Source: Acutalibacteraceae bacterium (GTDB taxonomy: Bacteria > Bacillota > Clostridia > Oscillospirales > Acutalibacteraceae). From it: a DNA stretch of 64,000 nt. Position 1 is the stretch's first letter. Each line of letters begins with the position of its first letter. A program made the translations under genes and the position numbers. The notes under the pieces are model-generated. The model searched no databases and was not told the origin of the DNA. It saw only the letters and a list, made by a program, of their open reading frames with translations. The stretch lies in assembly GCA_045533065.1 (NCBI GenBank), contig JAZSHC010000023.1, forward strand, positions 15,332-79,331, written 5' to 3'. Of the stretch, positions 1 to 64,000 are shown in pieces.

Positions 1-615
1 CTCCTCAAACAGCTCGAAATTATCGTAAAATCCGGGATGTGCAAGAACTGCAATACCGCCGGCCTCATGTATAGCCTTGATAACCTCAACGGGATCAGGG
101 TATTTTGTGTCCATAAGCACATTCATCCTTGATTCCTTTGAGAAAAGCATTTTGAAAAGGTCGCCGAAAATTGTTGTTGTGTAGCCACTTTCCATAAGAG
201 CCTGCATGATGTGCTGCTTGTAAATGTTGGTTGAGCCCTGGCAGCATTTTGTGATAAATTCAGGAGAAACAGGGAACTTTTTGGCTGTTTTGAGAACCAT
301 CATCTGACCTGCTCTTTTTCTTATGAGTGAGTTGCTTTTGCACAGACCCTCAAGTCTTTCCGGCTTATCGGGAAGATAACACAGAATGTGCACCTTTGAC
401 TCTCTTTTATAATCCGTTGCCGAAAACTCAACGGCAGGGATAACATTAACGCCGTATCTGCGGCCGATAAGCTCAGCCCTTACAACACCTGCAAGGCAGT
501 CGTGGTCCGTGATGGCGAGAGTTGTAACCCCACTGTTTTTGGCAAGAATGATAATATCGTCAATGCCCATTGTTCCGTCTGAAAGTTTGGTGTGACAATG
601 TAAATCTGCTTTCAA
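1..615 (-). CDS. PHP-domain phosphoesterase (TrpH/YciV-like), C-terminal end cut by window edge
   Basis: Absent from the ORF track because it runs off the window. Reverse translation from TTG 615..613 gives LKADLHCHTKLSDGTMGIDDIIILAKNSGVTTLAITDHDCLAG..., the His/Asp metal-ligand pattern of PHP phosphoesterases. A GGAAAAGGGG RBS lies just upstream and the frame is open to base 1. Confidence 0.7.
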   Translation of the reverse strand, partial: MKADLHCHTKLSDGTMGIDDIIILAKNSGVTTLAITDHDCLAGVVRAELIGRRYGVNVIPAVEFSATDYKRESKVHILCYLPDKPERLEGLCKSNSLIRKRAGQMMVLKTAKKFPVSPEFITKCCQGSTNIYKQHIMQALMESGYTTTIFGDLFKMLFSKESRMNVLMDTKYPDPVEVIKAIHEAGGIAVLAHPGFYDNFELFEE

Positions 616-701
616 AACCGTAATCCCCTTTTCCTGATTTCGCCCTTTCTCATAAAGTCAGCAAAAAAGGGCATACTTCCGCTATGTTAATACTTAATTT
701 T

Positions 702-730
702 ATTATACTACCGAAAAAAATTTTTTTCAA
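702..730 (-). promoter_or_regulatory. sigma-A-type promoter for the PHP-domain gene
   Basis: The minus strand reads TTGAAA (730..725), 17 nt, TATAAT (707..702), about 85 nt upstream of the TTG start at 615. Confidence 0.5.
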
Positions 731-756
731 GTCAATTTTTTCATTTTTTTGTATTT

Positions 757-1479
757 TTATTCACTCCAGAGGTCCTTATCACAAAGGTATCTTTCAAGAA
801 TATTGCCGAGAAGCTCTGTCAGACAAGCTTCCTGTCTTTCGTTCATTTCACGGTAGGTTTCGTATGCATCACCGTCTGCATCGTCACTGATTTTACGAAG
901 GGAGAGCATGGGGATGCCGTTTTTGTCACAAACGCCTGCAATTGCCGCTGTTTCCATGTCAAAGCAATCAATACCGAAGGTTTCTTTGAAAAGTTCCTTC
1001 TTAACAGGGTCAGCAAGGAAGATGTCGCCTGTGCCTGCCTTTGCCGCAATGATGCCTGCACTCTGAAGCGCAAGGGAAAGGAGCTTTTCATCGCATTCGT
1101 AAAGGTATTTCTGTCCGTCAGCCTTCACTCCGAGACCGTAACCGATTGCAGTCAGGTCAAAATCGCATTCAATATATGTTGTAACAGCAACCATATCCTC
1201 TCTTTTAAGTCCGTGAACAGCGCCTGAAAGACCTGCATTGAGAATAAAATCTGCCTTGTCGTCAGAAATGAGAAAAGCTGTTGCCGATGCTGCATTAACC
1301 TTACCGATCCCGCACTTAACGCCAATAATTTTCAGCTCTCTTCCGTCCTTTGAAAGTGTGAGCTCAACGCTTTCGTTTCCGCGTCTTACGCTTTCCTTTC
1401 CGCCCTTCTCCTTTGCCCATGCAAGGAAGGGTCCGTATTCCATTGTGTCTGCAAAAATAAGTCCTGCTGTTTTTATCAT
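757..1479 (-). CDS. mtnN: 5'-methylthioadenosine/S-adenosylhomocysteine nucleosidase
   Basis: 240-aa ORF with the Pfs/MtnN (PNP_UDP_1 fold) pattern: KCGIGKVNAASATAFLI, FDMETAAIAGVC, SLRKISDDADGD. A consensus promoter and a GAAAGGA RBS lie upstream. Confidence 0.8.
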   Translation of the reverse strand: MIKTAGLIFADTMEYGPFLAWAKEKGGKESVRRGNESVELTLSKDGRELKIIGVKCGIGKVNAASATAFLISDDKADFILNAGLSGAVHGLKREDMVAVTTYIECDFDLTAIGYGLGVKADGQKYLYECDEKLLSLALQSAGIIAAKAGTGDIFLADPVKKELFKETFGIDCFDMETAAIAGVCDKNGIPMLSLRKISDDADGDAYETYREMNERQEACLTELLGNILERYLCDKDLWSE

Positions 1480-1514
1480 AGGTTAAAAGTCCTTTCATTT
1501 TTAAGCTTTCAACA

Positions 1515-1544
1515 ATTATAACCCAGAAAATCCCTTTATGTCAA
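1515..1544 (-). promoter_or_regulatory. sigma-A promoter of mtnN
   Basis: The minus strand reads TTGACA (1544..1539), 18 nt, TATAAT (1520..1515), 35 nt upstream of ATG 1479. Confidence 0.65.
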
Positions 1545-1767
1545 TCTGTAAGAAACTGCATAAACTGAATTGAGAGCGGTTTTTTACGCTTTTGCGGCAA
1601 CCGTTACCGGTGACAGTAATGTCCCTGAGAAGCCGGTTCAGCCAAACAGCCGTTGCCGCTGTTATAGCCACACAGGGCAATGCTCTGTGTGGCGGCAAAA
1701 AATTGACACATTATCGTGAAACTGTTTAACTTTTTAAAAAAATACTTCCTTTTCTGGCGTCGGCGTA

Positions 1768-1796
1768 TTGCAATGACTGTTATTATTTGGTATAAT
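1768..1796 (+). promoter_or_regulatory. sigma-A promoter with extended -10 for the 127-aa secreted protein gene
   Basis: TTGCAA (1768..1773), 17 nt, TGgTATAAT (-10 at 1791..1796). An AAAGGAG RBS precedes ATG 1829. Confidence 0.6.
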
Positions 1797-1828
1797 ACAA
1801 AAGGTAACTAAAAAGTAAAGGAGTATTT

Positions 1829-2212
1829 ATGAAAATGAAAATCCGTAACAAATTTATAATTCCCGTAATTGCAATCCTTATGGCAATTCTCATGGCAGGC
1901 TCAATGGTTTCAGGCACTGCGGCAGACACCTCGGCCTCAGAAACAGAATATAACCCTGCAACCCATCCCCACACTTACGTGCCCACAACACTTCCTCCCA
2001 CATCAAGCCTTGATGAAGAAATTGATGCTTTCGTTTCTGAAAATCTCGGCGACCTTGCAGACGCAGAAGATGATGTGCGTGAATTCGGCGGCGCTATGGG
2101 CAACATTCTGAAGGTGTTCAAGGGTTTCATCGACAAAATCATTGCTGTCGCAGCAAAAATCGGTGAATTCCTTTCAGGCAATTGGCTCGGTATATATACC
2201 CCAAAATCATAA
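1829..2212 (+). CDS. small secreted protein, unknown function (signal peptide, acidic middle, amphipathic C-terminal helix)
   Basis: 127-aa ORF. The N-terminus MKMKIRNKFIIPVIAILMAILMAGSMVSGTAAD is a Sec signal. The gene has its own promoter, RBS and terminator. I recognise no family. Confidence 0.65.
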   Translation: MKMKIRNKFIIPVIAILMAILMAGSMVSGTAADTSASETEYNPATHPHTYVPTTLPPTSSLDEEIDAFVSENLGDLADAEDDVREFGGAMGNILKVFKGFIDKIIAVAAKIGEFLSGNWLGIYTPKS

Positions 2213-2220
2213 TTAAGATC

Positions 2221-2247
2221 CCCTCTCAGTTCTGAGAGGGATTTTTA
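2221..2247 (+). terminator. rho-independent terminator
   Basis: CCCTCTCA (2221..2228), loop GTTC, TGAGAGGG (2233..2240), then ATTTTTA, 9 nt after the stop codon. Confidence 0.75.
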
Positions 2248-2281
2248 TGCCCTTATTCTTCAGCTATGAAAGGTAACGCTT

Positions 2282-3661
2282 ATGTTAAATTACATCAGAT
2301 CAGGTCTTCCTTATTATAAAAGAATGATTGTGGTTGCTGTTCCGATTATGATTCAGAACGGTGTTACAAACTTTGTAAATATGCTTGACAACATCATGGT
2401 GGGACAGGTCGGAACTCTGCAGATGACCGGTGTTTCAATTGTCAATCAGCTGATTTTTGTTTTCAATCTGTGCATTTTCGGCGCAATGAGCGGTGCAGGC
2501 ATTTTCACAGCTCAGTTTCACGGCAAAAAAGATAATGAAGGGGTTAAAAACACCCTGCAGTATAAGCTCATTTCCGCACTTATTCTCACAATTATAGGCC
2601 TTACGGTTTTTATCACCCTTGGCGATTTCCTCATTTCCGCCTATATTCAGAGCGATTCAAACCCCGAGGATATAGCCCTCGTTACTCAGTACTGTAAAAG
2701 CTATCTGAAAATTATGCTCTGGGGCAATCTTCCCTTTGCAATTGCCTCAGCCTATGCAAGCTCATTGAGAGAAACCACGGACAGGGTTGTTCCCATGATA
2801 GCAACGGTAACCGCTGTTTTTGTGAATCTTATTTTTAACTATATTCTTATTTTCGGACACTTCGGAGCACCTGAGTTGGGCATTGAAGGTGCTGCAATTG
2901 CAACGGTGCTTGCCCGTTTTATTGAATGCTCAATCCTTGTTGTGTGGAGTCATACCCACAAAAACAAATATCCCTTCATAAAAAGACTTTTCAGCAAAAT
3001 CACCCTCACAAAACAGCAGATTAAAAAAATTACTCTTGTTTCAATGCCCCTTCTCATAAATGAAGCATTATGGTCAGCAGGCATGGCTTTTCTTAACCAG
3101 TGCTACAGCGTAAGAGGCCTTTCTGTTGTGGCGGCAATCAACATTGTGACCACACTTAATAATGTTTTCAATGTTTCCTTCATTGCCTTCGGCAGTGCAA
3201 CGGGAATCATCCTCAGCCAGATGCTCGGTGCAAACAAAAAAGAAGAGGCAGGAAAGGCAGGCAAAAGGATGATTCTTTTTGCAACATCTGTTGTCCTCGG
3301 CTTTGCCCTTGTGATGATGTGCCTGTCACATGCTTTTCCGCTGATATATAAAACAGAAGCAGAGGTAAGAAGCCTTGCATCAACTCTTATTATTGTAATT
3401 GCCTGCTTCATGCCTGTTCAGGCTTTCACAAATGCCTGCTATTTCACACTGCGTTCAGGCGGAAAAACCTTTATCACCTTCCTTTTTGACAGTGGCTTTG
3501 TGTGGCTCATTTCCGTACCCCTTGCATTTTGTCTCAGCCGCTTCACCTCAGTGCCCATTGTTCCTCTTTATATCGCAGTTCTTTCTGCAGATATTCTGAA
3601 GTGTATCCTCGGCTACACCTTTGTTCATAAGGGTGTTTGGCTGAACACTGTTGTTGAATAA
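2282..3661 (+). CDS. MATE family efflux transporter
   Basis: 459-aa polytopic membrane protein. The N-terminus (PIMIQNGVTNFVNMLDNIMVGQVG) and a 12-TM-like hydrophobic pattern are typical of MATE/NorM-type exporters. Confidence 0.85.
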   Translation: MLNYIRSGLPYYKRMIVVAVPIMIQNGVTNFVNMLDNIMVGQVGTLQMTGVSIVNQLIFVFNLCIFGAMSGAGIFTAQFHGKKDNEGVKNTLQYKLISALILTIIGLTVFITLGDFLISAYIQSDSNPEDIALVTQYCKSYLKIMLWGNLPFAIASAYASSLRETTDRVVPMIATVTAVFVNLIFNYILIFGHFGAPELGIEGAAIATVLARFIECSILVVWSHTHKNKYPFIKRLFSKITLTKQQIKKITLVSMPLLINEALWSAGMAFLNQCYSVRGLSVVAAINIVTTLNNVFNVSFIAFGSATGIILSQMLGANKKEEAGKAGKRMILFATSVVLGFALVMMCLSHAFPLIYKTEAEVRSLASTLIIVIACFMPVQAFTNACYFTLRSGGKTFITFLFDSGFVWLISVPLAFCLSRFTSVPIVPLYIAVLSADILKCILGYTFVHKGVWLNTVVE

Positions 3662-3677
3662 TTCATCCTATAAACAA

Positions 3678-3711
3678 AGAGTCAGAAGTTCACGCTTCTG
3701 ACTCTTTTTTT
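3678..3711. terminator. bidirectional rho-independent terminator between convergent MATE and lipase genes
   Basis: Perfect 11-bp stem AGAGTCAGAAG (3678..3688) / CTTCTGACTCT (3695..3705) with T7 on the plus strand and a T-rich tail on the minus strand. Confidence 0.8.
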
Positions 3712-3731
3712 GTCTTTATAGCTTGTTGTTT

Positions 3732-5039
3732 TTATCTGCTGTTAGCCATTGTTACCATATCAAAATAGAACTGCTCAAAGGATGTGGGGTAATCCTCTGT
3801 GCCGCAGAAATCGAAGTGGTCCATTCCTACCATTGTGTCTGTGTAATACCATCTGCCGCTTGAAATTTCTTCACCTGCGGCAAGGGAGTCCTCATAGTCT
3901 GTTGCTGTGTCAGCATCAACTGTGGGATAAAGAGCCGATGCAAGAGGAACAATACCGTCATTCACTGCCCAGTCGCCTTCAATTTTAACGCCGTCTATTG
4001 TTGTACCCTCTGTCATTCCTATCATTGCTGAAGAAATATAGAAGATAGGATTAAGAGATTTCATTGGCTGCTGTTTACCGAAGCAGTTTGTTTCGGTTGT
4101 AGCAGTTGTGTATGAGTAATAGTAAGTATTTTCTGCAAGCTTGATTTTTTCGTTAAGCTCTGCAGCACCTCTGAGAGTCATATCATAACCGCAGTTGTCG
4201 TTGGATTTATAGAAGTTCTTCACGGCACCGAAATCGATTTTCGCCTTATCCTCGCCCTGCTTCGGAGTAAGACCGAAGTGACCGAGCTGAAGTGAGAACA
4301 CCATGAAATCGTTACCGATTAATGCACCTACCATGTTGAGTACAAAGGAAATTGCATACATTGTAACACCGGGATCAAAAAGAAGATTTGCAACCTGTGA
4401 ACCGTTATGGGGTGCAGAAAGTGTGATGCATGAATGTACTGCATCATGGCCGCCGATGAAAAGACCGCTTGTTTCACTGCCTGTTGCAGCCATTTCTTCT
4501 TCACTTCCGTAAGCAAGAAGAGAAGCAAAAAGACGTACGGTAGCGCCACCGAAGGAGTGACCTACAAGGTTGATTTTTTCTTCCATATCCCAGGGCTCAC
4601 CCATTATAGCCTTACCTTCATAGCTGAAGCCGTATCTGTCATGTCCGTGTGCTTCGGCGTGTGCTGCACCGTAGTCAACAACGGTACCCATAAGCTGTGC
4701 ATAAAGCTCACATGCTCTGTCCCATGCACTGCTGAGAGGTCCCACTGCGGGAGCATAAGCTTCAACACCCTGCTCATTGAGAATTCTTATCATGTCATCA
4801 TCAGAGCCGGGGAGAAGTCCGCCACCCCAATAAGGTGATGTTGCATAGTAATCACTGCCGGGGGCCCAGCCACCCATACCGTGAACAAATATGTAAGGAT
4901 AGTCTGTTTTAAACAAGCTCTTGTCAATTGTTACTTCCTTGCTTTCTTCAGCTTCCTGAGCAGAAGCACAAACTGACACAAGAGAGAAAACCATCAACAC
5001 AGAAAGAATAACTGCGATAAGCTTTTTTGCTCTTTTCAT
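3732..5039 (-). CDS. secreted triacylglycerol lipase/esterase (alpha/beta hydrolase, staphylococcal-lipase-like)
   Basis: 435 aa. Signal peptide MKRAKKLIAVILSVLMVFSLVSVCASA. Oxyanion-region motif FVHGMGGW...YWGG and nucleophile elbow GHSFGG. Confidence 0.8.
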   Translation of the reverse strand: MKRAKKLIAVILSVLMVFSLVSVCASAQEAEESKEVTIDKSLFKTDYPYIFVHGMGGWAPGSDYYATSPYWGGGLLPGSDDDMIRILNEQGVEAYAPAVGPLSSAWDRACELYAQLMGTVVDYGAAHAEAHGHDRYGFSYEGKAIMGEPWDMEEKINLVGHSFGGATVRLFASLLAYGSEEEMAATGSETSGLFIGGHDAVHSCITLSAPHNGSQVANLLFDPGVTMYAISFVLNMVGALIGNDFMVFSLQLGHFGLTPKQGEDKAKIDFGAVKNFYKSNDNCGYDMTLRGAAELNEKIKLAENTYYYSYTTATTETNCFGKQQPMKSLNPIFYISSAMIGMTEGTTIDGVKIEGDWAVNDGIVPLASALYPTVDADTATDYEDSLAAGEEISSGRWYYTDTMVGMDHFDFCGTEDYPTSFEQFYFDMVTMANSR

Positions 5040-5156
5040 AAATACTACCTCCGTAACAGAACAAAAATTTACAGATTATTATATACAGACTCATTATACA
5101 CGGTTTGTTCATATTTGTAAATAATCTTTTAATTTATAATTCCTGCTTTTCTGTCT

Positions 5157-5207
5157 AAAAAACAAAACATCACCTTGCTTTTGCGTCAACGCACACAACG
5201 TGATGTT
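5157..5207 (-). terminator. probable terminator of the pseudouridine synthase gene
   Basis: On the minus strand AACATCAC (5207..5200) pairs with GTGATGTT (5173..5166) around an inner GCG/CGC hairpin, followed by TTTGTTTTT. The large loop lowers confidence. Confidence 0.4.
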
Positions 5208-5216
5208 CTTATATTC

Positions 5217-5933
5217 TTATTCCTGCCCGGTTATCTTTTTCAGCTCCTCATCGGTGATTTCCCTGCATTCGCCCTCATTGAGACTGCTGTCAAGCTCAAG
5301 TCCGCCCATTTTAACTCTTCTGAGCTCCAGAACCTTGTTGTCGATGGAGGCAAACATCCTTTTTACCTGATGGTATTTGCCTTCACAGATTTTAATTTCA
5401 GCAACATTTCTTTCGCCCTTTTCAAGCACACGCACATGAGCTTCAAGGCACTCAGTGCCGTCTCCGAGGGTAAGACCTTCCCTGAAGCGAATTATATCCT
5501 CCTCGGTGAGCTCATCTCTGAGAGTTGCATGATAGGTTTTCATAATGTGGTTTTTGGGTGAAAGAATTCTGTGAGCAAAGTCTCCGTCATCGGTGATAAG
5601 CACAAAGCCCGTTGTGTCACCGTCAAGCCTTCCCGCAGGAAAAAGACCTTCTCTGAAAAGCGTGGACGGCACAAGGTCAACAACGGTTTCACGGCTTTTG
5701 TCATTACTTGCGGAAATTATACCCTTAGGCTTGTTGAGCATTATGTAAACATGCTTTTTATAGCTGAAGCTTTCATTGTCAATTCTGATTTCTGCAGCCG
5801 AAGGGTCAATTTTGACATCACTGCTTTTCGGCACTGCACCGTTAAGAGTCAATCTTCCCTGCTTTATGAGCTTTTTGACTTCACTTCTTGAATATTTGCC
5901 CTGAGAGGCAATAATTTTATCCAGTCTTTCCAT
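5217..5933 (-). CDS. rsuA: RsuA/RluB-family pseudouridine synthase with N-terminal S4 domain
   Basis: 238 aa. S4 RNA-binding N-terminus (MERLDKIIASQGKYSRSEVKKLIKQGRLTLNG) and catalytic motif GRLDGDTTGFVLITDDG. Confidence 0.88.
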   Translation of the reverse strand: MERLDKIIASQGKYSRSEVKKLIKQGRLTLNGAVPKSSDVKIDPSAAEIRIDNESFSYKKHVYIMLNKPKGIISASNDKSRETVVDLVPSTLFREGLFPAGRLDGDTTGFVLITDDGDFAHRILSPKNHIMKTYHATLRDELTEEDIIRFREGLTLGDGTECLEAHVRVLEKGERNVAEIKICEGKYHQVKRMFASIDNKVLELRRVKMGGLELDSSLNEGECREITDEELKKITGQE

Positions 5934-5935
5934 AA

Positions 5936-6505
5936 TTACTTTATCTGTGTAATTTTATTTCCCTTGACCATGAAAACTCTTTTTGCATAAGGGAAAAGAA
6001 ATTTATCGTTCATTGAATCGGTGTAAAAATCATCAATCTGACCGTCGGGAAAGGCTTCAAGGAAGAAATCAATTTTCTTTTCTCTGAAACAGCCTCTTAT
6101 AAACTTGCCAGTTTCAACATCGAACTCAGTACCGAGACAATGCTTGATGCCAAGTCTGCGGCAAATCTCCTTTGCCATAAAATTGGGCGAAGCTGTGATA
6201 ATAAGGTCATCTTCCTTCTGAATTTCCTTGTAAAAGGGCTTTATCCTTTTTTCGTTCTTGTCCCAGAATTCCTTTACAACCTCGTCAAAATCCTGTGTCA
6301 TATTCTTGAAATGCGCTTCAAAAATGTGGCCGAATTCATTGATGATATCATCAAACACAATTTTTTCCTTGTGATAATCACGAAGAATGGAAAGCACCTT
6401 GGGAAGATACTTTATCAGCTTAGGCTCCTTTTTAACATAAAAAAGGAAGAAGTGCAAGGAGGAGTCTCCTTTATAAATGGTATCGTCAAAATCGTAAGCG
6501 TTCAT
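5936..6505 (-). CDS. HAD-IB family hydrolase
   Basis: 189 aa. DxD motif at the N-terminus (YDFDDTIY), a helical cap and a C-terminal DSxND motif (YTDSMNDKF). Confidence 0.7.
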   Translation of the reverse strand: MNAYDFDDTIYKGDSSLHFFLFYVKKEPKLIKYLPKVLSILRDYHKEKIVFDDIINEFGHIFEAHFKNMTQDFDEVVKEFWDKNEKRIKPFYKEIQKEDDLIITASPNFMAKEICRRLGIKHCLGTEFDVETGKFIRGCFREKKIDFFLEAFPDGQIDDFYTDSMNDKFLFPYAKRVFMVKGNKITQIK

Positions 6506-6516
6506 ATTTTTCTCCT

Positions 6517-7536
6517 TTATTCAGGCTTCTTTAATTTAAGGTATTCGTCTTTAACAAGACCGATTTTTTTGAAAATAAGATGCAGAACAAGGCTCAGCAC
6601 AGCGGGAGCAATAACATGCATAAAAACAATCAGAGCAAGGCTCTGCCATGTGCCGAAGCTGTCACTCATTGCAGAATAAGCACCGAACTGACCCACGAGT
6701 CCGCTTGTGCCCATACCTGCACCTGCAGGGGTATTTGTCATTTTGAACACACAGGTTGAAACGGGGCCGAGAATAGCGCCTGCAAGAGTGGGAGCAAGAA
6801 GAATCTGAGGACGCTTCATGATATTGCCGAACTGAAGCATGCTTGTGCCAACGCCCTGAGAAATAAGTCCGCCCATACCGTTGGCTTTGAAGGAGGTTAC
6901 GGCAAAGCCTACCATTTGCGCCGCACAGCCCACAGCTGCCGCACCTGCCGCAATACCGTCAATACCCAGCATAATACACAAGGCTGCTGAGCTGATAGGT
7001 GCGGTGAGAGCAAGACCGACAAGCACAGAAACTGCAATGCCCATGGGGAAGGGATGAAGCTGTGTTGCCGCATTGATAACTTCACCGAGTCCCGACATCA
7101 TATCTGAAAGGAAGGGGCCGCAGAAGGAGCTTACAAAGCCGCCCGCAACAATTGTTACAATGGGGGTTACAACAATATCAATTTTTGTTTTACCTGCCAC
7201 AAGGGATGCAATTTCGTTTGCAACAACAGCAGAAACATAAGCACCTACAGGGCCACCGAGATCATAGCCGAAGGCACCGACTGCAATGCAGGAAAAAACA
7301 ACCAGAGGCTTTGATTTAAGTCCGTAAGCAATTGCCGCACCGATTGCACCACCCACAACAGGAGACGAGGCTGAAAGCACTCCCGTAAAGGATGCCAGAA
7401 TTTCAAGATGAGGTATTTTCGCAAGCTGACTTATAATAAGCCCCACAATAAGAGACGAAAACAGGCCCAATGCCATATAGCTCATGGCATCAACGAAATA
7501 TCTTTTGAAGTATTTTTTTACAAATGACATTTTCAC
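6517..7536 (-). CDS. PTS EIIC-like membrane protein (PTS_EIIC_2-type)
   Basis: 339-aa Gly/Ala-rich polytopic protein. The N-terminal KRYFVDAMSYMALGLFSSLIVGLI resembles the orphan EIIC family of Firmicutes. No EIIA/EIIB gene is nearby. Confidence 0.55.
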   Translation of the reverse strand: MKMSFVKKYFKRYFVDAMSYMALGLFSSLIVGLIISQLAKIPHLEILASFTGVLSASSPVVGGAIGAAIAYGLKSKPLVVFSCIAVGAFGYDLGGPVGAYVSAVVANEIASLVAGKTKIDIVVTPIVTIVAGGFVSSFCGPFLSDMMSGLGEVINAATQLHPFPMGIAVSVLVGLALTAPISSAALCIMLGIDGIAAGAAAVGCAAQMVGFAVTSFKANGMGGLISQGVGTSMLQFGNIMKRPQILLAPTLAGAILGPVSTCVFKMTNTPAGAGMGTSGLVGQFGAYSAMSDSFGTWQSLALIVFMHVIAPAVLSLVLHLIFKKIGLVKDEYLKLKKPE

Positions 7537-7687
7537 CAGTCCTTTATTTAAACATGAGGTTATTATACTACTTCAAAAACAAATAATCAACCTTTGAAAG
7601 GTGTTCTCTTGCATTTTAAAGGATTTTAAATTATAATTAAAGCACCAATAATAATATACACATACCTTAACTGAAAAGAGGCGGTCT

Positions 7688-8086
7688 TTGTTGATGAATA
7701 AACTTCGGGAATTCCTTGTGGGCAGATACGCCTGCAACGATGCCCTCAACATTGCAATTGCAGCCTTCGGCTGTATTCTTACTTTTGTTTTTTCCATTCT
7801 GCGTGTGAGATATTTTCATTTTATTACATGGATTCCCTTTCTTGTTGTGCTCATCCGTTTTCTGTCGAAGAATATTCCTGCAAGACAAAAGGAAAACATG
7901 AAGTTTCTTGAGCTCAGTGAGCCATGGCGTAAATTCATTATGAAAAAGCTTTCCCAATGGAAGGATACTGACCACAAGTACTATAACTGTCCCGGCTGCT
8001 CACGTACCCTGAGAGTGCCGAAAAACAGAGGTAAAATCAAAATTTCATGTCCCCACTGCGGCAAGGAATTCACAAGGCGGACATAA
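7688..8086 (+). CDS. membrane protein with C-terminal CxxC...CxxC zinc ribbon
   Basis: 132 aa with two hydrophobic helices followed by YNCPGCSRTLRVPKNRGKIKISCPHCGKEF. The start is either TTG 7688 or ATG 7694; an AAGAGG RBS lies at 7675..7681. Confidence 0.55.
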   Translation: MLMNKLREFLVGRYACNDALNIAIAAFGCILTFVFSILRVRYFHFITWIPFLVVLIRFLSKNIPARQKENMKFLELSEPWRKFIMKKLSQWKDTDHKYYNCPGCSRTLRVPKNRGKIKISCPHCGKEFTRRT

Positions 8087-8146
8087 GACTTGAAAAAACA
8101 CACCGAAAGCTGTATAATAAACTCAACTCAAAAGGAGGGTACTGCC

Positions 8147-9166
8147 ATGAATATTCTTGTTACAGGCGGCGCCGGTTTTATCGGCTCAAACTTTATATAT
8201 TACATGCTCTCAAAGCACCCTGATTACAGAATTGTGTGCATTGATAAGCTCACCTATGCCGGCAACCTTGAAACCCTGAGAGGTGCCATGGAAAACGAAG
8301 GCTTCCGTTTTTTCAAGGGTGATATCACTGACAGGGCTGCTGTTTACGGCCTTTTTGAAGAGGAAAGCTTTGACGCTGTTGTCAATTTTGCCGCTGAAAG
8401 CCATGTTGACCGCTCAATCGAAGAGCCTGAGGTTTTTCTTAAAACAAATATTCTCGGCACTCAGGTGCTCCTTGACGCTTGCAGAAAATACGGTAGCATC
8501 CGTTATCATCAGGTGTCAACAGATGAGGTTTACGGTGACCTTCCCCTTGACAGACCTGATTTGTTCTTCACGGAGGATACACCCATTCACACTTCCTCAC
8601 CTTATTCGGCTTCAAAGGCTTCGGCTGACCTTCTCTGCATGGCATACCACCGCACCTACGGCCTGCCTGTTACAATCAGCCGCTGCAGCAACAATTACGG
8701 TCCCTACCATTTCCCCGAAAAGCTCATACCTCTTATGATTATCAATGCCCTTCACAAAAAAGAGCTTCCCGTATACGGTGAAGGCAAAAATGTCCGTGAC
8801 TGGCTTTATGTTGAAGACCACTGCAAGGCAATTGACCTTATAATTCACAAGGGCAGAATCGGTGAGGTTTACAACATCGGCGGACACAATGAAAGAACAA
8901 ACATTGAGGTTGTTAAAAAGATTATCGGCATTTTAGGCAGAGATGAAAGCCTTATCAAATATGTCACAGACAGACCCGGTCATGATATGCGTTATGCAAT
9001 TGACCCCACAAAAATCAAAAATGAGCTCGGCTGGTATCCCGAAACAACCTTTGAAGACGGCATCAAAAAAACCGTTGACTGGTACCTTTCAAACAAGCAT
9101 TGGTGGGAAAGCATTGTTAACGGTGAATATATGAATTACTACGAAAAAATGTATAACGGAAGATAA
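8147..9166 (+). CDS. rfbB: dTDP-glucose 4,6-dehydratase
   Basis: AGGAGG (8133..8138) then ATG 8147 gives MNILVTGGAGFIGSNF (Rossmann GxxGxxG). Also present: the catalytic YSASKASAD (YxxxK) motif and the C-terminal DRPGHDMRYAID. The 8090 start in the ORF track is an upstream extension. Confidence 0.93.
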   Translation: MNILVTGGAGFIGSNFIYYMLSKHPDYRIVCIDKLTYAGNLETLRGAMENEGFRFFKGDITDRAAVYGLFEEESFDAVVNFAAESHVDRSIEEPEVFLKTNILGTQVLLDACRKYGSIRYHQVSTDEVYGDLPLDRPDLFFTEDTPIHTSSPYSASKASADLLCMAYHRTYGLPVTISRCSNNYGPYHFPEKLIPLMIINALHKKELPVYGEGKNVRDWLYVEDHCKAIDLIIHKGRIGEVYNIGGHNERTNIEVVKKIIGILGRDESLIKYVTDRPGHDMRYAIDPTKIKNELGWYPETTFEDGIKKTVDWYLSNKHWWESIVNGEYMNYYEKMYNGR

Positions 9167-9212
9167 AAATAAGAAGGCATCTCACAAGAGGTGCCTTTAC
9201 TTTCAGAAAGCA

Positions 9213-10259
9213 GTGAAAAACATGATTTTCAGAACTCCTTCATATTACAGCTCCTTTTCCTGCAGTGCTGACAGGTGCAGTGACAACTGCTGCATTGGCT
9301 GGGAAATAGACATTGACGAAAAAACAGCTGAATTTTACCGCGGAGTGAAGGGTGACTTCGGCAGAAGACTCAGGGAAAACATTTCATCCGAAAACTCCTT
9401 CATTCTAAAAAATGAGCGTTGCCCTTTTTTAAACGATAAAAATCTTTGCGACATTATTATAAGCTGCGGTGAAAATCACCTTTGTCAGATTTGCTCCGAC
9501 CATCCCCGATTCTATGAATGGTACGGCAACATTAAAGAAGGCGGCGTCGGTCTTTGCTGTGAAGAGGCGGCAAAGCTTATTCTTACAGTTGAGGATACGA
9601 CCTTTGCCCAAAGCGAAGTCAACGACACTCCTGAGGAAATTGACGAAGAGCTTTTTTCTTTACTTTTTTCTGCCCGTGAAGAGCTTTTTTCCATCACCGA
9701 GAAAAAAGACCTGACTGTGAAGGAAAAGCTTTGTCTTTTGCTTGACAGTGCGGAAAAAATTCAGCTTATTATTGATAATCCGCACCTTGCCCAAGAGCTT
9801 ATGGAAAAAAGCGTGAGTATACCCTTGTCTGATAATGTCAGCCTGAAAGAGCTTGTAAATATATTTTCTTCTTTTGAGCCCATTGACGAAAGCTGGACAA
9901 AGGAAGCGGAAAGCCTGCAAAAAAGCCTTAGCGGTGAATGCTATTTGTCCCACACCTGCAAAACCGAAGAAAAATTTATTCTTAACCTTGTGAGATATTT
10001 TCTTTTCCGTTATTTTCTCAAGGGTACCTTCGACGGTGAGGTGCTTTCAAAGGTAAAGCTTGGTGTTGTTTCCATTCTTATGATAAAAGCCATGTGCGAA
10101 AACAAGTCTGACCTTGCTGTATGGGTTGAAAAAAGTAAGCTTTATTCAAAGCAAATGGAATACAGTGATGAAAACAGAGAGCTTTTCTATGATTATACCT
10201 ATGAAAAGAACTGCCTTTCAACAAGCAGTATCAAAGCTCTCATCATGAAGTGTATGTGA
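9213..10259 (+). CDS. FliB-like Cys-rich protein (flagellin lysine-N-methylase family)
   Basis: 348 aa. The N-terminal FSCSADRCSDNCCIGWEIDIDEKTAEFYR plus ERCPFLNDKNLCDI...CSDHPR matches the Cys pattern I know from FliB-family proteins. The start is GTG 9213 or ATG 9222. Confidence 0.55.
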   Translation: MKNMIFRTPSYYSSFSCSADRCSDNCCIGWEIDIDEKTAEFYRGVKGDFGRRLRENISSENSFILKNERCPFLNDKNLCDIIISCGENHLCQICSDHPRFYEWYGNIKEGGVGLCCEEAAKLILTVEDTTFAQSEVNDTPEEIDEELFSLLFSAREELFSITEKKDLTVKEKLCLLLDSAEKIQLIIDNPHLAQELMEKSVSIPLSDNVSLKELVNIFSSFEPIDESWTKEAESLQKSLSGECYLSHTCKTEEKFILNLVRYFLFRYFLKGTFDGEVLSKVKLGVVSILMIKAMCENKSDLAVWVEKSKLYSKQMEYSDENRELFYDYTYEKNCLSTSSIKALIMKCM

Positions 10260-10287
10260 TACATTTTCAAACACCTGATATAAACAT

Positions 10288-10327
10288 AAAAACCGGTAAT
10301 ACCTGTGTATTACCGGTTTTATTTATT
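10288..10327. terminator. bidirectional rho-independent terminator
   Basis: Perfect 14-bp stem 10289..10302 / 10307..10320 (AAAACCGGTAATAC / GTATTACCGGTTTT), flanked by A-run and T-run, between convergent genes. Confidence 0.85.
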
Positions 10328-10329
10328 AT

Positions 10330-12477
10330 TTATGCTGCCTGTGTATCCGTATCGGGAAGCTCCGATGCAGTGGGAGCATTCAGATGCTTTTTGGAAGAAA
10401 TCTTCTGAATAACAATTACAAGTACAACAAGCAGAACGCCTACAATATCCGTTGCAAGGGACGGTATGATACAAAGCAGACCGCCTGCAAGACACATGAG
10501 TCTCTGCCACCAGGGAGTTTTGAGGAACATGTATCCTTCCATTGCTGCAGAAACGCCGTAAATGCCAATAAGAGAGGTTATGATAATCTGAATTACTCTG
10601 TACCACTCTGTGTCAATAAACAGCATGTCGGGGCTATATGCAAAAATGTAAGGCACAATGAAGGCAGTGATTGCAAGTCTTGTTGCCGTAACACCTGTTT
10701 TCATCGGATTACTCTTAGCAATAGCCGAGCCTGCGTAAGCCGCAAGAGCAACGGGAGGTGTGATATCTGCAACAATACCGAAATAGAACACGAACATGTG
10801 CGCTGCAAGAACAGGAAGTCCCATCTTGATAAGAATCGGCGCAGTGATTGTTGCCATGATAACATAGTTTGCAGTTGTGGGAACACCCATACCAAGAACA
10901 ATACAGCAAAGCATGGTAAGGAAGAGTGCAAGGAAGGTGCTGTTTTCTGCAATGGGTACAAGGGTGTTAATAAGAAGCTGACCGAGTGCTGTCATTGTAA
11001 CAACACCGGAAATAAGACCTGCCATGCCGCATGCAACAGCAACGCCTACTGTATTCTTTGAGCCGTTTTCAAGGGATTCAACAATAATTTTCGGGGTAAG
11101 TGTTGCAGTGTCCTTTGTAAGGAAGGAAAGGAGCACACACACAACCATTGATGCAAACACAGCCTTTGCCATGTATGCTGAGCCGAGAGGAAGCCAGATT
11201 CCGAAAAGTACGGCAACAGGAATAACGGGAAGTACCCATTTCCATAAATCCTTCTTTTCCAGCTTAGTATGAGGCACAAGAGAAACAATAAGTGAGGTAA
11301 GGATTGCAAAGCAAGCTGAAATACCTGCACTGAAGTGATTCATTGCAATAACAAGCACAACAATGGGAATGAGAAGATATCCCTTGCTGAAAATAAGCTT
11401 GAAGAAGTTGGGAATTGCATCTTTGGGAAGACCTTTGAGGCCTAACTTCTTTGCTTCAAAATGGATCATCATGAAAATGCCGGTGAAATAAAGAACTGCG
11501 GGAAGAATTGCGGTAACTGCAATTGTTGCATAGGGAGTTTCTGTCATTTCTGCCATAAGGAAGGCAGCGGCGCCCATAATGGGAGGCATAATCTGTCCGC
11601 CTGTTGAAGCGGCAGCTTCAACGGCTGCTGCAAATTCAGGCTTGTAACCGGTTTTCTTCATCATGGGGATTGTGATTGAGCCTGAGCCAACTGTGTTTGC
11701 AACAGATGAGCCTGAATACATGCCCTCAAGGGCACTTGAGATAACTGCAACCTTTGCAGGGCCGCCGATTGATGAACCTGCAATTGAGTTTGCAAGGTCA
11801 ACGAAGAATGTGCCGATACCTGTTCTTTCAAGAAGGGCACCGAGAATAATAAACAGTACAATAAATGTTGTGCAAACGTAAATGGGAGTTGAGAAAAGGC
11901 CGTTTGCAACATCATAGAAAAGGCTGTACATAAGATTTCTTAATGCCGTATCGGGATTTGCCGCAAAAGCTTTTATTGCCGCATACACCACAAAGGCGCC
12001 TGCAACAAAAATTATGGGAAGACCTACCGCTCTTCGGCAAAGCTCAACAAGCAGAAGAATCGCCACAAGGGCAACAATAATTTCAACAGTACCGATTCTT
12101 CTTGACATAAGAATAATCTCTTCCTGGAAAACAGTGTAATACAGGAAAGAGCCTGCGCCGACAACGGCAAGAATTATATCGTAAAACGGAACGAAATTGA
12201 TTCTCTTTGTCTGTTTTTTATAGGCCGGGAAAATAAGATAGCCTATAAACATTATAAAAGCGAGGAACGTGGTAAGCTTTGTGTATTTTGTTGCGTTCTG
12301 GAACAGAAGAGCCATTGAAATCATATATACGCTGAAGCCTGCCATCAGAACTGTAATGACAGTTTTTCTCCAGCCTGTGAAAACACGCACATTGCTTTCA
12401 CGGTCAAATTCCTGCATTATGGCGTCGGCATCAACTGTTTCAAGGTCATCCATAAAATTTGTTTTGTTTTCTGCCAC
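10330..12477 (-). CDS. TRAP transporter fused permease (TAXI-type 4TM/12TM fusion)
   Basis: 715-aa polytopic protein encoded immediately downstream of a TAXI solute receptor. Its size and hydrophobic pattern are typical of fused DctQM-like TAXI permeases. Confidence 0.85.
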   Translation of the reverse strand: MAENKTNFMDDLETVDADAIMQEFDRESNVRVFTGWRKTVITVLMAGFSVYMISMALLFQNATKYTKLTTFLAFIMFIGYLIFPAYKKQTKRINFVPFYDIILAVVGAGSFLYYTVFQEEIILMSRRIGTVEIIVALVAILLLVELCRRAVGLPIIFVAGAFVVYAAIKAFAANPDTALRNLMYSLFYDVANGLFSTPIYVCTTFIVLFIILGALLERTGIGTFFVDLANSIAGSSIGGPAKVAVISSALEGMYSGSSVANTVGSGSITIPMMKKTGYKPEFAAAVEAAASTGGQIMPPIMGAAAFLMAEMTETPYATIAVTAILPAVLYFTGIFMMIHFEAKKLGLKGLPKDAIPNFFKLIFSKGYLLIPIVVLVIAMNHFSAGISACFAILTSLIVSLVPHTKLEKKDLWKWVLPVIPVAVLFGIWLPLGSAYMAKAVFASMVVCVLLSFLTKDTATLTPKIIVESLENGSKNTVGVAVACGMAGLISGVVTMTALGQLLINTLVPIAENSTFLALFLTMLCCIVLGMGVPTTANYVIMATITAPILIKMGLPVLAAHMFVFYFGIVADITPPVALAAYAGSAIAKSNPMKTGVTATRLAITAFIVPYIFAYSPDMLFIDTEWYRVIQIIITSLIGIYGVSAAMEGYMFLKTPWWQRLMCLAGGLLCIIPSLATDIVGVLLVVLVIVIQKISSKKHLNAPTASELPDTDTQAA

Positions 12478-12526
12478 GGACCTTACCTCCTTTTCTTCTG
12501 GTATTTTTATCTTTCTTTATAACCCA

Positions 12527-12561
12527 AAATAAATGCTGCAGGATAAATGCAGCATTTATTT
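12527..12561 (-). promoter_or_regulatory. intercistronic hairpin between TRAP receptor and permease genes
   Basis: Perfect 13-bp stem 12527..12539 / 12549..12561 followed on the minus strand by TTTTGGG. The placement is typical of partial terminators or mRNA stabilisers that raise binding-protein:permease ratios. Confidence 0.5.
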
Positions 12562-12603
12562 ACGGATTCTTAATTATAATTATAAAATGCTTTCAAATAA
12601 GGC

Positions 12604-13608
12604 TTATTCAGCGATTGCGCCAACTTCCTTATAGTATTTTGCTGCGCCGGGATGAAGGGGAACGTCACCTGCGGGAGCAACGGCATTCTTAACATCCATT
12701 TCCTTACCCTTTGCGTGAGCAGTTGCAATGTCAGCCTGCTTTTCCCAAAGGTTCTTAGTGATTTCGTATGCCTGATCTTCGCTCATATCATTTGTAGCGA
12801 TGAAGGTAGCCTTGATAGCAACTGTCTTAACGGGATCTGTGATGAAATCGTAGTCAGCGCTTGTTGCTTCATATTCAGCATAGAAGGGATGATCCTTAAT
12901 AAGCTTTGCAATAACGTCTGCACCAAGGTCAACAAGAACAACGTCTGTTGAGGTTGCAAGCTCTGTAATAGCTGTTGTGGGAGTACCTGCTGTGATGAAA
13001 GCTGCGTCGATTGAGCCGTCCTTAAGAGCTGTTGCTGAATCGCCGAAGGAAGCTGCTGTCTTCTTGATGTCAGTGTCGATATCAAGACCTGCTGCTGCAA
13101 GAATCTGTTCTGCGTTATAGTAAACACCTGAACCAACGTCACCAACTGCTACGCTCTTACCCTTAAGGTCTGCGATAGTCTTGATGCCTGAAGCCTTTGT
13201 TGCAACAAGCTGGCAAACTTCTGAATATACACATCCGATAACTGAGAAGTCAGTGATGGGCTCTGCAAAGCCGTTTGTGCCCTTATAAGCATAGTTCATA
13301 ACGTCGTTCTGAACGATAGCAAACTGAGCGTCGCCGTCTGAGATCATTTCAATGTTAGCCTGTGAGCCGCCTGTTGAAATAACAGTGAACTTGTAGGCGT
13401 CAGTGTTGAGAAGCTGACCTACAGCTGTTGTGAATGCATAGTATGTACCTGTTGTACCGCCTGTACCTGCTGTAATGTTTTCAATCACAGCTTTGTTTGC
13501 GTCTGCATTGCCTTCTGTTGCGTTGCCGCTTGTGGGATTGTTGCCTGCGCAAGCTGCAAGAGTGAAGAGCATGAGAGCAGCAAGAACAATTGCGAGAATC
13601 TTTTTCAT
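12604..13608 (-). CDS. TAXI-family TRAP transporter solute-binding lipoprotein
   Basis: 334 aa. Lipobox LFTLAAC at the N-terminus. GTGGTTGTYY and VISTGGSQANI motifs are typical of TAXI (TTT/Imp-like) receptors. Confidence 0.85.
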   Translation of the reverse strand: MKKILAIVLAALMLFTLAACAGNNPTSGNATEGNADANKAVIENITAGTGGTTGTYYAFTTAVGQLLNTDAYKFTVISTGGSQANIEMISDGDAQFAIVQNDVMNYAYKGTNGFAEPITDFSVIGCVYSEVCQLVATKASGIKTIADLKGKSVAVGDVGSGVYYNAEQILAAAGLDIDTDIKKTAASFGDSATALKDGSIDAAFITAGTPTTAITELATSTDVVLVDLGADVIAKLIKDHPFYAEYEATSADYDFITDPVKTVAIKATFIATNDMSEDQAYEITKNLWEKQADIATAHAKGKEMDVKNAVAPAGDVPLHPGAAKYYKEVGAIAE

Positions 13609-13841
13609 TTGTTTTTCCTCCGTTTAAATAATTTATCTTTTTAGATGTTTATAATTGTATAATATTTGGGTATCACTTGTCAAGGGTAATATACAATTTT
13701 TATAAATTTTATATATTTCATATACACTATAATGAATAAAAATACATTTGTTGTGTATTTTTATCTATTCTCTTGCAGTTTCGCACCTTTTATGTTAATA
13801 TTGAGGGCGAAATGTTAAAAAAATCAGTTTAAGGAGATAAA

Positions 13842-14339
13842 ATGAAAAACATTGTACTTATCGGTATGCCCGGTGCCGGAAAAAGCACAATAGGGGTTTT
13901 ACTTGCAAAAACTCTGCTTTCAGATTTTGTTGACACAGACCTTATTATTCAGAAAAAGTATTCCTGCAGTCTGTGTGATATAATTGAAAATCAGGGCAGA
14001 AAGGCTTTTATTGAAATTGAAAATAATGTGATTGCCGACTGTGATTTTCATAACAGTGTAATTGCAACGGGCGGAAGTGCTGTTTACGGTGAAAAGGCAA
14101 TGAAAAAGCTGAAGGAAAGCAGCACCGTTGTTTATCTGAAACTACCCCTGAGTGAATTGACCAAAAGGCTTTCCAACATCCGCACAAGAGGTGTTGCCAT
14201 GAAAAAAGGTACTACTCTGAAGGAGCTTTATGATGAAAGGTGTCCCCTTTACGAAAAATACGCAGACATCACCGTTAATTGCGAAAACCTGACAGCGGAA
14301 GAATGTGTAAACAAAATTGTTGACTGCTTGTCTGACTAA
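13842..14339 (+). CDS. aroK: shikimate kinase
   Basis: 165 aa. Walker A GMPGAGKST, then VDTD and GGSAV motifs at AroK spacing. Confidence 0.85.
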   Translation: MKNIVLIGMPGAGKSTIGVLLAKTLLSDFVDTDLIIQKKYSCSLCDIIENQGRKAFIEIENNVIADCDFHNSVIATGGSAVYGEKAMKKLKESSTVVYLKLPLSELTKRLSNIRTRGVAMKKGTTLKELYDERCPLYEKYADITVNCENLTAEECVNKIVDCLSD

Positions 14340-14357
14340 AAATAATTACAATAAAAA

Positions 14358-14390
14358 AATACGGTGCTTTTGCAAGTACCGTATTTCTTA
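14358..14390. terminator. bidirectional terminator between convergent aroK and flavin reductase genes
   Basis: AAATACGGTGCTT / AAGTACCGTATTT stem-loop preceded by A7 and followed by a T-rich tail. Confidence 0.7.
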
Positions 14391-14420
14391 TTATGAAACA
14401 ACAAGGTCCGGGGCGGGTTC

Positions 14421-14918
14421 TTATTTGATATAAGCTTCAATAATTTCGCCCACATACATTCTGTGGTAATCCTTGGTGGGATAGCAGCTTGCGTCAATTG
14501 TTTTGTCAATAAAGCCATCGGGATTGATATCCTGAATATAAAGCTTTTTGCAAAGAAGCACAATTTCACTTTCTTCAAAACTTACACTTTTTCCCATTTC
14601 CATAACTGTGAGACCGGTTTCCTTTGCCTTGTCACAGTCTCGTCCGCTGTTTCTTCCGCAGAAGGTGAGAGCCTTTCTGTATTCCTCACCGAAAAAGCTC
14701 AATGTGAAATATTCTTCTCTTTCCATGAATTCATAGGTATATCTCTGAGGTCTGATAAAAGCAAAGCACACATCCTTGTTCCACAGCTCACCCATAGTGC
14801 CCCATGAAGCAGTCATTGTGTTGTAGCTTTCCATGTTACCTGCCGTAACAAGTGCCCATTTATCGTCAAAAAGGGACACTGCATTTTCTTTAAGAGCTTT
14901 GATGTCAATTTTTTTCAT
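14421..14918 (-). CDS. flavin reductase-like FMN-binding protein
   Basis: 165 aa. The pattern WALVTAGN...YNTMTASWGTMG...FIRPQRYT is typical of Flavin_Reduct family proteins. Confidence 0.72.
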   Translation of the reverse strand: MKKIDIKALKENAVSLFDDKWALVTAGNMESYNTMTASWGTMGELWNKDVCFAFIRPQRYTYEFMEREEYFTLSFFGEEYRKALTFCGRNSGRDCDKAKETGLTVMEMGKSVSFEESEIVLLCKKLYIQDINPDGFIDKTIDASCYPTKDYHRMYVGEIIEAYIK

Positions 14919-14975
14919 TATATCACCTCATATTTTTAATAAGGGAGCTGAAAACCTTCAACTCCCTTTTTGCTT

Positions 14976-16181
14976 TTATTCTGTGATTTCACCGATAAGA
15001 GTGTCTGCCATGATGAGCATTCTGGGAAGATGGAAGGGACCCTTGAAGGTGCTGCCCTTACACGCAGGCTCAGTAGGCTTGCCGTCACGGCGAAGATAAC
15101 CGTACCATTCACCGAACTTTCTGTCGGAGAAAAACTCAATACAGTAATCAAAGCACTTTTTAAAGCACTCTAAATAATATTCATCCTTTGTGTCTCTGTA
15201 TGCCATAAGTGAAGCAATAACAATTTCATTATGGGGCCACCAGAGCTTCATATCATGCTCGTAAGCTTCAGGAGGATTACCGAGACAGTCCTTGAAGTAA
15301 AGAAGTCCGCCGTATTCCTTATCCCAGCCTCCGTCAAAAGCAAAACGGAAGATTTCCTGAGCTTTTTCGTGAATTGCCTTGTCACCGCGGTAGTTGGCTT
15401 CTTCCATAAGGAACCATGCACATTCAATGTCGTGGCCCGGGTTTACAACTCTGCCTGCAGTGAATTCACTCATGAATTCACCGTTGGTGCCAACAGTTTC
15501 AAGGGTACATTTAAGCTCGGGCTTGTGATGATATGTGAGAATATCATGCACACATTCTGCACTGTATTTGTCGTATAAATCCTTGTTTTCGGGGTCTACT
15601 CGACGCATGATTGCTGTTGTGTTGAGGAAAATCATGGGGTCTGCAAGAGCTCTGCCTGTTCTTGTTTCGGGAATTGTTTTTGCACCAAGACCTGTGGGGT
15701 CCTTTTCACCGTGATTGAGAGCATAGATAATCTTGTATGCTTTTCTTGCTCTTTCAAGACATTCCTTGTCACCTGTCACACCGTAATACTCTGCGTTTGC
15801 AATGCAGTAGAAGGCTTCAGAGAAGCAGTATCTTCTCTGACGAAGAGGCTTACCGTCGGCTGTTACGGTGAAGTACATTCTGTCACCCGCTTCACGGTTG
15901 ATACAGTATTTTTCCATAAAGTCAAGGCAGGATTTTGAAGCTTCAAGCCATTCATCCTTAACACCGTAAACATGGCAAAGATATGCAAAAATCCAACCGC
16001 AGCGACCCTGCATCCATACGGACTTATCTGTTGAAAAGATTTTTCCCTCTCTGTCAAGGCAGGTGTAAACGCCGCCGTTTTCCTTGTCCATGCCGTTTTT
16101 GAGCCAGAAGTCAACACAGATGCTGAGCTCTTCCTTCATCCATTTCTGAACATCTTTTAAATATGCATTATTCATAATCAT
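14976..16181 (-). CDS. N-acylglucosamine 2-epimerase (AGE family)
   Basis: 401 aa. FWLKNGMDKENGGVYTCLDREGKIFSTDKSVWMQGRCGW aligns with the renin-binding-protein/AGE N-terminus. The gene overlaps the upstream lyase gene by 4 nt (ATGA). Confidence 0.85.
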   Translation of the reverse strand: MIMNNAYLKDVQKWMKEELSICVDFWLKNGMDKENGGVYTCLDREGKIFSTDKSVWMQGRCGWIFAYLCHVYGVKDEWLEASKSCLDFMEKYCINREAGDRMYFTVTADGKPLRQRRYCFSEAFYCIANAEYYGVTGDKECLERARKAYKIIYALNHGEKDPTGLGAKTIPETRTGRALADPMIFLNTTAIMRRVDPENKDLYDKYSAECVHDILTYHHKPELKCTLETVGTNGEFMSEFTAGRVVNPGHDIECAWFLMEEANYRGDKAIHEKAQEIFRFAFDGGWDKEYGGLLYFKDCLGNPPEAYEHDMKLWWPHNEIVIASLMAYRDTKDEYYLECFKKCFDYCIEFFSDRKFGEWYGYLRRDGKPTEPACKGSTFKGPFHLPRMLIMADTLIGEITE

Positions 16182-17098
16182 TCACCTAAAAACTTAGCCT
16201 TGGCATCGTCAATCATTTTCTTTACATTTGCAGCAAGGGGCTTGCTTTCTTCCTTAAGGCCAACAAGAGGCTTTCTTGCATCACCGATATCGATGCCCTG
16301 AAGTCTGAGCACCTCTTTTGCAGCAGCATACATGTTACATTTGCAAGCACACATTGCATAAATAATTTCGTTGATAGCGTACTGAATTTCTCTTGCCTTT
16401 TCAAGGTTGCCTTCTTTTATAAGCTTATCACATTCAAGGAAAAGCTCAGGCATAACACCGTATGTACCGCCGATTCCGCCTTCTGCGCCGATTGCTCTGC
16501 CGGCAACAAACTGCTCGTCAGGGCCGTTGAAAACGATAATATCCTTACCGCCTTCAGCCTTGAACATCTGAATGTCCTGAGTGGGCATCGATGAATTCTT
16601 AACGCCTACAACACGGGGATTCTTAAGCATTTCACGAAGAAGAGGCATTGTAAGAGAAACACCTGCAAGCTGAGGAATATTGTAAATTACAAAATCTGTA
16701 TTGGGGGCTGCTGATGAAATATCATTCCAATACTGTGCGATTGCATCCTCGGGAAGTCTGAAATAAATGGGAGGGATTGAAGCAATAGCATCAACACCCA
16801 GGCTTTCAGCATGAGCTGCAAGCTCCATGGAATCAGCAGTGTTGTTGCAGGCAACATGAGCAATGATTGTCATTTTACCGCCAACAGCTTCCATAACGTT
16901 TTCAAGAATAAGCTTTCTTTCTTCCTTGCTCTGATAAATGCATTCACCTGATGAGCCGCAGACATAAAGTCCTTTTACTCCTTTATCAAGAAGCCAGCGT
17001 GCAAAAGCCTTTGTTCTTTCCGGTGATACACTGCCGTCATCTTCATAGCAGGCATAAAAAGCGGGAATAATACCCTGGTATTTTGTAAGGTCTTTCAT
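16178..17098 (-). CDS. nanA: N-acetylneuraminate lyase
   Basis: 306 aa of the DHDPS/NanA family: GLYVCGSSGE (E. coli GLYVGGSTGE), Schiff-base lysine context VVGVKNSS (E. coli GALKQTS), and GGIGGTYG. Confidence 0.85.
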   Translation of the reverse strand: MKDLTKYQGIIPAFYACYEDDGSVSPERTKAFARWLLDKGVKGLYVCGSSGECIYQSKEERKLILENVMEAVGGKMTIIAHVACNNTADSMELAAHAESLGVDAIASIPPIYFRLPEDAIAQYWNDISSAAPNTDFVIYNIPQLAGVSLTMPLLREMLKNPRVVGVKNSSMPTQDIQMFKAEGGKDIIVFNGPDEQFVAGRAIGAEGGIGGTYGVMPELFLECDKLIKEGNLEKAREIQYAINEIIYAMCACKCNMYAAAKEVLRLQGIDIGDARKPLVGLKEESKPLAANVKKMIDDAKAKFLGE

Positions 17099-17266
17099 CT
17101 TATAACAGATCCTTTCCTTTTTTATTCAATGTGAATTGTAGCACATTTTTTTATTGTTGTCTATCTATTAGTATAAATTTTCCCCGATGCTTCAAAAATA
17201 TTTGTTAAGGGGAGTTGATGCCTTATACTTAATTTCAATGATATTTTTGAAGAAATTGCAAAAGAG

Positions 17267-17467
17267 ATGAATACAACTGCAAAGGAAGTGCGGCATTCAA
17301 TCGAAGAAATTGCAAAAGCAGGTCTGAAAAGCAAAAAAATACAGGAACGTCATTTTTGGTTACAGATACCGAAAAAAGATGAGCTTCCCACTGCTGAGGA
17401 AATTGTTGCTTTTCTGAGCCTTATGGCCATTCATGATAAAAAGGGAGACGAAATGCAGACAGAATAA
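17267..17467 (+). CDS. small ORF resembling the C-terminal half of a Spo0A DNA-binding domain; possibly a gene remnant
   Basis: The 66-aa ORF plus its in-frame upstream codons reads DIFEEIAKEMNTTAKEVRHSIEEIAKAG...LPTAEEIVAFL. Compare B. subtilis Spo0A: [28 protein letters not shown]...PTNSEFIAMV. The frame is closed by TGA at 17216..17218 and the RBS is weak. Confidence 0.3.
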   Translation: MNTTAKEVRHSIEEIAKAGLKSKKIQERHFWLQIPKKDELPTAEEIVAFLSLMAIHDKKGDEMQTE

Positions 17468-17499
17468 AAAAACGCCCCCACTCCGTTGAGGAGTGGGGG
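17465..17499 (-). terminator. rho-independent terminator of the giant gene
   Basis: On the minus strand: CCCCCACTCC, loop TCAAC, GGAGTGGGGG, then CGTTTTTTTAT, 47 nt after the TAA at 17548..17546. Confidence 0.85.
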
Positions 17500-17545
17500 T
17501 AGCTTATTCATTCAGCTCAGTTGAGCTTCAGACCGTGTCAGATTC

Positions 17546-20500
17546 TTATTTAAAGATGCTGAAAATCTTTTCAAAGAATTCCTTAATCTTCTTAATAAGT
17601 CTCTGGAACCAGTTGAGAGATTCTTCTGCATCTTCAACTGCGTCTTCGTGGTCTTCATCAGAACCGATTGTGTCATCCCAGACACCGGTCAGATCTTCCA
17701 TAACCTTTGCGATACTGCCGTATGCGCAACCGGAGTTGTTACCGATGTTACCGAAGAGATCCTTCCAGATCTGCTGGATAACTGCAACGTCACCCATGAT
17801 AGCTGCATCGAGGGTAAGAGCCATACCAAGAGCTGAGAAGAGAGCTGATACGATGATATCAGGTACATCGTAAGCTGCTGTCTTGTTGAACAGCTCGTTA
17901 ACTGCGTAACGTACTGTTGCTTCTGCACCGCTTGCAAGTTCAAATGCATCTACAATCCACTTAACGAGAGCTTCTCTGTTATGAGGATCTTCGAACATTT
18001 CAAGAAGCCATGTGAATACAACTGTGAGTGTATCGCCCTTATCTGCTACGATGTTCTTCTGAGTTGTCTTGTGAGCAGCGCCGGGATTCTTAGCTGTGTA
18101 ATCTGCATACTGATCTGCACGCATTTCAACAGTGTAGGAGTTTGCAGGAAGTGAACGTGATGTTGATACTTCCTGAGCGTAGTCGCCGCCCTTAGCTGCA
18201 AGACCGTACCAATCGATCTGCGGGATTCTGAAGTCGTACTTAGCACCGAGAACTACGATACCGAGGTCGATGTTGTGTACAAGTTCTTCAAGCTTGAGGA
18301 AGCTTTCAAGGTTCACACCAAGTACGCTTGTAATTGTGGATACAAGTGTGTAAACCGGAGCAAGCAGATTCTTCACTGTGAGAAGGAGACCTTCGTTGGA
18401 GAAGTAATATGCAAGGTTCGGAAGGATGGTGAGAAGCTTGTTAACAGGATTATCAAGAAGTCCGTCTGCGAAGTATGCAATTCTGTTAAGGATGTAGCCG
18501 AGAAGCTGAGTCTCGTCTTCACTTACAAGCTGTGCATAAGCCTTGCTTGTGAGAACTTCGTCTGACTTGAGGCCGAAGGCTTCAAGAAGCGGGATAATAC
18601 CGTAATCGTAACCGTTACCGCCGCCGATCTGTACAATACCGAGCACGTCGAGAGCCTTGCCTTCACCGATAAGGAGAAGTTCAAGAAGTCCGTTGAGCGG
18701 TGTGAGTACGCCTGCAAGAGCTCTTGTGAAGTCATACAGGTTACCGTTAGCAACGTTCCAGTTAACGTTTGCTTCCTGGAATGATGTTACATCTGCCCAT
18801 GTTGCTTCGTCGCCCTTAAGAGCAACTGCCTTGTTGAGGTGAGCTGCAACGCCCTTGAGATAATCTCTGGTAGCAGCAAGCTCGCTCATCTTAGCTGCGA
18901 ATGCGGGAAGTGTAAGCGGAAGTTCGATTCCGAGGTCAAGACCTGCGATTGTTGAAAGGATGGGTCCTACTGAATCGCCGGCAAGAAGACCTACGAGTAA
19001 GTCAAGGAGCTGGTTAACAGTACCGTTGCTGATGTACTGAGCAAGAAGCTGTCTGAGTGAACCGAGGCCTGCTGCTTCAAGAATCTGCTTGATGAGCATG
19101 TCAAGGTTGTTTGCAATAACGTCAGCGTTCTGTTCAGTGAAGGTGAAGTAACTGTTGTAGTTAACACCTGTTACAGTAATGGGTCTGTTCTGGATCGGCT
19201 GGTATGAAAGCTTACCGCCGAGGATTTCAGAGATGATGTCAATGATCTTTGAGGGATCCTTAACGATTTCATCAATGATGTTCTCAATTTCAGGACCGAG
19301 TTCAACATTGAGAGCACCGAGAACTGCTTCAACATTTTCTTCAGTGAGAACTACCTTGAGAAGAGCTACAAATGTGTCAGCTGCGTCACCCTTGATTGTG
19401 CTGTAGGATTCAGCATTATAGATGTCGTACTTGTTGCTGAGATTTGTGCTTTCGAAGTCTACCTTACCGTCGTCCTTAACGTCAGCACCTGCCATAGCTG
19501 CAAGTTCAAGCCAGTTGAGGTTGAGCTTGATGCCGAGAGGCTTGCCGTTAACTTCGATGTTTGCAAGGAGATTTGTGAGAAGGTTAGCAATGTCTGTACC
19601 CTTAACAACAATGTGGATACCTGCTGCAACACCGGGATGTTCAACACCGAGGTAGGTGTTAAGAACCTTATAGTGTTCAGTTTCGTTGCCGATAGCACCA
19701 AGATCGATATTGATTGCGATCGGGAACAGCGGGTCAACCTTTTCAATCAGCTGGTTAACAGGAGCGATGAGGTTATCAACAATTGTGCCGATATCGTCAT
19801 TGCCGAGTACGTAGCAGAGATTTGCAAGAATCTTAGCAAGCCAGTTGATGGGAGCCTTAAGGATATCATTTTCGACTGTATCAACAAGCTGTGTAAGAAT
19901 CGGCTTAAGTGTGCTGCCGTAGCTGTTTTCAACAGCTGTCTTGTAAGCTTCCTGGCTCATTGCATCAATGCCGAGGAGTTCAAGAAGCGGGATAATAGCG
20001 TAGTTGTAACCCATACCACCCATGATGTTGATTTCATCAAGAGCACTGATTGCAAGGCCAACTTCCTTACCTGTGAACTTAGCGCGTTCCTGACCGCCCA
20101 TGAGAAGGATTGCAAGAATCGGATCAAGAGGAGCAGTAAGGTCTGCAACGAGGTTTACAAGGTCTGCAAGGCCTGTAATACCAAAGGTATAAGGTACATA
20201 TTCACGTTCAACAACATCTGCTGTTGCGGGATCATCAGCTTCCTTACTGTGAGCCATCCATACGTCTGCCCATGTTTCAGCGTCGCCGATGAATTCAGCA
20301 AGCTTACTGCCATGGTTGTTCAGAGCAAAGGCTGCAGGTGCGATGTTGAGGTCAAGGTTTGTGAATTCCTTCACATAACCGAGAACGTCATCGATTGTCT
20401 TTGAGGGAAGACCTGCAAGAAGCTCGGTGAGCATGCCCATAAGCATGTTAGCAATATCATCTGTGATGAAGCCGTTAACAAGCTCGTTGAGGCTTGAGTA

Positions 20501-23500
20501 CTTCTTACCGCCGATTTCTACAAGGCTGAGAATTGTCGGGATAAGTGCATCAAGATTCTTAACGATGTCATTGAAGTTTGCGTGTGTTTCAGCACTTGTT
20601 ACATCAATCTTATCAAGTACCGGCTGCTTATACGGTGTGTATTCAACAAGATACTTAGCAAGAAGTGATACAAGTACGTCAATAAGCTGTTCTTCCTTAC
20701 CTGCAAGACCTGTAACAATTGAGCCTACCTGGCTGTTCTTATCAAGGCCGAGCATGTTGCAAAGGATGTTGAGGAAGTTATCTGAAAGTACAGTTGAAAG
20801 GATGTACATAAGAGTATCGCCTGTATCAACGTGCCACTTAGTAACTTTGTCGCCGATATCATCAGGATCAACAAGACCTGTGGGCTGATCAACTTCGATT
20901 GCATACTTGGCAAGTTCTACGAAGAAGTCTTCGTCAAGAGCGGTGAGAACATGGATAACCTTATAGTATGTTGTTCTTGTAACAGCGTTACCTTCGCCGT
21001 CTACTACGGGCTTACCGTCTGCACCGATAACATCAAGTTCAACTTCTGCGTATTCATTTGTCTTATCTGCTTCAACCTGTTCCTTAGTATATTCCTTATA
21101 TTCGCCAACAATTACCTGACCGTTTGCATCGTATGCGGGCTCGAATACCTTAGCGCCGGGGATAATGCCGTTGATGAGTTCAACGAGAGCTTCACCCTTT
21201 TCGCCTGCGATATTGAGGATACCGCTGATGGTAAGCATGTCATTCTTTGTCAGTGACTTAAGAAGTGCGTCAAGCTCTGCTCTGGAGATTGTTCCGCCGA
21301 GAGCGTCAACAAGTGAAAGTACAGGTGATACAAGGTTGTTGATGAGTACTTCTACACCGCCGTTTGCAATGAAGAAGCTGAGGTTACCGAGGAGAACAAG
21401 GATTGTGTTGAAGGGAGCTTCGCAAAGTTCGTCAACAAGTACGAATACATACTCGATTGTCTGTGCGAGAGCGTCAACAGCAGTCATGTTTTCATCAGCT
21501 GCTACCCATGTTGCACCCATTTCTTCAAGACCAAGTGCCTTGAACAGGTACCAGATAGCATTTGTATAACCGTCGTTACCCTTGAGCATGATGCCTTCAA
21601 CGCCGAGACCCTGAGCAATTTCAAGGTTACCGCCGCGGAGAAGGAATGCAAGTACGCTTTCAAGAGGCTTGAGAAGGTCATAGATTGCTCCAAGGAATGC
21701 ATCCTTGTTGTTTACGCCTGTGAATACTGCATCGATTGTTCCGTCTTCTGCCTTATGCTGGCCGAGAACGTCTGCCCATGTAACTGCACCGTCAGTGCCT
21801 GTGCCTGTTACATTCACATATTCGATAAGCTGAGCATTGCCTGTTGCAGCCGCAAATTCTGTGGGAGCAAGGTTAATGCCGAGGATATCGCCGAGTGTGC
21901 CTACAAGGCTTTCGGAGATTGATTCACCGAGAAGCTTGATGAGCATATCTGTGATAGTCTTCATCATGTCATCTGTGAAGAGCATGTCTGTAAGAAGAGT
22001 ATCAACGATGTGCTTGAGAACAGCCTTTCCTTCGGGAACGTTTTCAGCTGCCTTCATGATTGTGTCAAGAAGTGAGCCTTCTTCAACATCTGCACCTGCG
22101 ATAAGCGGGAGAATCTTGGGAACAGCCTTACCGATGAGTCTGTCAAATGCAGCAATTGCTGTGTCAACATTTTCAACATCGTTGAAGTCAGCCTTGCCGA
22201 GGAACTTGAAGATCATTTCGAGAACAGTGATTTCATATTCGCCGGTGAGGATGAGAACGAGGGTACCAACAAGGTTAATGATAGCACCGCGGTCGCTGAG
22301 AATGTCGTTGAGGAGACCTTCGATTGTGGGATCAAGGTTTGCATCGCCGAGAAGACCGAGTACAAGATCCTTGATAACCTTAACGTTTTCTTCTGTAAGA
22401 ATTGCGTTAAGAAGAGTTACAAGTGTATCAGCTGCATCGCCGGAGATGTTCTTGTAAGGATCGTTACCTGTACCCTTAACAGTTGTATCGGCATAGCCGT
22501 AAACCATTGCGGATTCAGTGTAGATGATGTTACCGTTTTCATCTCTCTTAGCCATTGCTGCTGCAAGTTCAAGCCAATCAAGATCAAGAGTGAGACCGAG
22601 CTTCTTACCGCCGATTTCAAGACCTGAAAGGAGTGAACCGATGAGGCTTGAAAGAGCATCTGCTGACAGGTCAATGTTAACGCCAGCCTTGAGACCCTTT
22701 GAGCCGCCGAGATCGTAATCGAATGCAAACTTACCTTCGCCGTCAACTGCAACGCTTACACCGATGGGATATACCTCGCTTACAGCATATACAAGTTCGT
22801 TGATGGGAGCGATAAGGTTAGCTGCGATTGTGTTGATGCCTTCTGAACCGATGAAGTAGAAGAGGTTTGCAACAAGTCCGAGAACTTCTGTGATAGGAGC
22901 ATCAAGGATTGTGCCAACTCTGCCAACGATAGCATCAAGGATATACTTGAGTGATGAGCCTTCATACTTTTCGTCGATTTCTCTGTCATAGGTTGCCTGG
23001 TCAACTGCGTCAACACCGAGTGCTTCAAGAAGCGGGATGATTGCATAGTTGTAACCGTAGCCGCCGTTGATACGGATATCAGCACGTCTTACTTCGTTCT
23101 GATCTTCAAGAGCGATGATCTGCTTACCGCTGAGAAGGATTTCAAATACAACATCAAGCGGGAGAAGGAGATCTGCTGCGAAGTTCACAACGTCAGCGAG
23201 TGTTTCCATATTCCAGTCGTATGCTACGTGAACCTTTGTTTCCTTAACCATAACAGGTGTAAGAACTACATCAGTTTCTGTACCGTTAAGGTTAATCTTT
23301 GTTGTAACTGTGCCGTCGTCAGCAACTGTTACATCTTCGTCAGCAAAGTGGAACTTCAATGTTGCGCCACCGAGTTTTGCTGAGTAAACCTTCTTGCCGT
23401 CAGCAGTATCCTGAACCATGGAAGCTGAAAGCTCATACTTCTTAGCATTTTCGCCTTCGCCTACTGTGTACATTGTACCGTCAAGGTCAGCGTCAGCAAG

Positions 23501-26500
23501 GTATACTGTTACGGTTTCGTCCTTAGAGCCTTCAACAGCAGGATCTGCGGGAACAACATAGGTATATACATACTTCATGTTGTTTTCAGCAACTTCTGCC
23601 CATGTCTTAGCATCGCCGATGAAGTTCTTGAGTTCTGAACCGAATGCATCGTTTGCGAATGCCTGCGGGTTAATATCAAGCTGAAGGTTTGTAAGTTCCT
23701 TAACGTAATCAAGGATTGCGTCAATGTCGAGACCTGCAAGAACAGGTACGAGAAGGTTCATAAGAAGGTTACCAAGGTCAGCGCCTGCAACAAGACCGTC
23801 GATCATTGAAGCAAGATCTCCGTCTGTGCCGAGGAGGCCGAGGATGGAAACAAGAAGTCCGTCAAGTGCAGTGATTGCACCGGGAAGTGCTTCTTCAACC
23901 TTTTCATCATTCGGGTCAAAGGCACTGTAGTCTGCAGCATCACCGTCAAGGTCTGTCTGCGGAACCTTATTGTAAGTAATTGTGTAATTTTCAAGGAGCA
24001 TCATGATCACGTCGACAAGTGCCATTTCCTTGTTTGCAAGTGAGGTAAGAATGGAGACAAGCATGTCGTCCGGTTTTGCATCGGGAGCAATCTTACCAAC
24101 AAGAACCTGAAGGAATGTGTCATCAAGAACCTTGTCGAGGATGAACATGAGAGTTTCGCCTGCGTCAACCTTCCATGTGATTGCATCAGTATTGCTGATT
24201 ACGGCATCACCGTCGAAGTCGGCTTCGTCTTCTGTAGGATCAACTGCCTTAATTGCATACTGTGAAAGTTCAATGAAGAAGGTGTCTTCAAGTGCGTCGA
24301 TTGTGTCAACAACTTCGCCCTTATCATTCTTAACCTGGAAGCCGCCGAGGAGATCGTTAACAAGAGCAACGAGGTTTGCACCGCCGTTGTTACCGATTTC
24401 GATGATATCTGTAAGGCTCATACCGATGAAGCCTTCAAGGATACCGTCGATCTGGTTCATGCTGATAACGGGTTCAAGGAGCTTGAGGATTGAGAATATG
24501 GGAGCTGCGATATTTCTGATGATTGGCTCAAGATTATCGTTTGCAACAAGATAGCTGAGACCTGCAACAAGCTCAAGAACTGTCTTGAGAGGTGCATTAG
24601 CAATCTTATCAACAAGGCCGTTTGTACCAATGAGGCCTGCAACAAGCTTGTCGAGAGCTTCAGTGGTGTTGTCGGCTGTCTCGAGTTCAACACCGAGTGC
24701 CTTAAACAGCGGGATAAGAGCTGTGTTATAAGCATTACCGCCGGGAAGTTTGATTGACTTGTCAAGGAGTTCAAGTTTACCGCCGCAGAAGATGAAGTCA
24801 AGAACAGGATTGAGAGGAACGAGAAGTGAAAGTACACCCTGGATGAATGTATCCTTATCGTTTACGCCCCAGTCGTATTCGTTAGCAACACCGTCTGTGC
24901 TGTTGTTTGCCCATACTTCTGACCATGTAGCTGCATCGCCTACATAATTTACAAGTGCAACATTACCGGTTGCCTTTGCAAATGCCTTAGGTGCAAGGTC
25001 AATGCCGAGGAGATCCTTAAGAGTACCAACAAGGTCTGATGTAAGGAAGCCTGCGATTGCCTTAACAAGCATTTCCATGAGTGAAGCATAGTTATCTGCT
25101 GTGAATGCAAGTTCAACAAGAAGGTTGTCAACCATATCCTTAAGGTCAACAGCGCCTGTTGCTGCATTGACAAGAGTCTTCATGATGCCGGTTGCGGAAT
25201 CAGCATCGATGAACATTGTAAGAATTGAAGGTACTTCACGTGCAATGATAGCGTCGAGTCTGTCAATTGCGTTGTTAAGCTTCACGCCGTTTTCAGCATT
25301 TTCGTCTGCGAAGTAGGTGAGAGCTCTGAATACCTTGAATGCTGTTTCGAGGGTTTCGATATCGTAAGTACCGCTGAGAAGAAGTACTACTGCTGCAAGA
25401 AGTTCCTGGATACCGTTAGGATCGTAGAGAACGTCTTCGATAATACCAACAACGTTGATTTCATCGTTTGCAACACCGTTTTCGTCAACACCGTCCATAC
25501 CGCTGAAGTCAACACCTGCAAGGAGGCTTTCAACAAGCTTTGCAATTTCATATGTGTTGTTTTCAGTGAGGATTGTCTTGATGAGAGTTGTGAAGGTGTC
25601 TGCAGGATCACCCTTGATGTTGTACCACTGAGCTTCTTCACCGTCAGCTGTTACCTGAGCTGTGGGAACCTTAATGAGCACTTCAATGGGAGCTGCACCT
25701 TCAACAAGAGTTACAACGTGGTCAACAATTTCTGTACCGTTGTTAATCTTAGTTGTGAGTGTACCGTCTTCGGCCTTTGTAACTGCATCATCTGCAAGAT
25801 ACATGTTGATGCCTAAGCTATCTACAGTGTAGAGATATCTGGTTTCTGTTGCTGCCATCTTGGAAGCAATGTCAAGCCAGTCAAGCTCAAGAGCAAGGTT
25901 GAGCTTTTCACCGTTGATTTCAAGACCGTCAAGAAGACCTGTGATGAGGTTGATGAGGTCATCGGGGTTAACGTTTACAGAAATACCTGCAGGAACCTTA
26001 ATGCCGTTCTTATCGGTTTCTGAGCCGAGAGCTGTTCTGAGTACGGAACCGCCTTCAACGCCGAGTTCTGAAAGGTCAATCTGGATACCGATGTGGTATA
26101 CAGCTGAAATCTTTTCAATAAGAACGTTTGCGAATGCAAGAAGGTTTTCAGCGATATTGTTGATACCGTCTGAGCCTACGAAGTAGAAGAGATTTGCAAG
26201 AAGTGAAAGGAGAGTCTGAACAGGTGTTACAAGAAGTTCGTCTTCTACCTTTGAGATGATTGCATCAAGGATGTAGTTGAGGTGACCCTTTGTCTTGGCC
26301 TGTTCAATGTATTCAGCTTCTGAGATAGCTTCGATGCCGAGAGCTTCCATAAGAGGAATAATTGCATAGTTGTAGCCGCGACCACCCTTGATTCTGATAT
26401 CTTCACGGTTGCCTTCATCATCATAGCTTTCAAGAACGATAAGCTGTTCTTCTGTGAGAAGGAGACCGAGAACCTGATCAAGCGGGAAGAGAAGGTCAGA

Positions 26501-29500
26501 GATGAGAGCAACAACACCGTCGAAGGATGCGTGTTCACCTGTGAGACCGAGATCCCAGTTGAAGTCTGAGTGGAATACATATTCGTGTTCAAGAACAGGA
26601 GTAAGTTCAACAACTGTTTCTGTACCGTTTATGTTCATCTTAGTTGTAACTGCGCCGTCGTCAGCAACTGTTACATCTGCATCAGCAAAGTGGAGAATAA
26701 GGTCCACGCCGCCAACCTTAGCGGTATAAATCTTCTTACCGTCTTCGGCTGTCTTTGTTACTGTTGCGTTTTCGAGTGTATATGTCTTAGCGTCTTCGCC
26801 TTCACCGATAGTGATTTCAGTACCGGCAAGGTTAGATTCTGCTGAGTAGTATGTGCCGTATTCAGCCTTAGCATCTGCTGTAGCTGCCTTGGTTTCATAC
26901 TTGTAAACATATCTCATGTAGTTAGCTTCAACTTCAGCCCATGTCTTTGCTGAGCCGATGTATTCGCTGAGCTTGGAACCGAATTCGCCCTTCTTGAATG
27001 CCTGAGGATCAAGTGAAATTTCAACATTTGTTACTTCCTTAACGATGTCAATGATTTCACCGATGTCAAGGTCAGCAAGTACGGGAACAAGGAGGTTCAT
27101 GAGAAGGTTGCCGATGTCAAGACCTTCAACAAGTTCACCGAGGAGACTCTGGAGTGTGTCAACATCAAGACCTACAAGACCGATTACTGCACCGATGATG
27201 GGATCAAGTGCTGCGAGAGCCTGGTTAAGGTTTTCGTCGGTCATGGGAGCGATGTGCTCAACAGGAGTCTTATCGATTTCACCGCGTGAGTGTTCGCTGT
27301 ACTGGATTGTGTAGTCAGTAAGGAGAGTTACAAGAATGTCAACAATGTTATCCTGCTTACCTGCAAGGCTTACAATGATCTGACCTACTGTGCCTTCCTT
27401 CTGGCCGATAAGTTCACAGAGAACCTTAAGGAAGTTATCTGTGCATACTGTTGAAAGTACATACATGAGAGCGTCAGCTCTGTCAATTGTCCAGTCAACC
27501 ACATACTTGTGTTCGGGCTGAGTTTCGTAACCGAATTCGCCCTCTGCGATGAGACCTACATCTACGTCGCTGTCTGTGTCAACAACAATTGCATGCTTAG
27601 CAATCTGTACAAAGAAGTCAGCGGGAAGAAGCTTAGCCTTGATTGTGTTACCTGTTGCGTCAACGATTTCGAATTCACCGATAAGGTCGTTGAGCATTGT
27701 AACAAGACCTGAGCCGTCTGTGCCTGCAATGTTCTTAATATCGTCGATATCCATCTTGATGAACTTGTCAAGAAGTGCGTTGATTGAGCTCATGGGAGCG
27801 ATTCTGTCAACAACAGTGAGAAGTCCGAAGATGGGAGCAAGGATACCGTCAACTGCCTCTGCAACACCGTTGGATGCAAGGAAGTATGAGAGACCTGCAA
27901 CGATGTCGATAATTGACTGAAGCGGATTTGCTGCAATCTTATCAACAAGTGCGAAGATACCGTCAAGAAGTTCTTCAACAACTACGATAGCATTCTTCTG
28001 AAGTCTGGGATCAAGTACGCTGTTAGGCTTGATATCAACGCCGAGAGCCTTAACGAGAGGAACGAGTACGTTATCGTATGCGTTGCCGCCCTTAAGAGCT
28101 ACGCCGTCAACAAGAAGAGTGATGTCAGCGCCTCTGAACAACCAGTCGAGGATGGGACCGAAGGGAGCAATGATTTCAAGGATAAGGTCTACAAAGAGTT
28201 CCTTAGCATTTTCATCACCGGTGATACCCCAGTAATTTTCCATTACTACCTTTGTCTTAGCCTGTTCAACTTCCTTACCGTCCTTAGTAACCTTTTCAGT
28301 TACAAGAGTTACGGTCTGTTCAGTACCGTTTTCGTCGGTATACTTGGTTTCTTTATCTGTGTCAAGGTACACTTCTACCTTCTTATCCTCGGCGCCTTCT
28401 TCAGTTGCCGGAACAGTGTAGGTATATACATATTTCATGTTAGCATTTGCAACGTCTGCCCATGTGAGACCTGCGTCCTTATCAGCGGGCTGGATTGTTG
28501 CAAGGTATGCCTTAATCTTGCTGTCTGTGATTCCTGCATCTGCAATTTCCTGTGCGAAGCCTGCGGGATCAAGCTGGATACCGAGGATTTCGTTAACAAG
28601 GTTGCTGATGAGATCGAATGTCTTAGCGTCCATACCACCGAGGAGACCTACGATGAGACCGAGAAGCATATTGATGATGTCATCAGTGAAGATGTTTTCG
28701 TTGAGGAACCAGTTGAGCAATGAGCCGATGCTGTCAGTTGCGCCGGAAGCAGCGATGTCAGCAATGAGTGCGGGCATGTTGTCCATATCACCAAGGATAT
28801 CGAGAACAGGAGCAATAGCATTGTTGAGAACTGCGTCGAGCTTGTTGATTGCCTGAGTTACGGTTGTCTTGTTAACAACGTCCTTCTTAGCATAGTCATA
28901 ATCTGTCTTGCCGATAAGGTCGAAGAGAACCTTAGCCTGTGAAACAACATAGTCACTTGCAAGAAGCTTGATTATAGCATCAACAACTGCAGCGGGATTT
29001 TCGATAGCTGTGTTAACGATGTCCTTAACCTCAGGAAGATCCTTAAGAAGGTCATCAAGGTTAACCTTGAGCATACCGAGAATATCGTTGATTGTATCTG
29101 TTGTGAGGAGCATATCGAACAGAGTGATGAGCATATCAGCAGTGTCTATTTCGATATTTGTTCCCCATGTTCCGAGAAGGATATCCCAATCGGGATCTAC
29201 AAGTGAAGCAACGGGCTTGATTGTGCCGTCTTCATTTGTTACAGCTGCGCCTGCAGCAAGGTCTGCAAAGCGGAGCTCAAGGTGCTTAAGGTCGGGAGCA
29301 AACTTATTGAGAGCCTTAACGATAAGATCTTCAAGTGTTGTTGCATCAAGGTCAATTGTAAGACCTACGTTTGCACCGTTAGCTGCAACATCGTCACCGA
29401 TGTAGAAGCTGAAGATTTCTGCGCCTTCTTCGAAGAGTGCGTTAAGTTCAATAATGATAGCTACGGGAAGAACGTCTTCGATAGCTCTGATGATTTCACT

Positions 29501-32500
29501 TACGGGAGCAATAAGGTTGGAAACGATTGTTGTAAGACCGTTCTTGCTTATTGTGTGTGAAAGTGAACCGAGAAGGTTGAGAACGAAGTCAATCGGAGTG
29601 TCAAGACCACTTACAACATACTTAAGAAGAGTCTCAAGGATGTAGCCGAGTGCGCCCTTAGTTTCGATTGTTTCTTCATATTCAGCCTGAGTGAGAAGAC
29701 CGTCATCTTCTGTCATGCCGAGAGCTTCCATGAGAGGAAGAATTGCATAGTTGTAGCCTGAGCCGCCCATAATCTTGATTTCATCAAATACGCTGAGGCT
29801 GTCTCCGTATGCGGGAACATCAGGATTGAATTCATATACACCGCCTGCAAGGAGAACCTCAAGGATGAAGTCAACAGGTGTAAGGAATGCTGTGAGGATG
29901 CTTACAAACTTTTCAATCTTCTTATCGATTGAGGTTTCGTCTGCAATGCCCCATTCGTGGTCAACAACAACCTTTGTTGCCTGAACGTCTGTGTAAACAG
30001 GTTCTGCATCATATTCCTTAGTTGTGCCGTTTTCACCGCTAATCTTAACCTTAACGCTGCCGTCCTTAGCAACAGTTACGGAGGATGCATCTACAACACC
30101 GAGCTTGAGTGTGAAGCTACCCATATCAATCATGTAGTACGGGTTGCCTTCCGGTGATGTTTCCTGAACGTATGCAGGTTCAACTGCATAAACGATTGCA
30201 TCGTTGCCTTCGCCTACGGTTACTTCGTGTTCGTCTGCTGTGTCAAGATATACAGTTACAACTTCGTCTGTTGAGCCTTCAACTGAAGCGTCAGCAGGAA
30301 TTGTGTAGGTGTATGCATACTTGGTATACATATCAACTACATCTGCCCATGTTTCAGCATCGCCGAAGAAGTCTTCAAGAATTTCGATATCCTTATAGGA
30401 TTCAACGTCAATCTTGATATCTTCGCCGAGAGCTTTTTCAACAAGGTTGATGATATCGTTTGCAGATTCGTTAAGACCACCGAGAAGTGATACGAGAAGA
30501 CCTGCGATTGTGTTAGCAATGTCATCTGTAAGAACGAAGTCTGCCACAAGATCCTGAAGTGAGCCTTCAAGACCTACGAGAGGAAGAATTTCTTTGATGA
30601 GTTTGTCAAGGTTCGTGATAGCCTTCTGTGTTGTTGCCTTGGATACTGAGTGAACTTCTGATTCATAGAGAACCTGAATCTTCTTAAGTGCAACTTCAGG
30701 ATCTTCAATTGCAAAGTATTCAACAACATAGTCAGCTGTGAGAGTCTGAAGGAATTCGATAACGCCTGCAACTGCGCCTTCCTTTGAAAGCTCAGCGATG
30801 ATCATGTTAATGATGGCATCTGCGTTTTCCTTATCCTCAAATGCGGGAAGAACTTCTTCAATTGCGAAGGTCAGAAGACCGTCAACGAAGTATGCTCTTG
30901 AGCCTACAACTGTTGTAAGCTTGCCCTTAACGCCTTCTGCTTCGAGGTCAGTAATAATGTTGCCGTTCTTGTCAACATAATTGCCGTTGCCGTCAATAAC
31001 AGCGGAGTTAGCTGAGGATCTGAGTGAATCGATAACTGCGTAATCACCGATGAGTGCAACAAGCTTCTGAAGCATTTCAGGTGTGATTTCGAGGTCGATA
31101 TTGTTATCTGCGAGAAGCTTGTTGATTGTTTCAAGAAGCTTTTCGAGCTTGAGAATGCTGAGGTCAAGACCAAGAAGACCGAGAAGGTCATCAGTACCTG
31201 TTACAGGTGCTACTACCTTGAACAAGCCGTTAGCAAGTGCAAGTACGTTGTCAACAAGGTCAGCAACGTTGTCACTTACAAGGAAGTAGAGAAGACCTGC
31301 AAGGTGGTCAGCAAGGAAGGTTACGGGACCTGACTTGAGACCGTCAACAAGAGCCATAATGATATTTACAACTGCACCGAGAATATCTTCGATGTTATTG
31401 TAACCATTGAATGTTTCGCCTGAAGGAATCTTAGCGGAAAGCTCTGCATTGTTCTTGATGTCGCCGAAGATAGCTTCAGCAAGAGCAAGGAGACCTTCTT
31501 CATAGCCCTTTGAACCGCGGATTTCGATATAACCGTCACCCATGATTACGCCGGAAGTGATTTCTTCTGCTCTGTCATCGTTATCCTTTGCGCCTGCTAC
31601 GTCAGCATCAAAGTCACCGACATATTCGCCATTGGATGAGAGAAGAGTGAGAGTCTTGCCCTGAAGAACAAGCTGGAGAACTTCTGCTACGGGTTCAATA
31701 AGAACTGTGAATGCATCGATGAGAGCATTGAGCTTATCATCTGAATCCTTAATACCAAAGCTGAGTGATTCGTCAACCTTGATAGCGGTTGCATGCTTAG
31801 TGCCTGTAACCTTACCGTCAGCGTCCTTGATTTCTTCAATCTTGGCCTTAAGGTCATAGCTTGTTCCGTCAATTTCTACTGATGTGTTATCAAGCTTAGC
31901 ATCGGTTGAGTAGTATGTGCCGAGAACAGCTTCCTTATCAGCGGTTGCTGCTTCGATTTCGTAAGTGTATACATACTTGGTGTTGTTTGCAGCAACTTCT
32001 GCCCATGTGTCGGCTGTGCCGATGATAGCTGTTACTGCTGCAACTGCCTGTGCATACTTATCCTTATTTTCAAAGTGCTTCTGAATCTGTTCGAGGTATT
32101 CGTCAGCTGTGAGCTTGTGGTCACCAATCTTGATAAGGTCAAGAACCATATCGATTGTTTCGTTACCGAGAACGCCTACAAGCATTTCAACAACGCCACG
32201 TACCATGTCGTCAGTCAGGAAGGATTCAATGAGTGCATCGAGAACCTTACCGATTGAGGTTTCGGTTGTAGTTGTTGTGGGATCAAAGCCTTCAAGTGAA
32301 GAGCTGAGAATATCCATAAGTGAGCCTTCTTCAACATTTTCACCTGCAAGAAGCGGGAGAACTGCGGGAAGAGCCTTATTGATAAGATCGTCGAGAGTTA
32401 CAGGGATATCAGCAGCCTCAGTCTGAGTGCTGTGGTCGATATCAATGTAAATACCGTTGAGCTCAGCATATTCTACCTTATAACCTTCGAAGAGTGAAAC

Positions 32501-35500
32501 AAGGATTTCAGTAATTGTGAGACCGTTGTTTTCACCGTTGATGAGGTTCATAAGAAGTGTTGCAACGATATCCTTCTTGTCAGCTGTACCGTCAACCTTA
32601 ACGTCCATAAGACCTGCAACTTCTGTAAGAAGCTGTTCTGTAAGAACGTTTTCAAGAAGGTATACAAGTGAATCTGCAATATCAACTGAGAATGTATCAA
32701 CAACATAACGTGTGCCGCGAAGCTTGAGGTATTCAGCATCTCTTTCTTCGTTATAGTCAGCCTGTGCAAGCTTGATTACGTCGCCGACTTCACCGTACTT
32801 ACTGCCGTCCTTGATAACCTCAAGTTCGTAGTAGGTCTTAGCATCTGCTGACTTAACGCCTGCATCAACTGCATAAGCCACATATTCTGAGAAGAAGTTT
32901 GCAGGAAGAATTTCAACTACTTCTGCGGTTACGCCATCAGGAGTCTTAACAAGTATACCTGTGAGAATCTTGTTGAGGATAGCAACAAGGTTGCTGCCGT
33001 CTGAACCTGCAATCTGAAGAATCTGATCGAGGGTATACTTCTTGTATTCTTCGCCCTTATCGTTTGTATCGATTATATACTCTGCGTCTGCAGGCATGTA
33101 TTCACCGATCATCGGGCTGAGGAGACCGCCGAGAAGGTCGTCAAGAAGAGCGCCTACTGCGGGTTCAGCAACATCGAGAAGTGCGAATACGGGTGAAACG
33201 AGATTCTTGATGAAGAGCTCTACACCGTTTGAAGAAATGAAGTATGAAAGTGAGGGAAGAAGTGTGAGGATGTATTCAAGAGGACCTGCTGAAAGGTTTT
33301 CAACAATGTTGTATACACCGTCAACAATAGCGCTGAGAGTAAGTGCGGTGTTGATACCGTCACTGTATTCCTTAGCTGTTGTGAGAGGATTGCTTGCTAC
33401 CTGGTCAGCTGCAAGAGCCTTAAGCAGCGGAAGAAGTGCATACTGATAGCCCTTACCGCCCTTGATTGTGATAGCATCAACCTTCTTACCGTCGATTGTT
33501 GAAGAGATAGTGATATCTGTGCCGTGGAACAGGAAGTTGATTACGGGTTCAACAGCCTTAACGATACCGTAAAGCTCGCCTATGAACTTATCCTTCTTCT
33601 GTTCGAAGGTAAGACCGTCAGCTTCAAGACCCCAATCAAAGGTTCTTGCGCCAAGAACCTTCATGCCTGCTTCAACATAAGCCTTTTCAACGTCAACAAC
33701 TACATCCTTGCCTTCGATTGCAACAGTTGCTGTGTCAGCTGCTTCTGTTGCAAGGTATACTGTGCCGCTGTAGCTCTTTTCTTCGTTTACGTCCTTAGTT
33801 TCAGGATCGTCTGCTACGGAGTATGTCCAGTTGAAGCCATACTTGCCTTCGCTCATCATACGTGCAAGTTCAGGTCTACCACCTTCGTGTGCTCTCCAGA
33901 TGATTTCACCGTCAGCATCTGTTGCGATAGCATAAGTGTAAAGAACTACTTCCTTAGTTGTGTCATCATCAAGAGTGATAGTCTGCTTGCTTTCGTTGTC
34001 ATATTTGTTACTGTCAAAGTACTGTTTGATTACATAAGTTGTTTCGTCATCTGTTGTTTCTTCTGTGTCTGCACCGGTTTCTACTGCGTCAATGTAATAA
34101 TATGCATAGTCGGAGTAGTAACCTGCGATGTCAGCCCATGTTGCATTACGTGTTGTTGCAACCATAGCACCGAGTTCATCTTCTTTGATTGTTGTGCGAG
34201 CAGCTTCTGTGCCGGTTATAGCATCATTGATGAACTTATAAAGTGCAGGTGATGATGTCTGAGCACCGTAAGCCACTGCTTCAGGCTGAAGATTTACATC
34301 GAGAAGCTGTGTAAGAACAGGTGAGAGTGAATCAATTGTGCCAGCGATGTCGCCGCCAAGAAGACCAACAATCATGCCAACGAGCATATCCATGGTCTTG
34401 TTGTTGAATGCAAGGTCTGTAAGGATTGCTTCAACAACCTTCTGCAATGTTACGCCTGTGTATCCGCCGTTTTCGTCCTTGAGTGAATCAAGGGCACCCT
34501 TGAGGAATTCAATTTCTTCAAGCATGGGAAGAAGTTCAGGAATAATACCGAGGATAGCCTGGTCGAGCTTCTTGATGGCACGTCTTACCTTACGTGCGGT
34601 AAGTGTTGAATCCGGAGTATAGGTCTCATAATTGTATGTCTTAGCATCAAATGAGAGATACTCAATGAGTGTGCCTTCAACATCGTAGTGATAGAAGTAG
34701 TTGAGAAGCACTTCAAGAATGTTGTATCTGTTGTCGCCGGTAATACCGTTGATAACAGTTGCAATTGTTTCATTCTTAGGATCGTCAAGGTCAACACCTG
34801 CAACCTTGAGGATGTCAAAGACAAGTCCGTCTTCTGCAAGAACGATTTCAGAGATAAGCTGTACAAGTGTATTTGCTCTTGTTGCAATTGCACCGTCAAC
34901 ATAACGCTTACCGCCTGCGGTTCTTGCGCCGAAGTAACGCATTGTTTCTACTTCGCCTGCTGCACAAAGCTTGGATGCAAGCTTGTTGAACAGACCGTCA
35001 AGGAAGCCGAGCTTTGTTGTGTCGTCAGTCTTATCTTCGGGAGTGCCCTTATCGTCCATAACAAGACCCATGATGAGATCTTCAAGACCTTCTGCTGTGA
35101 GAAGAGCCATAACGATTTCACCTGCTGTGTCTGTGCCTTCGGGAAGAGCTACGATATCCTTAAGAAGACCTGTGAGAAGCTCGTAAACATTAAGAGCTAC
35201 AAGAGGCTCTGTTCTGCCTTCAATGTTGATTTCCTTAGCTGCAATGTCATTAACCATGTCAATGAGAGTTACAAGAGGAGCGAGCATCTGCTCAACTGCC
35301 TGTGCAAGACCGTTGGAGGTAATGAAGTATACAAGCTGGGGAAGAAGGTCAACGATAGTCTGAACAGGTGAGGAAACTATCTTTGTGATAAGCTTTTCAA
35401 TGCCTGCAACAATGAAGTCTGCAAATTCTGCATCAGTGAGAGCTGCAACTTCATGCTTATCTTTTTCGATCTTAATTCCGAGCATTTCTGCAACAGGAAT

Positions 35501-38500
35501 TACGAAGCGGTCATAACCGTCGCCGGCGGAGATTGTAATACCGTCAAGGATTACGAGATCGCCATTTTCAAGGAACAGGAGCTGGAATACGGGTGCAAGC
35601 GGAGTGAGGATGTCACCAAGAAGTGCGAGAGCGTCGTCGTATGTCTTCACGCCGAAGCTGTCGGTACCTGTGAGCTTCACTTCGTACTTGTATTCGTAAA
35701 CAACTTTATTGTCTTCGGTCTTAACTACATAAGTGTCCTTAAGGGGTTCTTCAACAACCTCTTCACCGTCAGCGCCGGTTGTTTTTGCCGGTGTGCCGCC
35801 GGTTACATAGTATGTACCGAATTCGTTTGTAATTGTTGTTGCAGATGATTTGTATACGGGAATCTTGTTGCCGTCTTTATCTTCTGCATATACAGGGATG
35901 GGTTTATTTACTGAATCTGTGTTGTAAAGGTATGTGCCGTCATTTGCTGCAGCTTCATCCTTAACTTCCACATCATCTTCTGCATTGTCAGGTGTGTTGT
36001 TAACATCAACCTTGTATGTTACCTTATCGGTTTCAGCGTTGTATATGATCTTAGTCTTGTATTCTTCGTAAGCTTCTGCCCATGTGTCGCAGTCTTCAAA
36101 GACCTTAGCCACTGCGGGTGATGACTTCTTGAAGTAATCAAGAGTAAGGTTGATACCGCCGTTAACGCCGCCTGTAAGCTCGTAAACCATTGTAAGGATA
36201 TCGTCAAGCTTACCTGCACCGAAGAGGTTAACAAGAAGTGTGAAGATTGTTGTTGCAAGACCGTTCTTCATTTCGCCGGTTGTTTCATCAAGGGTGTCAA
36301 CAAAGAGTGACTTGATGAGGTTTTCAACAATATCTTCAAGTGAATCGCCTGAAAGGTCGAGTTCAAGATTTACACCGAAGGTGGGAAGAAGCTCACCAAC
36401 AAGAGGAAGCACGGCTGCGATGAGCTCGTCAAGCTTCTTGGGAAGTTCTTCAAGTTCATCCTTGTCAAGACCTGTTGTGCTCCAATAGGAAACTGTATCT
36501 TCGCCAACCTGAACATTCTGATCACTGGGAAGAACTGTGCCCATACCTGTGGGAGTCTGCACTCTTTCAGGTGCATATTCTACATCGTACCATGAGAGCA
36601 GGTCGATGAGAAGTCTTTCAAGAGCTTCACCGTCCATGAATACACCGTAAAGGAGTACGGGAAGGAGATAGTCTGTGTCAAGAACCTTATCTTCAGCGGG
36701 CTTCATATCTCTGAGAGCTTCGTCTGAGAAGTCGAAGTCACCGATAAGACCGGCAATGAGGTCACGTACACTTTCCTGGAAGAGGAGTGTGTCAAGAACT
36801 GCAAGAAGAACAGTTTCACGGTCTACATAGTAGTCAGTTACCTTTTCTGCAGTTACAACAGTGCTGAGGTTAATGTCAGTGCTGTTATATTCGGGAACTC
36901 TGATGGTAACGTAATCCTTACCGTCAGCATTCTTGAGACCTTCATCGTTATACCATGCACAGGATGCAAAAGTTGTAAACAGACGGTCGGAGATAATTTC
37001 GGAAAGAACAAGCTTCTTACCGTCGCCCATGTCAATGCTTACGCTCTCAATGATATCCCAGATGATATCCATGAATGTGAGCTTGCTTGTGTCGATACCG
37101 CTGTCAGTATCAAGAATATCGTTTTCATCAGCTGCAAGAGCGATGCCTGCATTTGCGTTAGCTTCTGCAGCTTCGTCAATCTGCTGTTCAACATATTCAG
37201 TTGCAGTGTCAACTGCGGGATCCTTCATACCTGCTGCAAGGCCCTGAAGAAGACCCTTGATGAGTCCCATGATGTCAAGATCGTAAACGTTCTTGATCAT
37301 GTCTGTAAGAGCAGTTACAGGTGAAAGAAGGTTGCCCACGATGGTATCAATACCGTTGCTTTCAAGGAATCTTGAAAGGTAGGGAAGGAGTGTTGCGAGA
37401 GTTGAGATAGGTCTGTCGCACAGTGAATCAACGAGTGCAAATACTGCATCGAGGAGTGACTGAAGGATAACCTTCTTCTCTCCGGGATATGCAACGTCAA
37501 TGCCGAGGTCGTCTGTTGTAGTGTAACCGTAAACAGCTGCTTCATATTCTGCCTGGCTTGCGTAATAGTTTGTAAGGTACTTACTGCCGTCGGCCTTTTC
37601 AAATACGGGTGCACCGAGAGCGTTGATAATGGGAAGAAGAACGCCGGAGTAACCGTCAAAGCCACGGATGTTGATTTCTTCGTAAATTGAAAGCTTTTCG
37701 CCTGTAAGGAATACTTCAAGAATGAGTGAAAGAGGATCAACAATAGCCCAAAGAACATCTACGAAGTTCTGGCGTGACTGTGTTCTTGCTGATTCAATTT
37801 CAGCTTCAGTTGCATTTTCTGCAACTTCAACAACGATGTTCCATTCAGCGTCAATCTTAACAGCTGTCTTCTGGCTGGTTGTATCGTCAACCATAACAGC
37901 AGTAAGAGTGAACTTCTGCTCTTCAGCATTTTCGTCTGAAGCGGGAATTACATACTCAGTCTTGCCTGCATCCTTGTGGAAGTAGGATGTTCTGTCATCA
38001 TCTTCCTTAGCAGCGTCAGATGCATAGTAGAAGTATTCATATTCGCCGTCTGCATTCTGAGCCTGCTTCTGGTTGTAAACAGGAATAAGAGTTACTTCCT
38101 TATCGTCTGCTTCGTCTTCTGTGCCCTTATAGTCAACAGTTGTGGTTGTTGCTGTTGCGGACTTATCGAAGTAAGAAGCGTAAACAGGTTCACCCTTATC
38201 GTTTGTAGCAGGTTCACCGTCTTCGTCAAGGGTCTGATACTTGTATTCATACTGCTTGTTAGCTTCAGCAATTTCAGCCCAAGTCATTGCAACGGTTTCG
38301 CCGTCAACTTCCTTGTTGATAAGAGAAGCGAGTACGGGATGGTTGTCTGCAAAGTTAGCGGGTGAAATGTCAATACCTGCAGCACTCTTGAGAATGTCTG
38401 TTACGATACCGATAATGTCACCGGTGCCTTCACTTGCAAGAAGGCCTACAAGCATACCGAGAAGGTTGTTGATAAGATCATCTGTGAAGAGAAGGTCTTC

Positions 38501-41500
38501 AAGAAGGCCGTTAACAGCTGTTTTGAGGTTGATGTCGTCTTCTTCTGTGAAGATACCGTAGAAGAGACCGCCTTCCTTAACAAGATCCTTCTTGAACAGG
38601 TTGAGAACTGTACCAACAAGCTTGTCAAGGTTATCAATTGCATAAGCTGTCTTCACACGTGAAATTTCAGAACCTGCATAGGTGCCTGCCTGAATTTCGG
38701 GAAGAATATCCTGATATGTCTTACCGTATTCATCGTAGAAGTCATAGTGATATTCTTCGATGGGGATAAGAGCTACGCTGTCAGCATCTGCAACGGTGTA
38801 CTCTGTGAAGAGTGCAACGATAAGGTCAACGATGCTGTCAGGGCTTGTAAATACGTTTGTAAGAAGTTCGTCGAGTAACTCTGCATCTGAGCCGTTTTCA
38901 TCTGTAAGATCATAGCCGAGAAGCGCACCGAGTACTTCCTTCAATGTTGTATTTTCGAAGATGAAGTCAAGGATAAACATGAACATGTCTTCCTTGGCTA
39001 CTGAAAGCTGACCGTTATATGCGTCAATCTTTACGTAGTTTTCGTAGGCTGCGGGGATATTGTGTGTTGTTCCGTTGGCATCTGTGTATGAATCACCGAA
39101 GGGATCACCGAGAGCTGCAATTGACTTGAGCCAATTTGTAGCAGCTGTAGCACGCATTGTTCTTGCCTGTTCAAGAACTTCTTCGTCGTCCGGATTTGCG
39201 TTGATCATAGCCCATGCCTGATTTTCAACATCACCGTCTATAAAGTATGTCAATGTACGTTCGAACTTTTCTTCGCTCTTCATGAGTGAAGTAAGGTCAA
39301 TCTTAATGTTTGCAACAAATGAGATAAGTGCCTGTGAGAAGTTGATACCTGTTGATTCAGCAGGCTGCTGAGTTGCAATAATCTTGCCGTTTTCATCGTA
39401 TGTGATTACGTCATAAACCTTGTTTTCGTCTTCATCAAGATAGTACTTGAAAATATCCTGGAAGGTGGTCCATGTGTTTGTACCAAGCATATCGATGATA
39501 CCTGCACCGAGGTCGTTAACATCAATGCAAAGAACGGGACCGAGTCTGTCAGTAAGAGCTGTAAGGAAGCTGAGAAGGTTTGAAAGAATCTCAGTTGCAC
39601 CGTCACTTGTGATAAAGTATGCAAGTGTGGGAAGTGCAGCCATAAGAGTTGAAATCGGGTATGTTGCAAGAATTTCAACGAAGTAAAGGATGTAGTTAAC
39701 AATAACCTTAAGGAAGATTTCCATGTTATAACCCTTGCTTGCATCGAATGTAATATCGCCTGCCTGCTCAGCAGCGAAGGACCATGCTGTTACATTACCC
39801 TGTGCATCAACCCATGTACCGAGTGAACGTCTCATACCGTCATTACCCTTAACAAGGTTGCCGGGGATGAGGTTTACGGTTGAACCGTAGATTTCCTTAC
39901 GTTCATTGTTGAGGGCTTCAAGCATTGTGATTTCTTTGCCGTCAACAACGATGGGTTTGCCTTCTGCATCTGTTGCTTTGGTTGTGTTGAGTGTGCCGAG
40001 GATAGCATCAAGACCGAAGCCTCTGAGAAGCGGAAGCATTGTGTCTTCATAGCCGTCCTGGCCTTCAATATTAAGTGTGTCAAAGAGCTTAACTGCTTTA
40101 TTTGAGTCTGCGCCGAAGAAGAGAGCTTCAAGAATGTCTTCAAGTCCGCCTATAACTTCCCAAAGGCAAGTGATAAAGTAGCTTACCTTGCCATAGAAGT
40201 GATCCTGGTAACCCTTGGATGCAACATCATCAAAGTTCCATGACCATGCGCCGGCAATTTTTTCTGTAGTATAGACTGCCTTAAGTGTATACTTTGTCCA
40301 GATTTCGTTACCGTTTTCGTCCTTTTTAATGATCTTGTCGCCGTTTTCGTCAACCTTTACGTTGCCGTTTTCGTCAACTTCGTAAACAGGATCTGCAAAG
40401 GTTTCAAGATTCTGATATGCGCTGAGATATTCAGCATCTTCACCGTCCAGAGTCTTATAAGTGTAAACGTACTTGCCGTCCTTAGTTTCCTGAACGTAGG
40501 TGCTTGCAAGGAGCTTCATTGTGGGCTTGTCAAGATCATCTTCTGTAATCTTGATTGTCTTGTCAGCATCCTCGTATGTGGGGTTGCCCTTAGCATCAAG
40601 AACATCCTTCTGAGCGTAAGCATACTTAGGCTGACCGTCAACCATTACAACGTTACCGTTCTTGTCATATTCATAAGCATGGTAACCGTGTGCAGCAGAG
40701 ATGTCTGCCCATGTGATGTCACGCTTTTCACCGTCAACAGCAATCTTTCCGTTTTCGTCAACAGCAAGGCCGTAGCCCATATACTGACGAAGACCGCTGT
40801 CATCTGCTGCATTTCTATATACTGTAGCAGCAGTAATGTCTATACCTGCTTCACTTACGATGGGAAGGAAGTCGCCGATTGAACCACCGAAGAGACCAAC
40901 AAGCAGGTTAACAATTGTTGTCATTGTTTCATCCTTGAATGCAAGGTTTTCAACAAGCTTTGTGAGAACTTCATAGAGTGTTGCACCGTCTGTGCCACCT
41001 TCAATACCAAGGCTTGAAAGGTCAAGGATACCCTGTGAAGTGAGAATTCCGATAACATCGGGAAGAGCCTTCTTAAGAACTGCGTCGAAGCTGTCAAGTG
41101 TGTCGGCAACTTCGGCCTTTGTGAAGAGAACATTACCGTTTTCGTCCTTAGTGATTGTTGACCAATCGTAAGGAACGTGCTCGATACCGTACTTCTGCAT
41201 GATATTCTCAATAACCTCGCCGGTTTCAGCGTCGGTTACCTTATCGTTCTTGTATCCTGCAATGCCCATCTTAGCATAGAACATCTTCATGCCCTTCTTA
41301 GGAACATAGTCTGTAAGAAGGTCAACAAGAATACCAACAATAATATCAGCACCGGTACCGTTATAATTACCGTTATCAAGTTCAACACGCTGTCTTGCGC
41401 GGTTTGAAATACCTTCAACAATTGAACGTACCTTTGCCCAGTCTGCAGTCATTTCATCTGTAACTTCTTCGCCCTCTTCAGCCTTTGCGTACCAGTTCAT

Positions 41501-44500
41501 GAACATGTCAGAGAACATGATGATAAGGTCGTCTGTCATGATGGAACGTACAATTGTGATAAGAGCCTGTGAGGGTGAGCCTACAAAGTAGGTGAATTTA
41601 CCGTTTTCGGCACCTGTTACATTTGAATTGCGCAGCTCGCTCTTCTTTGAACCGTAAGTTGCAAGTGCACCGAAGTCAATGAAGTTTGTTACAATGATTT
41701 CTTCACCTGTGTCAAGCTCTGAGCCTGCAACCATATCTGAAATCATCTTGTTAAGAGTGTTTTCAAGATCAAGGAATTCGTCAAGAAGAGCTGCGATATC
41801 AAGCTCGAGTGCTCTTGAAAGAACAGGGTCAATAATGTTAAGAAGCTCAAGAACAGGTGAGATAAGGTTCTTAACTGCCTGTGCAAGGTTATTTGTTTTT
41901 AAGGGAATATTGTTAACATCTACTTCACCTGTCTCATATGAATAGAGAAGGTATGCAATGTTGGGAAGCTTTGAGAGAAGTGCAGTAAGCGGACTTTCGA
42001 GAAGACCGAGCTCACCTGATGCATCGTCACCAACAAGAACTGCTCTGAGAGCTGCAAAGAGAGGTGCAAGAGGTGATTCAACAGTGTTCCAGTTTCTGCC
42101 TGTCTTATTAGCTTCGGGATTTGTGCTGCCGTGAACATAAGTGAGATAATCATTAGCACTCATTGAAGCAGTGTATGTTTTACCGTTCTTGGTTTCAACA
42201 ACAACATCACCGTAACCGAGTGACTCAATAAGCATTGTTATTGATGTCTGATAACCCGGATGTCCTTCAAGTGTAAGCTCGTCAAGAAGAGTGATATCCT
42301 GACCGCTGAACAGGAAGGAAAGAAGGGGATTAAGGGGAGTGAGAAGTGTTTCAAGTGCGTCAAAGAAGGTATCAACCTTAACTTCTGCACTTTCATTGCC
42401 GCTGAGCATGTAGAACCAGTTGTAGCCGTCTGCAGGAGCAGTTACATGTGCCCATGTCATATCTTCAGCTTTAAGTGTGGGCTCATTTACCTTTGCCTTA
42501 TTGTAGCAATCATTAAGCCAACCGGTAATAGCAGTGTTACCTGCTGCTTCCGCTGCGTTATAGAAACCGATAGGTCTGATATCAATATCAAAGTCAGCAA
42601 GAGCGGGAAGAAGGTTTGCAACAATACCGCTGCCGAGGATACCGCCGAGAAGACCTGTATCCATAACAGGAATTTTGTCACCGTTTTCGTCAAGAACATA
42701 GTTGCCGTCTGCATCCTTCTGGTATGCAGGAACCTTTGTGCCGTCCTCAAGAGTTTCTTCCTTCTGCTCGCCTGTACCAACAAGAAGGGTTACAAGAAGC
42801 TGCATAACATCGTTTGATGTGATAACATCTGCAACAACATCTGCAAGGGTATCATTCTCACCGATATTTTCAAGAGGTTCGAGGATTCCTGCCATGTTCT
42901 CGGGAAGTATACCTTCAAGCATGGGAAGGAGCATGGGAACGAGCATGGGAATAAGATCCATTATAAGGTCGTCAATGTTCTTAATTGCTCTGTCAGCCTT
43001 GCCGATCATTGTTTCACGTGTAGCCTGAACTTCACCTGATTCAGGATCAGCAGTAATTGCACCGGCTGCTGTTACCTTTTCACCTGCATCATTGATATAG
43101 GTTCCGTCAGGAATTTCTGCAAGTGATTCTTCGAGGTATTTACCGAGAACAAACTGACCGTCTTCACCGAAATCGGTCCATGTCATTGTTCCGTCAGCAG
43201 CTGTGTCTTTGTAATCGTAAACTGTGGGGATATATTCGTTAAGAAGAGTTACAAGGATAGCAACAACTGTGTCTGCCTGACCGTCGATGATGGGCAGAAT
43301 TGTGTCAATAATTGAGCCTGAGCCACCCAGCAAGCCGCCAAGAAGAGGCATAAGCTGAATGATAACACCGTCATTCATAAGCCAACGGAAGAGTGTCAGA
43401 AGTGTGTCACCTGTGTCGATGTTGAGGTGGTAGTTTGTCCATGAAGTCTGACAACCTGTCATCGGGGTCTCAGCAGGAGTACCCATTGCCATAAGACGGT
43501 TTACGTGAATATCAAGTGCTATTGAGCCCTTGTCACCCTTCCACTCAAGCATGTCAAGCAGACCTTCGCCTGCTGCTCCGAAGAGAGTCTGAGTGAGAAG
43601 ACCGAGATTTGTATAGTAGTAGCCGTTATCGTCACAGTAAAGTTCCTGTCTTACGGATGTATACTGTCCGTAGGGAAGTCCGTTGGGATATGTCTCAGCG
43701 AGCTTGACAGTATCAACATTGTACTGGATTACATTTCCGTCCTTATTGTAAAGGTCATAAATCTTGTTTCCGTCCTCATCAAGGACATCCTTCATGAGTG
43801 CCTTTACATCAGCGCCGGGTCTTGTCTTTGTTCTTGATGCGCCAAGAAGACCGCTGAGAACACCGTTGATACCGTTTGAAAGGTCAAGACCAAGGTCTGT
43901 AAGAAGAGGAAGAATAATATCTGAAAGGCTGATGGGAATGTTAGCAATACCAAGAACGTTAATGTTGATACCAACATTACTGAGCTTGGGCATAAGCTGA
44001 TTGTACTCAAGAGCACAAAGAAGGTTGGGAAGAATTTCAAGGATTGATGATACGGGAGCTGTGAACAGGTCGTTGTTGATCCAGTTGAAAAGAGGATCAA
44101 AGATAGCAACCCAAACATCTCTACCGTAGTTAGAGGGGAATTCTGTATCATTAACCTTGTAGCTGCTGCTCATATTAAGAAGTGACTTGATAGTGTCTGC
44201 ACTTCTGTAACCGTGAGGATTGCTTGAGCTGTATTCCTCAATACCGAGAAGTCTGTAAAGAGGAAGGAAGAGAGCGTCGTAAAGAGCGTCACCTGTGGAT
44301 GAAAGCTTAAGGTTAACATTGATTGTACCGATAGCACCGGTAAGTTCAATTTCTCTACCTGTAACAAGAGTATTAAGGGGGTTGATAAGACCGATTGTTG
44401 CAACTGTAAGTGAATCGTAGAAGGTCTTTTCGTTAGTAATGTTCCAAGCCTTCTTTGAATCCCAGTTTGACCAGTCTACAGGACTCAGATCTGAACGGCC

Positions 44501-47500
44501 GTTTACATCTGCTGATTTCTGATCCCAGTATGACCAATAAACGTCACCGAGAAGGAAGTAGTAAACATAGTCTGTATCAGCAGTTTTCATGGTATCTATA
44601 ACGTGCTGATATGTACCGAAGCCGCGCTCGCCGTTAAAGAACTGATACCAGGGCTGTTCACCGTAATTCTGATAGAAATGGTGAGGATCAAGAGGAATAG
44701 CCTTACGGGCAGCACTGGGCACGATATCACTAAGTCTGTAACCAACATATGATTGGGTAAGACCGGCAACAGCACCACCGATAAGAGGCATAAGAGTCTT
44801 GAAGAAGACATCGTGAAGAAGACCGCCGTATAACAGTCCGTTAATAAGGTTAACAAGGAACTCACGAAGGTTTTTGATTTCAGTGCCTATAGCATGAACC
44901 TTTCCGTTAGGCTCAACAAATTCATAGTCCCATGTGCCGAGGAAGCCGGTTTCGTTACCGAATTCGTCAGTTGACTTGATAAGTGAGTTGAGAATTGTAC
45001 CAAGGTCTTCTGAAATAAGCATGTTGTCGAACTGAGCAACAGCATCGTCCATAAGCTCCTTGATCTTTTCCTCGCCTACCATACCGGTTTTAAGACCAAC
45101 CTTATTAATAAGGTCTTCAATTGTGTCGTAATCAAGTGTACCTACACCTGAAGACCACATGTAATCGTAGAATGAACCGGCATAGTTGTTACCGTTTCTA
45201 TATCTGTCAAACAGGTAGTTAAGGATAACCTTGTCGGATCTGCCGCCCTGTGCGCTGACATAGCTTCTCATTTCGGCAAGCTTTTCACCGAAATACTGAG
45301 CATCAAGTGAATATTCTGTAATGGTTGAATACAGGTCAGCAATTTCTTCTGTTGTGTGAGCTGCTACACCGAGGTTTGCAAATTCTTCAGCCTCGGGATT
45401 GTAAGCGGGCGCACCCTTAAGGAAGTTGAAAAGAACAGTCTGGGGAGCTTCAATTGCCTTTGTAGCTGAGATGATAGCTTCAAAGTTGTAATAAGTAATC
45501 CTGTTGCCGCCTTCTTCGTAGTATGTCTGAACACGTTCAATCTGTTCGTAAATACGGTTAGCAGCACGTCTCTTAAGGTCATTGAGGAAATAGTCGTATT
45601 CCTTTACGCCATCTTTACCGAAGATTTTTTCAAAAATATCGGCAGCACCCTCATTTTGTGAAAGTGATTTAACTTCAGAATAACCGAGAGCTACAAACTC
45701 ATTATAATATTTTGTGATAGACTCATAAGTCATACCACCGGTAAGACGGGTAGCATCAATGTATGCATCCATCTTATCTTTCATTGCAATATACTTTGCA
45801 CCGTAGAGGTTAAGGTTTGCTCTCTGATAAGTTGCATAGAAAGCTGTCCAGTTGGCTTTGGTAACACCTGCTGTACCGAGACGGTCATAGTTTACATTAC
45901 CGGCAGCGTCAAGAACAAAGGGGAATACCTTTGTTTCAAAATCAGCAACAAGCTTTGAAGCTTCTTCAAAGAAAGCAAGAGCTTCCTTATAGTCAACATG
46001 AACACAGTGATCTACATGTGTCTTTTCTTCATCTGAGAAAACACCGTCACCGTCTGCGTCAACCCAGCCGTATGTACATTCTCCACCGAAGTAACCGTCT
46101 TCTTCAGTGAGGCCGTTACCCTTGCCGTTACAAAGCATTGTACAGCTATCGCCGCCGCATGTAGTGTCACCCCATATGTGACCCATTGACTGTGATGTAC
46201 CGGCATCAAGAATCTTAACAGTAATGAGTCTTGCATAAACATCTTTCCACTCACCTGCATAGTTCTGAGCTATGCGGATCTTGAGTGCATCAATCTTTGA
46301 AAGAACAGAAGTATAGTATTCTCTTCCGCCGTCAAACGCAGCAATAACTTCATCGGTGATATTAACTGTGGTTTCACCGTTGAAGGCGTTTGCATCATCA
46401 AGCTCTGCAAGAAGCTCTTCAGCCTGAAGATAAATATCATAAAGAAGGTCACCGAGTGAATCTTCATCTGTTTCGTCAGGGTCTGCCTGAAGTGCATCAG
46501 CCTGTGCAAAAAGGGCATCGAAATCAGACTTATACTGTGCAGCATAAGCCTTAGCGATATAATCAACAATGTTGGTTTTGTACCACTGCTTAACTTCAGC
46601 CCAGGTTCTGTTGCCGTCGATAGCAGGACTAACATAAGCATTCCAGATATCTTCCGGGTTACCAACCTCAGCAGTACCTACAGCAAGGTCGTATTCAACG
46701 ATGTCAGCTGAAATCTGTGTAACTGTTTCGTTGAGGACATCTGTTGCCATCTGGTCATAAGGTGTGTCAGGATTAAACCATTCATCAGCAAGACCGATAA
46801 ACTTTTCGATAGATTCCTTAACAACAGTAAGAGCTGCTGCTGTAACGTCTGCGTTCTGCTCCTGGTGCTCAAATACGATGTCACTGGCAGTAATACCATA
46901 GGAAGCAGTCAGATTAGTCATACCGAATTTAACGGTTGCCTTATACATCTGAAGGTCATCAGGATCGGTGGGAATATCCAGATATGCATCGGCTGTGCCG
47001 TCTGCCCACTGAAGAACGTCAAAGCCCGCACCGATATAGAAGGTGATTACCTTCGGTGAGCTATAGCTGCCCACATCCGATGTTTCACCGAATGCAAAAT
47101 ACTTAAGTATCTCATCATACTGGTTAAGGCTTACGAGATAATGATCGTTTTCATCATTGGTTCTGTCTGCAAGAACGTCATTGATTGCGCCTTTGATAGC
47201 GTTGTAAATGCCGTAATAGGTATTTACACCCGCAACATCAATGATTTCCTTAGCTGCAGCTGCGTATGCTGCTGCAACCCAGTGCCATGAACCTGACGCT
47301 GAGTCAATCTCAACCTTCCATTGAGACGCGTTTACCTGCTGCGGAACACGCTTCTTATCTTCAGCTGTTGCCTTATCGCTCGTTGCAGCCTGAATATAGT
47401 CCGCCAATGTTGCATGGTGGAGCTCAATTCGGCTCATGAGGTTGTCGATAGTGTTGTCCGCGCCGAGAACGCCGAAACACACAGACACGCTGGAGACTAT

Positions 47501-47548
47501 CATAATGATAGCGAGTACGCAACTTAGTACTTTCTTTCCAACTTCCAT
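17546..47548 (-). CDS. giant secreted acidic modular protein, 10,000 aa, unknown family
   Basis: ATG 47548 is preceded by AAGGAGG (47562..47556) with a 7-nt spacer; the stop is TAA 17548..17546, with no stop in 10,000 codons. The N-terminus is MEVGKK plus a 23-residue hydrophobic stretch (Sec signal or signal anchor). The gene has its own promoter and terminator. The internal 15-module periodicity is in frame throughout. Confidence 0.9.
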   Translation of the reverse strand: MEVGKKVLSCVLAIIMIVSSVSVCFGVLGADNTIDNLMSRIELHHATLADYIQAATSDKATAEDKKRVPQQVNASQWKVEIDSASGSWHWVAAAYAAAAKEIIDVAGVNTYYGIYNAIKGAINDVLADRTNDENDHYLVSLNQYDEILKYFAFGETSDVGSYSSPKVITFYIGAGFDVLQWADGTADAYLDIPTDPDDLQMYKATVKFGMTNLTASYGITASDIVFEHQEQNADVTAAALTVVKESIEKFIGLADEWFNPDTPYDQMATDVLNETVTQISADIVEYDLAVGTAEVGNPEDIWNAYVSPAIDGNRTWAEVKQWYKTNIVDYIAKAYAAQYKSDFDALFAQADALQADPDETDEDSLGDLLYDIYLQAEELLAELDDANAFNGETTVNITDEVIAAFDGGREYYTSVLSKIDALKIRIAQNYAGEWKDVYARLITVKILDAGTSQSMGHIWGDTTCGGDSCTMLCNGKGNGLTEEDGYFGGECTYGWVDADGDGVFSDEEKTHVDHCVHVDYKEALAFFEEASKLVADFETKVFPFVLDAAGNVNYDRLGTAGVTKANWTAFYATYQRANLNLYGAKYIAMKDKMDAYIDATRLTGGMTYESITKYYNEFVALGYSEVKSLSQNEGAADIFEKIFGKDGVKEYDYFLNDLKRRAANRIYEQIERVQTYYEEGGNRITYYNFEAIISATKAIEAPQTVLFNFLKGAPAYNPEAEEFANLGVAAHTTEEIADLYSTITEYSLDAQYFGEKLAEMRSYVSAQGGRSDKVILNYLFDRYRNGNNYAGSFYDYMWSSGVGTLDYDTIEDLINKVGLKTGMVGEEKIKELMDDAVAQFDNMLISEDLGTILNSLIKSTDEFGNETGFLGTWDYEFVEPNGKVHAIGTEIKNLREFLVNLINGLLYGGLLHDVFFKTLMPLIGGAVAGLTQSYVGYRLSDIVPSAARKAIPLDPHHFYQNYGEQPWYQFFNGERGFGTYQHVIDTMKTADTDYVYYFLLGDVYWSYWDQKSADVNGRSDLSPVDWSNWDSKKAWNITNEKTFYDSLTVATIGLINPLNTLVTGREIELTGAIGTINVNLKLSSTGDALYDALFLPLYRLLGIEEYSSSNPHGYRSADTIKSLLNMSSSYKVNDTEFPSNYGRDVWVAIFDPLFNWINNDLFTAPVSSILEILPNLLCALEYNQLMPKLSNVGININVLGIANIPISLSDIILPLLTDLGLDLSNGINGVLSGLLGASRTKTRPGADVKALMKDVLDEDGNKIYDLYNKDGNVIQYNVDTVKLAETYPNGLPYGQYTSVRQELYCDDNGYYYTNLGLLTQTLFGAAGEGLLDMLEWKGDKGSIALDIHVNRLMAMGTPAETPMTGCQTSWTNYHLNIDTGDTLLTLFRWLMNDGVIIQLMPLLGGLLGGSGSIIDTILPIIDGQADTVVAILVTLLNEYIPTVYDYKDTAADGTMTWTDFGEDGQFVLGKYLEESLAEIPDGTYINDAGEKVTAAGAITADPESGEVQATRETMIGKADRAIKNIDDLIMDLIPMLVPMLLPMLEGILPENMAGILEPLENIGENDTLADVVADVITSNDVMQLLVTLLVGTGEQKEETLEDGTKVPAYQKDADGNYVLDENGDKIPVMDTGLLGGILGSGIVANLLPALADFDIDIRPIGFYNAAEAAGNTAITGWLNDCYNKAKVNEPTLKAEDMTWAHVTAPADGYNWFYMLSGNESAEVKVDTFFDALETLLTPLNPLLSFLFSGQDITLLDELTLEGHPGYQTSITMLIESLGYGDVVVETKNGKTYTASMSANDYLTYVHGSTNPEANKTGRNWNTVESPLAPLFAALRAVLVGDDASGELGLLESPLTALLSKLPNIAYLLYSYETGEVDVNNIPLKTNNLAQAVKNLISPVLELLNIIDPVLSRALELDIAALLDEFLDLENTLNKMISDMVAGSELDTGEEIIVTNFIDFGALATYGSKKSELRNSNVTGAENGKFTYFVGSPSQALITIVRSIMTDDLIIMFSDMFMNWYAKAEEGEEVTDEMTADWAKVRSIVEGISNRARQRVELDNGNYNGTGADIIVGILVDLLTDYVPKKGMKMFYAKMGIAGYKNDKVTDAETGEVIENIMQKYGIEHVPYDWSTITKDENGNVLFTKAEVADTLDSFDAVLKKALPDVIGILTSQGILDLSSLGIEGGTDGATLYEVLTKLVENLAFKDETMTTIVNLLVGLFGGSIGDFLPIVSEAGIDITAATVYRNAADDSGLRQYMGYGLAVDENGKIAVDGEKRDITWADISAAHGYHAYEYDKNGNVVMVDGQPKYAYAQKDVLDAKGNPTYEDADKTIKITEDDLDKPTMKLLASTYVQETKDGKYVYTYKTLDGEDAEYLSAYQNLETFADPVYEVDENGNVKVDENGDKIIKKDENGNEIWTKYTLKAVYTTEKIAGAWSWNFDDVASKGYQDHFYGKVSYFITCLWEVIGGLEDILEALFFGADSNKAVKLFDTLNIEGQDGYEDTMLPLLRGFGLDAILGTLNTTKATDAEGKPIVVDGKEITMLEALNNERKEIYGSTVNLIPGNLVKGNDGMRRSLGTWVDAQGNVTAWSFAAEQAGDITFDASKGYNMEIFLKVIVNYILYFVEILATYPISTLMAALPTLAYFITSDGATEILSNLLSFLTALTDRLGPVLCIDVNDLGAGIIDMLGTNTWTTFQDIFKYYLDEDENKVYDVITYDENGKIIATQQPAESTGINFSQALISFVANIKIDLTSLMKSEEKFERTLTYFIDGDVENQAWAMINANPDDEEVLEQARTMRATAATNWLKSIAALGDPFGDSYTDANGTTHNIPAAYENYVKIDAYNGQLSVAKEDMFMFILDFIFENTTLKEVLGALLGYDLTDENGSDAELLDELLTNVFTSPDSIVDLIVALFTEYTVADADSVALIPIEEYHYDFYDEYGKTYQDILPEIQAGTYAGSEISRVKTAYAIDNLDKLVGTVLNLFKKDLVKEGGLFYGIFTEEDDINLKTAVNGLLEDLLFTDDLINNLLGMLVGLLASEGTGDIIGIVTDILKSAAGIDISPANFADNHPVLASLINKEVDGETVAMTWAEIAEANKQYEYKYQTLDEDGEPATNDKGEPVYASYFDKSATATTTTVDYKGTEDEADDKEVTLIPVYNQKQAQNADGEYEYFYYASDAAKEDDDRTSYFHKDAGKTEYVIPASDENAEEQKFTLTAVMVDDTTSQKTAVKIDAEWNIVVEVAENATEAEIESARTQSRQNFVDVLWAIVDPLSLILEVFLTGEKLSIYEEINIRGFDGYSGVLLPIINALGAPVFEKADGSKYLTNYYASQAEYEAAVYGYTTTDDLGIDVAYPGEKKVILQSLLDAVFALVDSLCDRPISTLATLLPYLSRFLESNGIDTIVGNLLSPVTALTDMIKNVYDLDIMGLIKGLLQGLAAGMKDPAVDTATEYVEQQIDEAAEANANAGIALAADENDILDTDSGIDTSKLTFMDIIWDIIESVSIDMGDGKKLVLSEIISDRLFTTFASCAWYNDEGLKNADGKDYVTIRVPEYNSTDINLSTVVTAEKVTDYYVDRETVLLAVLDTLLFQESVRDLIAGLIGDFDFSDEALRDMKPAEDKVLDTDYLLPVLLYGVFMDGEALERLLIDLLSWYDVEYAPERVQTPTGMGTVLPSDQNVQVGEDTVSYWSTTGLDKDELEELPKKLDELIAAVLPLVGELLPTFGVNLELDLSGDSLEDIVENLIKSLFVDTLDETTGEMKNGLATTIFTLLVNLFGAGKLDDILTMVYELTGGVNGGINLTLDYFKKSSPAVAKVFEDCDTWAEAYEEYKTKIIYNAETDKVTYKVDVNNTPDNAEDDVEVKDEAAANDGTYLYNTDSVNKPIPVYAEDKDGNKIPVYKSSATTITNEFGTYYVTGGTPAKTTGADGEEVVEEPLKDTYVVKTEDNKVVYEYKYEVKLTGTDSFGVKTYDDALALLGDILTPLAPVFQLLFLENGDLVILDGITISAGDGYDRFVIPVAEMLGIKIEKDKHEVAALTDAEFADFIVAGIEKLITKIVSSPVQTIVDLLPQLVYFITSNGLAQAVEQMLAPLVTLIDMVNDIAAKEINIEGRTEPLVALNVYELLTGLLKDIVALPEGTDTAGEIVMALLTAEGLEDLIMGLVMDDKGTPEDKTDDTTKLGFLDGLFNKLASKLCAAGEVETMRYFGARTAGGKRYVDGAIATRANTLVQLISEIVLAEDGLVFDILKVAGVDLDDPKNETIATVINGITGDNRYNILEVLLNYFYHYDVEGTLIEYLSFDAKTYNYETYTPDSTLTARKVRRAIKKLDQAILGIIPELLPMLEEIEFLKGALDSLKDENGGYTGVTLQKVVEAILTDLAFNNKTMDMLVGMIVGLLGGDIAGTIDSLSPVLTQLLDVNLQPEAVAYGAQTSSPALYKFINDAITGTEAARTTIKEDELGAMVATTRNATWADIAGYYSDYAYYYIDAVETGADTEETTDDETTYVIKQYFDSNKYDNESKQTITLDDDTTKEVVLYTYAIATDADGEIIWRAHEGGRPELARMMSEGKYGFNWTYSVADDPETKDVNEEKSYSGTVYLATEAADTATVAIEGKDVVVDVEKAYVEAGMKVLGARTFDWGLEADGLTFEQKKDKFIGELYGIVKAVEPVINFLFHGTDITISSTIDGKKVDAITIKGGKGYQYALLPLLKALAADQVASNPLTTAKEYSDGINTALTLSAIVDGVYNIVENLSAGPLEYILTLLPSLSYFISSNGVELFIKNLVSPVFALLDVAEPAVGALLDDLLGGLLSPMIGEYMPADAEYIIDTNDKGEEYKKYTLDQILQIAGSDGSNLVAILNKILTGILVKTPDGVTAEVVEILPANFFSEYVAYAVDAGVKSADAKTYYELEVIKDGSKYGEVGDVIKLAQADYNEERDAEYLKLRGTRYVVDTFSVDIADSLVYLLENVLTEQLLTEVAGLMDVKVDGTADKKDIVATLLMNLINGENNGLTITEILVSLFEGYKVEYAELNGIYIDIDHSTQTEAADIPVTLDDLINKALPAVLPLLAGENVEEGSLMDILSSSLEGFDPTTTTTETSIGKVLDALIESFLTDDMVRGVVEMLVGVLGNETIDMVLDLIKIGDHKLTADEYLEQIQKHFENKDKYAQAVAAVTAIIGTADTWAEVAANNTKYVYTYEIEAATADKEAVLGTYYSTDAKLDNTSVEIDGTSYDLKAKIEEIKDADGKVTGTKHATAIKVDESLSFGIKDSDDKLNALIDAFTVLIEPVAEVLQLVLQGKTLTLLSSNGEYVGDFDADVAGAKDNDDRAEEITSGVIMGDGYIEIRGSKGYEEGLLALAEAIFGDIKNNAELSAKIPSGETFNGYNNIEDILGAVVNIIMALVDGLKSGPVTFLADHLAGLLYFLVSDNVADLVDNVLALANGLFKVVAPVTGTDDLLGLLGLDLSILKLEKLLETINKLLADNNIDLEITPEMLQKLVALIGDYAVIDSLRSSANSAVIDGNGNYVDKNGNIITDLEAEGVKGKLTTVVGSRAYFVDGLLTFAIEEVLPAFEDKENADAIINMIIAELSKEGAVAGVIEFLQTLTADYVVEYFAIEDPEVALKKIQVLYESEVHSVSKATTQKAITNLDKLIKEILPLVGLEGSLQDLVADFVLTDDIANTIAGLLVSLLGGLNESANDIINLVEKALGEDIKIDVESYKDIEILEDFFGDAETWADVVDMYTKYAYTYTIPADASVEGSTDEVVTVYLDTADEHEVTVGEGNDAIVYAVEPAYVQETSPEGNPYYMIDMGSFTLKLGVVDASSVTVAKDGSVKVKISGENGTTKEYDAEPVYTDVQATKVVVDHEWGIADETSIDKKIEKFVSILTAFLTPVDFILEVLLAGGVYEFNPDVPAYGDSLSVFDEIKIMGGSGYNYAILPLMEALGMTEDDGLLTQAEYEETIETKGALGYILETLLKYVVSGLDTPIDFVLNLLGSLSHTISKNGLTTIVSNLIAPVSEIIRAIEDVLPVAIIIELNALFEEGAEIFSFYIGDDVAANGANVGLTIDLDATTLEDLIVKALNKFAPDLKHLELRFADLAAGAAVTNEDGTIKPVASLVDPDWDILLGTWGTNIEIDTADMLITLFDMLLTTDTINDILGMLKVNLDDLLKDLPEVKDIVNTAIENPAAVVDAIIKLLASDYVVSQAKVLFDLIGKTDYDYAKKDVVNKTTVTQAINKLDAVLNNAIAPVLDILGDMDNMPALIADIAASGATDSIGSLLNWFLNENIFTDDIINMLLGLIVGLLGGMDAKTFDLISNLVNEILGIQLDPAGFAQEIADAGITDSKIKAYLATIQPADKDAGLTWADVANANMKYVYTYTVPATEEGAEDKKVEVYLDTDKETKYTDENGTEQTVTLVTEKVTKDGKEVEQAKTKVVMENYWGITGDENAKELFVDLILEIIAPFGPILDWLFRGADITLLVDGVALKGGNAYDNVLVPLVKALGVDIKPNSVLDPRLQKNAIVVVEELLDGIFALVDKIAANPLQSIIDIVAGLSYFLASNGVAEAVDGILAPIFGLLTVVDRIAPMSSINALLDKFIKMDIDDIKNIAGTDGSGLVTMLNDLIGEFEIVDATGNTIKAKLLPADFFVQIAKHAIVVDTDSDVDVGLIAEGEFGYETQPEHKYVVDWTIDRADALMYVLSTVCTDNFLKVLCELIGQKEGTVGQIIVSLAGKQDNIVDILVTLLTDYTIQYSEHSRGEIDKTPVEHIAPMTDENLNQALAALDPIIGAVIGLVGLDVDTLQSLLGELVEGLDIGNLLMNLLVPVLADLDIGEIIDIVKEVTNVEISLDPQAFKKGEFGSKLSEYIGSAKTWAEVEANYMRYVYKYETKAATADAKAEYGTYYSAESNLAGTEITIGEGEDAKTYTLENATVTKTAEDGKKIYTAKVGGVDLILHFADADVTVADDGAVTTKMNINGTETVVELTPVLEHEYVFHSDFNWDLGLTGEHASFDGVVALISDLLFPLDQVLGLLLTEEQLIVLESYDDEGNREDIRIKGGRGYNYAIIPLMEALGIEAISEAEYIEQAKTKGHLNYILDAIISKVEDELLVTPVQTLLSLLANLFYFVGSDGINNIAENLLAFANVLIEKISAVYHIGIQIDLSELGVEGGSVLRTALGSETDKNGIKVPAGISVNVNPDDLINLITGLLDGLEINGEKLNLALELDWLDIASKMAATETRYLYTVDSLGINMYLADDAVTKAEDGTLTTKINNGTEIVDHVVTLVEGAAPIEVLIKVPTAQVTADGEEAQWYNIKGDPADTFTTLIKTILTENNTYEIAKLVESLLAGVDFSGMDGVDENGVANDEINVVGIIEDVLYDPNGIQELLAAVVLLLSGTYDIETLETAFKVFRALTYFADENAENGVKLNNAIDRLDAIIAREVPSILTMFIDADSATGIMKTLVNAATGAVDLKDMVDNLLVELAFTADNYASLMEMLVKAIAGFLTSDLVGTLKDLLGIDLAPKAFAKATGNVALVNYVGDAATWSEVWANNSTDGVANEYDWGVNDKDTFIQGVLSLLVPLNPVLDFIFCGGKLELLDKSIKLPGGNAYNTALIPLFKALGVELETADNTTEALDKLVAGLIGTNGLVDKIANAPLKTVLELVAGLSYLVANDNLEPIIRNIAAPIFSILKLLEPVISMNQIDGILEGFIGMSLTDIIEIGNNGGANLVALVNDLLGGFQVKNDKGEVVDTIDALEDTFFIELSQYAIKAVDPTEDEADFDGDAVISNTDAITWKVDAGETLMFILDKVLDDTFLQVLVGKIAPDAKPDDMLVSILTSLANKEMALVDVIMMLLENYTITYNKVPQTDLDGDAADYSAFDPNDEKVEEALPGAITALDGLLVSILGLLGTDGDLASMIDGLVAGADLGNLLMNLLVPVLAGLDIDAILDYVKELTNLQLDINPQAFANDAFGSELKNFIGDAKTWAEVAENNMKYVYTYVVPADPAVEGSKDETVTVYLADADLDGTMYTVGEGENAKKYELSASMVQDTADGKKVYSAKLGGATLKFHFADEDVTVADDGTVTTKINLNGTETDVVLTPVMVKETKVHVAYDWNMETLADVVNFAADLLLPLDVVFEILLSGKQIIALEDQNEVRRADIRINGGYGYNYAIIPLLEALGVDAVDQATYDREIDEKYEGSSLKYILDAIVGRVGTILDAPITEVLGLVANLFYFIGSEGINTIAANLIAPINELVYAVSEVYPIGVSVAVDGEGKFAFDYDLGGSKGLKAGVNIDLSADALSSLIGSLLSGLEIGGKKLGLTLDLDWLELAAAMAKRDENGNIIYTESAMVYGYADTTVKGTGNDPYKNISGDAADTLVTLLNAILTEENVKVIKDLVLGLLGDANLDPTIEGLLNDILSDRGAIINLVGTLVLILTGEYEITVLEMIFKFLGKADFNDVENVDTAIAAFDRLIGKAVPKILPLIAGADVEEGSLLDTIMKAAENVPEGKAVLKHIVDTLLTDMLFTDDMMKTITDMLIKLLGESISESLVGTLGDILGINLAPTEFAAATGNAQLIEYVNVTGTGTDGAVTWADVLGQHKAEDGTIDAVFTGVNNKDAFLGAIYDLLKPLESVLAFLLRGGNLEIAQGLGVEGIMLKGNDGYTNAIWYLFKALGLEEMGATWVAADENMTAVDALAQTIEYVFVLVDELCEAPFNTILVLLGNLSFFIANGGVEVLINNLVSPVLSLVDALGGTISRAELDALLKSLTKNDMLTISGILNIAGEKGEALVELINGIIPGAKVFEPAYDANGQVIVGEYKEYTKEQVEADKTNEYAEVELDVIGADGKPVVDGEGNAVTRTTYYKVIHVLTALDEDFFVELAKYAIEVDQPTGLVDPDDIGDKVTKWHVDTGDTLMYILSTVLSDNFLNILCNMLGLDKNSQVGSIVTGLAGKEEQLIDVLVSLLAKYLVEYTPYKQPVLDKIDVTSAETHANFNDIVKNLDALIPTILSLVEIGGKKYSSLNELVNGFITDDIANMLMGMLTELLAGLPSKTIDDVLGYVKEFTNLDLNIAPAAFALNNHGSKLAEFIGDAETWADVWMAHSKEADDPATADVVEREYVPYTFGITGLADLVNLVADLTAPLDPILAILLMGGQERAKFTGKEVGLAISALDEINIMGGMGYNYAIIPLLELLGIDAMSQEAYKTAVENSYGSTLKPILTQLVDTVENDILKAPINWLAKILANLCYVLGNDDIGTIVDNLIAPVNQLIEKVDPLFPIAINIDLGAIGNETEHYKVLNTYLGVEHPGVAAGIHIVVKGTDIANLLTNLLANIEVNGKPLGIKLNLNWLELAAMAGADVKDDGKVDFESTNLSNKYDIYNAESYSTIKGDAADTFVALLKVVLTEENVEAVLGALNVELGPEIENIIDEIVKDPSKIIDIISEILGGKLSYQPIQNRPITVTGVNYNSYFTFTEQNADVIANNLDMLIKQILEAAGLGSLRQLLAQYISNGTVNQLLDLLVGLLAGDSVGPILSTIAGLDLGIELPLTLPAFAAKMSELAATRDYLKGVAAHLNKAVALKGDEATWADVTSFQEANVNWNVANGNLYDFTRALAGVLTPLNGLLELLLIGEGKALDVLGIVQIGGGNGYDYGIIPLLEAFGLKSDEVLTSKAYAQLVSEDETQLLGYILNRIAYFADGLLDNPVNKLLTILPNLAYYFSNEGLLLTVKNLLAPVYTLVSTITSVLGVNLESFLKLEELVHNIDLGIVVLGAKYDFRIPQIDWYGLAAKGGDYAQEVSTSRSLPANSYTVEMRADQYADYTAKNPGAAHKTTQKNIVADKGDTLTVVFTWLLEMFEDPHNREALVKWIVDAFELASGAEATVRYAVNELFNKTAAYDVPDIIVSALFSALGMALTLDAAIMGDVAVIQQIWKDLFGNIGNNSGCAYGSIAKVMEDLTGVWDDTIGSDEDHEDAVEDAEESLNWFQRLIKKIKEFFEKIFSIFK
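18572..44299 (-). repeat. array of 15 divergent intragenic modules (466-800 aa each) within the giant CDS
   Basis: The motif GGxGYxxx(I/L)(I/L)PLxxALG recurs in frame. Its terminal Gly codon lies at 44243, 42215, 40013, 37613, 35477, 33410, 31463, 29717, 28040, 26336, 24692, 23015, 21530, 19970 and 18572. Each motif is flanked by the same conserved helices. Confidence 0.85.
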
Positions 47549-47668
47549 AAATTTACCTCCTTAAATGAAAGAATATGTATATTACAAATAGGATTCCCTA
47601 TAATAATACCGAGGCTTTTACCCAAAAAAGGGTGCAAAATGCCCATAGAGACACCTATAACTATAGGT

Positions 47669-47697
47669 AGTATATCATTTAAAAACAAGTTTTTCAA
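47669..47697 (-). promoter_or_regulatory. sigma-A promoter (extended -10) of the giant gene
   Basis: The minus strand reads TTGAAA (47697..47692), 17 nt, TGaTATACT (-10 at 47674..47669). An A/T-tract region lies upstream and the leader is about 115 nt. Confidence 0.65.
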
Positions 47698-47893
47698 TAA
47701 GATTTTTTAATTTTTTTTGAATTCTACATTTTGCATATATGGAAAGTTTCTATTTTGGTAAGTTTTACATACTATCTGAAGGCGCATAAAATCTGACTTT
47801 TTTGAGCTTAAAAAGTGAAAAACTGTATGTTGATATCATCGTATTTTTTGTGCACAAGATGTTGTTTTTTTCACAAAAATCAACAAAGGAACC

Positions 47894-47922
47894 AAAAAAA
47901 GCACCCTCCCGAAGGAGAGTGC
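47894..47922 (-). terminator. rho-independent terminator of the 2,386-aa protein gene
   Basis: On the minus strand: GCACTCTCC, loop TTCG, GGAGGGTGC, then T7, 45 nt after the stop at 47967. The single imperfect pair is a G-U wobble on the minus strand but a C-A mismatch on the plus strand, which supports the minus orientation. Confidence 0.85.
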
Positions 47923-47966
47923 TTTGATTTTGTTATAAATCAGCTTTTACTTTTCACTTATCGGAC

Positions 47967-50900
47967 TCAGATTCTTGAGTCGGGATCAGCGCAGCATGAG
48001 GGCTTGCCTGTGAAGAGCTTGATAATCTTCTGGAAGAATCTGAAGAATGCACCCCAGAAATTATCACGGTGACATGAGCATGAGCAGCTTGTGTCTTCAA
48101 CGGGCTTTTCGATAACAACATCGCTGTTGCCCTTATCAACGTTGCCCTGTTCGTCAACATTTACGTCATAGCTTGCATCGCCAAGACCGTCAACGCTTAC
48201 GAATACTCTGTATGAGCCGGGCTGTACGTAGAAGATTACAACGCCGTCTGACTTTGTTCTGTCATTCATGCCGGTATCAACGTAATTGCCTTCAGCATCC
48301 TTGACAAAGAGTTTAACAAGTGCATTGTTGATGAGGTTACCGTTCTGGTCCTTAACGTTTACAACAATCTGTGCAAGCTGACCGGAAATGGGTTCTTCAA
48401 GAGTCTGGCCACAACCGTTCTTACAGTTGTATACACGCTTACCGTCTGTGCCTGTTGCATAGTCGGGAGCGATTTCCTGAGCAAGCACCCAATCGTGACC
48501 TGTTGCAGGAACATTACCTGCAATGTAATAGTAACCGCAAGCACACTGATGCTTGATTCCGCCGGGTTCAGTACAGGTTGCACCTGTATTTGACTGAGTA
48601 TATGTATGCTCTGTCTGCTTGAATACGGGGCTTACTGCAATGTCCTTCTTAACAACTGAAGTGTCACCACTCCATTTTTCAAAGGTGAAGTGACCGTCTG
48701 CATTTGCTGCGGGAACAACAATCTTGCTTGTTTCGCCCTTGTAGCCTGCTTCTGTGCTGCCGTATGCATAAGTACCTGTCTGAAGAACATTGCCGTCCTT
48801 ATCGAGATAGGTTACTCTGTATACTCTGGGAATTGCCTTATACTGTGCAATGTAAGTTACGCTTGCTGTAACTTCAGGAATTTCATCTGATGCGAAGGGC
48901 TTCGCAGCTGTTGTGCCTTCAATTGCCCAACCGATGAATTCATAAGAGTTCTCGTCGTCGGAAGCTTTTGATGCAATTGCTTCAGCAGCTGCCGCTTTTG
49001 CTCTTACGTCTGCTGTTGCAGTTTCAGAGTTCATTTCAACTTCAATTGTACCGAGTCTTGTTACACCGCCGTCATCGAAGAACTTGATTGTGTATGTTGC
49101 TGCTTCTTCTTTGATAGTTTCCTTACAAACTTCACATATTGTAACATACTTGCCGTCAACAAGCTCTGTCTTTTCTGTGTGACCGTTTGCATCGGCTGTC
49201 TTCTTTGTTTCTGTGTAACCGCATTCTGCAGTACATTCGTAAGTTGTCATTTCAGGTAACAGACAGTCTGCTTCCTGTGTAACCTTACCGGTTTCCTTAA
49301 GAGTGTGGGCTGTTGCTGTATACTGAGCATAAACTACTGTTTTTGCTGTGATGTTAGTAAGTGCCTTATCCCAACCCTTGAAGGTGTAATGATTTTCATC
49401 ATCGTATGCTTTTGTGGGAGTGCCGTATGTTTCAGCATCGTAAACGGCTGTTTCGCCTGCCTTAACCTTAACGCTGCAAATACCTGCGGTACCGTTCATG
49501 AATACAACTTCGTATTCCTTCTGTTCCTTTTCGAACTTTGCATAGTATGATGCATCGCCGTCAATCTTAATCTTGCCTTCAACAGCACTTGCATTTGCAC
49601 TGTTCTTTGCCCAACCGACAAACTTGAAGGTATACTTGCTGTTTTCTGCAAAAGCGGGAGTTTCAGCAGGTTCTCTTTCGTCGCCGATAGCACCCATGAG
49701 AGTCTTAACCTCTTCATAGCCTGTGAATCCGCTTGCATCTGTATATTCATCGGGAACAAGGAAGTTAACTGTATAAATAACATCGCTTTCGGTAAACTTA
49801 GCATAAAGCTCAAGGTCACCGGGGATTGTCATGGGAAGGTTGTACTTGGTCTTGTAATCGCCGTTTTCGTCAAGTGTGTACCAACCTGCAAAGGTGTACT
49901 TCTTGGTGCCTTCCGCATTGTTTGCCTTTGTGGGAGCAGTTACGTCAGCTGCAGCGATGGTTTCACCCTTAACGCCTTCTGCCTTATCGTATTCTGCACC
50001 GTCAACATAGAAGGTAACAGTGAACTTTTCAAGTGCAGCTTCGCCTTCAATCTTCTGTGTTGCACCACAGATCTTACATGTATAAACAGTGTAACCCTTT
50101 GCGTCTGCTGTGGGTTCAACAACCTGAGTTGCTTCCCAGGTGTGAGGAACGTTTGCGTTGTCAATTTCACGGGTCTTAGGAGCGTCGTCTACAAGGATTA
50201 TTGCTTTACAAACCTTACATTTTGCTGTTTCAATACCCTTTTCCTTACATGTAGCAACCTTTGTTACAACCCATTCTTCTGTATGGCCTGTGGGCTTATA
50301 TGCTTCATCGTAATTTGCCTGAGTCGCATCTGAGCCCTGAGCAATTACAACAACATCACCGCACAGACGGCAGGTCTGAGTCTTACGTCCGGCATCAGTA
50401 CATGTAGGCTTAACTGTTACGGGGTTATAGAATTTGTGAGCGTCTTCATCAATTGCGATTACTTCTGTTATCTTGTCTCCGCAAGCTGTACATTCTTTAA
50501 CCTTTGTGCCAGTTGCAACGCAGGTAGCGGCCTTTGTAACCTTGAATTCGCCGTAGCTGTGACCCTTTGCGGGATCGAGAAGAACAACTTCTCCGTCTGC
50601 TATTACAGGAGCGCCGTTTTCATCTCTTTCAAAGTCAACAACCTCAAACCAGCCACATCTTGAACATGTATATGTGTCATATCCGTTTTCTGTACATGTA
50701 GCGTCTGTGCGTACAGCTGTGCCGAAATCATGACCGAGAACCTCGGTTTCGATGATTTCACCAATAATAGCGTTACAGTTGTAGCACTCTGTGCTTTCTA
50801 TACCGATTGTTGTACAGGTTGCATCTACCTTAACTGTTCTTGTTTCATGTGCAGCAAGAACTTCAACGTATGCAGTTGTTTTGTTGCCTGCCTTATCGGT

Positions 50901-53900
50901 AACAACAATGTGATATGCACCTGCAGTGTTGATTGTGTATGCGTTTTCAGTGAGTTCAACAGCGTTGCCGTTAAGAGTTACTGTTACGGGATTTGCATCC
51001 TCAACAACAAGCTCAACCTTTTCGCAGAATACCTCACCTGCATAGTTTGAAGAGCCAACAAGCTCAAGCTCGGGTGCTGTTGCATCATAAACATACTTGG
51101 CTGTTCTGATGTAATTGGTGTTGTTGTTCTTATCAACAATCTTGTAATATGTGATGTATTCACTACCGTCAACAAGAGCTTCGCCGTCAACCTTAAGGTC
51201 ACGTGCCTTCTGAGTTACGTTTGCATTGTAATTCTTGTAAACCTCAGGTACTGCTGCCCAGCTTCCGTAGTATCCTACAAGTGATGTCTGGATACCTGAC
51301 CAATCATAAATGCCTTCCCACATGCTCTCATTGTTTTCATAGCCATCGGGGAGTCCGTCTGCTGCAAGGGCAGTGTAAACATAAATGTTCTTAACGCCGA
51401 TGCCGTTTTCTGCAGTGTTGAAGTCTGCATTATAGTCGCCCTTATCTGTGGTTGTGATGATAAGGTCTGTTGAGGGAGCTGCATAGAAGGTTTCGGTAAT
51501 TGCATCGAAATCTGTATCGTACTTCCATGAAGTTGTTCCTACATAAGTTGTACCTGTGGGAATAACCGCATCGGTAAGAGGAGCAATTACAACTGTGCTC
51601 TTTGTCTTTTCCTTATCACAAGCACACCAGATTTCCTTTGAGCCTTCGCCTGTTGATGCCGGAACAATAACATTTCCTTTTTCGTCCTTAACTTCATCAA
51701 CTCTGTAAGTAGGAGGTGTGATTATTTCTGACATTTCAGCATTATGAAGTTTAACTTCAAAGTTTGCAAAAATCTTAATATCAGATGTTACAGGTGCTTC
51801 AAGATTGTAAGCGTCAGCGGCTGCATCTGCTTTATCGAGAGTCCATTTAATAAATTCGTTATGCTCTTCATTGCTCTGCCAACCGTCTGCAGGGTCTGAA
51901 ACAAGGTCTTTGATTCCAAGTCCGTTTTCAACCTTTACTTCATAGGTTGTAGTACCGTCATTTACTGTTACGGTGTGGAATATCGGAGCATCCTTATACT
52001 TAGCAAACAGGTTGATATCTGCTGTCACAGTCATGCCACGAACAAACTTGTGTTCTGTGCAGGGCTCAGCTGTGCAATCAGCGGGACAGTAATACCAGCC
52101 TTCAAGAGCCTTACCGTCGGGGATTGTAAGATTTACGGAAGGAACACGGATGGTTTCGCCGTAGATATACTTACTTGTTGCTACTGCAATGCTCTTGCCG
52201 TCAGCATCAACTCCGCCCACATCTGCTCTGTTTGCATACCAGTTTGCAGCATAATAGATGTAAACCGGCTTGAACTGTGCAACAAAGTAAAGTGTGCTGT
52301 CGGGCTCGCCGCCTTCACAGGTTGTGGGAACTCTCTTATCCCAACCAATGAACTGATAGTTATAGGTTTCGTCAGAAGCCTTTACTGCATTAGCTTCAGC
52401 TGCATTGACAGTTGCTTCAATCTTATCACCGTAATGATATGTTCCCTTTGCAAGCTCTGTGCCGTCATAATTCAGGAATACGAAATGGTATTCAAATCTG
52501 CCGTAGCTGAACTGGGGATAAAGTGTTACATCTCCGGTAATCTGAGTTTCTTCAGGTACGTACTTGTTACCTGCAATTGTGCCGGCAATAATCTGTTCCT
52601 CGGTCTGCTCTGCATCAGCCCAGCCGATGAATGTGTATTTACCGTCTGATGTATCGGCCTTCTTGGGAAGATAAGCAACCTTGTTCTCGTCCTCATCTTC
52701 AATGAGCCATGTGGGAAGCTTTGTGCCTACAGTTTCTCTGAAGGTTTCTGTTGTGCTTCCGTCTTTATAAGTTACGGTGTGGAATTTTTTACCGTTTTCG
52801 TAAATTGCCTTGAAGGTAACATGGTTCTCAGGTGAGAAGGCTGTAAGATCAGCTGTATCATATCTCTTGCCGTTATAGTCCCACTTACCGAAGAAGGTCT
52901 GGAGATATTCACCGTCATCGTATGTACCGTGAGGCTTAAGTGAGTCAACAGTTTCCTGAGTGATGTTTGAACCGTGGTTAACCTGAGCTGTTTTTGTAAC
53001 AAGCTCACCCTTTGCATTACGGTATTCGAAGGTTACATTGTAAGGAACTGCAACACCGTCGTTATATTTGATTTTGAAAGTCATGTTGGGAACACAGGTA
53101 TAACCGGCAAGGTTAACCTCGTTGTTATTGTAAACCCATGACTTGAATGTGTATTCTTTACCTTCCTTAGCATAAAGCATGGGGATATCATCGGGAGCTG
53201 TGATAACCTCACCGTACTTGAAGGTTTTTGTTTTTACAGCATCATTACCTGTTGTGTCAACATACTCAAATCTTACTTCGTAGCTGTTGATGAAACGTCT
53301 GAATACAGGATAGTATGATACGTCATCTCTTACAGTAAAGTCCTCAACAAGGTTAACTGCATGGTTGTTAACGTCAAAGTCAGCATCTTCCATAACAATG
53401 TGATAGTTTGTTCCGGTTGTAGGTGCTGAGTTTGCCCAGCCGATAAATTCAAAGGTGAATTCGTCTGTTGCTTCAAGAGGAATAGCTGTAGGCATATTTA
53501 CAGTATCTCTGTAAACGTATTTGCTTGTGTAGCTACCGTATGTGTTATAAACAGTTACGTCGTATTCCTTTTTGAAGGTAACGTCGTTATAAACAGGGGT
53601 AAGAATAAGATCTTCTGTGAAAACATGGTTACCGGAATAAATTTCGGTACCGTCGTAGTTTTCCCATTTACCGTTCCAGTTAGAATATGTATATGCACCG
53701 TTTACATAATCTTCTGTCTGATCTCTTTTGGGAGAAGGCCATGTTGCAATGGCTGTATTTCTGTCACCGTATTTTACTGTGAAAGACTGGATATGGCTAC
53801 CGTCAATATCATAGAATTTTACTTTGATATCTTTAGCAACCCACCATGCATAATAGGTGTTTTCAGCATCGGTTTTTGTCTTGAGCTGTTCAGAGTTAGC

Positions 53901-55127
53901 TTTGGGATCCCATTTAACACCTGCAGGATAATAAAGCTCTTTTTGGCTGTCACTGAGGTTGTTATAGGCATCAGTACTGATAGGCTGCTTGAAATCTTCT
54001 GCAAGGGTTTCCGGTGTTGCAGATGATGATTCGTCCTCAGGCTGCTTCACAGACCAGAAACCGTAAAAATCATGACCTTCCTTGATTGCTTCACCGGTAG
54101 GATAATAATCCTTTATTGACTCATCGTATTCCTTATATTCGATTGCTTTAATTTCGTTAGCAATCTCATCACCGTTGTTCATATAAATGGTTACGGGATA
54201 CAAGCTGTCAGTTGAACCAAGACCGTAAAAATACCAGTCATATTTGGGGTTTGTAAGGTTGATAGGTACTGTTATAATCTTTGAAGAACCAAGCTGTGCA
54301 CCGACATAAACTGTTTTAACATTTGAAAGCTGCATTTCAGGCTTGATTTTTACCTGCTGTGAAATTGTGCTGGTGTCGCTTGTGTAGCTATACGAACCGG
54401 AAATATAAACTTCATCGTTATCAAAAGTCATTTCATTTACGCCGGCTGCATCGGAATAAATCTTAAAAGTAGGTTCAGCGCCTAAAGGATCTACATACCA
54501 ATCAACACCGTACTGGTCAACAACATTCCATGAAAGGTCGGCAGGCGCATCAGCACCACCGATTTTATTGATTTTTACATCAGCGGACGTTGTTTTTGTT
54601 TTAATATTATCAGCATAGGGATATTTCCAGTTAGGGCAAGTTGCTGAACCAACGGTTTCTACAGCTGCATCAGACCATCCGCTTGCAGACGCATCTCTAG
54701 TATATAAACCGTCCATCAAATCGCCGCTGTCGCCTATATACAATGCGTTCCACTCTACTATTATTTCACCGGACCAAAAAGAGTCGTCTTTAACAGCGAA
54801 TTCTACCCTTGTCGGGAAACCCGGAACACCGGACAAATCCAATATAAATTCGTCGCCTTCATCAAAACCACCATTGTCACCGGATTTAAACTGGAAAACC
54901 GGGTGTTGAATTTCTGTGCTTCCTGTACCATTATCAGTTTTATAGAAAACCTTGAATTCAACAAGGTCACCGTCGCCATCTGCGGAATTGTTGATTTTAA
55001 AACCAACCTTAATAGGATAATAAGTATCAGCTGCTTCTGCCTTTGTGGGGGCAACCCATACCCAACAGGACAGTACCATGAGCACTGCCAGCATGAGTGA
55101 TAATGATTTTTTAATTTGTTTTTTCAT
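47967..55127 (-). CDS. large secreted repeat protein, 2,386 aa (Listeria-Bacteroides/InlB-B-type repeats plus Cys3-His knuckle repeats plus Cys-rich amphipathic C-terminus)
   Basis: ATG 55127 with AAGGAGG (55142..55136) and signal peptide MKKQIKKSLSLMLAVLMVLSCWVWVAPTKAEA. At least 13 repeats of about 70-80 aa end in the Y-T-F-x-G-W ... L-Y-A-K-F signature (e.g. KKYTFAGWYTLDENG...LELYAKF). Cys-rich repeats span aa 1438-1690. A prealbumin-like beta segment spans aa 2252-2325. Confidence 0.9.
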   Translation of the reverse strand: MKKQIKKSLSLMLAVLMVLSCWVWVAPTKAEAADTYYPIKVGFKINNSADGDGDLVEFKVFYKTDNGTGSTEIQHPVFQFKSGDNGGFDEGDEFILDLSGVPGFPTRVEFAVKDDSFWSGEIIVEWNALYIGDSGDLMDGLYTRDASASGWSDAAVETVGSATCPNWKYPYADNIKTKTTSADVKINKIGGADAPADLSWNVVDQYGVDWYVDPLGAEPTFKIYSDAAGVNEMTFDNDEVYISGSYSYTSDTSTISQQVKIKPEMQLSNVKTVYVGAQLGSSKIITVPINLTNPKYDWYFYGLGSTDSLYPVTIYMNNGDEIANEIKAIEYKEYDESIKDYYPTGEAIKEGHDFYGFWSVKQPEDESSSATPETLAEDFKQPISTDAYNNLSDSQKELYYPAGVKWDPKANSEQLKTKTDAENTYYAWWVAKDIKVKFYDIDGSHIQSFTVKYGDRNTAIATWPSPKRDQTEDYVNGAYTYSNWNGKWENYDGTEIYSGNHVFTEDLILTPVYNDVTFKKEYDVTVYNTYGSYTSKYVYRDTVNMPTAIPLEATDEFTFEFIGWANSAPTTGTNYHIVMEDADFDVNNHAVNLVEDFTVRDDVSYYPVFRRFINSYEVRFEYVDTTGNDAVKTKTFKYGEVITAPDDIPMLYAKEGKEYTFKSWVYNNNEVNLAGYTCVPNMTFKIKYNDGVAVPYNVTFEYRNAKGELVTKTAQVNHGSNITQETVDSLKPHGTYDDGEYLQTFFGKWDYNGKRYDTADLTAFSPENHVTFKAIYENGKKFHTVTYKDGSTTETFRETVGTKLPTWLIEDEDENKVAYLPKKADTSDGKYTFIGWADAEQTEEQIIAGTIAGNKYVPEETQITGDVTLYPQFSYGRFEYHFVFLNYDGTELAKGTYHYGDKIEATVNAAEANAVKASDETYNYQFIGWDKRVPTTCEGGEPDSTLYFVAQFKPVYIYYAANWYANRADVGGVDADGKSIAVATSKYIYGETIRVPSVNLTIPDGKALEGWYYCPADCTAEPCTEHKFVRGMTVTADINLFAKYKDAPIFHTVTVNDGTTTYEVKVENGLGIKDLVSDPADGWQSNEEHNEFIKWTLDKADAAADAYNLEAPVTSDIKIFANFEVKLHNAEMSEIITPPTYRVDEVKDEKGNVIVPASTGEGSKEIWCACDKEKTKSTVVIAPLTDAVIPTGTTYVGTTSWKYDTDFDAITETFYAAPSTDLIITTTDKGDYNADFNTAENGIGVKNIYVYTALAADGLPDGYENNESMWEGIYDWSGIQTSLVGYYGSWAAVPEVYKNYNANVTQKARDLKVDGEALVDGSEYITYYKIVDKNNNTNYIRTAKYVYDATAPELELVGSSNYAGEVFCEKVELVVEDANPVTVTLNGNAVELTENAYTINTAGAYHIVVTDKAGNKTTAYVEVLAAHETRTVKVDATCTTIGIESTECYNCNAIIGEIIETEVLGHDFGTAVRTDATCTENGYDTYTCSRCGWFEVVDFERDENGAPVIADGEVVLLDPAKGHSYGEFKVTKAATCVATGTKVKECTACGDKITEVIAIDEDAHKFYNPVTVKPTCTDAGRKTQTCRLCGDVVVIAQGSDATQANYDEAYKPTGHTEEWVVTKVATCKEKGIETAKCKVCKAIILVDDAPKTREIDNANVPHTWEATQVVEPTADAKGYTVYTCKICGATQKIEGEAALEKFTVTFYVDGAEYDKAEGVKGETIAAADVTAPTKANNAEGTKKYTFAGWYTLDENGDYKTKYNLPMTIPGDLELYAKFTESDVIYTVNFLVPDEYTDASGFTGYEEVKTLMGAIGDEREPAETPAFAENSKYTFKFVGWAKNSANASAVEGKIKIDGDASYYAKFEKEQKEYEVVFMNGTAGICSVKVKAGETAVYDAETYGTPTKAYDDENHYTFKGWDKALTNITAKTVVYAQYTATAHTLKETGKVTQEADCLLPEMTTYECTAECGYTETKKTADANGHTEKTELVDGKYVTICEVCKETIKEEAATYTIKFFDDGGVTRLGTIEVEMNSETATADVRAKAAAAEAIASKASDDENSYEFIGWAIEGTTAAKPFASDEIPEVTASVTYIAQYKAIPRVYRVTYLDKDGNVLQTGTYAYGSTEAGYKGETSKIVVPAANADGHFTFEKWSGDTSVVKKDIAVSPVFKQTEHTYTQSNTGATCTEPGGIKHQCACGYYYIAGNVPATGHDWVLAQEIAPDYATGTDGKRVYNCKNGCGQTLEEPISGQLAQIVVNVKDQNGNLINNALVKLFVKDAEGNYVDTGMNDRTKSDGVVIFYVQPGSYRVFVSVDGLGDASYDVNVDEQGNVDKGNSDVVIEKPVEDTSCSCSCHRDNFWGAFFRFFQKIIKLFTGKPSCCADPDSRI

Positions 55128-55312
55128 TAAGATTTCCTCCTTAATAAAAATTAACCGTTGTTTATTTCATGAAACGGCATTGTGCCGTGTAAACGAAATT
55201 CACTGTGATTCTCTTTTTCCTTTGAAAAACCTTGCACCCGGCCCCTGACCTGACCGTTTTTCGGCGCACTGAATCCCCAAAAGGGCATAAAGAGTCACTT
55301 TTAGTTAGTATC

Positions 55313-55342
55313 AGTATATCATTTAAAAATCAATAAAGTCAA
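55313..55342 (-). promoter_or_regulatory. sigma-A promoter (extended -10) of the 2,386-aa protein gene
   Basis: The minus strand reads TTGACT (55342..55337), 18 nt, TGaTATACT (-10 at 55318..55313). It shares the 17-nt string TTTTTAAATGATATACT with the giant-gene promoter. The leader is about 180 nt. Confidence 0.65.
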
Positions 55343-55373
55343 TAAGACTCCGTAAAAAGATTTATAATTTATT

Positions 55374-55403
55374 AAAAATTGGCTCTTTTGACGAAAAAGA
55401 GCC
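55374..55403 (-). terminator. rho-independent terminator downstream of the HAD phosphatase gene
   Basis: On the minus strand: GGCTCTTTTT, loop CGTC, AAAAGAGCC (55403..55381), followed by AATTTTTAAT. Confidence 0.65.
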
Positions 55404-55418
55404 TTGGCGTTTGTTGAA

Positions 55419-55448
55419 AATGCAGAATGCAATTCTGCACTCTGCATT
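55419..55448. repeat. solo palindrome built from the AATGCAG/AATGCAA heptamers of the intergenic element family
   Basis: AATGCAGAATGCA (55419..55431), loop ATTC, TGCACTCTGCATT (55436..55448): a 13-bp stem with 1 mismatch. The heptamers are the same as those at the outer arms of the elements at 56.2 and 59.5 kb. Confidence 0.7.
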
Positions 55449-55460
55449 CATTATCTATTT

Positions 55461-56150
55461 TTACCTGTCACCGAGTATTATACCAAGCACCTCGTTGACA
55501 TCATGGGCAATGTATTCAGCACCTGCTGCTTTCAGCTCTTCTTCATCTCTGAAGCCCCATGTGACGCCTATGCATCTGAGACCTGCGTTTTTTGCCGTCT
55601 GAACATCGACCTCACTGTCACCTATATATATAATAGTATACTCTGCAAAGCTGTTATGCTCTTTTTTACCTTTTTCTCCCCCAATTCCGAATTCATCCAT
55701 AGCCTTAAACACATTAACGGGGCTGGGCTTTCTTTCACTTTCAACAGACACACCGATTGCAACATCAATAAGACCTTCAAAATAATCCTCACAAAGTCCT
55801 GCAACTGCTTTGTGGAGCTTGTTGGATACAACAGCTGTTTTTACACCCCTTTGTTTCAGGAGTTTAAGCATATCCAAAACGCCATTATAAGGTGCAGTTA
55901 TGTCCTTCATGTGCTCAAGATAGTATTTTCTGAATACTTCAAGGCATTCTTCCTGTGTTTTGTCATCAGTACCGTCGGGGGTTGACCTTTCCATAAGCTT
56001 TACAACACCGTTGCCTATAAAGCGGCGCACCTCGTCAATTGTTCTTTCAGGAAAGCCGAAGCGCTTCAGGGCGTGGTTTACAGCAGCGTGCAAATCACCG
56101 AGGGTGTCAAGCAGCGTACCGTCAAGGTCGAATATAGCGTATTTATACAT
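55461..56150 (-). CDS. HAD-IA hydrolase, phosphoglycolate phosphatase-like
   Basis: 229 aa. Motifs: I FDLDGTLLDT, II VVSNK, III/IV KPSP...YIGDSEVDVQTAKNAG. Confidence 0.85.
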   Translation of the reverse strand: MYKYAIFDLDGTLLDTLGDLHAAVNHALKRFGFPERTIDEVRRFIGNGVVKLMERSTPDGTDDKTQEECLEVFRKYYLEHMKDITAPYNGVLDMLKLLKQRGVKTAVVSNKLHKAVAGLCEDYFEGLIDVAIGVSVESERKPSPVNVFKAMDEFGIGGEKGKKEHNSFAEYTIIYIGDSEVDVQTAKNAGLRCIGVTWGFRDEEELKAAGAEYIAHDVNEVLGIILGDR

Positions 56151-56238
56151 TTTTATCAGTCCTTTTATTTGTCATAGATTACATTATACATGTTTGCTGT
56201 TAATAAATCAAATCGATTTACAAGCAGGCTTTTTTGTT

Positions 56239-56899
56239 AAATGCAAAGTACAAAATGCAGAATGCTAAATTGCGGGGAAGCACAGTGCACAAGGTTACAG
56301 TATGCCCGCTGAATTTACTGTGCGGATAAATCCTTACCCAATAAAAATCAGCAGGCAGTAAAAATATTTGCTCAGATTTTCAATATAAGACAATAAGACG
56401 CTTACCCGTATGTAAGCCCGAAGGGCGTATGCGGTGAATGGGGCGGATATAAGGCTAAAGGAAAAACCATGCGTACAGCAAAAGCGTGCTTTTGCTTCCT
56501 TTTGCCACAATCGGCAAAAGGAAGTGCCCCAGCGGCATGAGCGCTCCGGGGATGATTGTTGCGAAATGTAACATAGTTAAGGTAAGCACCGGCTCACTTA
56601 ATCGGCAAGGATGTAAAGGTGAACCACTTAGTCGAGTGATGGGTGGGGAGTGCCCTCTGAGTCACTGCGTGACACCTCTCACAAAGGGAGAGGCAAGATG
56701 CCCGCAAAAAAGGTAATTAAATTCAGCGGGTAGATTGTATCCTTCACCACCTTGTCGGACGAAATTTTGCACTTTGCATTTTGCATTCTGCATTCAAAAA
56801 GGACGACCAACGGTCGTCCTTTTTAAGGTAAATTCAGCGGGCAGATATTACCCTTTAGTGCCAAGTCGGGCACAATTCTGCACTTTGCATTCTGCATTC
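56239..56899 (+). repeat. intergenic inverted-arm element, copy 1 (about 660 bp; extra right arm after internal hairpin)
   Basis: Left arm 56239..56325 (heptamers plus CCCGCTGAATTTACTGTGCGG). 120-nt conserved core block 56356..56475. Inner right arm 56715..56794. Hairpin 56796..56824. Second right arm 56829..56899. Confidence 0.8.
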
Positions 56900-56963
56900 T
56901 TAATTCCGCTCGCCGCAAGGCGTTACTTTCTTGAAAGAAAGTAACCAAAGAACTTTTGATTTT

Positions 56964-59369
56964 TTATCTGATTGTTCCTGTGTGCCAGATGTCTCTTGCA
57001 TAATCGTTGATTGCACGGTCAGCAGCAAAACGGCCTGCACCTGCAATGTTCATAAGTGACATTTTGTTCCAAAGGGTTCTGTCCTTCCATACCTCGTCAA
57101 TCTTCTTCTGAGCAACTCTGTAATCGGCAAAATCTGCAAGAACCATGTAAGGATCGTGGTGGATGATTGTGTTGCCGATTTCGGGGAACTGCTTTCCTGA
57201 GAAGCCTGCCTGAATGAATTCGATAACCTTGCGAAGCTCTGCATTGTTATTGAAATAGTTAATGGGCTGATAGCCTCTCTTTTTAAGATCGTTGACTTCG
57301 GGAGTTGTCATACCGAACAGGAACATGTTTTCGTCACCGACTGCTTCGTTGATTTCAACGTTTGCACCGTCAAGGGTACCGAGAGTGAGTGCGCCGTTGA
57401 TCATAAACTTCATGTTACCTGTACCGCTTGCCTCTGTACCTGCAAGGGAAATCTGCTCACTGATATCAGCGGCAGGCATAAGCACCTCTGCCATTGATAC
57501 GTTGTAATCTTCAAGATATACAACCTTGAGTCTGCCCTTCATGTCGGGGTCATTGTTGACAAGGTCAGCGAGGGCACAGATCATTTCAATGATTTTCTTT
57601 GCAACAAAGTAGCCCGATGCAGCCTTTGCACCGAAGATGTATGTGTGAGGCACATAGTCACCGTCGGGATTTTCCTTAATTTCCAGATATCTTGCAATAA
57701 TCTGAAGAGCATTCAGATGCTGACGCTTGTATTCGTGAAGTCTCTTGACCTGTACGTCGAAAATTGAGTTGGGGTCAAGAGTGATACCTGTCTTTTTCTT
57801 AACAAGAGCTGCAAGCCTCTTTTTGTTGGAAAGCTTGATTTTTTCAAGTTTTGCCAGCACTTTTTTATCGTCTGCAAACTTCTTGAGCTTAAGAAGCTCA
57901 TCTGCATCATAAACAAAGCCGTCACCGATAAGCTCAGTTACATAGGATGAAAGCTCGGGGTTTGCCTGGCAGAGCCAACGTCTGTGAGCAATACCGTTTG
58001 TTACATTCTTGAACTTGTCGGGAGTAAGGTTATAGTAATCGTTGAAAATTGTATCCTTGAGAATCTGGCTGTGAAGTGCAGAAACACCGTTTACACTGTG
58101 ACATGTTGCAACACAGAGGTTTGCCATTCTGATAACACCGTTTGATGTAACAGCCATTGCCTCAACCTTGCCTGCATCGTGGGTCATTTCCCAGATGTGA
58201 GCGCGGTAACGGTTATCAATTTCCTTAACAATCTGATAGATTCTGGGAAGGAGAGTTTTGAACAGGTCTTCAGGCCAGCATTCAAGTGCTTCCTTCATAA
58301 CTGTGTGGTTGGTGTAAGCAGTTGCTTTTGTTACAATGCTCCATGCATCGTCCCAGCCATAGCCGCATTCATCAAGAAGAATACGCATAAGCTCGGGAAT
58401 TGAAAGGGTGGGGTGAGTATCGTTGATGTGAACAGCATTCTTTTCATGGAAGTTGTCCATTGAACCGAAATGTCTCAGATGTCTTGCAACGATGTCCTGA
58501 ACGGATGCAGAAACAAGGAAGTACTGCTGCTTAAGACGAAGGCTCTTACCCTCATAGTGATTGTCGGAGGGATAGAGGATTTTGCTGATAACCTCAGCCA
58601 TTGCCTGCTGCTCCATAGCCTTCATATACTGACCCTGGTCGAAAAGCCTCATATCAAGTGAGGGAGCTTCGCTCTTCCAGAGACGGAGAATTGAAATACC
58701 CTTACCGTCCTTACCGCTGACATACATGTCATAGGGTACTGCAACGATGGTCTGAGCGTTTCTGTGTTCAACACTGTGATAGTGTGTATCCCAGATGTCA
58801 ACAATTTCACCGCCGAATTTAACTTCAACGGTATCCTTTTCTCTTGCCTTGAGCCATACCTCACCGCCGGGAAGCCAGAAGTCGGGAAGCTCTGTCTGCC
58901 AGCCGTCAACAAGCTTCTGCTTGAAAATGCCGCATTCGTAAAGAATGCTGTAGCCCATACCGTAGTAGCCCTGAGTTGCAAGACCGTCGAGGTAGCAGGC
59001 TGCAAGTCTGCCGAGGCCGCCGTTACCGAGACCTGCATCGGGTTCGCATTCAAAAAGTCTGTCAAGCTTGATGCCCATATCCTTAAGAGCATCAGCAAAG
59101 GTTTTTGTGAGATTGAGATTGTAAAGGTTATTTTTGAGAGAGCGGCCCATAAGAAATTCCATGCTGAGATAGTAAATCTTCTTCTGCTCCTCGTTGCCCT
59201 TTTCCTTTCTGAATTCACGAAGGCCGTCGTGCATAAGCTCTCTTACAATGAGAGCCACTGCTTTATAATACTGTTCGTCTGTTGCCTCTTCGGCGCTCAC
59301 ACCGAAATAATGGGAAAGCTTACCTGTGATAAGCTCCTTTGCTTGTTTCTTTGTAAGGGAATAATTCAT
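56964..59369 (-). CDS. glgP: glycogen/maltodextrin phosphorylase
   Basis: 801 aa of the GT35 family. PLP-lysine region EASGTGNMKFMINGALTLGTLDGANVEI and N-terminal GNGGLGRLAACYLDGLAT. Confidence 0.95.
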   Translation of the reverse strand: MNYSLTKKQAKELITGKLSHYFGVSAEEATDEQYYKAVALIVRELMHDGLREFRKEKGNEEQKKIYYLSMEFLMGRSLKNNLYNLNLTKTFADALKDMGIKLDRLFECEPDAGLGNGGLGRLAACYLDGLATQGYYGMGYSILYECGIFKQKLVDGWQTELPDFWLPGGEVWLKAREKDTVEVKFGGEIVDIWDTHYHSVEHRNAQTIVAVPYDMYVSGKDGKGISILRLWKSEAPSLDMRLFDQGQYMKAMEQQAMAEVISKILYPSDNHYEGKSLRLKQQYFLVSASVQDIVARHLRHFGSMDNFHEKNAVHINDTHPTLSIPELMRILLDECGYGWDDAWSIVTKATAYTNHTVMKEALECWPEDLFKTLLPRIYQIVKEIDNRYRAHIWEMTHDAGKVEAMAVTSNGVIRMANLCVATCHSVNGVSALHSQILKDTIFNDYYNLTPDKFKNVTNGIAHRRWLCQANPELSSYVTELIGDGFVYDADELLKLKKFADDKKVLAKLEKIKLSNKKRLAALVKKKTGITLDPNSIFDVQVKRLHEYKRQHLNALQIIARYLEIKENPDGDYVPHTYIFGAKAASGYFVAKKIIEMICALADLVNNDPDMKGRLKVVYLEDYNVSMAEVLMPAADISEQISLAGTEASGTGNMKFMINGALTLGTLDGANVEINEAVGDENMFLFGMTTPEVNDLKKRGYQPINYFNNNAELRKVIEFIQAGFSGKQFPEIGNTIIHHDPYMVLADFADYRVAQKKIDEVWKDRTLWNKMSLMNIAGAGRFAADRAINDYARDIWHTGTIR

Positions 59370-59538
59370 ACAAAACCTCCAATTGTATCTATATAAACCT
59401 GCGTTTTTAGCATAGTGATATGGTTATTTTATACTAAAAACAGAGAAAAATCAACTGTAATAGAGAAAATAATAGGCTTTTATTAAAATATATTCGGGTT
59501 TTTGAGTAGTTAGTAGTCAGGAGGAATGTGGAGCTTTT

Positions 59539-60063
59539 GAATGCAGAGTGCAAAATGCAAAATGCAAAATTGCGCCGAGCATAGCACTAAAGAGCACAAT
59601 CTGCCCGCTGAGTTTACTGTGCGAATAAACCCTTACCAAGTAAAAACCAGCAGGCAGTAAAAATATTTACTCAAATTTTCAATATAAGGCAATAAGACGC
59701 TTACACGTATGTAAGCCCGAAGGGCGTATGCGGTGAATGGGGCGGATATAAGGCTAAAGGAAAAACCATGCGTATGACAAAAGAGGGCGCTTTGCATACT
59801 TTGGCGCCTGACTGTGCCAAAGTATGTGCCCTAGCGGCATGAGCGCTCCGGGGAAGGTTGCAGTGAAATGGAATATAGTTAGGTAAGCACCGGCTCTCTT
59901 AATCGGCAACGATGTAAAGGTAAGTCACGGACCGTCGAGGACGCCGGTCCCTACAAATAAAATTAAACAAAGGGTTGCCGCACAGTAAACTCAGCGGGTA
60001 GATTGTACCCTTTTGCACTGAAGCTCGGCGCAATTCTGCACTTTGCATTTTGCATTCTGCATT
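59539..60063 (+). repeat. intergenic inverted-arm element, copy 2 (about 525 bp)
   Basis: Left arm 59539..59623 and right arm 59975..60063 are imperfect reverse complements over about 85 nt. The conserved 120-nt core block 59655..59774 differs from copy 1 at 4 positions by my count. Confidence 0.8.
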
Positions 60064-60091
60064 AAAAAAAGCTCCCCGAAGGGAGCTTTTT
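60064..60091 (-). terminator. rho-independent terminator of the two-gene membrane-protein operon
   Basis: On the minus strand: AAAAAAGCTCCC, loop TTCG, GGGAGCTTTTTTT, immediately after the TGA at 60094..60092. It abuts the right end of element copy 2. Confidence 0.8.
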
Positions 60092-60601
60092 TCAGATAAA
60101 GAAAATAACAAGAACACCGATAACAGCAGCAAGGAAGGTGATGCTGTATCTTTCAAGGAATGCACCCGCATAGCAGATAACTGCTCCGGGAGTGTAAAGA
60201 ATCTTCTGCAGAATGTTGCCTTTTTTGTAAACCTTTTCCATCATGTTCATGGCATCCTCAATAAGAGGGAAGCTGTTGCAGAAAAGTGAAAAGGCAAACC
60301 ATACACTTACACTTGACAAAATTGAAGCGGGAAGTGAGGACGCTCTGATAATCGCAGGGAAAATGAGAAGGAACATTATTCCGATTGCGTTCATGAAAAG
60401 AGGTACAAAGCAAAGAGCAAAGGAGCCCTGAGCAGTGGCTGTGAATTCGTGTTCAACGTGGCCGCTCATTTCGTCGTCTCTCATATATCTGTTGTCTTCA
60501 ACAACGGTTTTTGTGCATCTTAATACAATCTGTTCCCACATTGCTCTTACATAAGCGCCGGGAAAGGTGAGATATCTTATCAGAATGTAGAGAAATGTCA
60601 T
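60092..60601 (-). CDS. hypothetical polytopic membrane protein
   Basis: 169 aa with 4 predicted hydrophobic helices. Its start overlaps the upstream gene stop by 4 nt (ATGA), suggesting translational coupling. I recognise no family. Confidence 0.6.
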   Translation of the reverse strand: MTFLYILIRYLTFPGAYVRAMWEQIVLRCTKTVVEDNRYMRDDEMSGHVEHEFTATAQGSFALCFVPLFMNAIGIMFLLIFPAIIRASSLPASILSSVSVWFAFSLFCNSFPLIEDAMNMMEKVYKKGNILQKILYTPGAVICYAGAFLERYSITFLAAVIGVLVIFFI

Positions 60602-62097
60602 GCGATATCGCCTCCTTTATCCTTGAGAACTTCTTCAATTGAGATTTTGTCAGCCTTATATTTTTCAACCAGGTCGCTGATTTTATATCCGTTTGTTTCG
60701 AGCACGTTTTTCATGCCTTCATAAATCTCGGTGTCACCGTTATAAAGTCCGATAAGGGCATAAAGGTTACACTGGGCAACATTGTATGAGCCGCTGTTCA
60801 TGAATTCCTGCATTTCCTGAAGAGCAACACTGCCTTCACCCTGAAGAAGGTATGCAACTGCAAGAATCTGCTTGTAGCTCATATCACCTGTATATGCATT
60901 TTCAGCAGCCGTTTTACCGATTTCGAGCATCTTTTCAGCATCGGGAGTTTCAAGATAACGGAAATATGCCGCATAGGCAACATAGGCATTTGAATCCTGC
61001 TTGTTTATTTTAATAAGTCTGTTATAGCAGTCTTCAACAAGCTCACCGTCACCTGCCATTGCAGCAACGGAGCAGAGGGTGGGAAGGTATACCCATTCAT
61101 CACCCTTGTATTTTTTGTCCATTTCAAGAAGGGCGTTGAGACGGTCTTCAACACTGTCGCCTCTGAGTCTTTTTACCTCATAGGCAAAGTAATCTATAAA
61201 GAGGTCAGCATATTTTTTGCTGCCGTCTTCGTTGGTTTCCTCTCTGAGAGCGTCAAGCTCACCGAGAATTTTTTCATAATCCGCATCCTTGCCCGTAAAA
61301 GCAGGGGATACAATTTCCGATACCGCATAATAGGTTTCGGTGTGGAGCTCTGTTTTTTCAATTATCCTGCGGTATTTTATGTTCCATGGCATTTTAAGGT
61401 CTGTTTCACTGTAATACTGATTGATAAGCTTTGCAGCGTCAGACAGATAGCCTGTTTTTGCATAGTCTTCAATGAGGTTGTTTACCGCAGACATTGAAAC
61501 ATTTTCACCGTCAACGGATGTGAGGTATTGATAGTAGCTCTGCATTGCAGACATGATTTTGCCTTCACTGTGGTTTGAGTAACCTTCAATGAGATACATG
61601 TTTGTGTCAACGGCAGTGATTGAAGTGAAAGCAGTAGCAATGAAAACAGCAATCATGAGAATAAACATGAGAATTCCTGTTTTTCTTAAGGGATAGCGCT
61701 TCATGAAGCTTCTGCAGGTTTCACAGTAGGGATAATCCTCACCGTACTGCTTTGCTCTGGGGTTTTCTTCGCAGCAGTCGCATTTTTCTTCTTCATTTTC
61801 TTCGTCTTCAACAGGCTCTTCCTCTATATCGGTAAGCTCCTGAATCAGTTCTCCCTGTTCTGCATTTTCTGCCGCCTTATCAAGCTCCTGCTGAAACATG
61901 TCTCTGATTTCTTCAAGCTCTTCGTGAAGGTTTTTTTCTTCACTGTCGGCAACTTCTTCAGTTTCCTGAACGGTACCGTCAATATTTTCGTCTGTTACCT
62001 CTTCGGGCAAAAGTTCTTTTTCTTTTTCGTCCAAGGTTAACGCCTCCTTTTTTGAGTTTAACATTGCTATTCTATCACTGTTTTGAGCAAAAAGCAA
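60598..62097 (-). CDS. membrane protein: acidic N-terminus, Cys4 zinc-ribbon-like motif, one TM helix, TPR-like extracytoplasmic domain
   Basis: The ORF is open from 62097. The best start is probably TTG 62034 (AAAGGAGG 8 nt upstream) or ATG 62064. It contains CDCCEENPRAKQYGEDYPYCETC, then the TM helix ILMFILMIAVFIATAFTSI, then Tyr/Ala-rich helical repeats. Confidence 0.65.
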   Translation of the reverse strand: MLFAQNSDRIAMLNSKKEALTLDEKEKELLPEEVTDENIDGTVQETEEVADSEEKNLHEELEEIRDMFQQELDKAAENAEQGELIQELTDIEEEPVEDEENEEEKCDCCEENPRAKQYGEDYPYCETCRSFMKRYPLRKTGILMFILMIAVFIATAFTSITAVDTNMYLIEGYSNHSEGKIMSAMQSYYQYLTSVDGENVSMSAVNNLIEDYAKTGYLSDAAKLINQYYSETDLKMPWNIKYRRIIEKTELHTETYYAVSEIVSPAFTGKDADYEKILGELDALREETNEDGSKKYADLFIDYFAYEVKRLRGDSVEDRLNALLEMDKKYKGDEWVYLPTLCSVAAMAGDGELVEDCYNRLIKINKQDSNAYVAYAAYFRYLETPDAEKMLEIGKTAAENAYTGDMSYKQILAVAYLLQGEGSVALQEMQEFMNSGSYNVAQCNLYALIGLYNGDTEIYEGMKNVLETNGYKISDLVEKYKADKISIEEVLKDKGGDIA

Positions 62098-62140
62098 TAA
62101 TTGTCAGAGCAATTGTAGTTAAATAACTTTTATTTAACTT

Positions 62141-62800
62141 TAAATTCGCCATTCCCAATTCGCAATTCCCAATCGCGCCGAGCTACAGTGCAAAAGGGCA
62201 CAATCCACCCGCTGAATTTACTGTGCGGCAACCCTTTACCTAATAAAAATCAGCGGACAGTAAAAATATTTGCTCAAATTATCAATATAAGACAATAAGA
62301 CGCTTACCCGTATGTAAGCCCGAAGGGCGTATGCGGTGAATGGGGCGGATATAAGGCTAAAGAAAAAACCATGCGTATAGCAAAAAAGGGCGCTTTGCAT
62401 ACTTTGGCGCCTGACTGTGCCAAAGTATGTGCCCCAGCGGCATGAGCTGTCCGGGGATGGTTGCCGTGAAATGGAACATAGTGAAGGCAAGCACTTGATT
62501 GGGTGATGGATGGGTAACGCCCTCTCCGTCACTGCGTGACACCTCTCCCAAAGGGAGAGGCAAGACGCCCACAAAAAAAACAGGGATGACGAAGACGTCA
62601 CCCCTACATAATTAAACTCAGCGGGTAGATTGTACCCTTCACCACCTTGTGGGGCGCAATTTTGCACTTTGCACTTTGCATTCTGAATTTTAAAAAGAAC
62701 GACCGTTGGTCGTCCTTTTTGTAAATTCGGCGGGTAGATTGTGCCCTTTTGCACTGTAGCTCGGCGTAATTACGAATTGCGAATTACGAATTGCGAATTG
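62141..62800 (+). repeat. intergenic inverted-arm element, copy 3 (about 660 bp; outer arms use AATTCGC heptamers)
   Basis: Left arm 62141..62229. Core block 62258..62377 (3 differences from copy 1 by my count). Inner right arm about 62610..62687. Hairpin 62690..62720. Outer right arm 62722..62800, whose last bases overlap the queH stop region. Confidence 0.8.
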
Positions 62801-63392
62801 AATAAGCGCATCCGCAGTAGTTCTGCCTGTAAAGGTTGTGCTCCTTGGAAAGCTCAATTGACCTTTTGTATCCGTTTTTCTTTTTGAAATCCGAGGGCAG
62901 ATGAGAAACTCCGTATTCCTGCTGAAGCATTTCACCGATTTCGTTTATTTTTTCTGCATTTTTAAGGGGACTGATTGTGAGGGTTGTTGTGAAATAGTCA
63001 AAGCCCTTTTCCTTTGCAAGCTCTGCCGTTTTGCGAAGGCGCATTTCATAACAGGAAAAGCACCTTATACCGCCTTCCCTTTCCTTTTCCATGCCCTTGA
63101 CACAGCTGTAAAACTCATCGGGATTGAAGTCGCCCTCAATTACCGAGACCTTATGTTTGTATTCACTTTCAGCTATAAGCCTTTTTATTTCCTCAACCCT
63201 GTGAGCATACTCCTCGTGGGGATATATGTTTGGATTATAACAAAATACGGTTATGCTGAAATATTCACTCAGATACTCAAGGCAGTAACTGCTGCAGGGA
63301 GCACAGCAGGCATGCAAAAGCAAGGTAGGTACAAGTCCTGCCTTTTGATTTTCAGCAATTATTTTGTCAAGTTCTTTCTGATAGTTACGCAT
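62784..63392 (-). CDS. queH: epoxyqueuosine reductase QueH
   Basis: 202 aa, DUF208/QueH pattern: LLLHACCAPCSSY, CYNPNIYP, and NYCGCAYS near the C-terminus. Confidence 0.9.
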   Translation of the reverse strand: MRNYQKELDKIIAENQKAGLVPTLLLHACCAPCSSYCLEYLSEYFSITVFCYNPNIYPHEEYAHRVEEIKRLIAESEYKHKVSVIEGDFNPDEFYSCVKGMEKEREGGIRCFSCYEMRLRKTAELAKEKGFDYFTTTLTISPLKNAEKINEIGEMLQQEYGVSHLPSDFKKKNGYKRSIELSKEHNLYRQNYCGCAYSIRNS

Positions 63393-63438
63393 GAGGGGTA
63401 CTCCTTTTTGTTCTGACCCGTTTCTTTATCAACATCAA

Positions 63439-63464
63439 AAGCTCCCGAAAAGTTTCGGGAGCTT
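63439..63464 (-). terminator. rho-independent terminator of the upstream partial gene
   Basis: AAGCTCCCGAAA / TTTCGGGAGCTT 12-bp stem, followed on the minus strand by TTTTGATGTT, 7 nt after the stop at 63471. Confidence 0.7.
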
Positions 63465-63470
63465 CTTTGC

Positions 63471-64000
63471 TCATTTAACCTCTAAGACAAGGCTTGAAAA
63501 ATCTGCAATAATTTTTGATGCAGTTGAATCGCCGAGAGAAACAAATTCAAGGCTCTTGCTGTCTTCGTGAATCATGGGCATGTAATCGTTATCGGGAACT
63601 ATGTAACCGATCTGGTCATTTGCAAGGCCGAGAACATGAAGTGTTCTGCCTTCTGCATTTTCTGTTACGATATCCTGAAGTGAAGGATACTCAAAGTCTT
63701 CACCGCTCCAGGAGTAATCAGCTGAAAGATATCCTCCGTAAGCAATTTCCGGAGCAAGCTCACCGGGGATAATTGCAAATGCAAGGTCTTCACCGATTTC
63801 CATATAACCGACCTCAGTAACAACTGAGTATACACCGTCAACCTTTTTAACGCAGTTTTCAAAAAGACCTGCCTTACCTGCAACAACAAGCACCTGATTG
63901 TCGATGGGAAGAATAACTTCCTTATATCTGATGTTGAGAAGGGGCTGAACCTCAGCTTCTTCGGTGATTGCCATAAGGTCATTTGCAATTGCCTTACCGA
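63471..64000 (-). CDS. hypothetical protein, N-terminus outside window
   Basis: The frame stays open upstream of the ORF-track Met (in-frame codons GKAIANDL precede it up to base 63998), so this is the C-terminal 176 or more residues of a larger protein. I cannot assign a function confidently. Confidence 0.55.
   Translation of the reverse strand, partial: GKAIANDLMAITEEAEVQPLLNIRYKEVILPIDNQVLVVAGKAGLFENCVKKVDGVYSVVTEVGYMEIGEDLAFAIIPGELAPEIAYGGYLSADYSWSGEDFEYPSLQDIVTENAEGRTLHVLGLANDQIGYIVPDNDYMPMIHEDSKSLEFVSLGDSTASKIIADFSSLVLEVK

Follow-up and report, generated by a model that had tools for sequence, protein, structure and literature searches.

The gene at positions 17546..47548 (minus strand) of the window, the whole 64-kb stretch of DNA that was analysed, encodes a protein of exactly 10,000 aa (an ATG start, 10,000 codons and a stop codon in the ORF list), and the body of this giant consists of 15 tandem copies of what appears, from profile comparisons, to be a previously undescribed helical domain of about 400 residues. 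By analogy with Ebh/Embp and the Apilactobacillus Giants, whose design is similar, the protein may be a C-terminally membrane-tethered stalk built from this new domain, a reading to which we assign a probability of roughly one half.

The intact 30-kb frame, a strong ribosome-binding site, promoter- and terminator-like sites and a low dN/dS against an ortholog indicate that the gene is real and selectively maintained. More specifically, the ribosome-binding site AAGGAGGT (47555..47562, minus strand) is read directly from the sequence 6 nt ahead of the ATG. A consensus scan revealed a promoter-like site, TTGAAA-17-TATACT with an upstream TG (47669..47697, minus strand; a consensus match only), downstream of the preceding gene and of the terminator-like hairpin (47898-47925) behind it, and an intrinsic-terminator-like hairpin with a 10-bp stem, 8 GC pairs and a T run is found 47 nt past the stop codon (17475..17499, minus strand). 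The orthologous frame in locus L002 is open across 6.3 kb and 89% identical, with a dN/dS of 0.17 over 2,054 codons. The product is predicted to be exported by the Sec route: residues 1-30 (MEVGKKVLSCVLAIIMIVSSVSVCFGVLGA; 47459..47548, minus strand) form a signal peptide with a putative cleavage site, which is the only TM-like hydrophobic segment of the giant, and its KKxLSxxLxxxM pattern is kept at no fewer than 88% of the N-termini of the module family.

The array was first recognised in an earlier note from a GGxGY motif said to recur 15 times in frame, and all of the codons given there do translate to the residues named (1102 to 9659) and carry the motif. A relaxed expression for it matched 13 times in the giant and not once in 500 shuffles. 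The first copy is degenerate (STGDALYDALFLPLYRLLG), as had been claimed, and copy 7 is divergent; the strict consensus is satisfied by only three copies. The copies sit within collinear homologous modules, as self-BLASTP alignments of 300-740 aa at 21-42% identity reveal, and the accompanying elements described with the motif (a second helix with an invariant Pro, a Gly-rich helix and TWA[DE]) were recovered in modules 2-15 by MAFFT alignments. The motif-to-motif spacings were reproduced exactly and fall significantly along the protein (Spearman rho -0.93, p about 1e-6). Thus the reported shortening toward the C-terminus holds, and all five module segments of the giant become shorter in that direction; however, a more apt description is a core of about 400 aa carrying loop and beta-rich insertions that grow toward the N-terminus. 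The two non-repetitive ends proposed earlier proved too long. A module HMM starts at aa 831 and covers aa 831-9902 gap-free, giving 15 modules, so that the N-terminal non-module part is about 830 aa rather than 1,000, while most of the supposed 340-aa C-terminal end is the remainder of module 15 and leaves a distinct tail of only about 100 aa. Both P0003, a two-module homologue, and hhalign comparisons (giant's modules against the two-module family, probability 99.9, E 4e-37 across one entire module) place the natural module boundary at an AIxxLDxLI helix about 210 aa upstream of each GGxGY motif.

With these boundaries, drawn from HMM matches unless stated otherwise and all on the minus strand, module 1 occupies 43016..45058 (aa 831-1511; match to 831-1510, E 7e-85), module 2 41129..43015 (aa 1512-2140; matches and anchors) and module 3, the longest at 820 aa and the bearer of a beta-rich insert, 38669..41128 (aa 2141-2960). 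Modules 4 and 5 follow at 36473..38668 (aa 2961-3692) and 34607..36472 (aa 3693-4314), then the class B-like module 6 at 32435..34606 (aa 4315-5038) and module 7 at 30650..32434 (aa 5039-5633). Modules 8-14 belong by turns to classes A and B, a pattern implying that a double unit of about 1,100 aa was duplicated. The class A modules are 8 (28880..30649, aa 5634-6223), 10 (25298..27247, aa 6768-7417), 12 (22187..23905, aa 7882-8454; 48% identical to module 10) and 14 (19145..20593, aa 8986-9468); class B comprises 9 (27248..28879, aa 6224-6767), 11 (23906..25297, aa 7418-7881; without the beta insert and modelled with AF2) and 13 (20594..22186, aa 8455-8985). Module 15 (17843..19144, aa 9469-9902), the shortest, is matched at 9470-9592 and 9594-9902. 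Pairwise protein identity among the modules is 15-48%.

Structure prediction supports the large, mostly helical repeat unit proposed in the earlier note. The AF2 model of module 11 (pLDDT 66.8, pTM 0.62) contains about 21 helices and short strands with a low-confidence C-terminal connector. The model of P0003 is of high confidence, its modules reaching a pLDDT of about 90 and its inter-module connector being ordered (pLDDT >90; pTM 0.66), which hints indirectly at the rod or fibre proposed in the earlier note. Each module is accordingly modelled as a discrete, mostly alpha-helical domain with an all-alpha core of about 400 aa, in which the GGxGY motif forms the tip of a beta-hairpin running into the IIPLLEALG helix. 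At 400-820 aa the modules dwarf, as anticipated, the repeats of known giant adhesins, which measure 80-170 aa. The possibility that a module profile would match an already described family was not borne out, neither sequence nor profile having a match in Pfam, NCBIfam, PHROGs, PADLOC or PDB sequences, and a Foldseek search with the P0003 model yielded none in PDB or BFVD.

An exhaustive search with the module profile recovered 652 clusters at E<=1e-3, mostly proteins of 2,000-7,700 aa with 5-18 matched stretches each, among which the giant is the largest found in this analysis. All of the 66 genome loci come from MAGs of uncultured Clostridia of the gut or rumen, the majority being Acutalibacteraceae. 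One layout is common to the family: a signal peptide, a head of about 700-800 aa, a variable number of modules and one of two C-terminal ends, an amphipathic aromatic/Lys helix or a TM helix with a poly-Lys tail. The taper is likewise general, with shorter modules toward the C-terminus (negative rho) in 93% of 73 family proteins, and the C-proximal modules converge on lengths of about 400-440 aa. These proteins form a sizeable and completely unannotated family, probably of cell-surface stalks, and as such would be an undescribed envelope-protein family of uncultured gut Oscillospirales (Acutalibacteraceae and relatives).

Outside the array lie the divergent head (45059..47458, minus strand; aa 31-830) and the two C-terminal elements. 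A jackhmmer search from the head of another member aligned aa 1-741 of the giant and matched 99 of 153 family proteins; no relative was found in Pfam or PDB. The head also contains a lineage-specific Cys-rich insertion (GHIWGDTTCGGDSCTMLC...DADGDG; 45992..46207, minus strand; aa ~448-519), which is skipped in head alignments to P0010, P0007 and P0020 and weakly matches (E 0.036) the Cys4 zinc site of PDB 3lmc, with HExxH absent. The tail (17618..17842, minus strand; aa 9903-9977) consists of a hydrophobic stretch and then an acidic linker; the module HMM gives no match to it even at E 100, and it is conserved in the orthologous fragments P0057 and P0091. The protein ends in a strongly amphipathic 23-residue Phe/Ile/Lys helix with a three-heptad FFxKIIx pattern, LNWFQRLIKKIKEFFEKIFSIFK (17549..17617, minus strand; aa 9978-10000), whose helical hydrophobic moment of 0.73 exceeds the 99th percentile (0.49) of all 23-mers in the giant. 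An equivalent amphipathic helix ends 95/153 family members and a TM helix with KKKK another 13, the latter fixing an N-out/C-in orientation for those 13.

Under the stalk reading, the terminal helix would serve as membrane anchor after Sec export, keeping the C-terminal end on the outside of the cytoplasmic membrane, as a true TM helix and poly-Lys tail would in the paralogues. The compact, undecorated C-proximal modules would span the cell wall, and the head, together with the larger N-distal modules and their decorations, would reach tens of nanometres beyond it, if about 5 nm per module is assumed. Such a stalk may offer the head to particles, host material or other cells, or may serve as a spacer or coat; its reach would depend on how many modules it has (2 to 15 among family members), and the giant's array may have been expanded through duplication of the A+B double module. 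Against the stalk, the GRAVY of the giant (+0.07) is unusually hydrophobic for an exposed fibre, the connector in the single-module model is of low confidence, and neither a recognisable domain for binding or catalysis nor any conserved polar residue was found in the head.

The short members of the family point to a different kind of role. In 4/4 loci examined, which span 31-100% identity, a two-module, TM-anchored homologue of 850-1,100 aa is immediately followed by an ABC_tran+FtsX fusion of 915-926 aa whose best NCBIfam match is MacB, usually with a TetR or MarR regulator ahead of the pair; this adjacency is the family's only conserved genomic link. On this view, a MacB-type (type VII ABC) mechanotransmission system would have the module as its working part outside the cytoplasm, where it could serve hydrophobic, membrane-extracted cargo as an adaptor, a duct or a carrier; the giant would be a greatly lengthened paralogue still working in trans with such a transporter, as a wall-spanning conduit and not as an adhesive stalk. 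The very hydrophobic module helices, the positive GRAVY of the protein and the clear homology between the modules of short and long forms are in keeping with this. However, the 64-kb window has no ABC ATPase signature, six long-form contexts share no flanking gene, the giant has promoter- and terminator-like sites of its own, and a conduit of 15 modules would be far longer than any wall is thick. This explanation is therefore considered unlikely for the giant, if the most credible of the alternatives.

Another possibility is that the terminal helix directs secretion or sorting, or brings about oligomerisation. The giant would then be an S-layer-like, coat or matrix protein, either released or self-assembling, whose helix oligomerises or is removed. 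In agreement with this, acidic residues greatly outnumber basic ones in the protein (16% Asp+Glu, 7% Lys+Arg), which is also hydrophobic, the ...DDEG[VL]APNG... ahead of the helix is conserved like a processing signature, and a similar helix ends an unrelated surface protein encoded nearby. Against it, the exchange of the helix for a TM helix and poly-Lys in paralogues argues for membrane retention, Pfam detects no SLH, other wall-binding or S-layer domain, and in a metagenome scan all sufficiently long ORFs ending in the APNG motif were module-family proteins, so that no general sorting system is evident there. A coat or matrix protein thus seems rather improbable. Much less probable still is a pore-forming or membrane-active toxin-like protein whose modules hide hydrophobic helical hairpins in a colicin- or Cry-like amphipathic bundle and insert into target membranes. 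Forty non-signal hydrophobic peaks (Kyte-Doolittle >1.6) throughout the modules and many membrane transporters among the insignificant top Foldseek matches are suggestive of it, but Asp, Glu and Pro break up the hydrophobic helices, no toxin, defence or phage library gave a match, neither an immunity gene nor a secretion partner is encoded close to it, and fifteen tandem copies with a membrane-anchor terminus fit it poorly. Finally, although the source is probably a metagenome-assembled genome, repeats can be mis-assembled and a length of exactly 10,000 aa looks odd, a chimeric or non-functional frame is hardly conceivable given modules too divergent for collapse or mis-joining, the independent open ortholog with its dN/dS, canonical expression signals and the same ordered architecture in hundreds of related giants.

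Several known systems resemble the giant or its short homologues in part. MacA-type adaptors and coiled-coil partners such as EnvC/PcsB are accessory partners of MacB/FtsX-type ABC transporters. The short homologues are similarly membrane-anchored, helical, predicted to be extracytoplasmic and encoded beside a MacB-like gene; however, they share no sequence or fold similarity with HlyD/MFP proteins or coiled-coil hydrolase activators, and the giant itself has no MacB-like neighbour. C-terminal amphipathic membrane-targeting helices are known from the MinD/FtsA type, and LPXTG, PEP-CTERM and GlyGly-CTERM are C-terminal sorting signals. Like these, the giant's end has a short amphipathic helix of basic and aromatic residues at the terminus, closely preceded by a conserved short motif (APNG), and the helix interchanges with a TM helix and basic tail. 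It differs in the length and heptad pattern of its helix, which lies on a protein predicted to be exported and would act on the outer leaflet; it is accompanied by no LPXTG, TM helix or known sorting enzyme. SiiE, the LapA/MpIBP-type RTX adhesins and Bap are alike in giant size and in using tens of tandem modules to extend a terminal ligand-binding region, but their repeats are Ig- or cadherin-like beta units of 80-120 aa, none of their domains is detected in the giant by Pfam, and they depend on T1SS or sortase systems.

Closer in design are Giant1-3 of Apilactobacillus kunkeei, which have a signal peptide, an N-terminal beta-solenoid head, an alpha-helical repeat stalk of up to 0.2 um (13 repeats of 366 aa in one protein) and C-terminal wall-binding domains (PMC12863079). 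Common to both are a Sec signal peptide, a distinct head, a very long and imperfectly repeated alpha-helical stalk of predicted elongated shape and a C-terminal attachment element, the stalk and the attachment being proposed ones in the giant. In Giant1-3, however, the stalk is a continuous parallel-helix array rather than a series of discrete domains of about 400 aa with hairpins, the composition is Asn/Ala-rich rather than Leu/Ala/Asp-rich, and the wall-binding domains are of DUF5776/SH3b-like types, none of which Pfam detects here. In Embp/Ebh of staphylococci, a rod of helical repeats stands between an export signal and a C-terminal TM segment (PMC7587433). Their repeats are 125-170 aa long (FIVAR/GA, F and FG repeats), and the giant has no sequence similarity to them (0 Pfam hits), lacks the YSIRK motif and DUF1542, ends in an amphipathic helix instead of a TM segment and belongs to uncultured gut Oscillospirales. 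The two nevertheless share a length of about 10,000 aa, Gram-positive hosts, an N-terminal export signal and a body of tandem alpha-helical repeats, which in Embp/Ebh forms an extended rod, and the C-terminal membrane-spanning region of Embp/Ebh has its counterpart in the TM variant of the giant's paralogues.

The giant protein of the window is the product of one unbroken minus-strand open reading frame (17546..47548) of exactly 10,000 codons with an ATG start. The earlier note had read 15 in-frame copies of a GGxGY...PLxxALG motif along this protein, from residue 1102 to residue 9659, and translation confirmed every one. Only 3 of the 15 fit the strict consensus, and motif scoring agreed that the first copy is degenerate; a relaxed regular expression matched 13 times in the giant versus never in 500 residue shuffles, and chance recurrence can thus be set aside. 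The view that the motifs are embedded in collinear homologous modules held as well. In self-BLASTP, 680-aa segments around each motif align collinearly with most of the other motif regions, over 300-740 aa and with 21-42% identity, and a MAFFT alignment of the 15 units recovered all the landmarks described in the note: the second helix with its invariant proline, the Gly-rich helix, and TWA[DE] in modules 2-15. The motif spacings were also as reported, falling toward the C-terminus with a Spearman rho of -0.93.

Locus L002, in an Acutalibacteraceae MAG, carries DNA about 89% identical to the window gene, with a frame that stays open over 6.3 kb and a dN/dS of 0.17 over 2,054 codons. The open frame and the purifying selection establish the giant as a real, conserved gene. 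Its putative expression signals are canonical: a terminator-like hairpin follows the upstream gene on the 5' side, a promoter-like site precedes the giant gene, AAGGAGGT lies 6 nt upstream of the ATG, and a strong terminator-like hairpin stands 47 nt 3' of the stop. Rfam and tRNA scans of the whole window were empty. In a genome of a few Mb, a 30-kb gene would by rough estimate account for something like 1% of the sequence.

The natural limits of the module are marked by P0003, a complete short homologue of 1,082 aa in which a signal peptide precedes two modules, a TM helix and a Lys-rich tail. From start to end the module comprises an AIxxLDxLI helix, a tDDxxNxLxxLLVGLLGG helix, GIxLxPxxF, TWADV, a variable beta-rich insert of 0-170 aa, a FxxxLxxLLxPLxxxLxxLLxG helix, IxIxGGxGYxxaIxPLxEALG, PxxxLLxLLPNLxYFxxSxG...NLxAP, aDTLxxxL and LVxLLxxYxVxY. 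An HMM built in this register finds 15 modules in the giant (E 1e-21 to 1e-152) that cover aa 831-9902 without gaps, so that the head spans aa 31-830 and only the last ~100 aa form a distinct tail. The "non-repetitive" last ~340 aa of the earlier note are therefore mostly module 15. A partial sixteenth module in the last 130 aa, hinted at by MAFFT, was rejected, the module HMM being silent there even at E 100. By hhalign, the giant's modules match a 101-sequence alignment of the short family with a probability of 99.9 (E 3.8e-37), in an alignment that spans the whole second module of the short family, from its beginning to a point just short of the TM helix. The repeat unit of the giant is 400-820 aa long. 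Pairwise identities sort modules 6-15 into two interleaved classes, A (8, 10, 12, 14 and perhaps 15; up to 48% identity) and B (6, 9, 11 and 13; 30-37%), which indicates that the array grew through duplication of an A+B double unit.

Structure prediction agrees with the expectation that the modules are mostly helical. AF2 applied to module 11, with the giant's own 15 modules as input alignment, gave about 21 helices, a few short strands and a low-confidence C-terminal connector (pLDDT 66.8, pTM 0.62). The model of P0003, run with 101 homologues, has a mean pLDDT of 78.7, about 90 over both modules (pTM 0.66), and the same order of elements as module 11. In this model a beta-hairpin (E171-175/E178-181 and E564-566/E570-572) has GxDGY at its end and runs on into the IPLLEALG helix; a second hairpin lies close to the end of each module, the inter-module connector is non-helical yet confident (pLDDT >90), and the TM helix occupies residues 841-864. 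Foldseek found no significant PDB match for either model (best E 0.33 and 0.38, TM <=0.15) and none in BFVD (best E 0.029, TM 0.06).

Sequence libraries were equally silent. Pfam and NCBIfam returned no family over all 10,000 aa at E<=0.1, PHROGs and PADLOC had no match for the giant, and PDB-sequence profile searches with two of our alignments, A1 and A4, were empty. P0003 has no match in Pfam or NCBIfam, and six further family members have no Pfam match above the curated cut-off, two of them showing three weak sub-threshold matches. The possibility raised in the earlier note, that a module HMM would prove to match a described family, was thus not borne out in Pfam, NCBIfam, PHROGs, PADLOC or PDB sequences. 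With tblastn against plasmid and phage records also finding nothing, a plasmid, phage or defence origin was rejected, and the searches of PHROGs, BFVD and phage records gave no sign of a phage tape-measure or tail protein. The module defines a new domain family: its all-alpha fold is predicted with confidence, and no relatives were detected.

An exhaustive hmmsearch over 1.84 billion representatives placed 652 clusters in the family at E<=1e-3, 373 of them at E<=1e-30; most of these proteins have 2,000-7,700 aa and 5-18 matched stretches. The window protein is longer than every one of the best 150 of the 652 clusters. In the species genomes of GTDB, the core motif (searched as a six-sequence core alignment) gave 177 matches at 66 loci, all in MAGs of uncultured gut or rumen Clostridia from goat, sheep, deer, cattle, buffalo and human hosts; the labels are mostly Acutalibacteraceae, with Ruminococcus, Oscillospiraceae and 'Faecalibacterium' among the others. 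A word-indexed protein database yielded 3 matches with A1 and 2 fragments with A2, a further alignment, and represents only the short P0003 subfamily well. The long forms being nearly absent from it, the alignments for structure prediction had to come from internal modules or short forms. A metagenome scan with the giant's own N-terminus gave no matches. MAG RGIG4739 has family matches on two contigs (JAFUQS010000044, L003/L064, and JAFUQS010000066, L007) at 79% and 70% identity, so that in some genomes giant paralogues probably coexist. P0001, from a 3.9-kb ENA contig, is a fragmentary ortholog of modules 6-8 that ends abruptly in ACT-domain sequence (PF22468); the likeliest explanation is a chimeric contig or an error of gene calling, and database fragments of the family need care.

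The architecture of the family is defined, and its polarity fixed, by 153 proteins that consist of a Lys-rich signal peptide, a head, modules and one of two endings. The heads (700-1,100 aa) are divergent but homologous, jackhmmer tying together those of 99 of the 153, aa 1-741 of the giant included. Module number ranges from 2 to 15 when the short forms with two modules and the giant itself are included. In 95 proteins the ending is a highly conserved helix, [IV]xD[DE][DE]G[VL]APNG[FL]IxFFQKIIx[FW]F[KQ]KIIx[FW]FKNLF, made of three FFxKIIx heptads, and in 13 it is a TM helix followed by KKKK. The C-terminal helix HMM matches the end of the giant at E 5e-12, and for this end, LNWFQRLIKKIKEFFEKIFSIFK, the helical hydrophobic moment is 0.73 versus a 99th percentile of 0.49 for all 23-mers of the protein. 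In JGI metagenomes, all sufficiently long ORFs with an APNG-type terminal motif are module-family proteins. At the other end the signal peptides are remarkably alike, at least 88% of family members having the pattern KKxLSxxLxxxM; it is also present in the neighbouring 2,386-aa protein and in a secreted 435-aa ORF (3732-5039), presumably lipase-like, and is probably a lineage-typical Sec signal, not a special motif. A lipoprotein signal was rejected, since the Cys of SVCF falls below the 60% conservation cut-off and the -1 residue is Val.

The shortening of modules is not peculiar to the giant. Among 73 members with an N-terminal Met, more than 500 aa of non-module sequence before the first core match and at least five core matches, rho is negative in 93% (mean -0.67), and C-proximal spacings converge on ~400-440 aa. 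Within the giant the length of each of the five inter-anchor module segments falls toward the C-terminus (rho -0.47 to -0.61), the biggest share coming from the beta-rich insert between TWADV and GGxGY, 76 to 243 aa in length. The best account of the taper is that a ~400-aa core gathers more insertions the nearer a module lies to the N-terminal, presumed distal, end.

The two-module homologues (850-1,100 aa, ~100 clusters, the few named ones called 'hypothetical protein') have a distinctive genomic context. A 915-926-aa ABC_tran+FtsX fusion, whose best NCBIfam match is MacB, lies directly downstream in four of four loci spanning 31-100% identity, and the pair usually has a TetR or MarR regulator upstream. 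These three-gene units occupy L001 846-7505, L068 8001-13341, L069 7365-13810 and L071 5348-11162. The unit is conserved in gut Clostridia, and the two-module homologue would be an undescribed partner of MacB. The giant has modules homologous to those of this subfamily and, beyond its signal peptide, no TM-like segment; the subfamily's C-terminal TM helix with Lys-rich cytoplasmic tail and its adjacent ABC_tran+FtsX gene were not found. Across the window, neither LSGGQ nor an ABC Walker signature occurs, except for a single P-loop (Walker A) in a 165-aa ORF (13842-14339), which we take to be a shikimate kinase. A conserved genomic partner of the long forms was rejected, there being no common flanking ORFs among the window and loci L073, L080, L081, L083, L085 and L087.

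The genes flanking the giant we take, from their translations, to be housekeeping genes. Directly downstream, 16178-17098 presumably encodes an N-acetylneuraminate lyase/DapA-family enzyme and 14976-16181 an N-acylglucosamine 2-epimerase, beyond which 10330-13608 looks to us like a TAXI-TRAP transporter pair; if these readings are correct, the region 12604-17098 (-) with this pair is possibly a sialic-acid utilisation cluster. The upstream gene (47967-55127, -) encodes the secreted 2,386-aa protein, which is nearly devoid of library matches (weakly, CarboxypepD_reg at aa 2254-2329 and one Listeria-Bacteroides repeat) and in which repeats of the YxFxGW type are numerous and Cys-rich CxxxG...CxxCG repeats occur about six times. 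It ends in a Cys-flanked amphipathic helix, CSCSCHRDNFWGAFFRFFQKIIKLFTGKPSCC (moment 0.62), an ending of a type also seen in the family members P0040, P0060 and P0072, suggesting that unrelated surface proteins of these bacteria have a terminal anchor in common. An amphipathic ending occurs in a third exported protein of the window, the product of a 127-aa ORF (1829-2212, +) that has a signal peptide and, at its C-terminus, the helix ILKVFKGFIDKIIAVAAKIGEFL (moment 0.51).

The head of the giant contains a Cys-rich insertion (45992-46207, -; aa ~448-519) unique to its lineage and followed by a DADGDG calcium-site-like motif. The insertion weakly matches the archaemetzincin-like peptidase 3lmc (E 0.036), at the Cys4 zinc site only. 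A metalloprotease head was rejected: the match covers just this lineage-unique, zinc-site-like insert, and QSMGH stands in place of HExxH.

Because the amphipathic helix interchanges with a TM helix and poly-Lys, the C-terminus of the giant would serve as a membrane tether. The analogy of Embp/Ebh (PMC7587433) and of the Apilactobacillus Giants (PMC12863079) suggests that the protein may form an extended stalk that displays its head. The taper would then place bare proximal modules inside the wall and decorated distal modules beyond it. The main rival explanation, that the module belongs to a mechanotransmission or conduit system, draws on the linkage of short forms to MacB. Readings of the giant as a coat protein, a toxin or an artefact are less likely.

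Taken jointly, these features allow a bolder reading, to which we give about one chance in five: the ~400-aa module is a genuinely new fold, and it defines a new class of proteins in Gram-positive gut anaerobes, 'rulers' that span the envelope; their C-terminal anchor or sorting signal would be of a new kind, an APNG motif followed by an aromatic amphipathic helix of three heptads that acts on the outer leaflet. Originally the module would have served MacB-type mechanotransmission ABC transporters as their extracytoplasmic partner. Rather than passive adhesins, the giants would be surface fibres that are coupled to force or conduct cargo, and the family-wide N-to-C taper would reflect proximal modules passing through the peptidoglycan mesh. 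That the giant is categorically new in mechanism is doubtful, though the chance is a real one.

Oscillospirales such as the Acutalibacteraceae are abundant and mostly uncultured in human and ruminant guts, and to our knowledge little is understood of how their surfaces meet fibre, mucus, phages or neighbouring cells. The giant belongs to a family of hundreds of giant proteins, unannotated in every library searched, which now has a definition in its module boundaries, profile, head and terminal anchor, together with a high-confidence structural model lacking a known fold match and a quantitative architectural rule, the taper. The terminal helix is a candidate for a new C-terminal membrane-anchoring signal of exported proteins. 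The small homologue (~850-1,100 aa), paired with its MacB-like transporter, is tractable for module biochemistry, and the three-gene unit offers the most tractable route to module function.

As a general design, giant surface proteins of Gram-positive bacteria that carry a head, a body of helical repeats and an anchor at the C-terminus are already known (PMC7587433, PMC12863079). In the libraries and literature searched we found no description of the module or of its size, of the taper rule, of the terminal helix or of the MacB-linked short paralogues; the giant proteins hitherto described from Clostridia belong to RCC1, Listeria-Bacteroides-repeat or S-layer/MBG types and not to the helical-module family. 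Ebh and Embp consist of tandem FIVAR or FIVAR-GA (F and FG) repeats of 125-170 aa, whereas the giant has none by Pfam and a unit of 400-820 aa; they carry a YSIRK signal peptide and a C-terminal DUF1542 with a TM segment, in contrast to the KKxLSxxL signal of the giant and its lack of Pfam matches. Apilactobacillus Giant1-5 have C-terminal DUF5776 (SH3b-like) wall-binding domains, absent from the whole giant by Pfam, and an N-terminal beta-solenoid head; the giant's head at aa 31-830 has no relative among PDB sequences. Wall-binding domains of other kinds (SLH, CWB2, LysM, SH3b or similar) were likewise absent by Pfam, and the LP.TG of a sortase anchor occurs nowhere in the giant. RTX adhesins, Bap and SiiE are built of tandem 80-120-aa beta-sandwich repeats (Big, Cadherin, VCBS and similar), of which Pfam and NCBIfam found none in the giant; its AF2 modules are helical instead. 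What the giant does share, with the relatives from the exhaustive search, are the blocks of the helical-module family (the LD helix, Gly-rich helix, TWADV, hairpin GGxGY, IIPLLEALG helix, PxxxLLxLLPNLxYF and NLxAP), and it has the family's frame of signal peptide, homologous ~700-aa head and C-terminal amphipathic FFxKIIx-type helix.

Follow-up and report, generated by a model that had tools for sequence, protein, structure and literature searches.

The window analysed here, a stretch of 64,000 nucleotides from the genome of a gut Clostridia bacterium, contains three non-coding, inserted, intergenic cassettes of 0.53-0.67 kb (copies 1, 2 and 3, at 56239-56906, 59535-60068 and 62139-62805, respectively). 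As sequence comparison bears out, they are the three same-orientation intergenic copies recognised in a preliminary description of this DNA, and the orientation is identical in all three. Their flanking genes lie on the minus strand, as had been described. Of the names proposed for these genes, HAD and QueH are supported by Pfam and glgP by PF00343 on homologues, but neither the 'TPR gene' (499 aa) nor the 'membrane' gene (169 aa) has any Pfam match. The copies had been said to be without a recognisable ORF and, indeed, a Pfam search of their internal ORFs gave no match. The view that they belong to no Rfam family also holds, no Rfam 15 covariance model matching at its gathering score anywhere in the window. 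Relaxing the cut-off to E<=1 brings up five weak matches within 55000-64000; arms, 120-nt block and hairpin module are free of them, and the only two in contact with an element fall on the terminator and right-arm tip of copy 2 (60054-60168). The scan at gathering score found no rRNA in the window, all three copies being located between protein-coding genes.

Searches in other sequence collections were likewise negative: copy 2 had no blastn match among plasmids and phages, and an exact 22-mer from the core had none among GTDB species genomes and IMG/VR. The arm motifs gave nothing in IMG/VR and only chance matches within coding regions in JGI metagenomes, and the hairpin-module motif gave two chance matches in IMG/VR, both in high-GC coding DNA. 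Of note, the closest homologue of the core (L075) differs inside the 22-mer that was searched. A consensus promoter scan revealed no consistent promoter on either strand inside the elements, and for copies 1 and 3 it found none on the plus strand, whether within the element or immediately upstream. The parts of the cassettes are listed in Table 1.

Table 1. Parts of the three cassettes and of neighbouring single units, with positions in the window
Feature	Position	Strand	Remarks
Cargo-less heptamer palindrome, directly 3' of HAD gene	55416..55452	-	GAATGCAGAGTGCAGAATTGCATTCTGCATTT (minus strand); 14-bp hairpin
Copy 1, left arm	56236..56325	+	AATGCAA/AATGCAG-type heptamers (56239-56274), AATTGCGGGGAAGC, then GCCCGCTGAATTTACTGTGCG
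Copy 1, 120-nt near-identical block	56356..56475	+	small hairpins GCTTAC..GTAAGC and GCCCGAAGGGC
Copy 1, two-hairpin module	56477..56546	+	P1 TTCCTTTTGCC/GGCAAAAGGAA, P2 GTGCC/GGCAT, then GAGCG; covariance-model match 79 bits, plus covariation
Copy 1, variable 3' region	56580..56711	+	56580-56627 common with copy 2, 56622-56711 with copy 3
Copy 1, inner right arm	56714..56802	+	GGTGGTGAAGG type; TTTAA end in reverse complement
Copy 1, bidirectional intrinsic-terminator hairpin, between right arms	56795..56826		AAAAAGGACGACC..GGTCGTCCTTTTT
Copy 1, outer right arm	56825..56906	+	on minus strand, arm-plus-terminator 3' end for glgP
Solo degenerate two-hairpin module, directly 3' of glgP stop codon	56904..56963	-	covariance-model match 22.8 bits, E=4e-4
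Copy 2, left arm	59535..59623	+	AATGCAA heptamers, GCGCCGAGC, CCCGCTGAGTTTACTGTGCG
Copy 2, 120-nt block	59655..59774	+	
Copy 2, two-hairpin module	59777..59848	+	covariance-model match 81.5 bits
Copy 2, small hairpin of variable region	59927..59958	+	GGACCGTCGAGGACGCCGGTCC; recurs in L002, L003, L004 beside CTGACTA heptamers
Copy 2, right arm	59979..60068	+	78/91 aligned positions Watson-Crick with left arm
Copy 2, bidirectional terminator	60064..60092		AAAAAAAGCTCCCCGAAGGGAGCTTTTTT; doubles as terminator of 169-aa gene
Copy 3, left arm	62139..62227	+	AATTCGC/AATTCCC heptamers; 88% pairing over 82 nt with outer right arm
Copy 3, 120-nt block	62258..62377	+	
Copy 3, two-hairpin module	62380..62451	+	covariance-model match 78.7 bits
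Copy 3, inner right arm	62609..62698	+	AATGCAA-type; 89% identity to copy 1 inner arm
Copy 3, terminator hairpin	62690..62721		97% reverse complement of copy 1 hairpin
Copy 3, outer right arm	62721..62805	+	heptamers form last codons and stop of queH (stop 62784-62786)

Heptamer arms and a covarying hairpin module

In the window copies, the arms are 82-106 nt long (typically ~85 nt), 78-91% complementary and built on a common layout of 4-5 tandem heptamers (consensus AATKCRN), AATTGCG, ~28 variable nucleotides and then CCCGCYGAATTTAC. Tandem heptamers are confined to the arms (9 matches against 0.19 expected), and the 13-mer TAAAYTCRGCGGG, counted eight times in the preliminary description, does occur eight times exactly in the window against 0.23 expected by chance. 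One further match to this 13-mer, with one mismatch and due to chance, lies within glgP. Between copies the arms are 65-85% identical; their outermost ends, which comprise several heptamer types, are the most variable part, and the conserved motif sits at the inner end. Several heptamer types coexist in these genomes, yet left and right arm agree in type in each paired element observed. The arms prove to be less uniform than first thought: instead of a single right arm, copies 1 and 3 each have two, with a bidirectional terminator hairpin between them; the left and outer right arms of copy 3 are of AATTCGC type and not AATGCAA, the type carried by its inner right arm; and GCGCCGAGC, attributed to all arms, is replaced by GCGGGGAAGC in those of copy 1. 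In related loci, arms are also found singly, beside terminators. Copy 2 is predicted to fold at -242 kcal/mol (z = -14.4). G.U versus A.C arm mismatches number 2 vs 7 in copy 2 and 3 vs 4 in copy 3, and a strand assignment from these counts was not decisive.

The two-hairpin module is present four times in the window and gave 81 matches in 519 kb of related loci, a density that is overestimated because these loci were picked as module carriers; in these loci it can point either way, and a single spacer often holds several copies. Across 33 copies, pairing holds in 100% of 396 cells, with compensatory change at three pairs, and covariation reaches 0.201 vs 0.053 in shuffles, a value exceeded in 0/500 of them. 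Moreover, 30 distinct P1 stems contain 278 Watson-Crick pairs, seven G:T and no A:C, and RNAalifold predicted 37 pairs from 13 cores, 7 of them with compensatory changes. The selected structured RNA that had been proposed for the 120-nt block is borne out as regards conserved structure, but this structure is mainly found in the 70-nt module that immediately follows the block on its 3' side, and in a small hairpin within the block. The solo copy of the module at 56904-56963, weaker than the other three, had been overlooked in the preliminary description; related copies are present in L005.

Empty spacers and mosaic copies

Eight related Acutalibacteraceae/Clostridia assemblies have only short spacers at the orthologous positions, with no element in them. 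Between glgP and the HAD gene, they measure 118 nt in L001/L006 and 76 nt in L007-L009, the latter having 254 nt between the 169-aa gene and glgP; in L137/L138/L141, the queH-TPR and 169-aa-glgP spacers are 85 and 268 nt long, and L002 has a spacer of 24 nt. The insertion of copy 3 interrupted queH at its 3' end; the ancestral tail of this gene, AATT(T)AAAGTTrAATAAAAGTT, has been kept in the window beyond the left arm of this copy. As judged from these alignments, the cassettes are shown to be insertions between the 3' end of a gene and the next promoter. The target site could be inspected in the window at the copy 3 junction, the flanks of copies 1 and 2 being too diverged to align and the terminators of the relatives being different; mapped against L137/L141, this junction has no target-site duplication and only a GAATT microhomology. 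Similarly, no direct repeats are visible around the elements of L010, L086 and L115.

The block had been described as near-identical and the arms as more diverged, which is the case: the block is identical at 116/120, 117/120 and 115/120 positions in pairwise comparisons, with six variable columns of mixed G/A, T/A and C/A changes, against 65-85% for the arms, and its 40-nt centre occurs three times in the window vs 0 expected. Nevertheless, selection on these 120 nt, as formerly suggested, finds no support in the closest homologue from another species: in L075, the block is only 76-81% identical, with the same order of parts kept, and for its 5' half no homologue could be detected. In the next species, identity over the block drops to ~80%. 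Its near-identity within this genome is better accounted for by recent copying or gene conversion than by deep selection. Modular recombination, the other explanation advanced at the outset, is well supported, since successive segments group the copies differently and parts are also found separately. Indeed, near-identity links copies 2 and 3 over alignment columns 241-320, copy 1 clusters with copy 2 over columns 361-400, and columns 441-480, the inner arm and the terminator are common to copies 1 and 3; the arm plus terminator, the hairpin module and heptamer-only hairpins each occur alone elsewhere. By sequence comparison, the cassette family is present in Acutalibacteraceae and related Clostridia.

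A link to PF05635 and competing explanations

PF05635 ('23S rRNA intervening sequence protein', S23p) is an Avd-like four-helix bundle. In a related locus (L010, 17225-17769), inverted AATTCGG arrays surround a PF05635 gene, the ensemble being inserted between glgD and glgA, and the left arm of this cassette aligns over its full length with the window arms, in one alignment and with 45% mean column identity; PF05635 cassettes with homologous arms were found in L010/L011. Among plasmid PF05635 genes sampled from five phyla, 10/10 adjoin period-7 arrays and at least eight lie between inverted arrays, and in 50-kb controls the sole long period-7 array was the one beside the PF05635 gene. A tblastn search with the L010 protein found no PF05635 in the window, and the upstream flanks of the PF05635 genes of relatives L098 and L063 contained no heptamer arrays. 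The arm design is that of the ends surrounding PF05635 genes in numerous bacteria, and this suggests a broader and seemingly little-described cassette type. A literature search on inverted heptamer arms in Clostridia or on a link between PF05635 and heptamers found only the description of the Coxiella 23S rRNA intervening sequence (IVS), which has tandem heptamers, in numbers varying between strains, in an RNase III-cut stem and is excised from the transcript by RNase III (PMC4990558). In addition, the heptamer-repeat hairpin of the H. influenzae hmw 5'-UTR is documented as an RNase III substrate (PMC12721329). Both the connection of heptamer arms to PF05635/IVS and the absence of target-site duplication had been missed by the preliminary description.

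Because the same arm family bounds a PF05635 gene and heptamers occur in the Coxiella IVS stem, we read the window elements as IVS-like. On this reading, which we hold about as readily as we doubt it, the three copies would be ORF-less mosaic cassettes, with hairpins replacing the protein gene and arms forming an RNase III-cut duplex. Following the insertion step shown by the empty spacers, segments would be exchanged at shared arms and modules, presumably by recombination or gene conversion, and this exchange would give the pattern seen, i.e., mosaic copies and a locally near-identical 120-nt block. In a transcript spanning a cassette, the arms could then pair into a ~80-bp duplex and be cut by RNase III, which would release the cargo RNA and separate the flanking messages. 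A lone arm plus terminator, a recurrent arrangement, may serve as a gene 3' end. Counting against this model, a terminator separates the outer arm from the rest in copies 1 and 3, so that minus-strand transcripts from the upstream gene would mostly end before holding both arms. The missing plus-strand promoter of copies 1 and 3, the location outside rRNA, the lack of PF05635 in the window and the heptamer-free upstream flanks in L098 and L063 weigh on the same side. The strand evidence is also conflicting: the G.U pairs of the module indicate the plus strand, but two observations indicate the minus strand, the arm mismatches of copy 2 and the heptamer hairpin at 55416-55452, which folds at -19.9 kcal/mol on this strand and at -14.9 kcal/mol on the other.

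Several other explanations have to be weighed. Classical MITEs, deletion derivatives of a DNA transposon mobilised by a transposase acting in trans on terminal inverted repeats, would account for the inverted arms, the small size, the lack of coding capacity, the several copies and the presence/absence polymorphism with respect to related genomes. We consider this origin improbable, as duplications are missing at copy 3 and at L010, L086 and L115, variable outer ends with a conserved inner motif are the reverse of transposase-bound TIRs, arms also stand single beside terminators, and no transposase gene was seen between such arms in ~560 kb of related DNA, the sole protein cargo seen, PF05635, not being a recombinase. 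If, instead, module and arms were separate REP/BIME-like palindromes, dispersed by a RAYT/HUH-type enzyme in the form of single-stranded DNA hairpins and clustered locally, then the abundance of the module in both orientations and often several per spacer, its pairing kept through compensatory changes, the mosaic composition and even the G:T pairs without A:C, which also fit a strand-specific DNA hairpin, would be expected. Such a scenario is unlikely given that the 350-nt core and arms were copied whole three times in the window, with the order of parts kept in L075, that neither a gene resembling RAYT nor a 5' motif of GTAG type was seen in the related loci, and that the module density is inflated by the choice of carriers. 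Independent plus-strand genes for structured non-coding RNAs of ~450 nt, which the arm stem would close, the downstream terminator would end and selection would keep near-identical in the block, are suggested by covarying hairpins in which G.U pairs are functional on the plus strand only and by a strong hairpin with a T-run after the (inner) right arm on this strand in all three copies. Moreover, the module lies antisense ten times and sense three times between co-directional genes, pointing to a transcript of its own. The probability of such genes is low, however, with no consistent promoter, terminators that are bidirectional and each also required by the upstream minus-strand gene, a block whose identity to its nearest counterpart from another species is only ~80% and whose 5' half lacks a homologue, and copies absent from equivalent sites in related genomes.

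Inverted repeats bracketing a short, terminator-bearing intergenic segment, together with the inversion of the between-arm hairpin of copy 3 relative to copy 1, could also evoke invertible phase-variable segments, with the arms as recombination sites switching a promoter or terminator between neighbouring genes. This is very unlikely: the three copies and the orthologous elements of L007, L008 and L009 have a single orientation, the window has no invertase gene in the vicinity, known inverton repeats are much shorter and less variable than these arms, and the flipped hairpin is a near-perfect palindrome in which only the loop differs. It is extremely unlikely that the block drives translation of a small protein from the ORF of 23-24 codons downstream of AAGGAAAAACCATG. 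This ORF, overlooked previously, follows an AAGGA-N7-ATG in all three copies, with an RBS-like AAGGA 7 nt ahead of the ATG and a common stop codon, but L075 has lost the ATG and has ACCCTACG in its place, other subfamilies read the module in different frames or without a start codon, and the 'coding' part is the P1/P2 region, where substitutions preserve base pairs rather than being synonymous; these comparative data contradict the reading, which was rejected. DGR, retron, CRISPR-like and riboswitch readings were rejected as well, with no reverse transcriptase, no Rfam match and no fitting repeat pattern; for a DGR, the variable block columns mix G/A, T/A and C/A changes, in non-coding DNA and with no RT-like ORF.

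Beyond the IVS-like reading of the window copies, which form a lineage-specific, probably selfish, mosaic repeat, one may tentatively envisage that inverted tandem-heptamer arms define a widespread, unrecognised class of cassettes, with rRNA IVSs as a special case, PF05635 as the usual cargo and the window copies as non-coding members whose structured RNA would be excised by RNase III, a generalisation that is possible although doubtful. Copying might proceed through an RNA intermediate and heptamer arrays arise by slippage, which would account for the absent target-site duplications and for heptamer types that are matched but variable. The nature and mobility of 23S rRNA IVSs and the role of the very common PF05635 proteins have awaited an explanation since the early 1990s. 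If these are one class of elements, IVS biology would become accessible outside the ribosome, with empty and filled sites to be compared as for queH, and matched inverted period-7 arrays would offer a simple signature for genome-wide searches. Such cassettes also break MAG assemblies, several contigs of the relatives ending within them, they rewrite gene 3' ends, as illustrated by the heptamer-derived stop codon of queH, and they might mislead CRISPR finders and other repeat-based detectors.

Comparison with known systems

The window elements are MITE-like in their inverted repeats, size, copy number and lack of coding capacity, and REP/BIME-like in being repeated mosaics of palindromes. Like the MITEs Correia/NEMIS, RUP, BOX and Nezha, they are small, non-coding, multi-copy and intergenic with inverted ends, and MITEs are likewise strain-polymorphic, some of them containing terminators or RNase III sites. 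Correia elements are RNase III substrates. In contrast to MITEs, the family has no target-site duplication (at the copy 3 junction), its outer ends are variable arrays of tandem heptamers, the conserved motif being located at the inner end, and no cognate transposase is found between such arms in ~560 kb of related loci. The REP/BIME of Enterobacteria and REPINs (PMC3116915) also consist of many extragenic hairpin units in both orientations, forming mosaics with other short motifs, often at gene 3' ends, but no RAYT gene or GTAG-type motif was found in the related loci, the units are larger here (a 70-nt module and an 85-nt arm), and tandem heptamers are foreign to REP. Intergenic tandem 7-nt units are further known from cyanobacterial STRR, Beggiatoa (TAACTGA; PMC4679880) and H. 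influenzae hmw (ATCTTTC; PMC12721329), the last forming one side of a long RNase III-processed RNA hairpin; these are single direct arrays, in a 5'-UTR or upstream, whereas the window has matched inverted arrays around a cassette.

Relative to the 23S rRNA IVSs of Coxiella burnetii and Leptospira (PMC4990558), the window copies differ in that they are found between protein genes and not in 23S rRNA helix 25 or 45, have hairpin modules as cargo with no PF05635 ORF, have arms of ~85 nt vs a 28-bp stem and, in copies 1 and 3, include an extra arm and an internal terminator. They resemble IVSs in being inserts without a transposase or known mobility mechanism, in having arms made of tandem heptamers, as in the RNase III-cut stem of Coxiella, and in the optional PF05635 (S23p) cargo, carried in L010 by a cassette of the same arm family. 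Complementary termini forming a long stem are an IVS feature that is present in the window elements.

Three mosaic copies and their free-standing parts

Three elements lie in the window in one orientation, as both the reading of 56000-64000 and repeat finding indicate, and repeat finding disclosed no further copy elsewhere in the 64 kb. The 13-mer TAAAYTCRGCGGG has the 8 exact occurrences counted in the preliminary description, for 0.23 expected, while the core centre occurs 3 times (0 expected) and runs of the TGCAWWW heptamer, confined to the arms (the ~85-nt inverted ends, with 4-5 tandem heptamers and a conserved inner motif), 9 times (0.19 expected). In a three-way alignment, the 120-nt block proved to be near-identical (115-117/120) and the arms and 3' half more diverged (65-85% identical), as first described. 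The modular recombination then proposed is also well supported, similarity among the copies being incongruent along this alignment. In columns 241-320, the region of the P1 hairpin (see below), copies 2 and 3 hardly differ, and the stem of copy 1 is another one; columns 361-400 are common to copies 1 and 2; and copies 1 and 3 have in common columns 441-480 together with their inner right arm and terminator. The layout was corrected on two points: copies 1 and 3 each have two right arms with a bidirectional terminator hairpin in between, and in copy 3 the left and outer right arms carry AATTCGC-type heptamers and the inner right arm the AATGCAA type. The two terminator hairpins are mutual reverse complements (97%), with their adjoining arms in the same orientation. 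The arms are complementary, and the fold of copy 2 reaches -242 kcal/mol (z = -14).

Parts of the elements also stand alone. Single arms, each with a terminator after it, make up the 3' ends of glgP and queH in the window; genes of L002 and L049 end in the same way (L-numbers denote loci from related MAGs or, for L142-L153, from plasmids). Heptamer-only palindromes occur in the window and in L083; the one in the window forms a 14-bp hairpin (-19.9 kcal/mol on the minus, sense strand versus -14.9 on the plus strand) and resembles a version of the arms that lacks cargo. The equivalent site of L007 is occupied by a 1.1-kb element containing CAGTAGT heptamers. L086 and L115 have short cassettes, 195-260 nt long. 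Another portable module is the 32-nt hairpin GGACCGTCGAGGACGCCGGTCCCTACAAAT of copy 2, which recurs at 94% identity beside CTGACTA heptamers in relatives.

Regarding known families, no match to Rfam 15 at gathering score was obtained over the whole window, in agreement with the preliminary description; at E<=1 there were five weak matches only, and arms, block and module all lacked one. Copy 2 had no blastn match among plasmids and phages. No ORF was recognisable either, a Pfam search of mechanical ORFs inside the elements giving no match, and no transposase, RT or recombinase was found in or near them. A 23-24-codon ORF after an RBS-like AAGGA is present in 3/3 copies; its reading as a small gene was rejected, the ATG being lost in the closest homologue and the same hairpins falling in other frames in other subfamilies. 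The observation holds, and in these searches the elements matched neither a described RNA family nor a named repeat.

Coordinates of the elements and of the features discussed with them
Feature	Locus	Position	Strand	Remark
Copy 1	window	56239-56906		
Copy 2	window	59535-60068		
Copy 3	window	62139-62805		
Terminator hairpin of copy 1	window	56795-56826		
Terminator hairpin of copy 3	window	62690-62721		
Heptamer-only palindrome	window	55416-55452		directly 3' of HAD gene
32-nt hairpin	window	59927-59958		variable part of copy 2
32-nt hairpin	L002	15405-15435		
32-nt hairpin	L003	8189-8219		
32-nt hairpin	L004	6886-6916		
Weak fourth module copy	window	56904-56963	minus	directly 3' of glgP; covariance model
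AATTCGC array	window	62768-62805		queH 3' end
CAGTAGT array	L008	1-110		queH 3' end
Inverted GCAGTAA-type pair	L001	1229-1329		glgD-glgA spacer
Hairpins before PF05635 gene	L098	1950-2250		read as reverse complement
Hairpins before PF05635 gene	L063	1-280		read as reverse complement
Very large genes	window	18000-55127	minus	internally repeated coding segments; unrelated to elements
2386-aa ORF	window	47967-55127	minus	L001 homologue of upstream region called as 9952-aa product

Insertion between genes

The glgP protein of the window shows 85-97% identity to Clostridia and Acutalibacteraceae MAG proteins, and an exact look-up of it gave no match. The glgP neighbourhoods of eight relatives were compared. 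The glgP-HAD spacer measures 813 nt in the window versus 118 nt in L001/L006 and 76 nt in L007-L009, the 169aa-glgP spacer 722 nt versus 254-268 nt in L007 and L137, and the queH-TPR spacer 687 nt versus 85 nt in L137/L141 and 24 nt in L002. At all three sites, the window elements are absent from every relative compared: the copies are insertions, each located between the 3' end of a gene and the promoter of the next. At copy 3, the junction is readable. The queH protein, which ends in ...MRNQNQQSGIKVE in L137, ends in ...IRNS in the window, its last codons and stop being supplied by the outer-right-arm heptamers, and the ancestral AATT(T)AAAGTTrAATAAAAGTT tail resumes just beyond the left arm, as does the conserved promoter of the TPR gene; the heptamers hence arrived with the insertion. 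This junction shows no more than a GAATT microhomology, and no target-site duplication. Those of copies 1 and 2 cannot be placed, their flanking spacers being unalignable.

The queH 3' end has been invaded by heptamer arrays in two lineages, with CAGTAGT units in L008 and AATTCGC units in the window, and in both the final residues and stop codon are encoded by the repeats. Several MAG contigs (L137, L138, L141, L009 and L075) end in or beside these repeat elements, for instance ~140-250 nt past glgP; such ends fit assembly breaks at the repeats, and copy number in MAGs is therefore probably underestimated.

Conservation of the hairpin module and of the core

Just 3' of the block lies a unit of ~70 nt, made of AAAAGRGCGYTTTGC, the hairpins P1 and P2, and GAGCG. 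In GTDB species genomes, GTGCCNNAGCGGCATGAGC matched 117 stretches. Of the sites found there, ~58 in low-GC loci are true homologues, every one from gut MAGs of Acutalibacteraceae, Clostridia or Oscillospiraceae; the remainder are chance matches, mostly in high-GC genomes. P1 is a 10-12-bp hairpin of variable sequence and P2 a 5-bp hairpin (GWGCC NNAGC GGCWY). Both are conserved as structures: 30 distinct P1 stems hold 278 Watson-Crick pairs, 7 G:T and 0 A:C, and in a 33-sequence alignment 396/396 cells are paired, with three pairs changed on both sides, versus a pairing of only 38-54% in slid controls. Covariation reaches 0.201 versus 0.053 in shuffles (0/500). A covariance model recovers the three element copies at 79-82 bits, and 81 module copies across 519 kb from related loci. 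By their up- and downstream flanks, modules fall into at least five subfamilies. The P2 closing pair, G.U in 29 sequences and G-C in 4, is workable only on the '+' strand of the window. With respect to co-directional neighbour genes the module is antisense in 10 cases and sense in 3, which weakly suggests some strand-specific constraint.

The preliminary description had also envisaged selection on the 120-nt block. Homology across species is confirmed; unusual conservation is not, the closest homologue of the core and right arm, in L075, being only 76-81% identical. For the near-identity of the block in the window, recent copying or gene conversion is the best explanation. A 'type-2' core, more distantly related, can be aligned over ~160 nt (L010, L054, L055, L063, L101, L104, L105, L112 and L022); from that alignment RNAalifold predicts 37 pairs, 7 with compensatory changes.

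Heptamer arrays, PF05635 genes and possible function

Tandem heptamers are common between the genes of these genomes and comprise CAGTAGT, CGGAATT, AGGGATT, GCATTTT/CTGCATT, AGGCAGT, GCGCATT and GCGAATT types, with 98 tandem runs in 557 kb, and paired elements have the same type in left and right arms in every case seen. In L010/L011, inverted AATTCGG arrays enclose a 116-aa gene of PF05635 ('23S_rRNA_IVP'), inserted between glgD and glgA, which are adjacent in L001. The left arm of this cassette aligns with the window arms from end to end (heptamers, AATTGCGGG, ~30 nt, CCGCC-GA-TT), cassette and window elements sharing one arm family. Even the 'empty' spacer of L001 contains a small inverted heptamer pair, and in each lineage some heptamer element or other seems to occupy spacers of this kind.

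With the L010 protein as tblastn query, 31 plasmid records were retrieved, and ten of them, from five phyla, were sampled; the loci covered are L142-L151 (from Treponema, Monoglobus, Nostoc, Bernardetia, Euhalothece, Planktothrix, Gloeocapsa, Chondrinema and Chlorohelix) together with L152 and L153. Period-7 tandem arrays lie 0-230 nt from the gene in 10/10 and are inverted, with the same unit on both sides, in at least 8/10; period 7 dominates over periods 5, 6, 8 and 9, and in two non-cyanobacterial plasmids, of which 50 kb each served as a control, the sole long period-7 array adjoins the four-helix-bundle gene. The genes on either side of such a gene are typically co-directional and belong to one operon (hsdS/hsdR, RND adaptor/permease, helicase/methylase). 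A different repeat architecture is seen in the relatives L098 and L063: there, PF05635 genes have on their upstream side not heptamer arrays but a series of 6-8 short hairpins, all different and each with a GATGAAATC/GATTTCAT-like spacer after it.

In Coxiella burnetii, the 23S IVS carries a protein of this family, and RNase III cuts its 28-bp terminal stem at tandem GACAGAT heptamers of variable number (PMC4990558), and RNase III also cuts a heptamer-repeat RNA hairpin in the H. influenzae hmw 5'-UTR (PMC12721329). By analogy, in a transcript spanning a cassette the arms would form a ~80 bp duplex to be cut by RNase III, which could excise the cargo RNA and insulate neighbouring messages, and arm-plus-terminator units may act as gene 3' ends. 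Several points count against such an RNA model: no clear promoter was found for the elements, the internal terminators of copies 1 and 3 would halt most read-through before both arms are transcribed, and strand signals conflict, '+' being favoured by the module, '-' by the arms of copy 2 and by the heptamer-only palindrome of the window. The window elements form a mosaic repeat family that is lineage-specific and probably selfish.

Our literature search found no statement of a general association between PF05635 and heptamers. In a large CRISPR-discovery study, '23S rRNA IVP' is among the CRISPR-array-linked domains (PMC10910872); speculatively, the heptamer arrays beside these genes might have been taken for repeat arrays there. 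The main interest of the window elements is the architecture that they have in common with PF05635/IVS cassettes. On this ground they are read as ORF-less relatives of a cassette type that appears to be widespread and poorly described.
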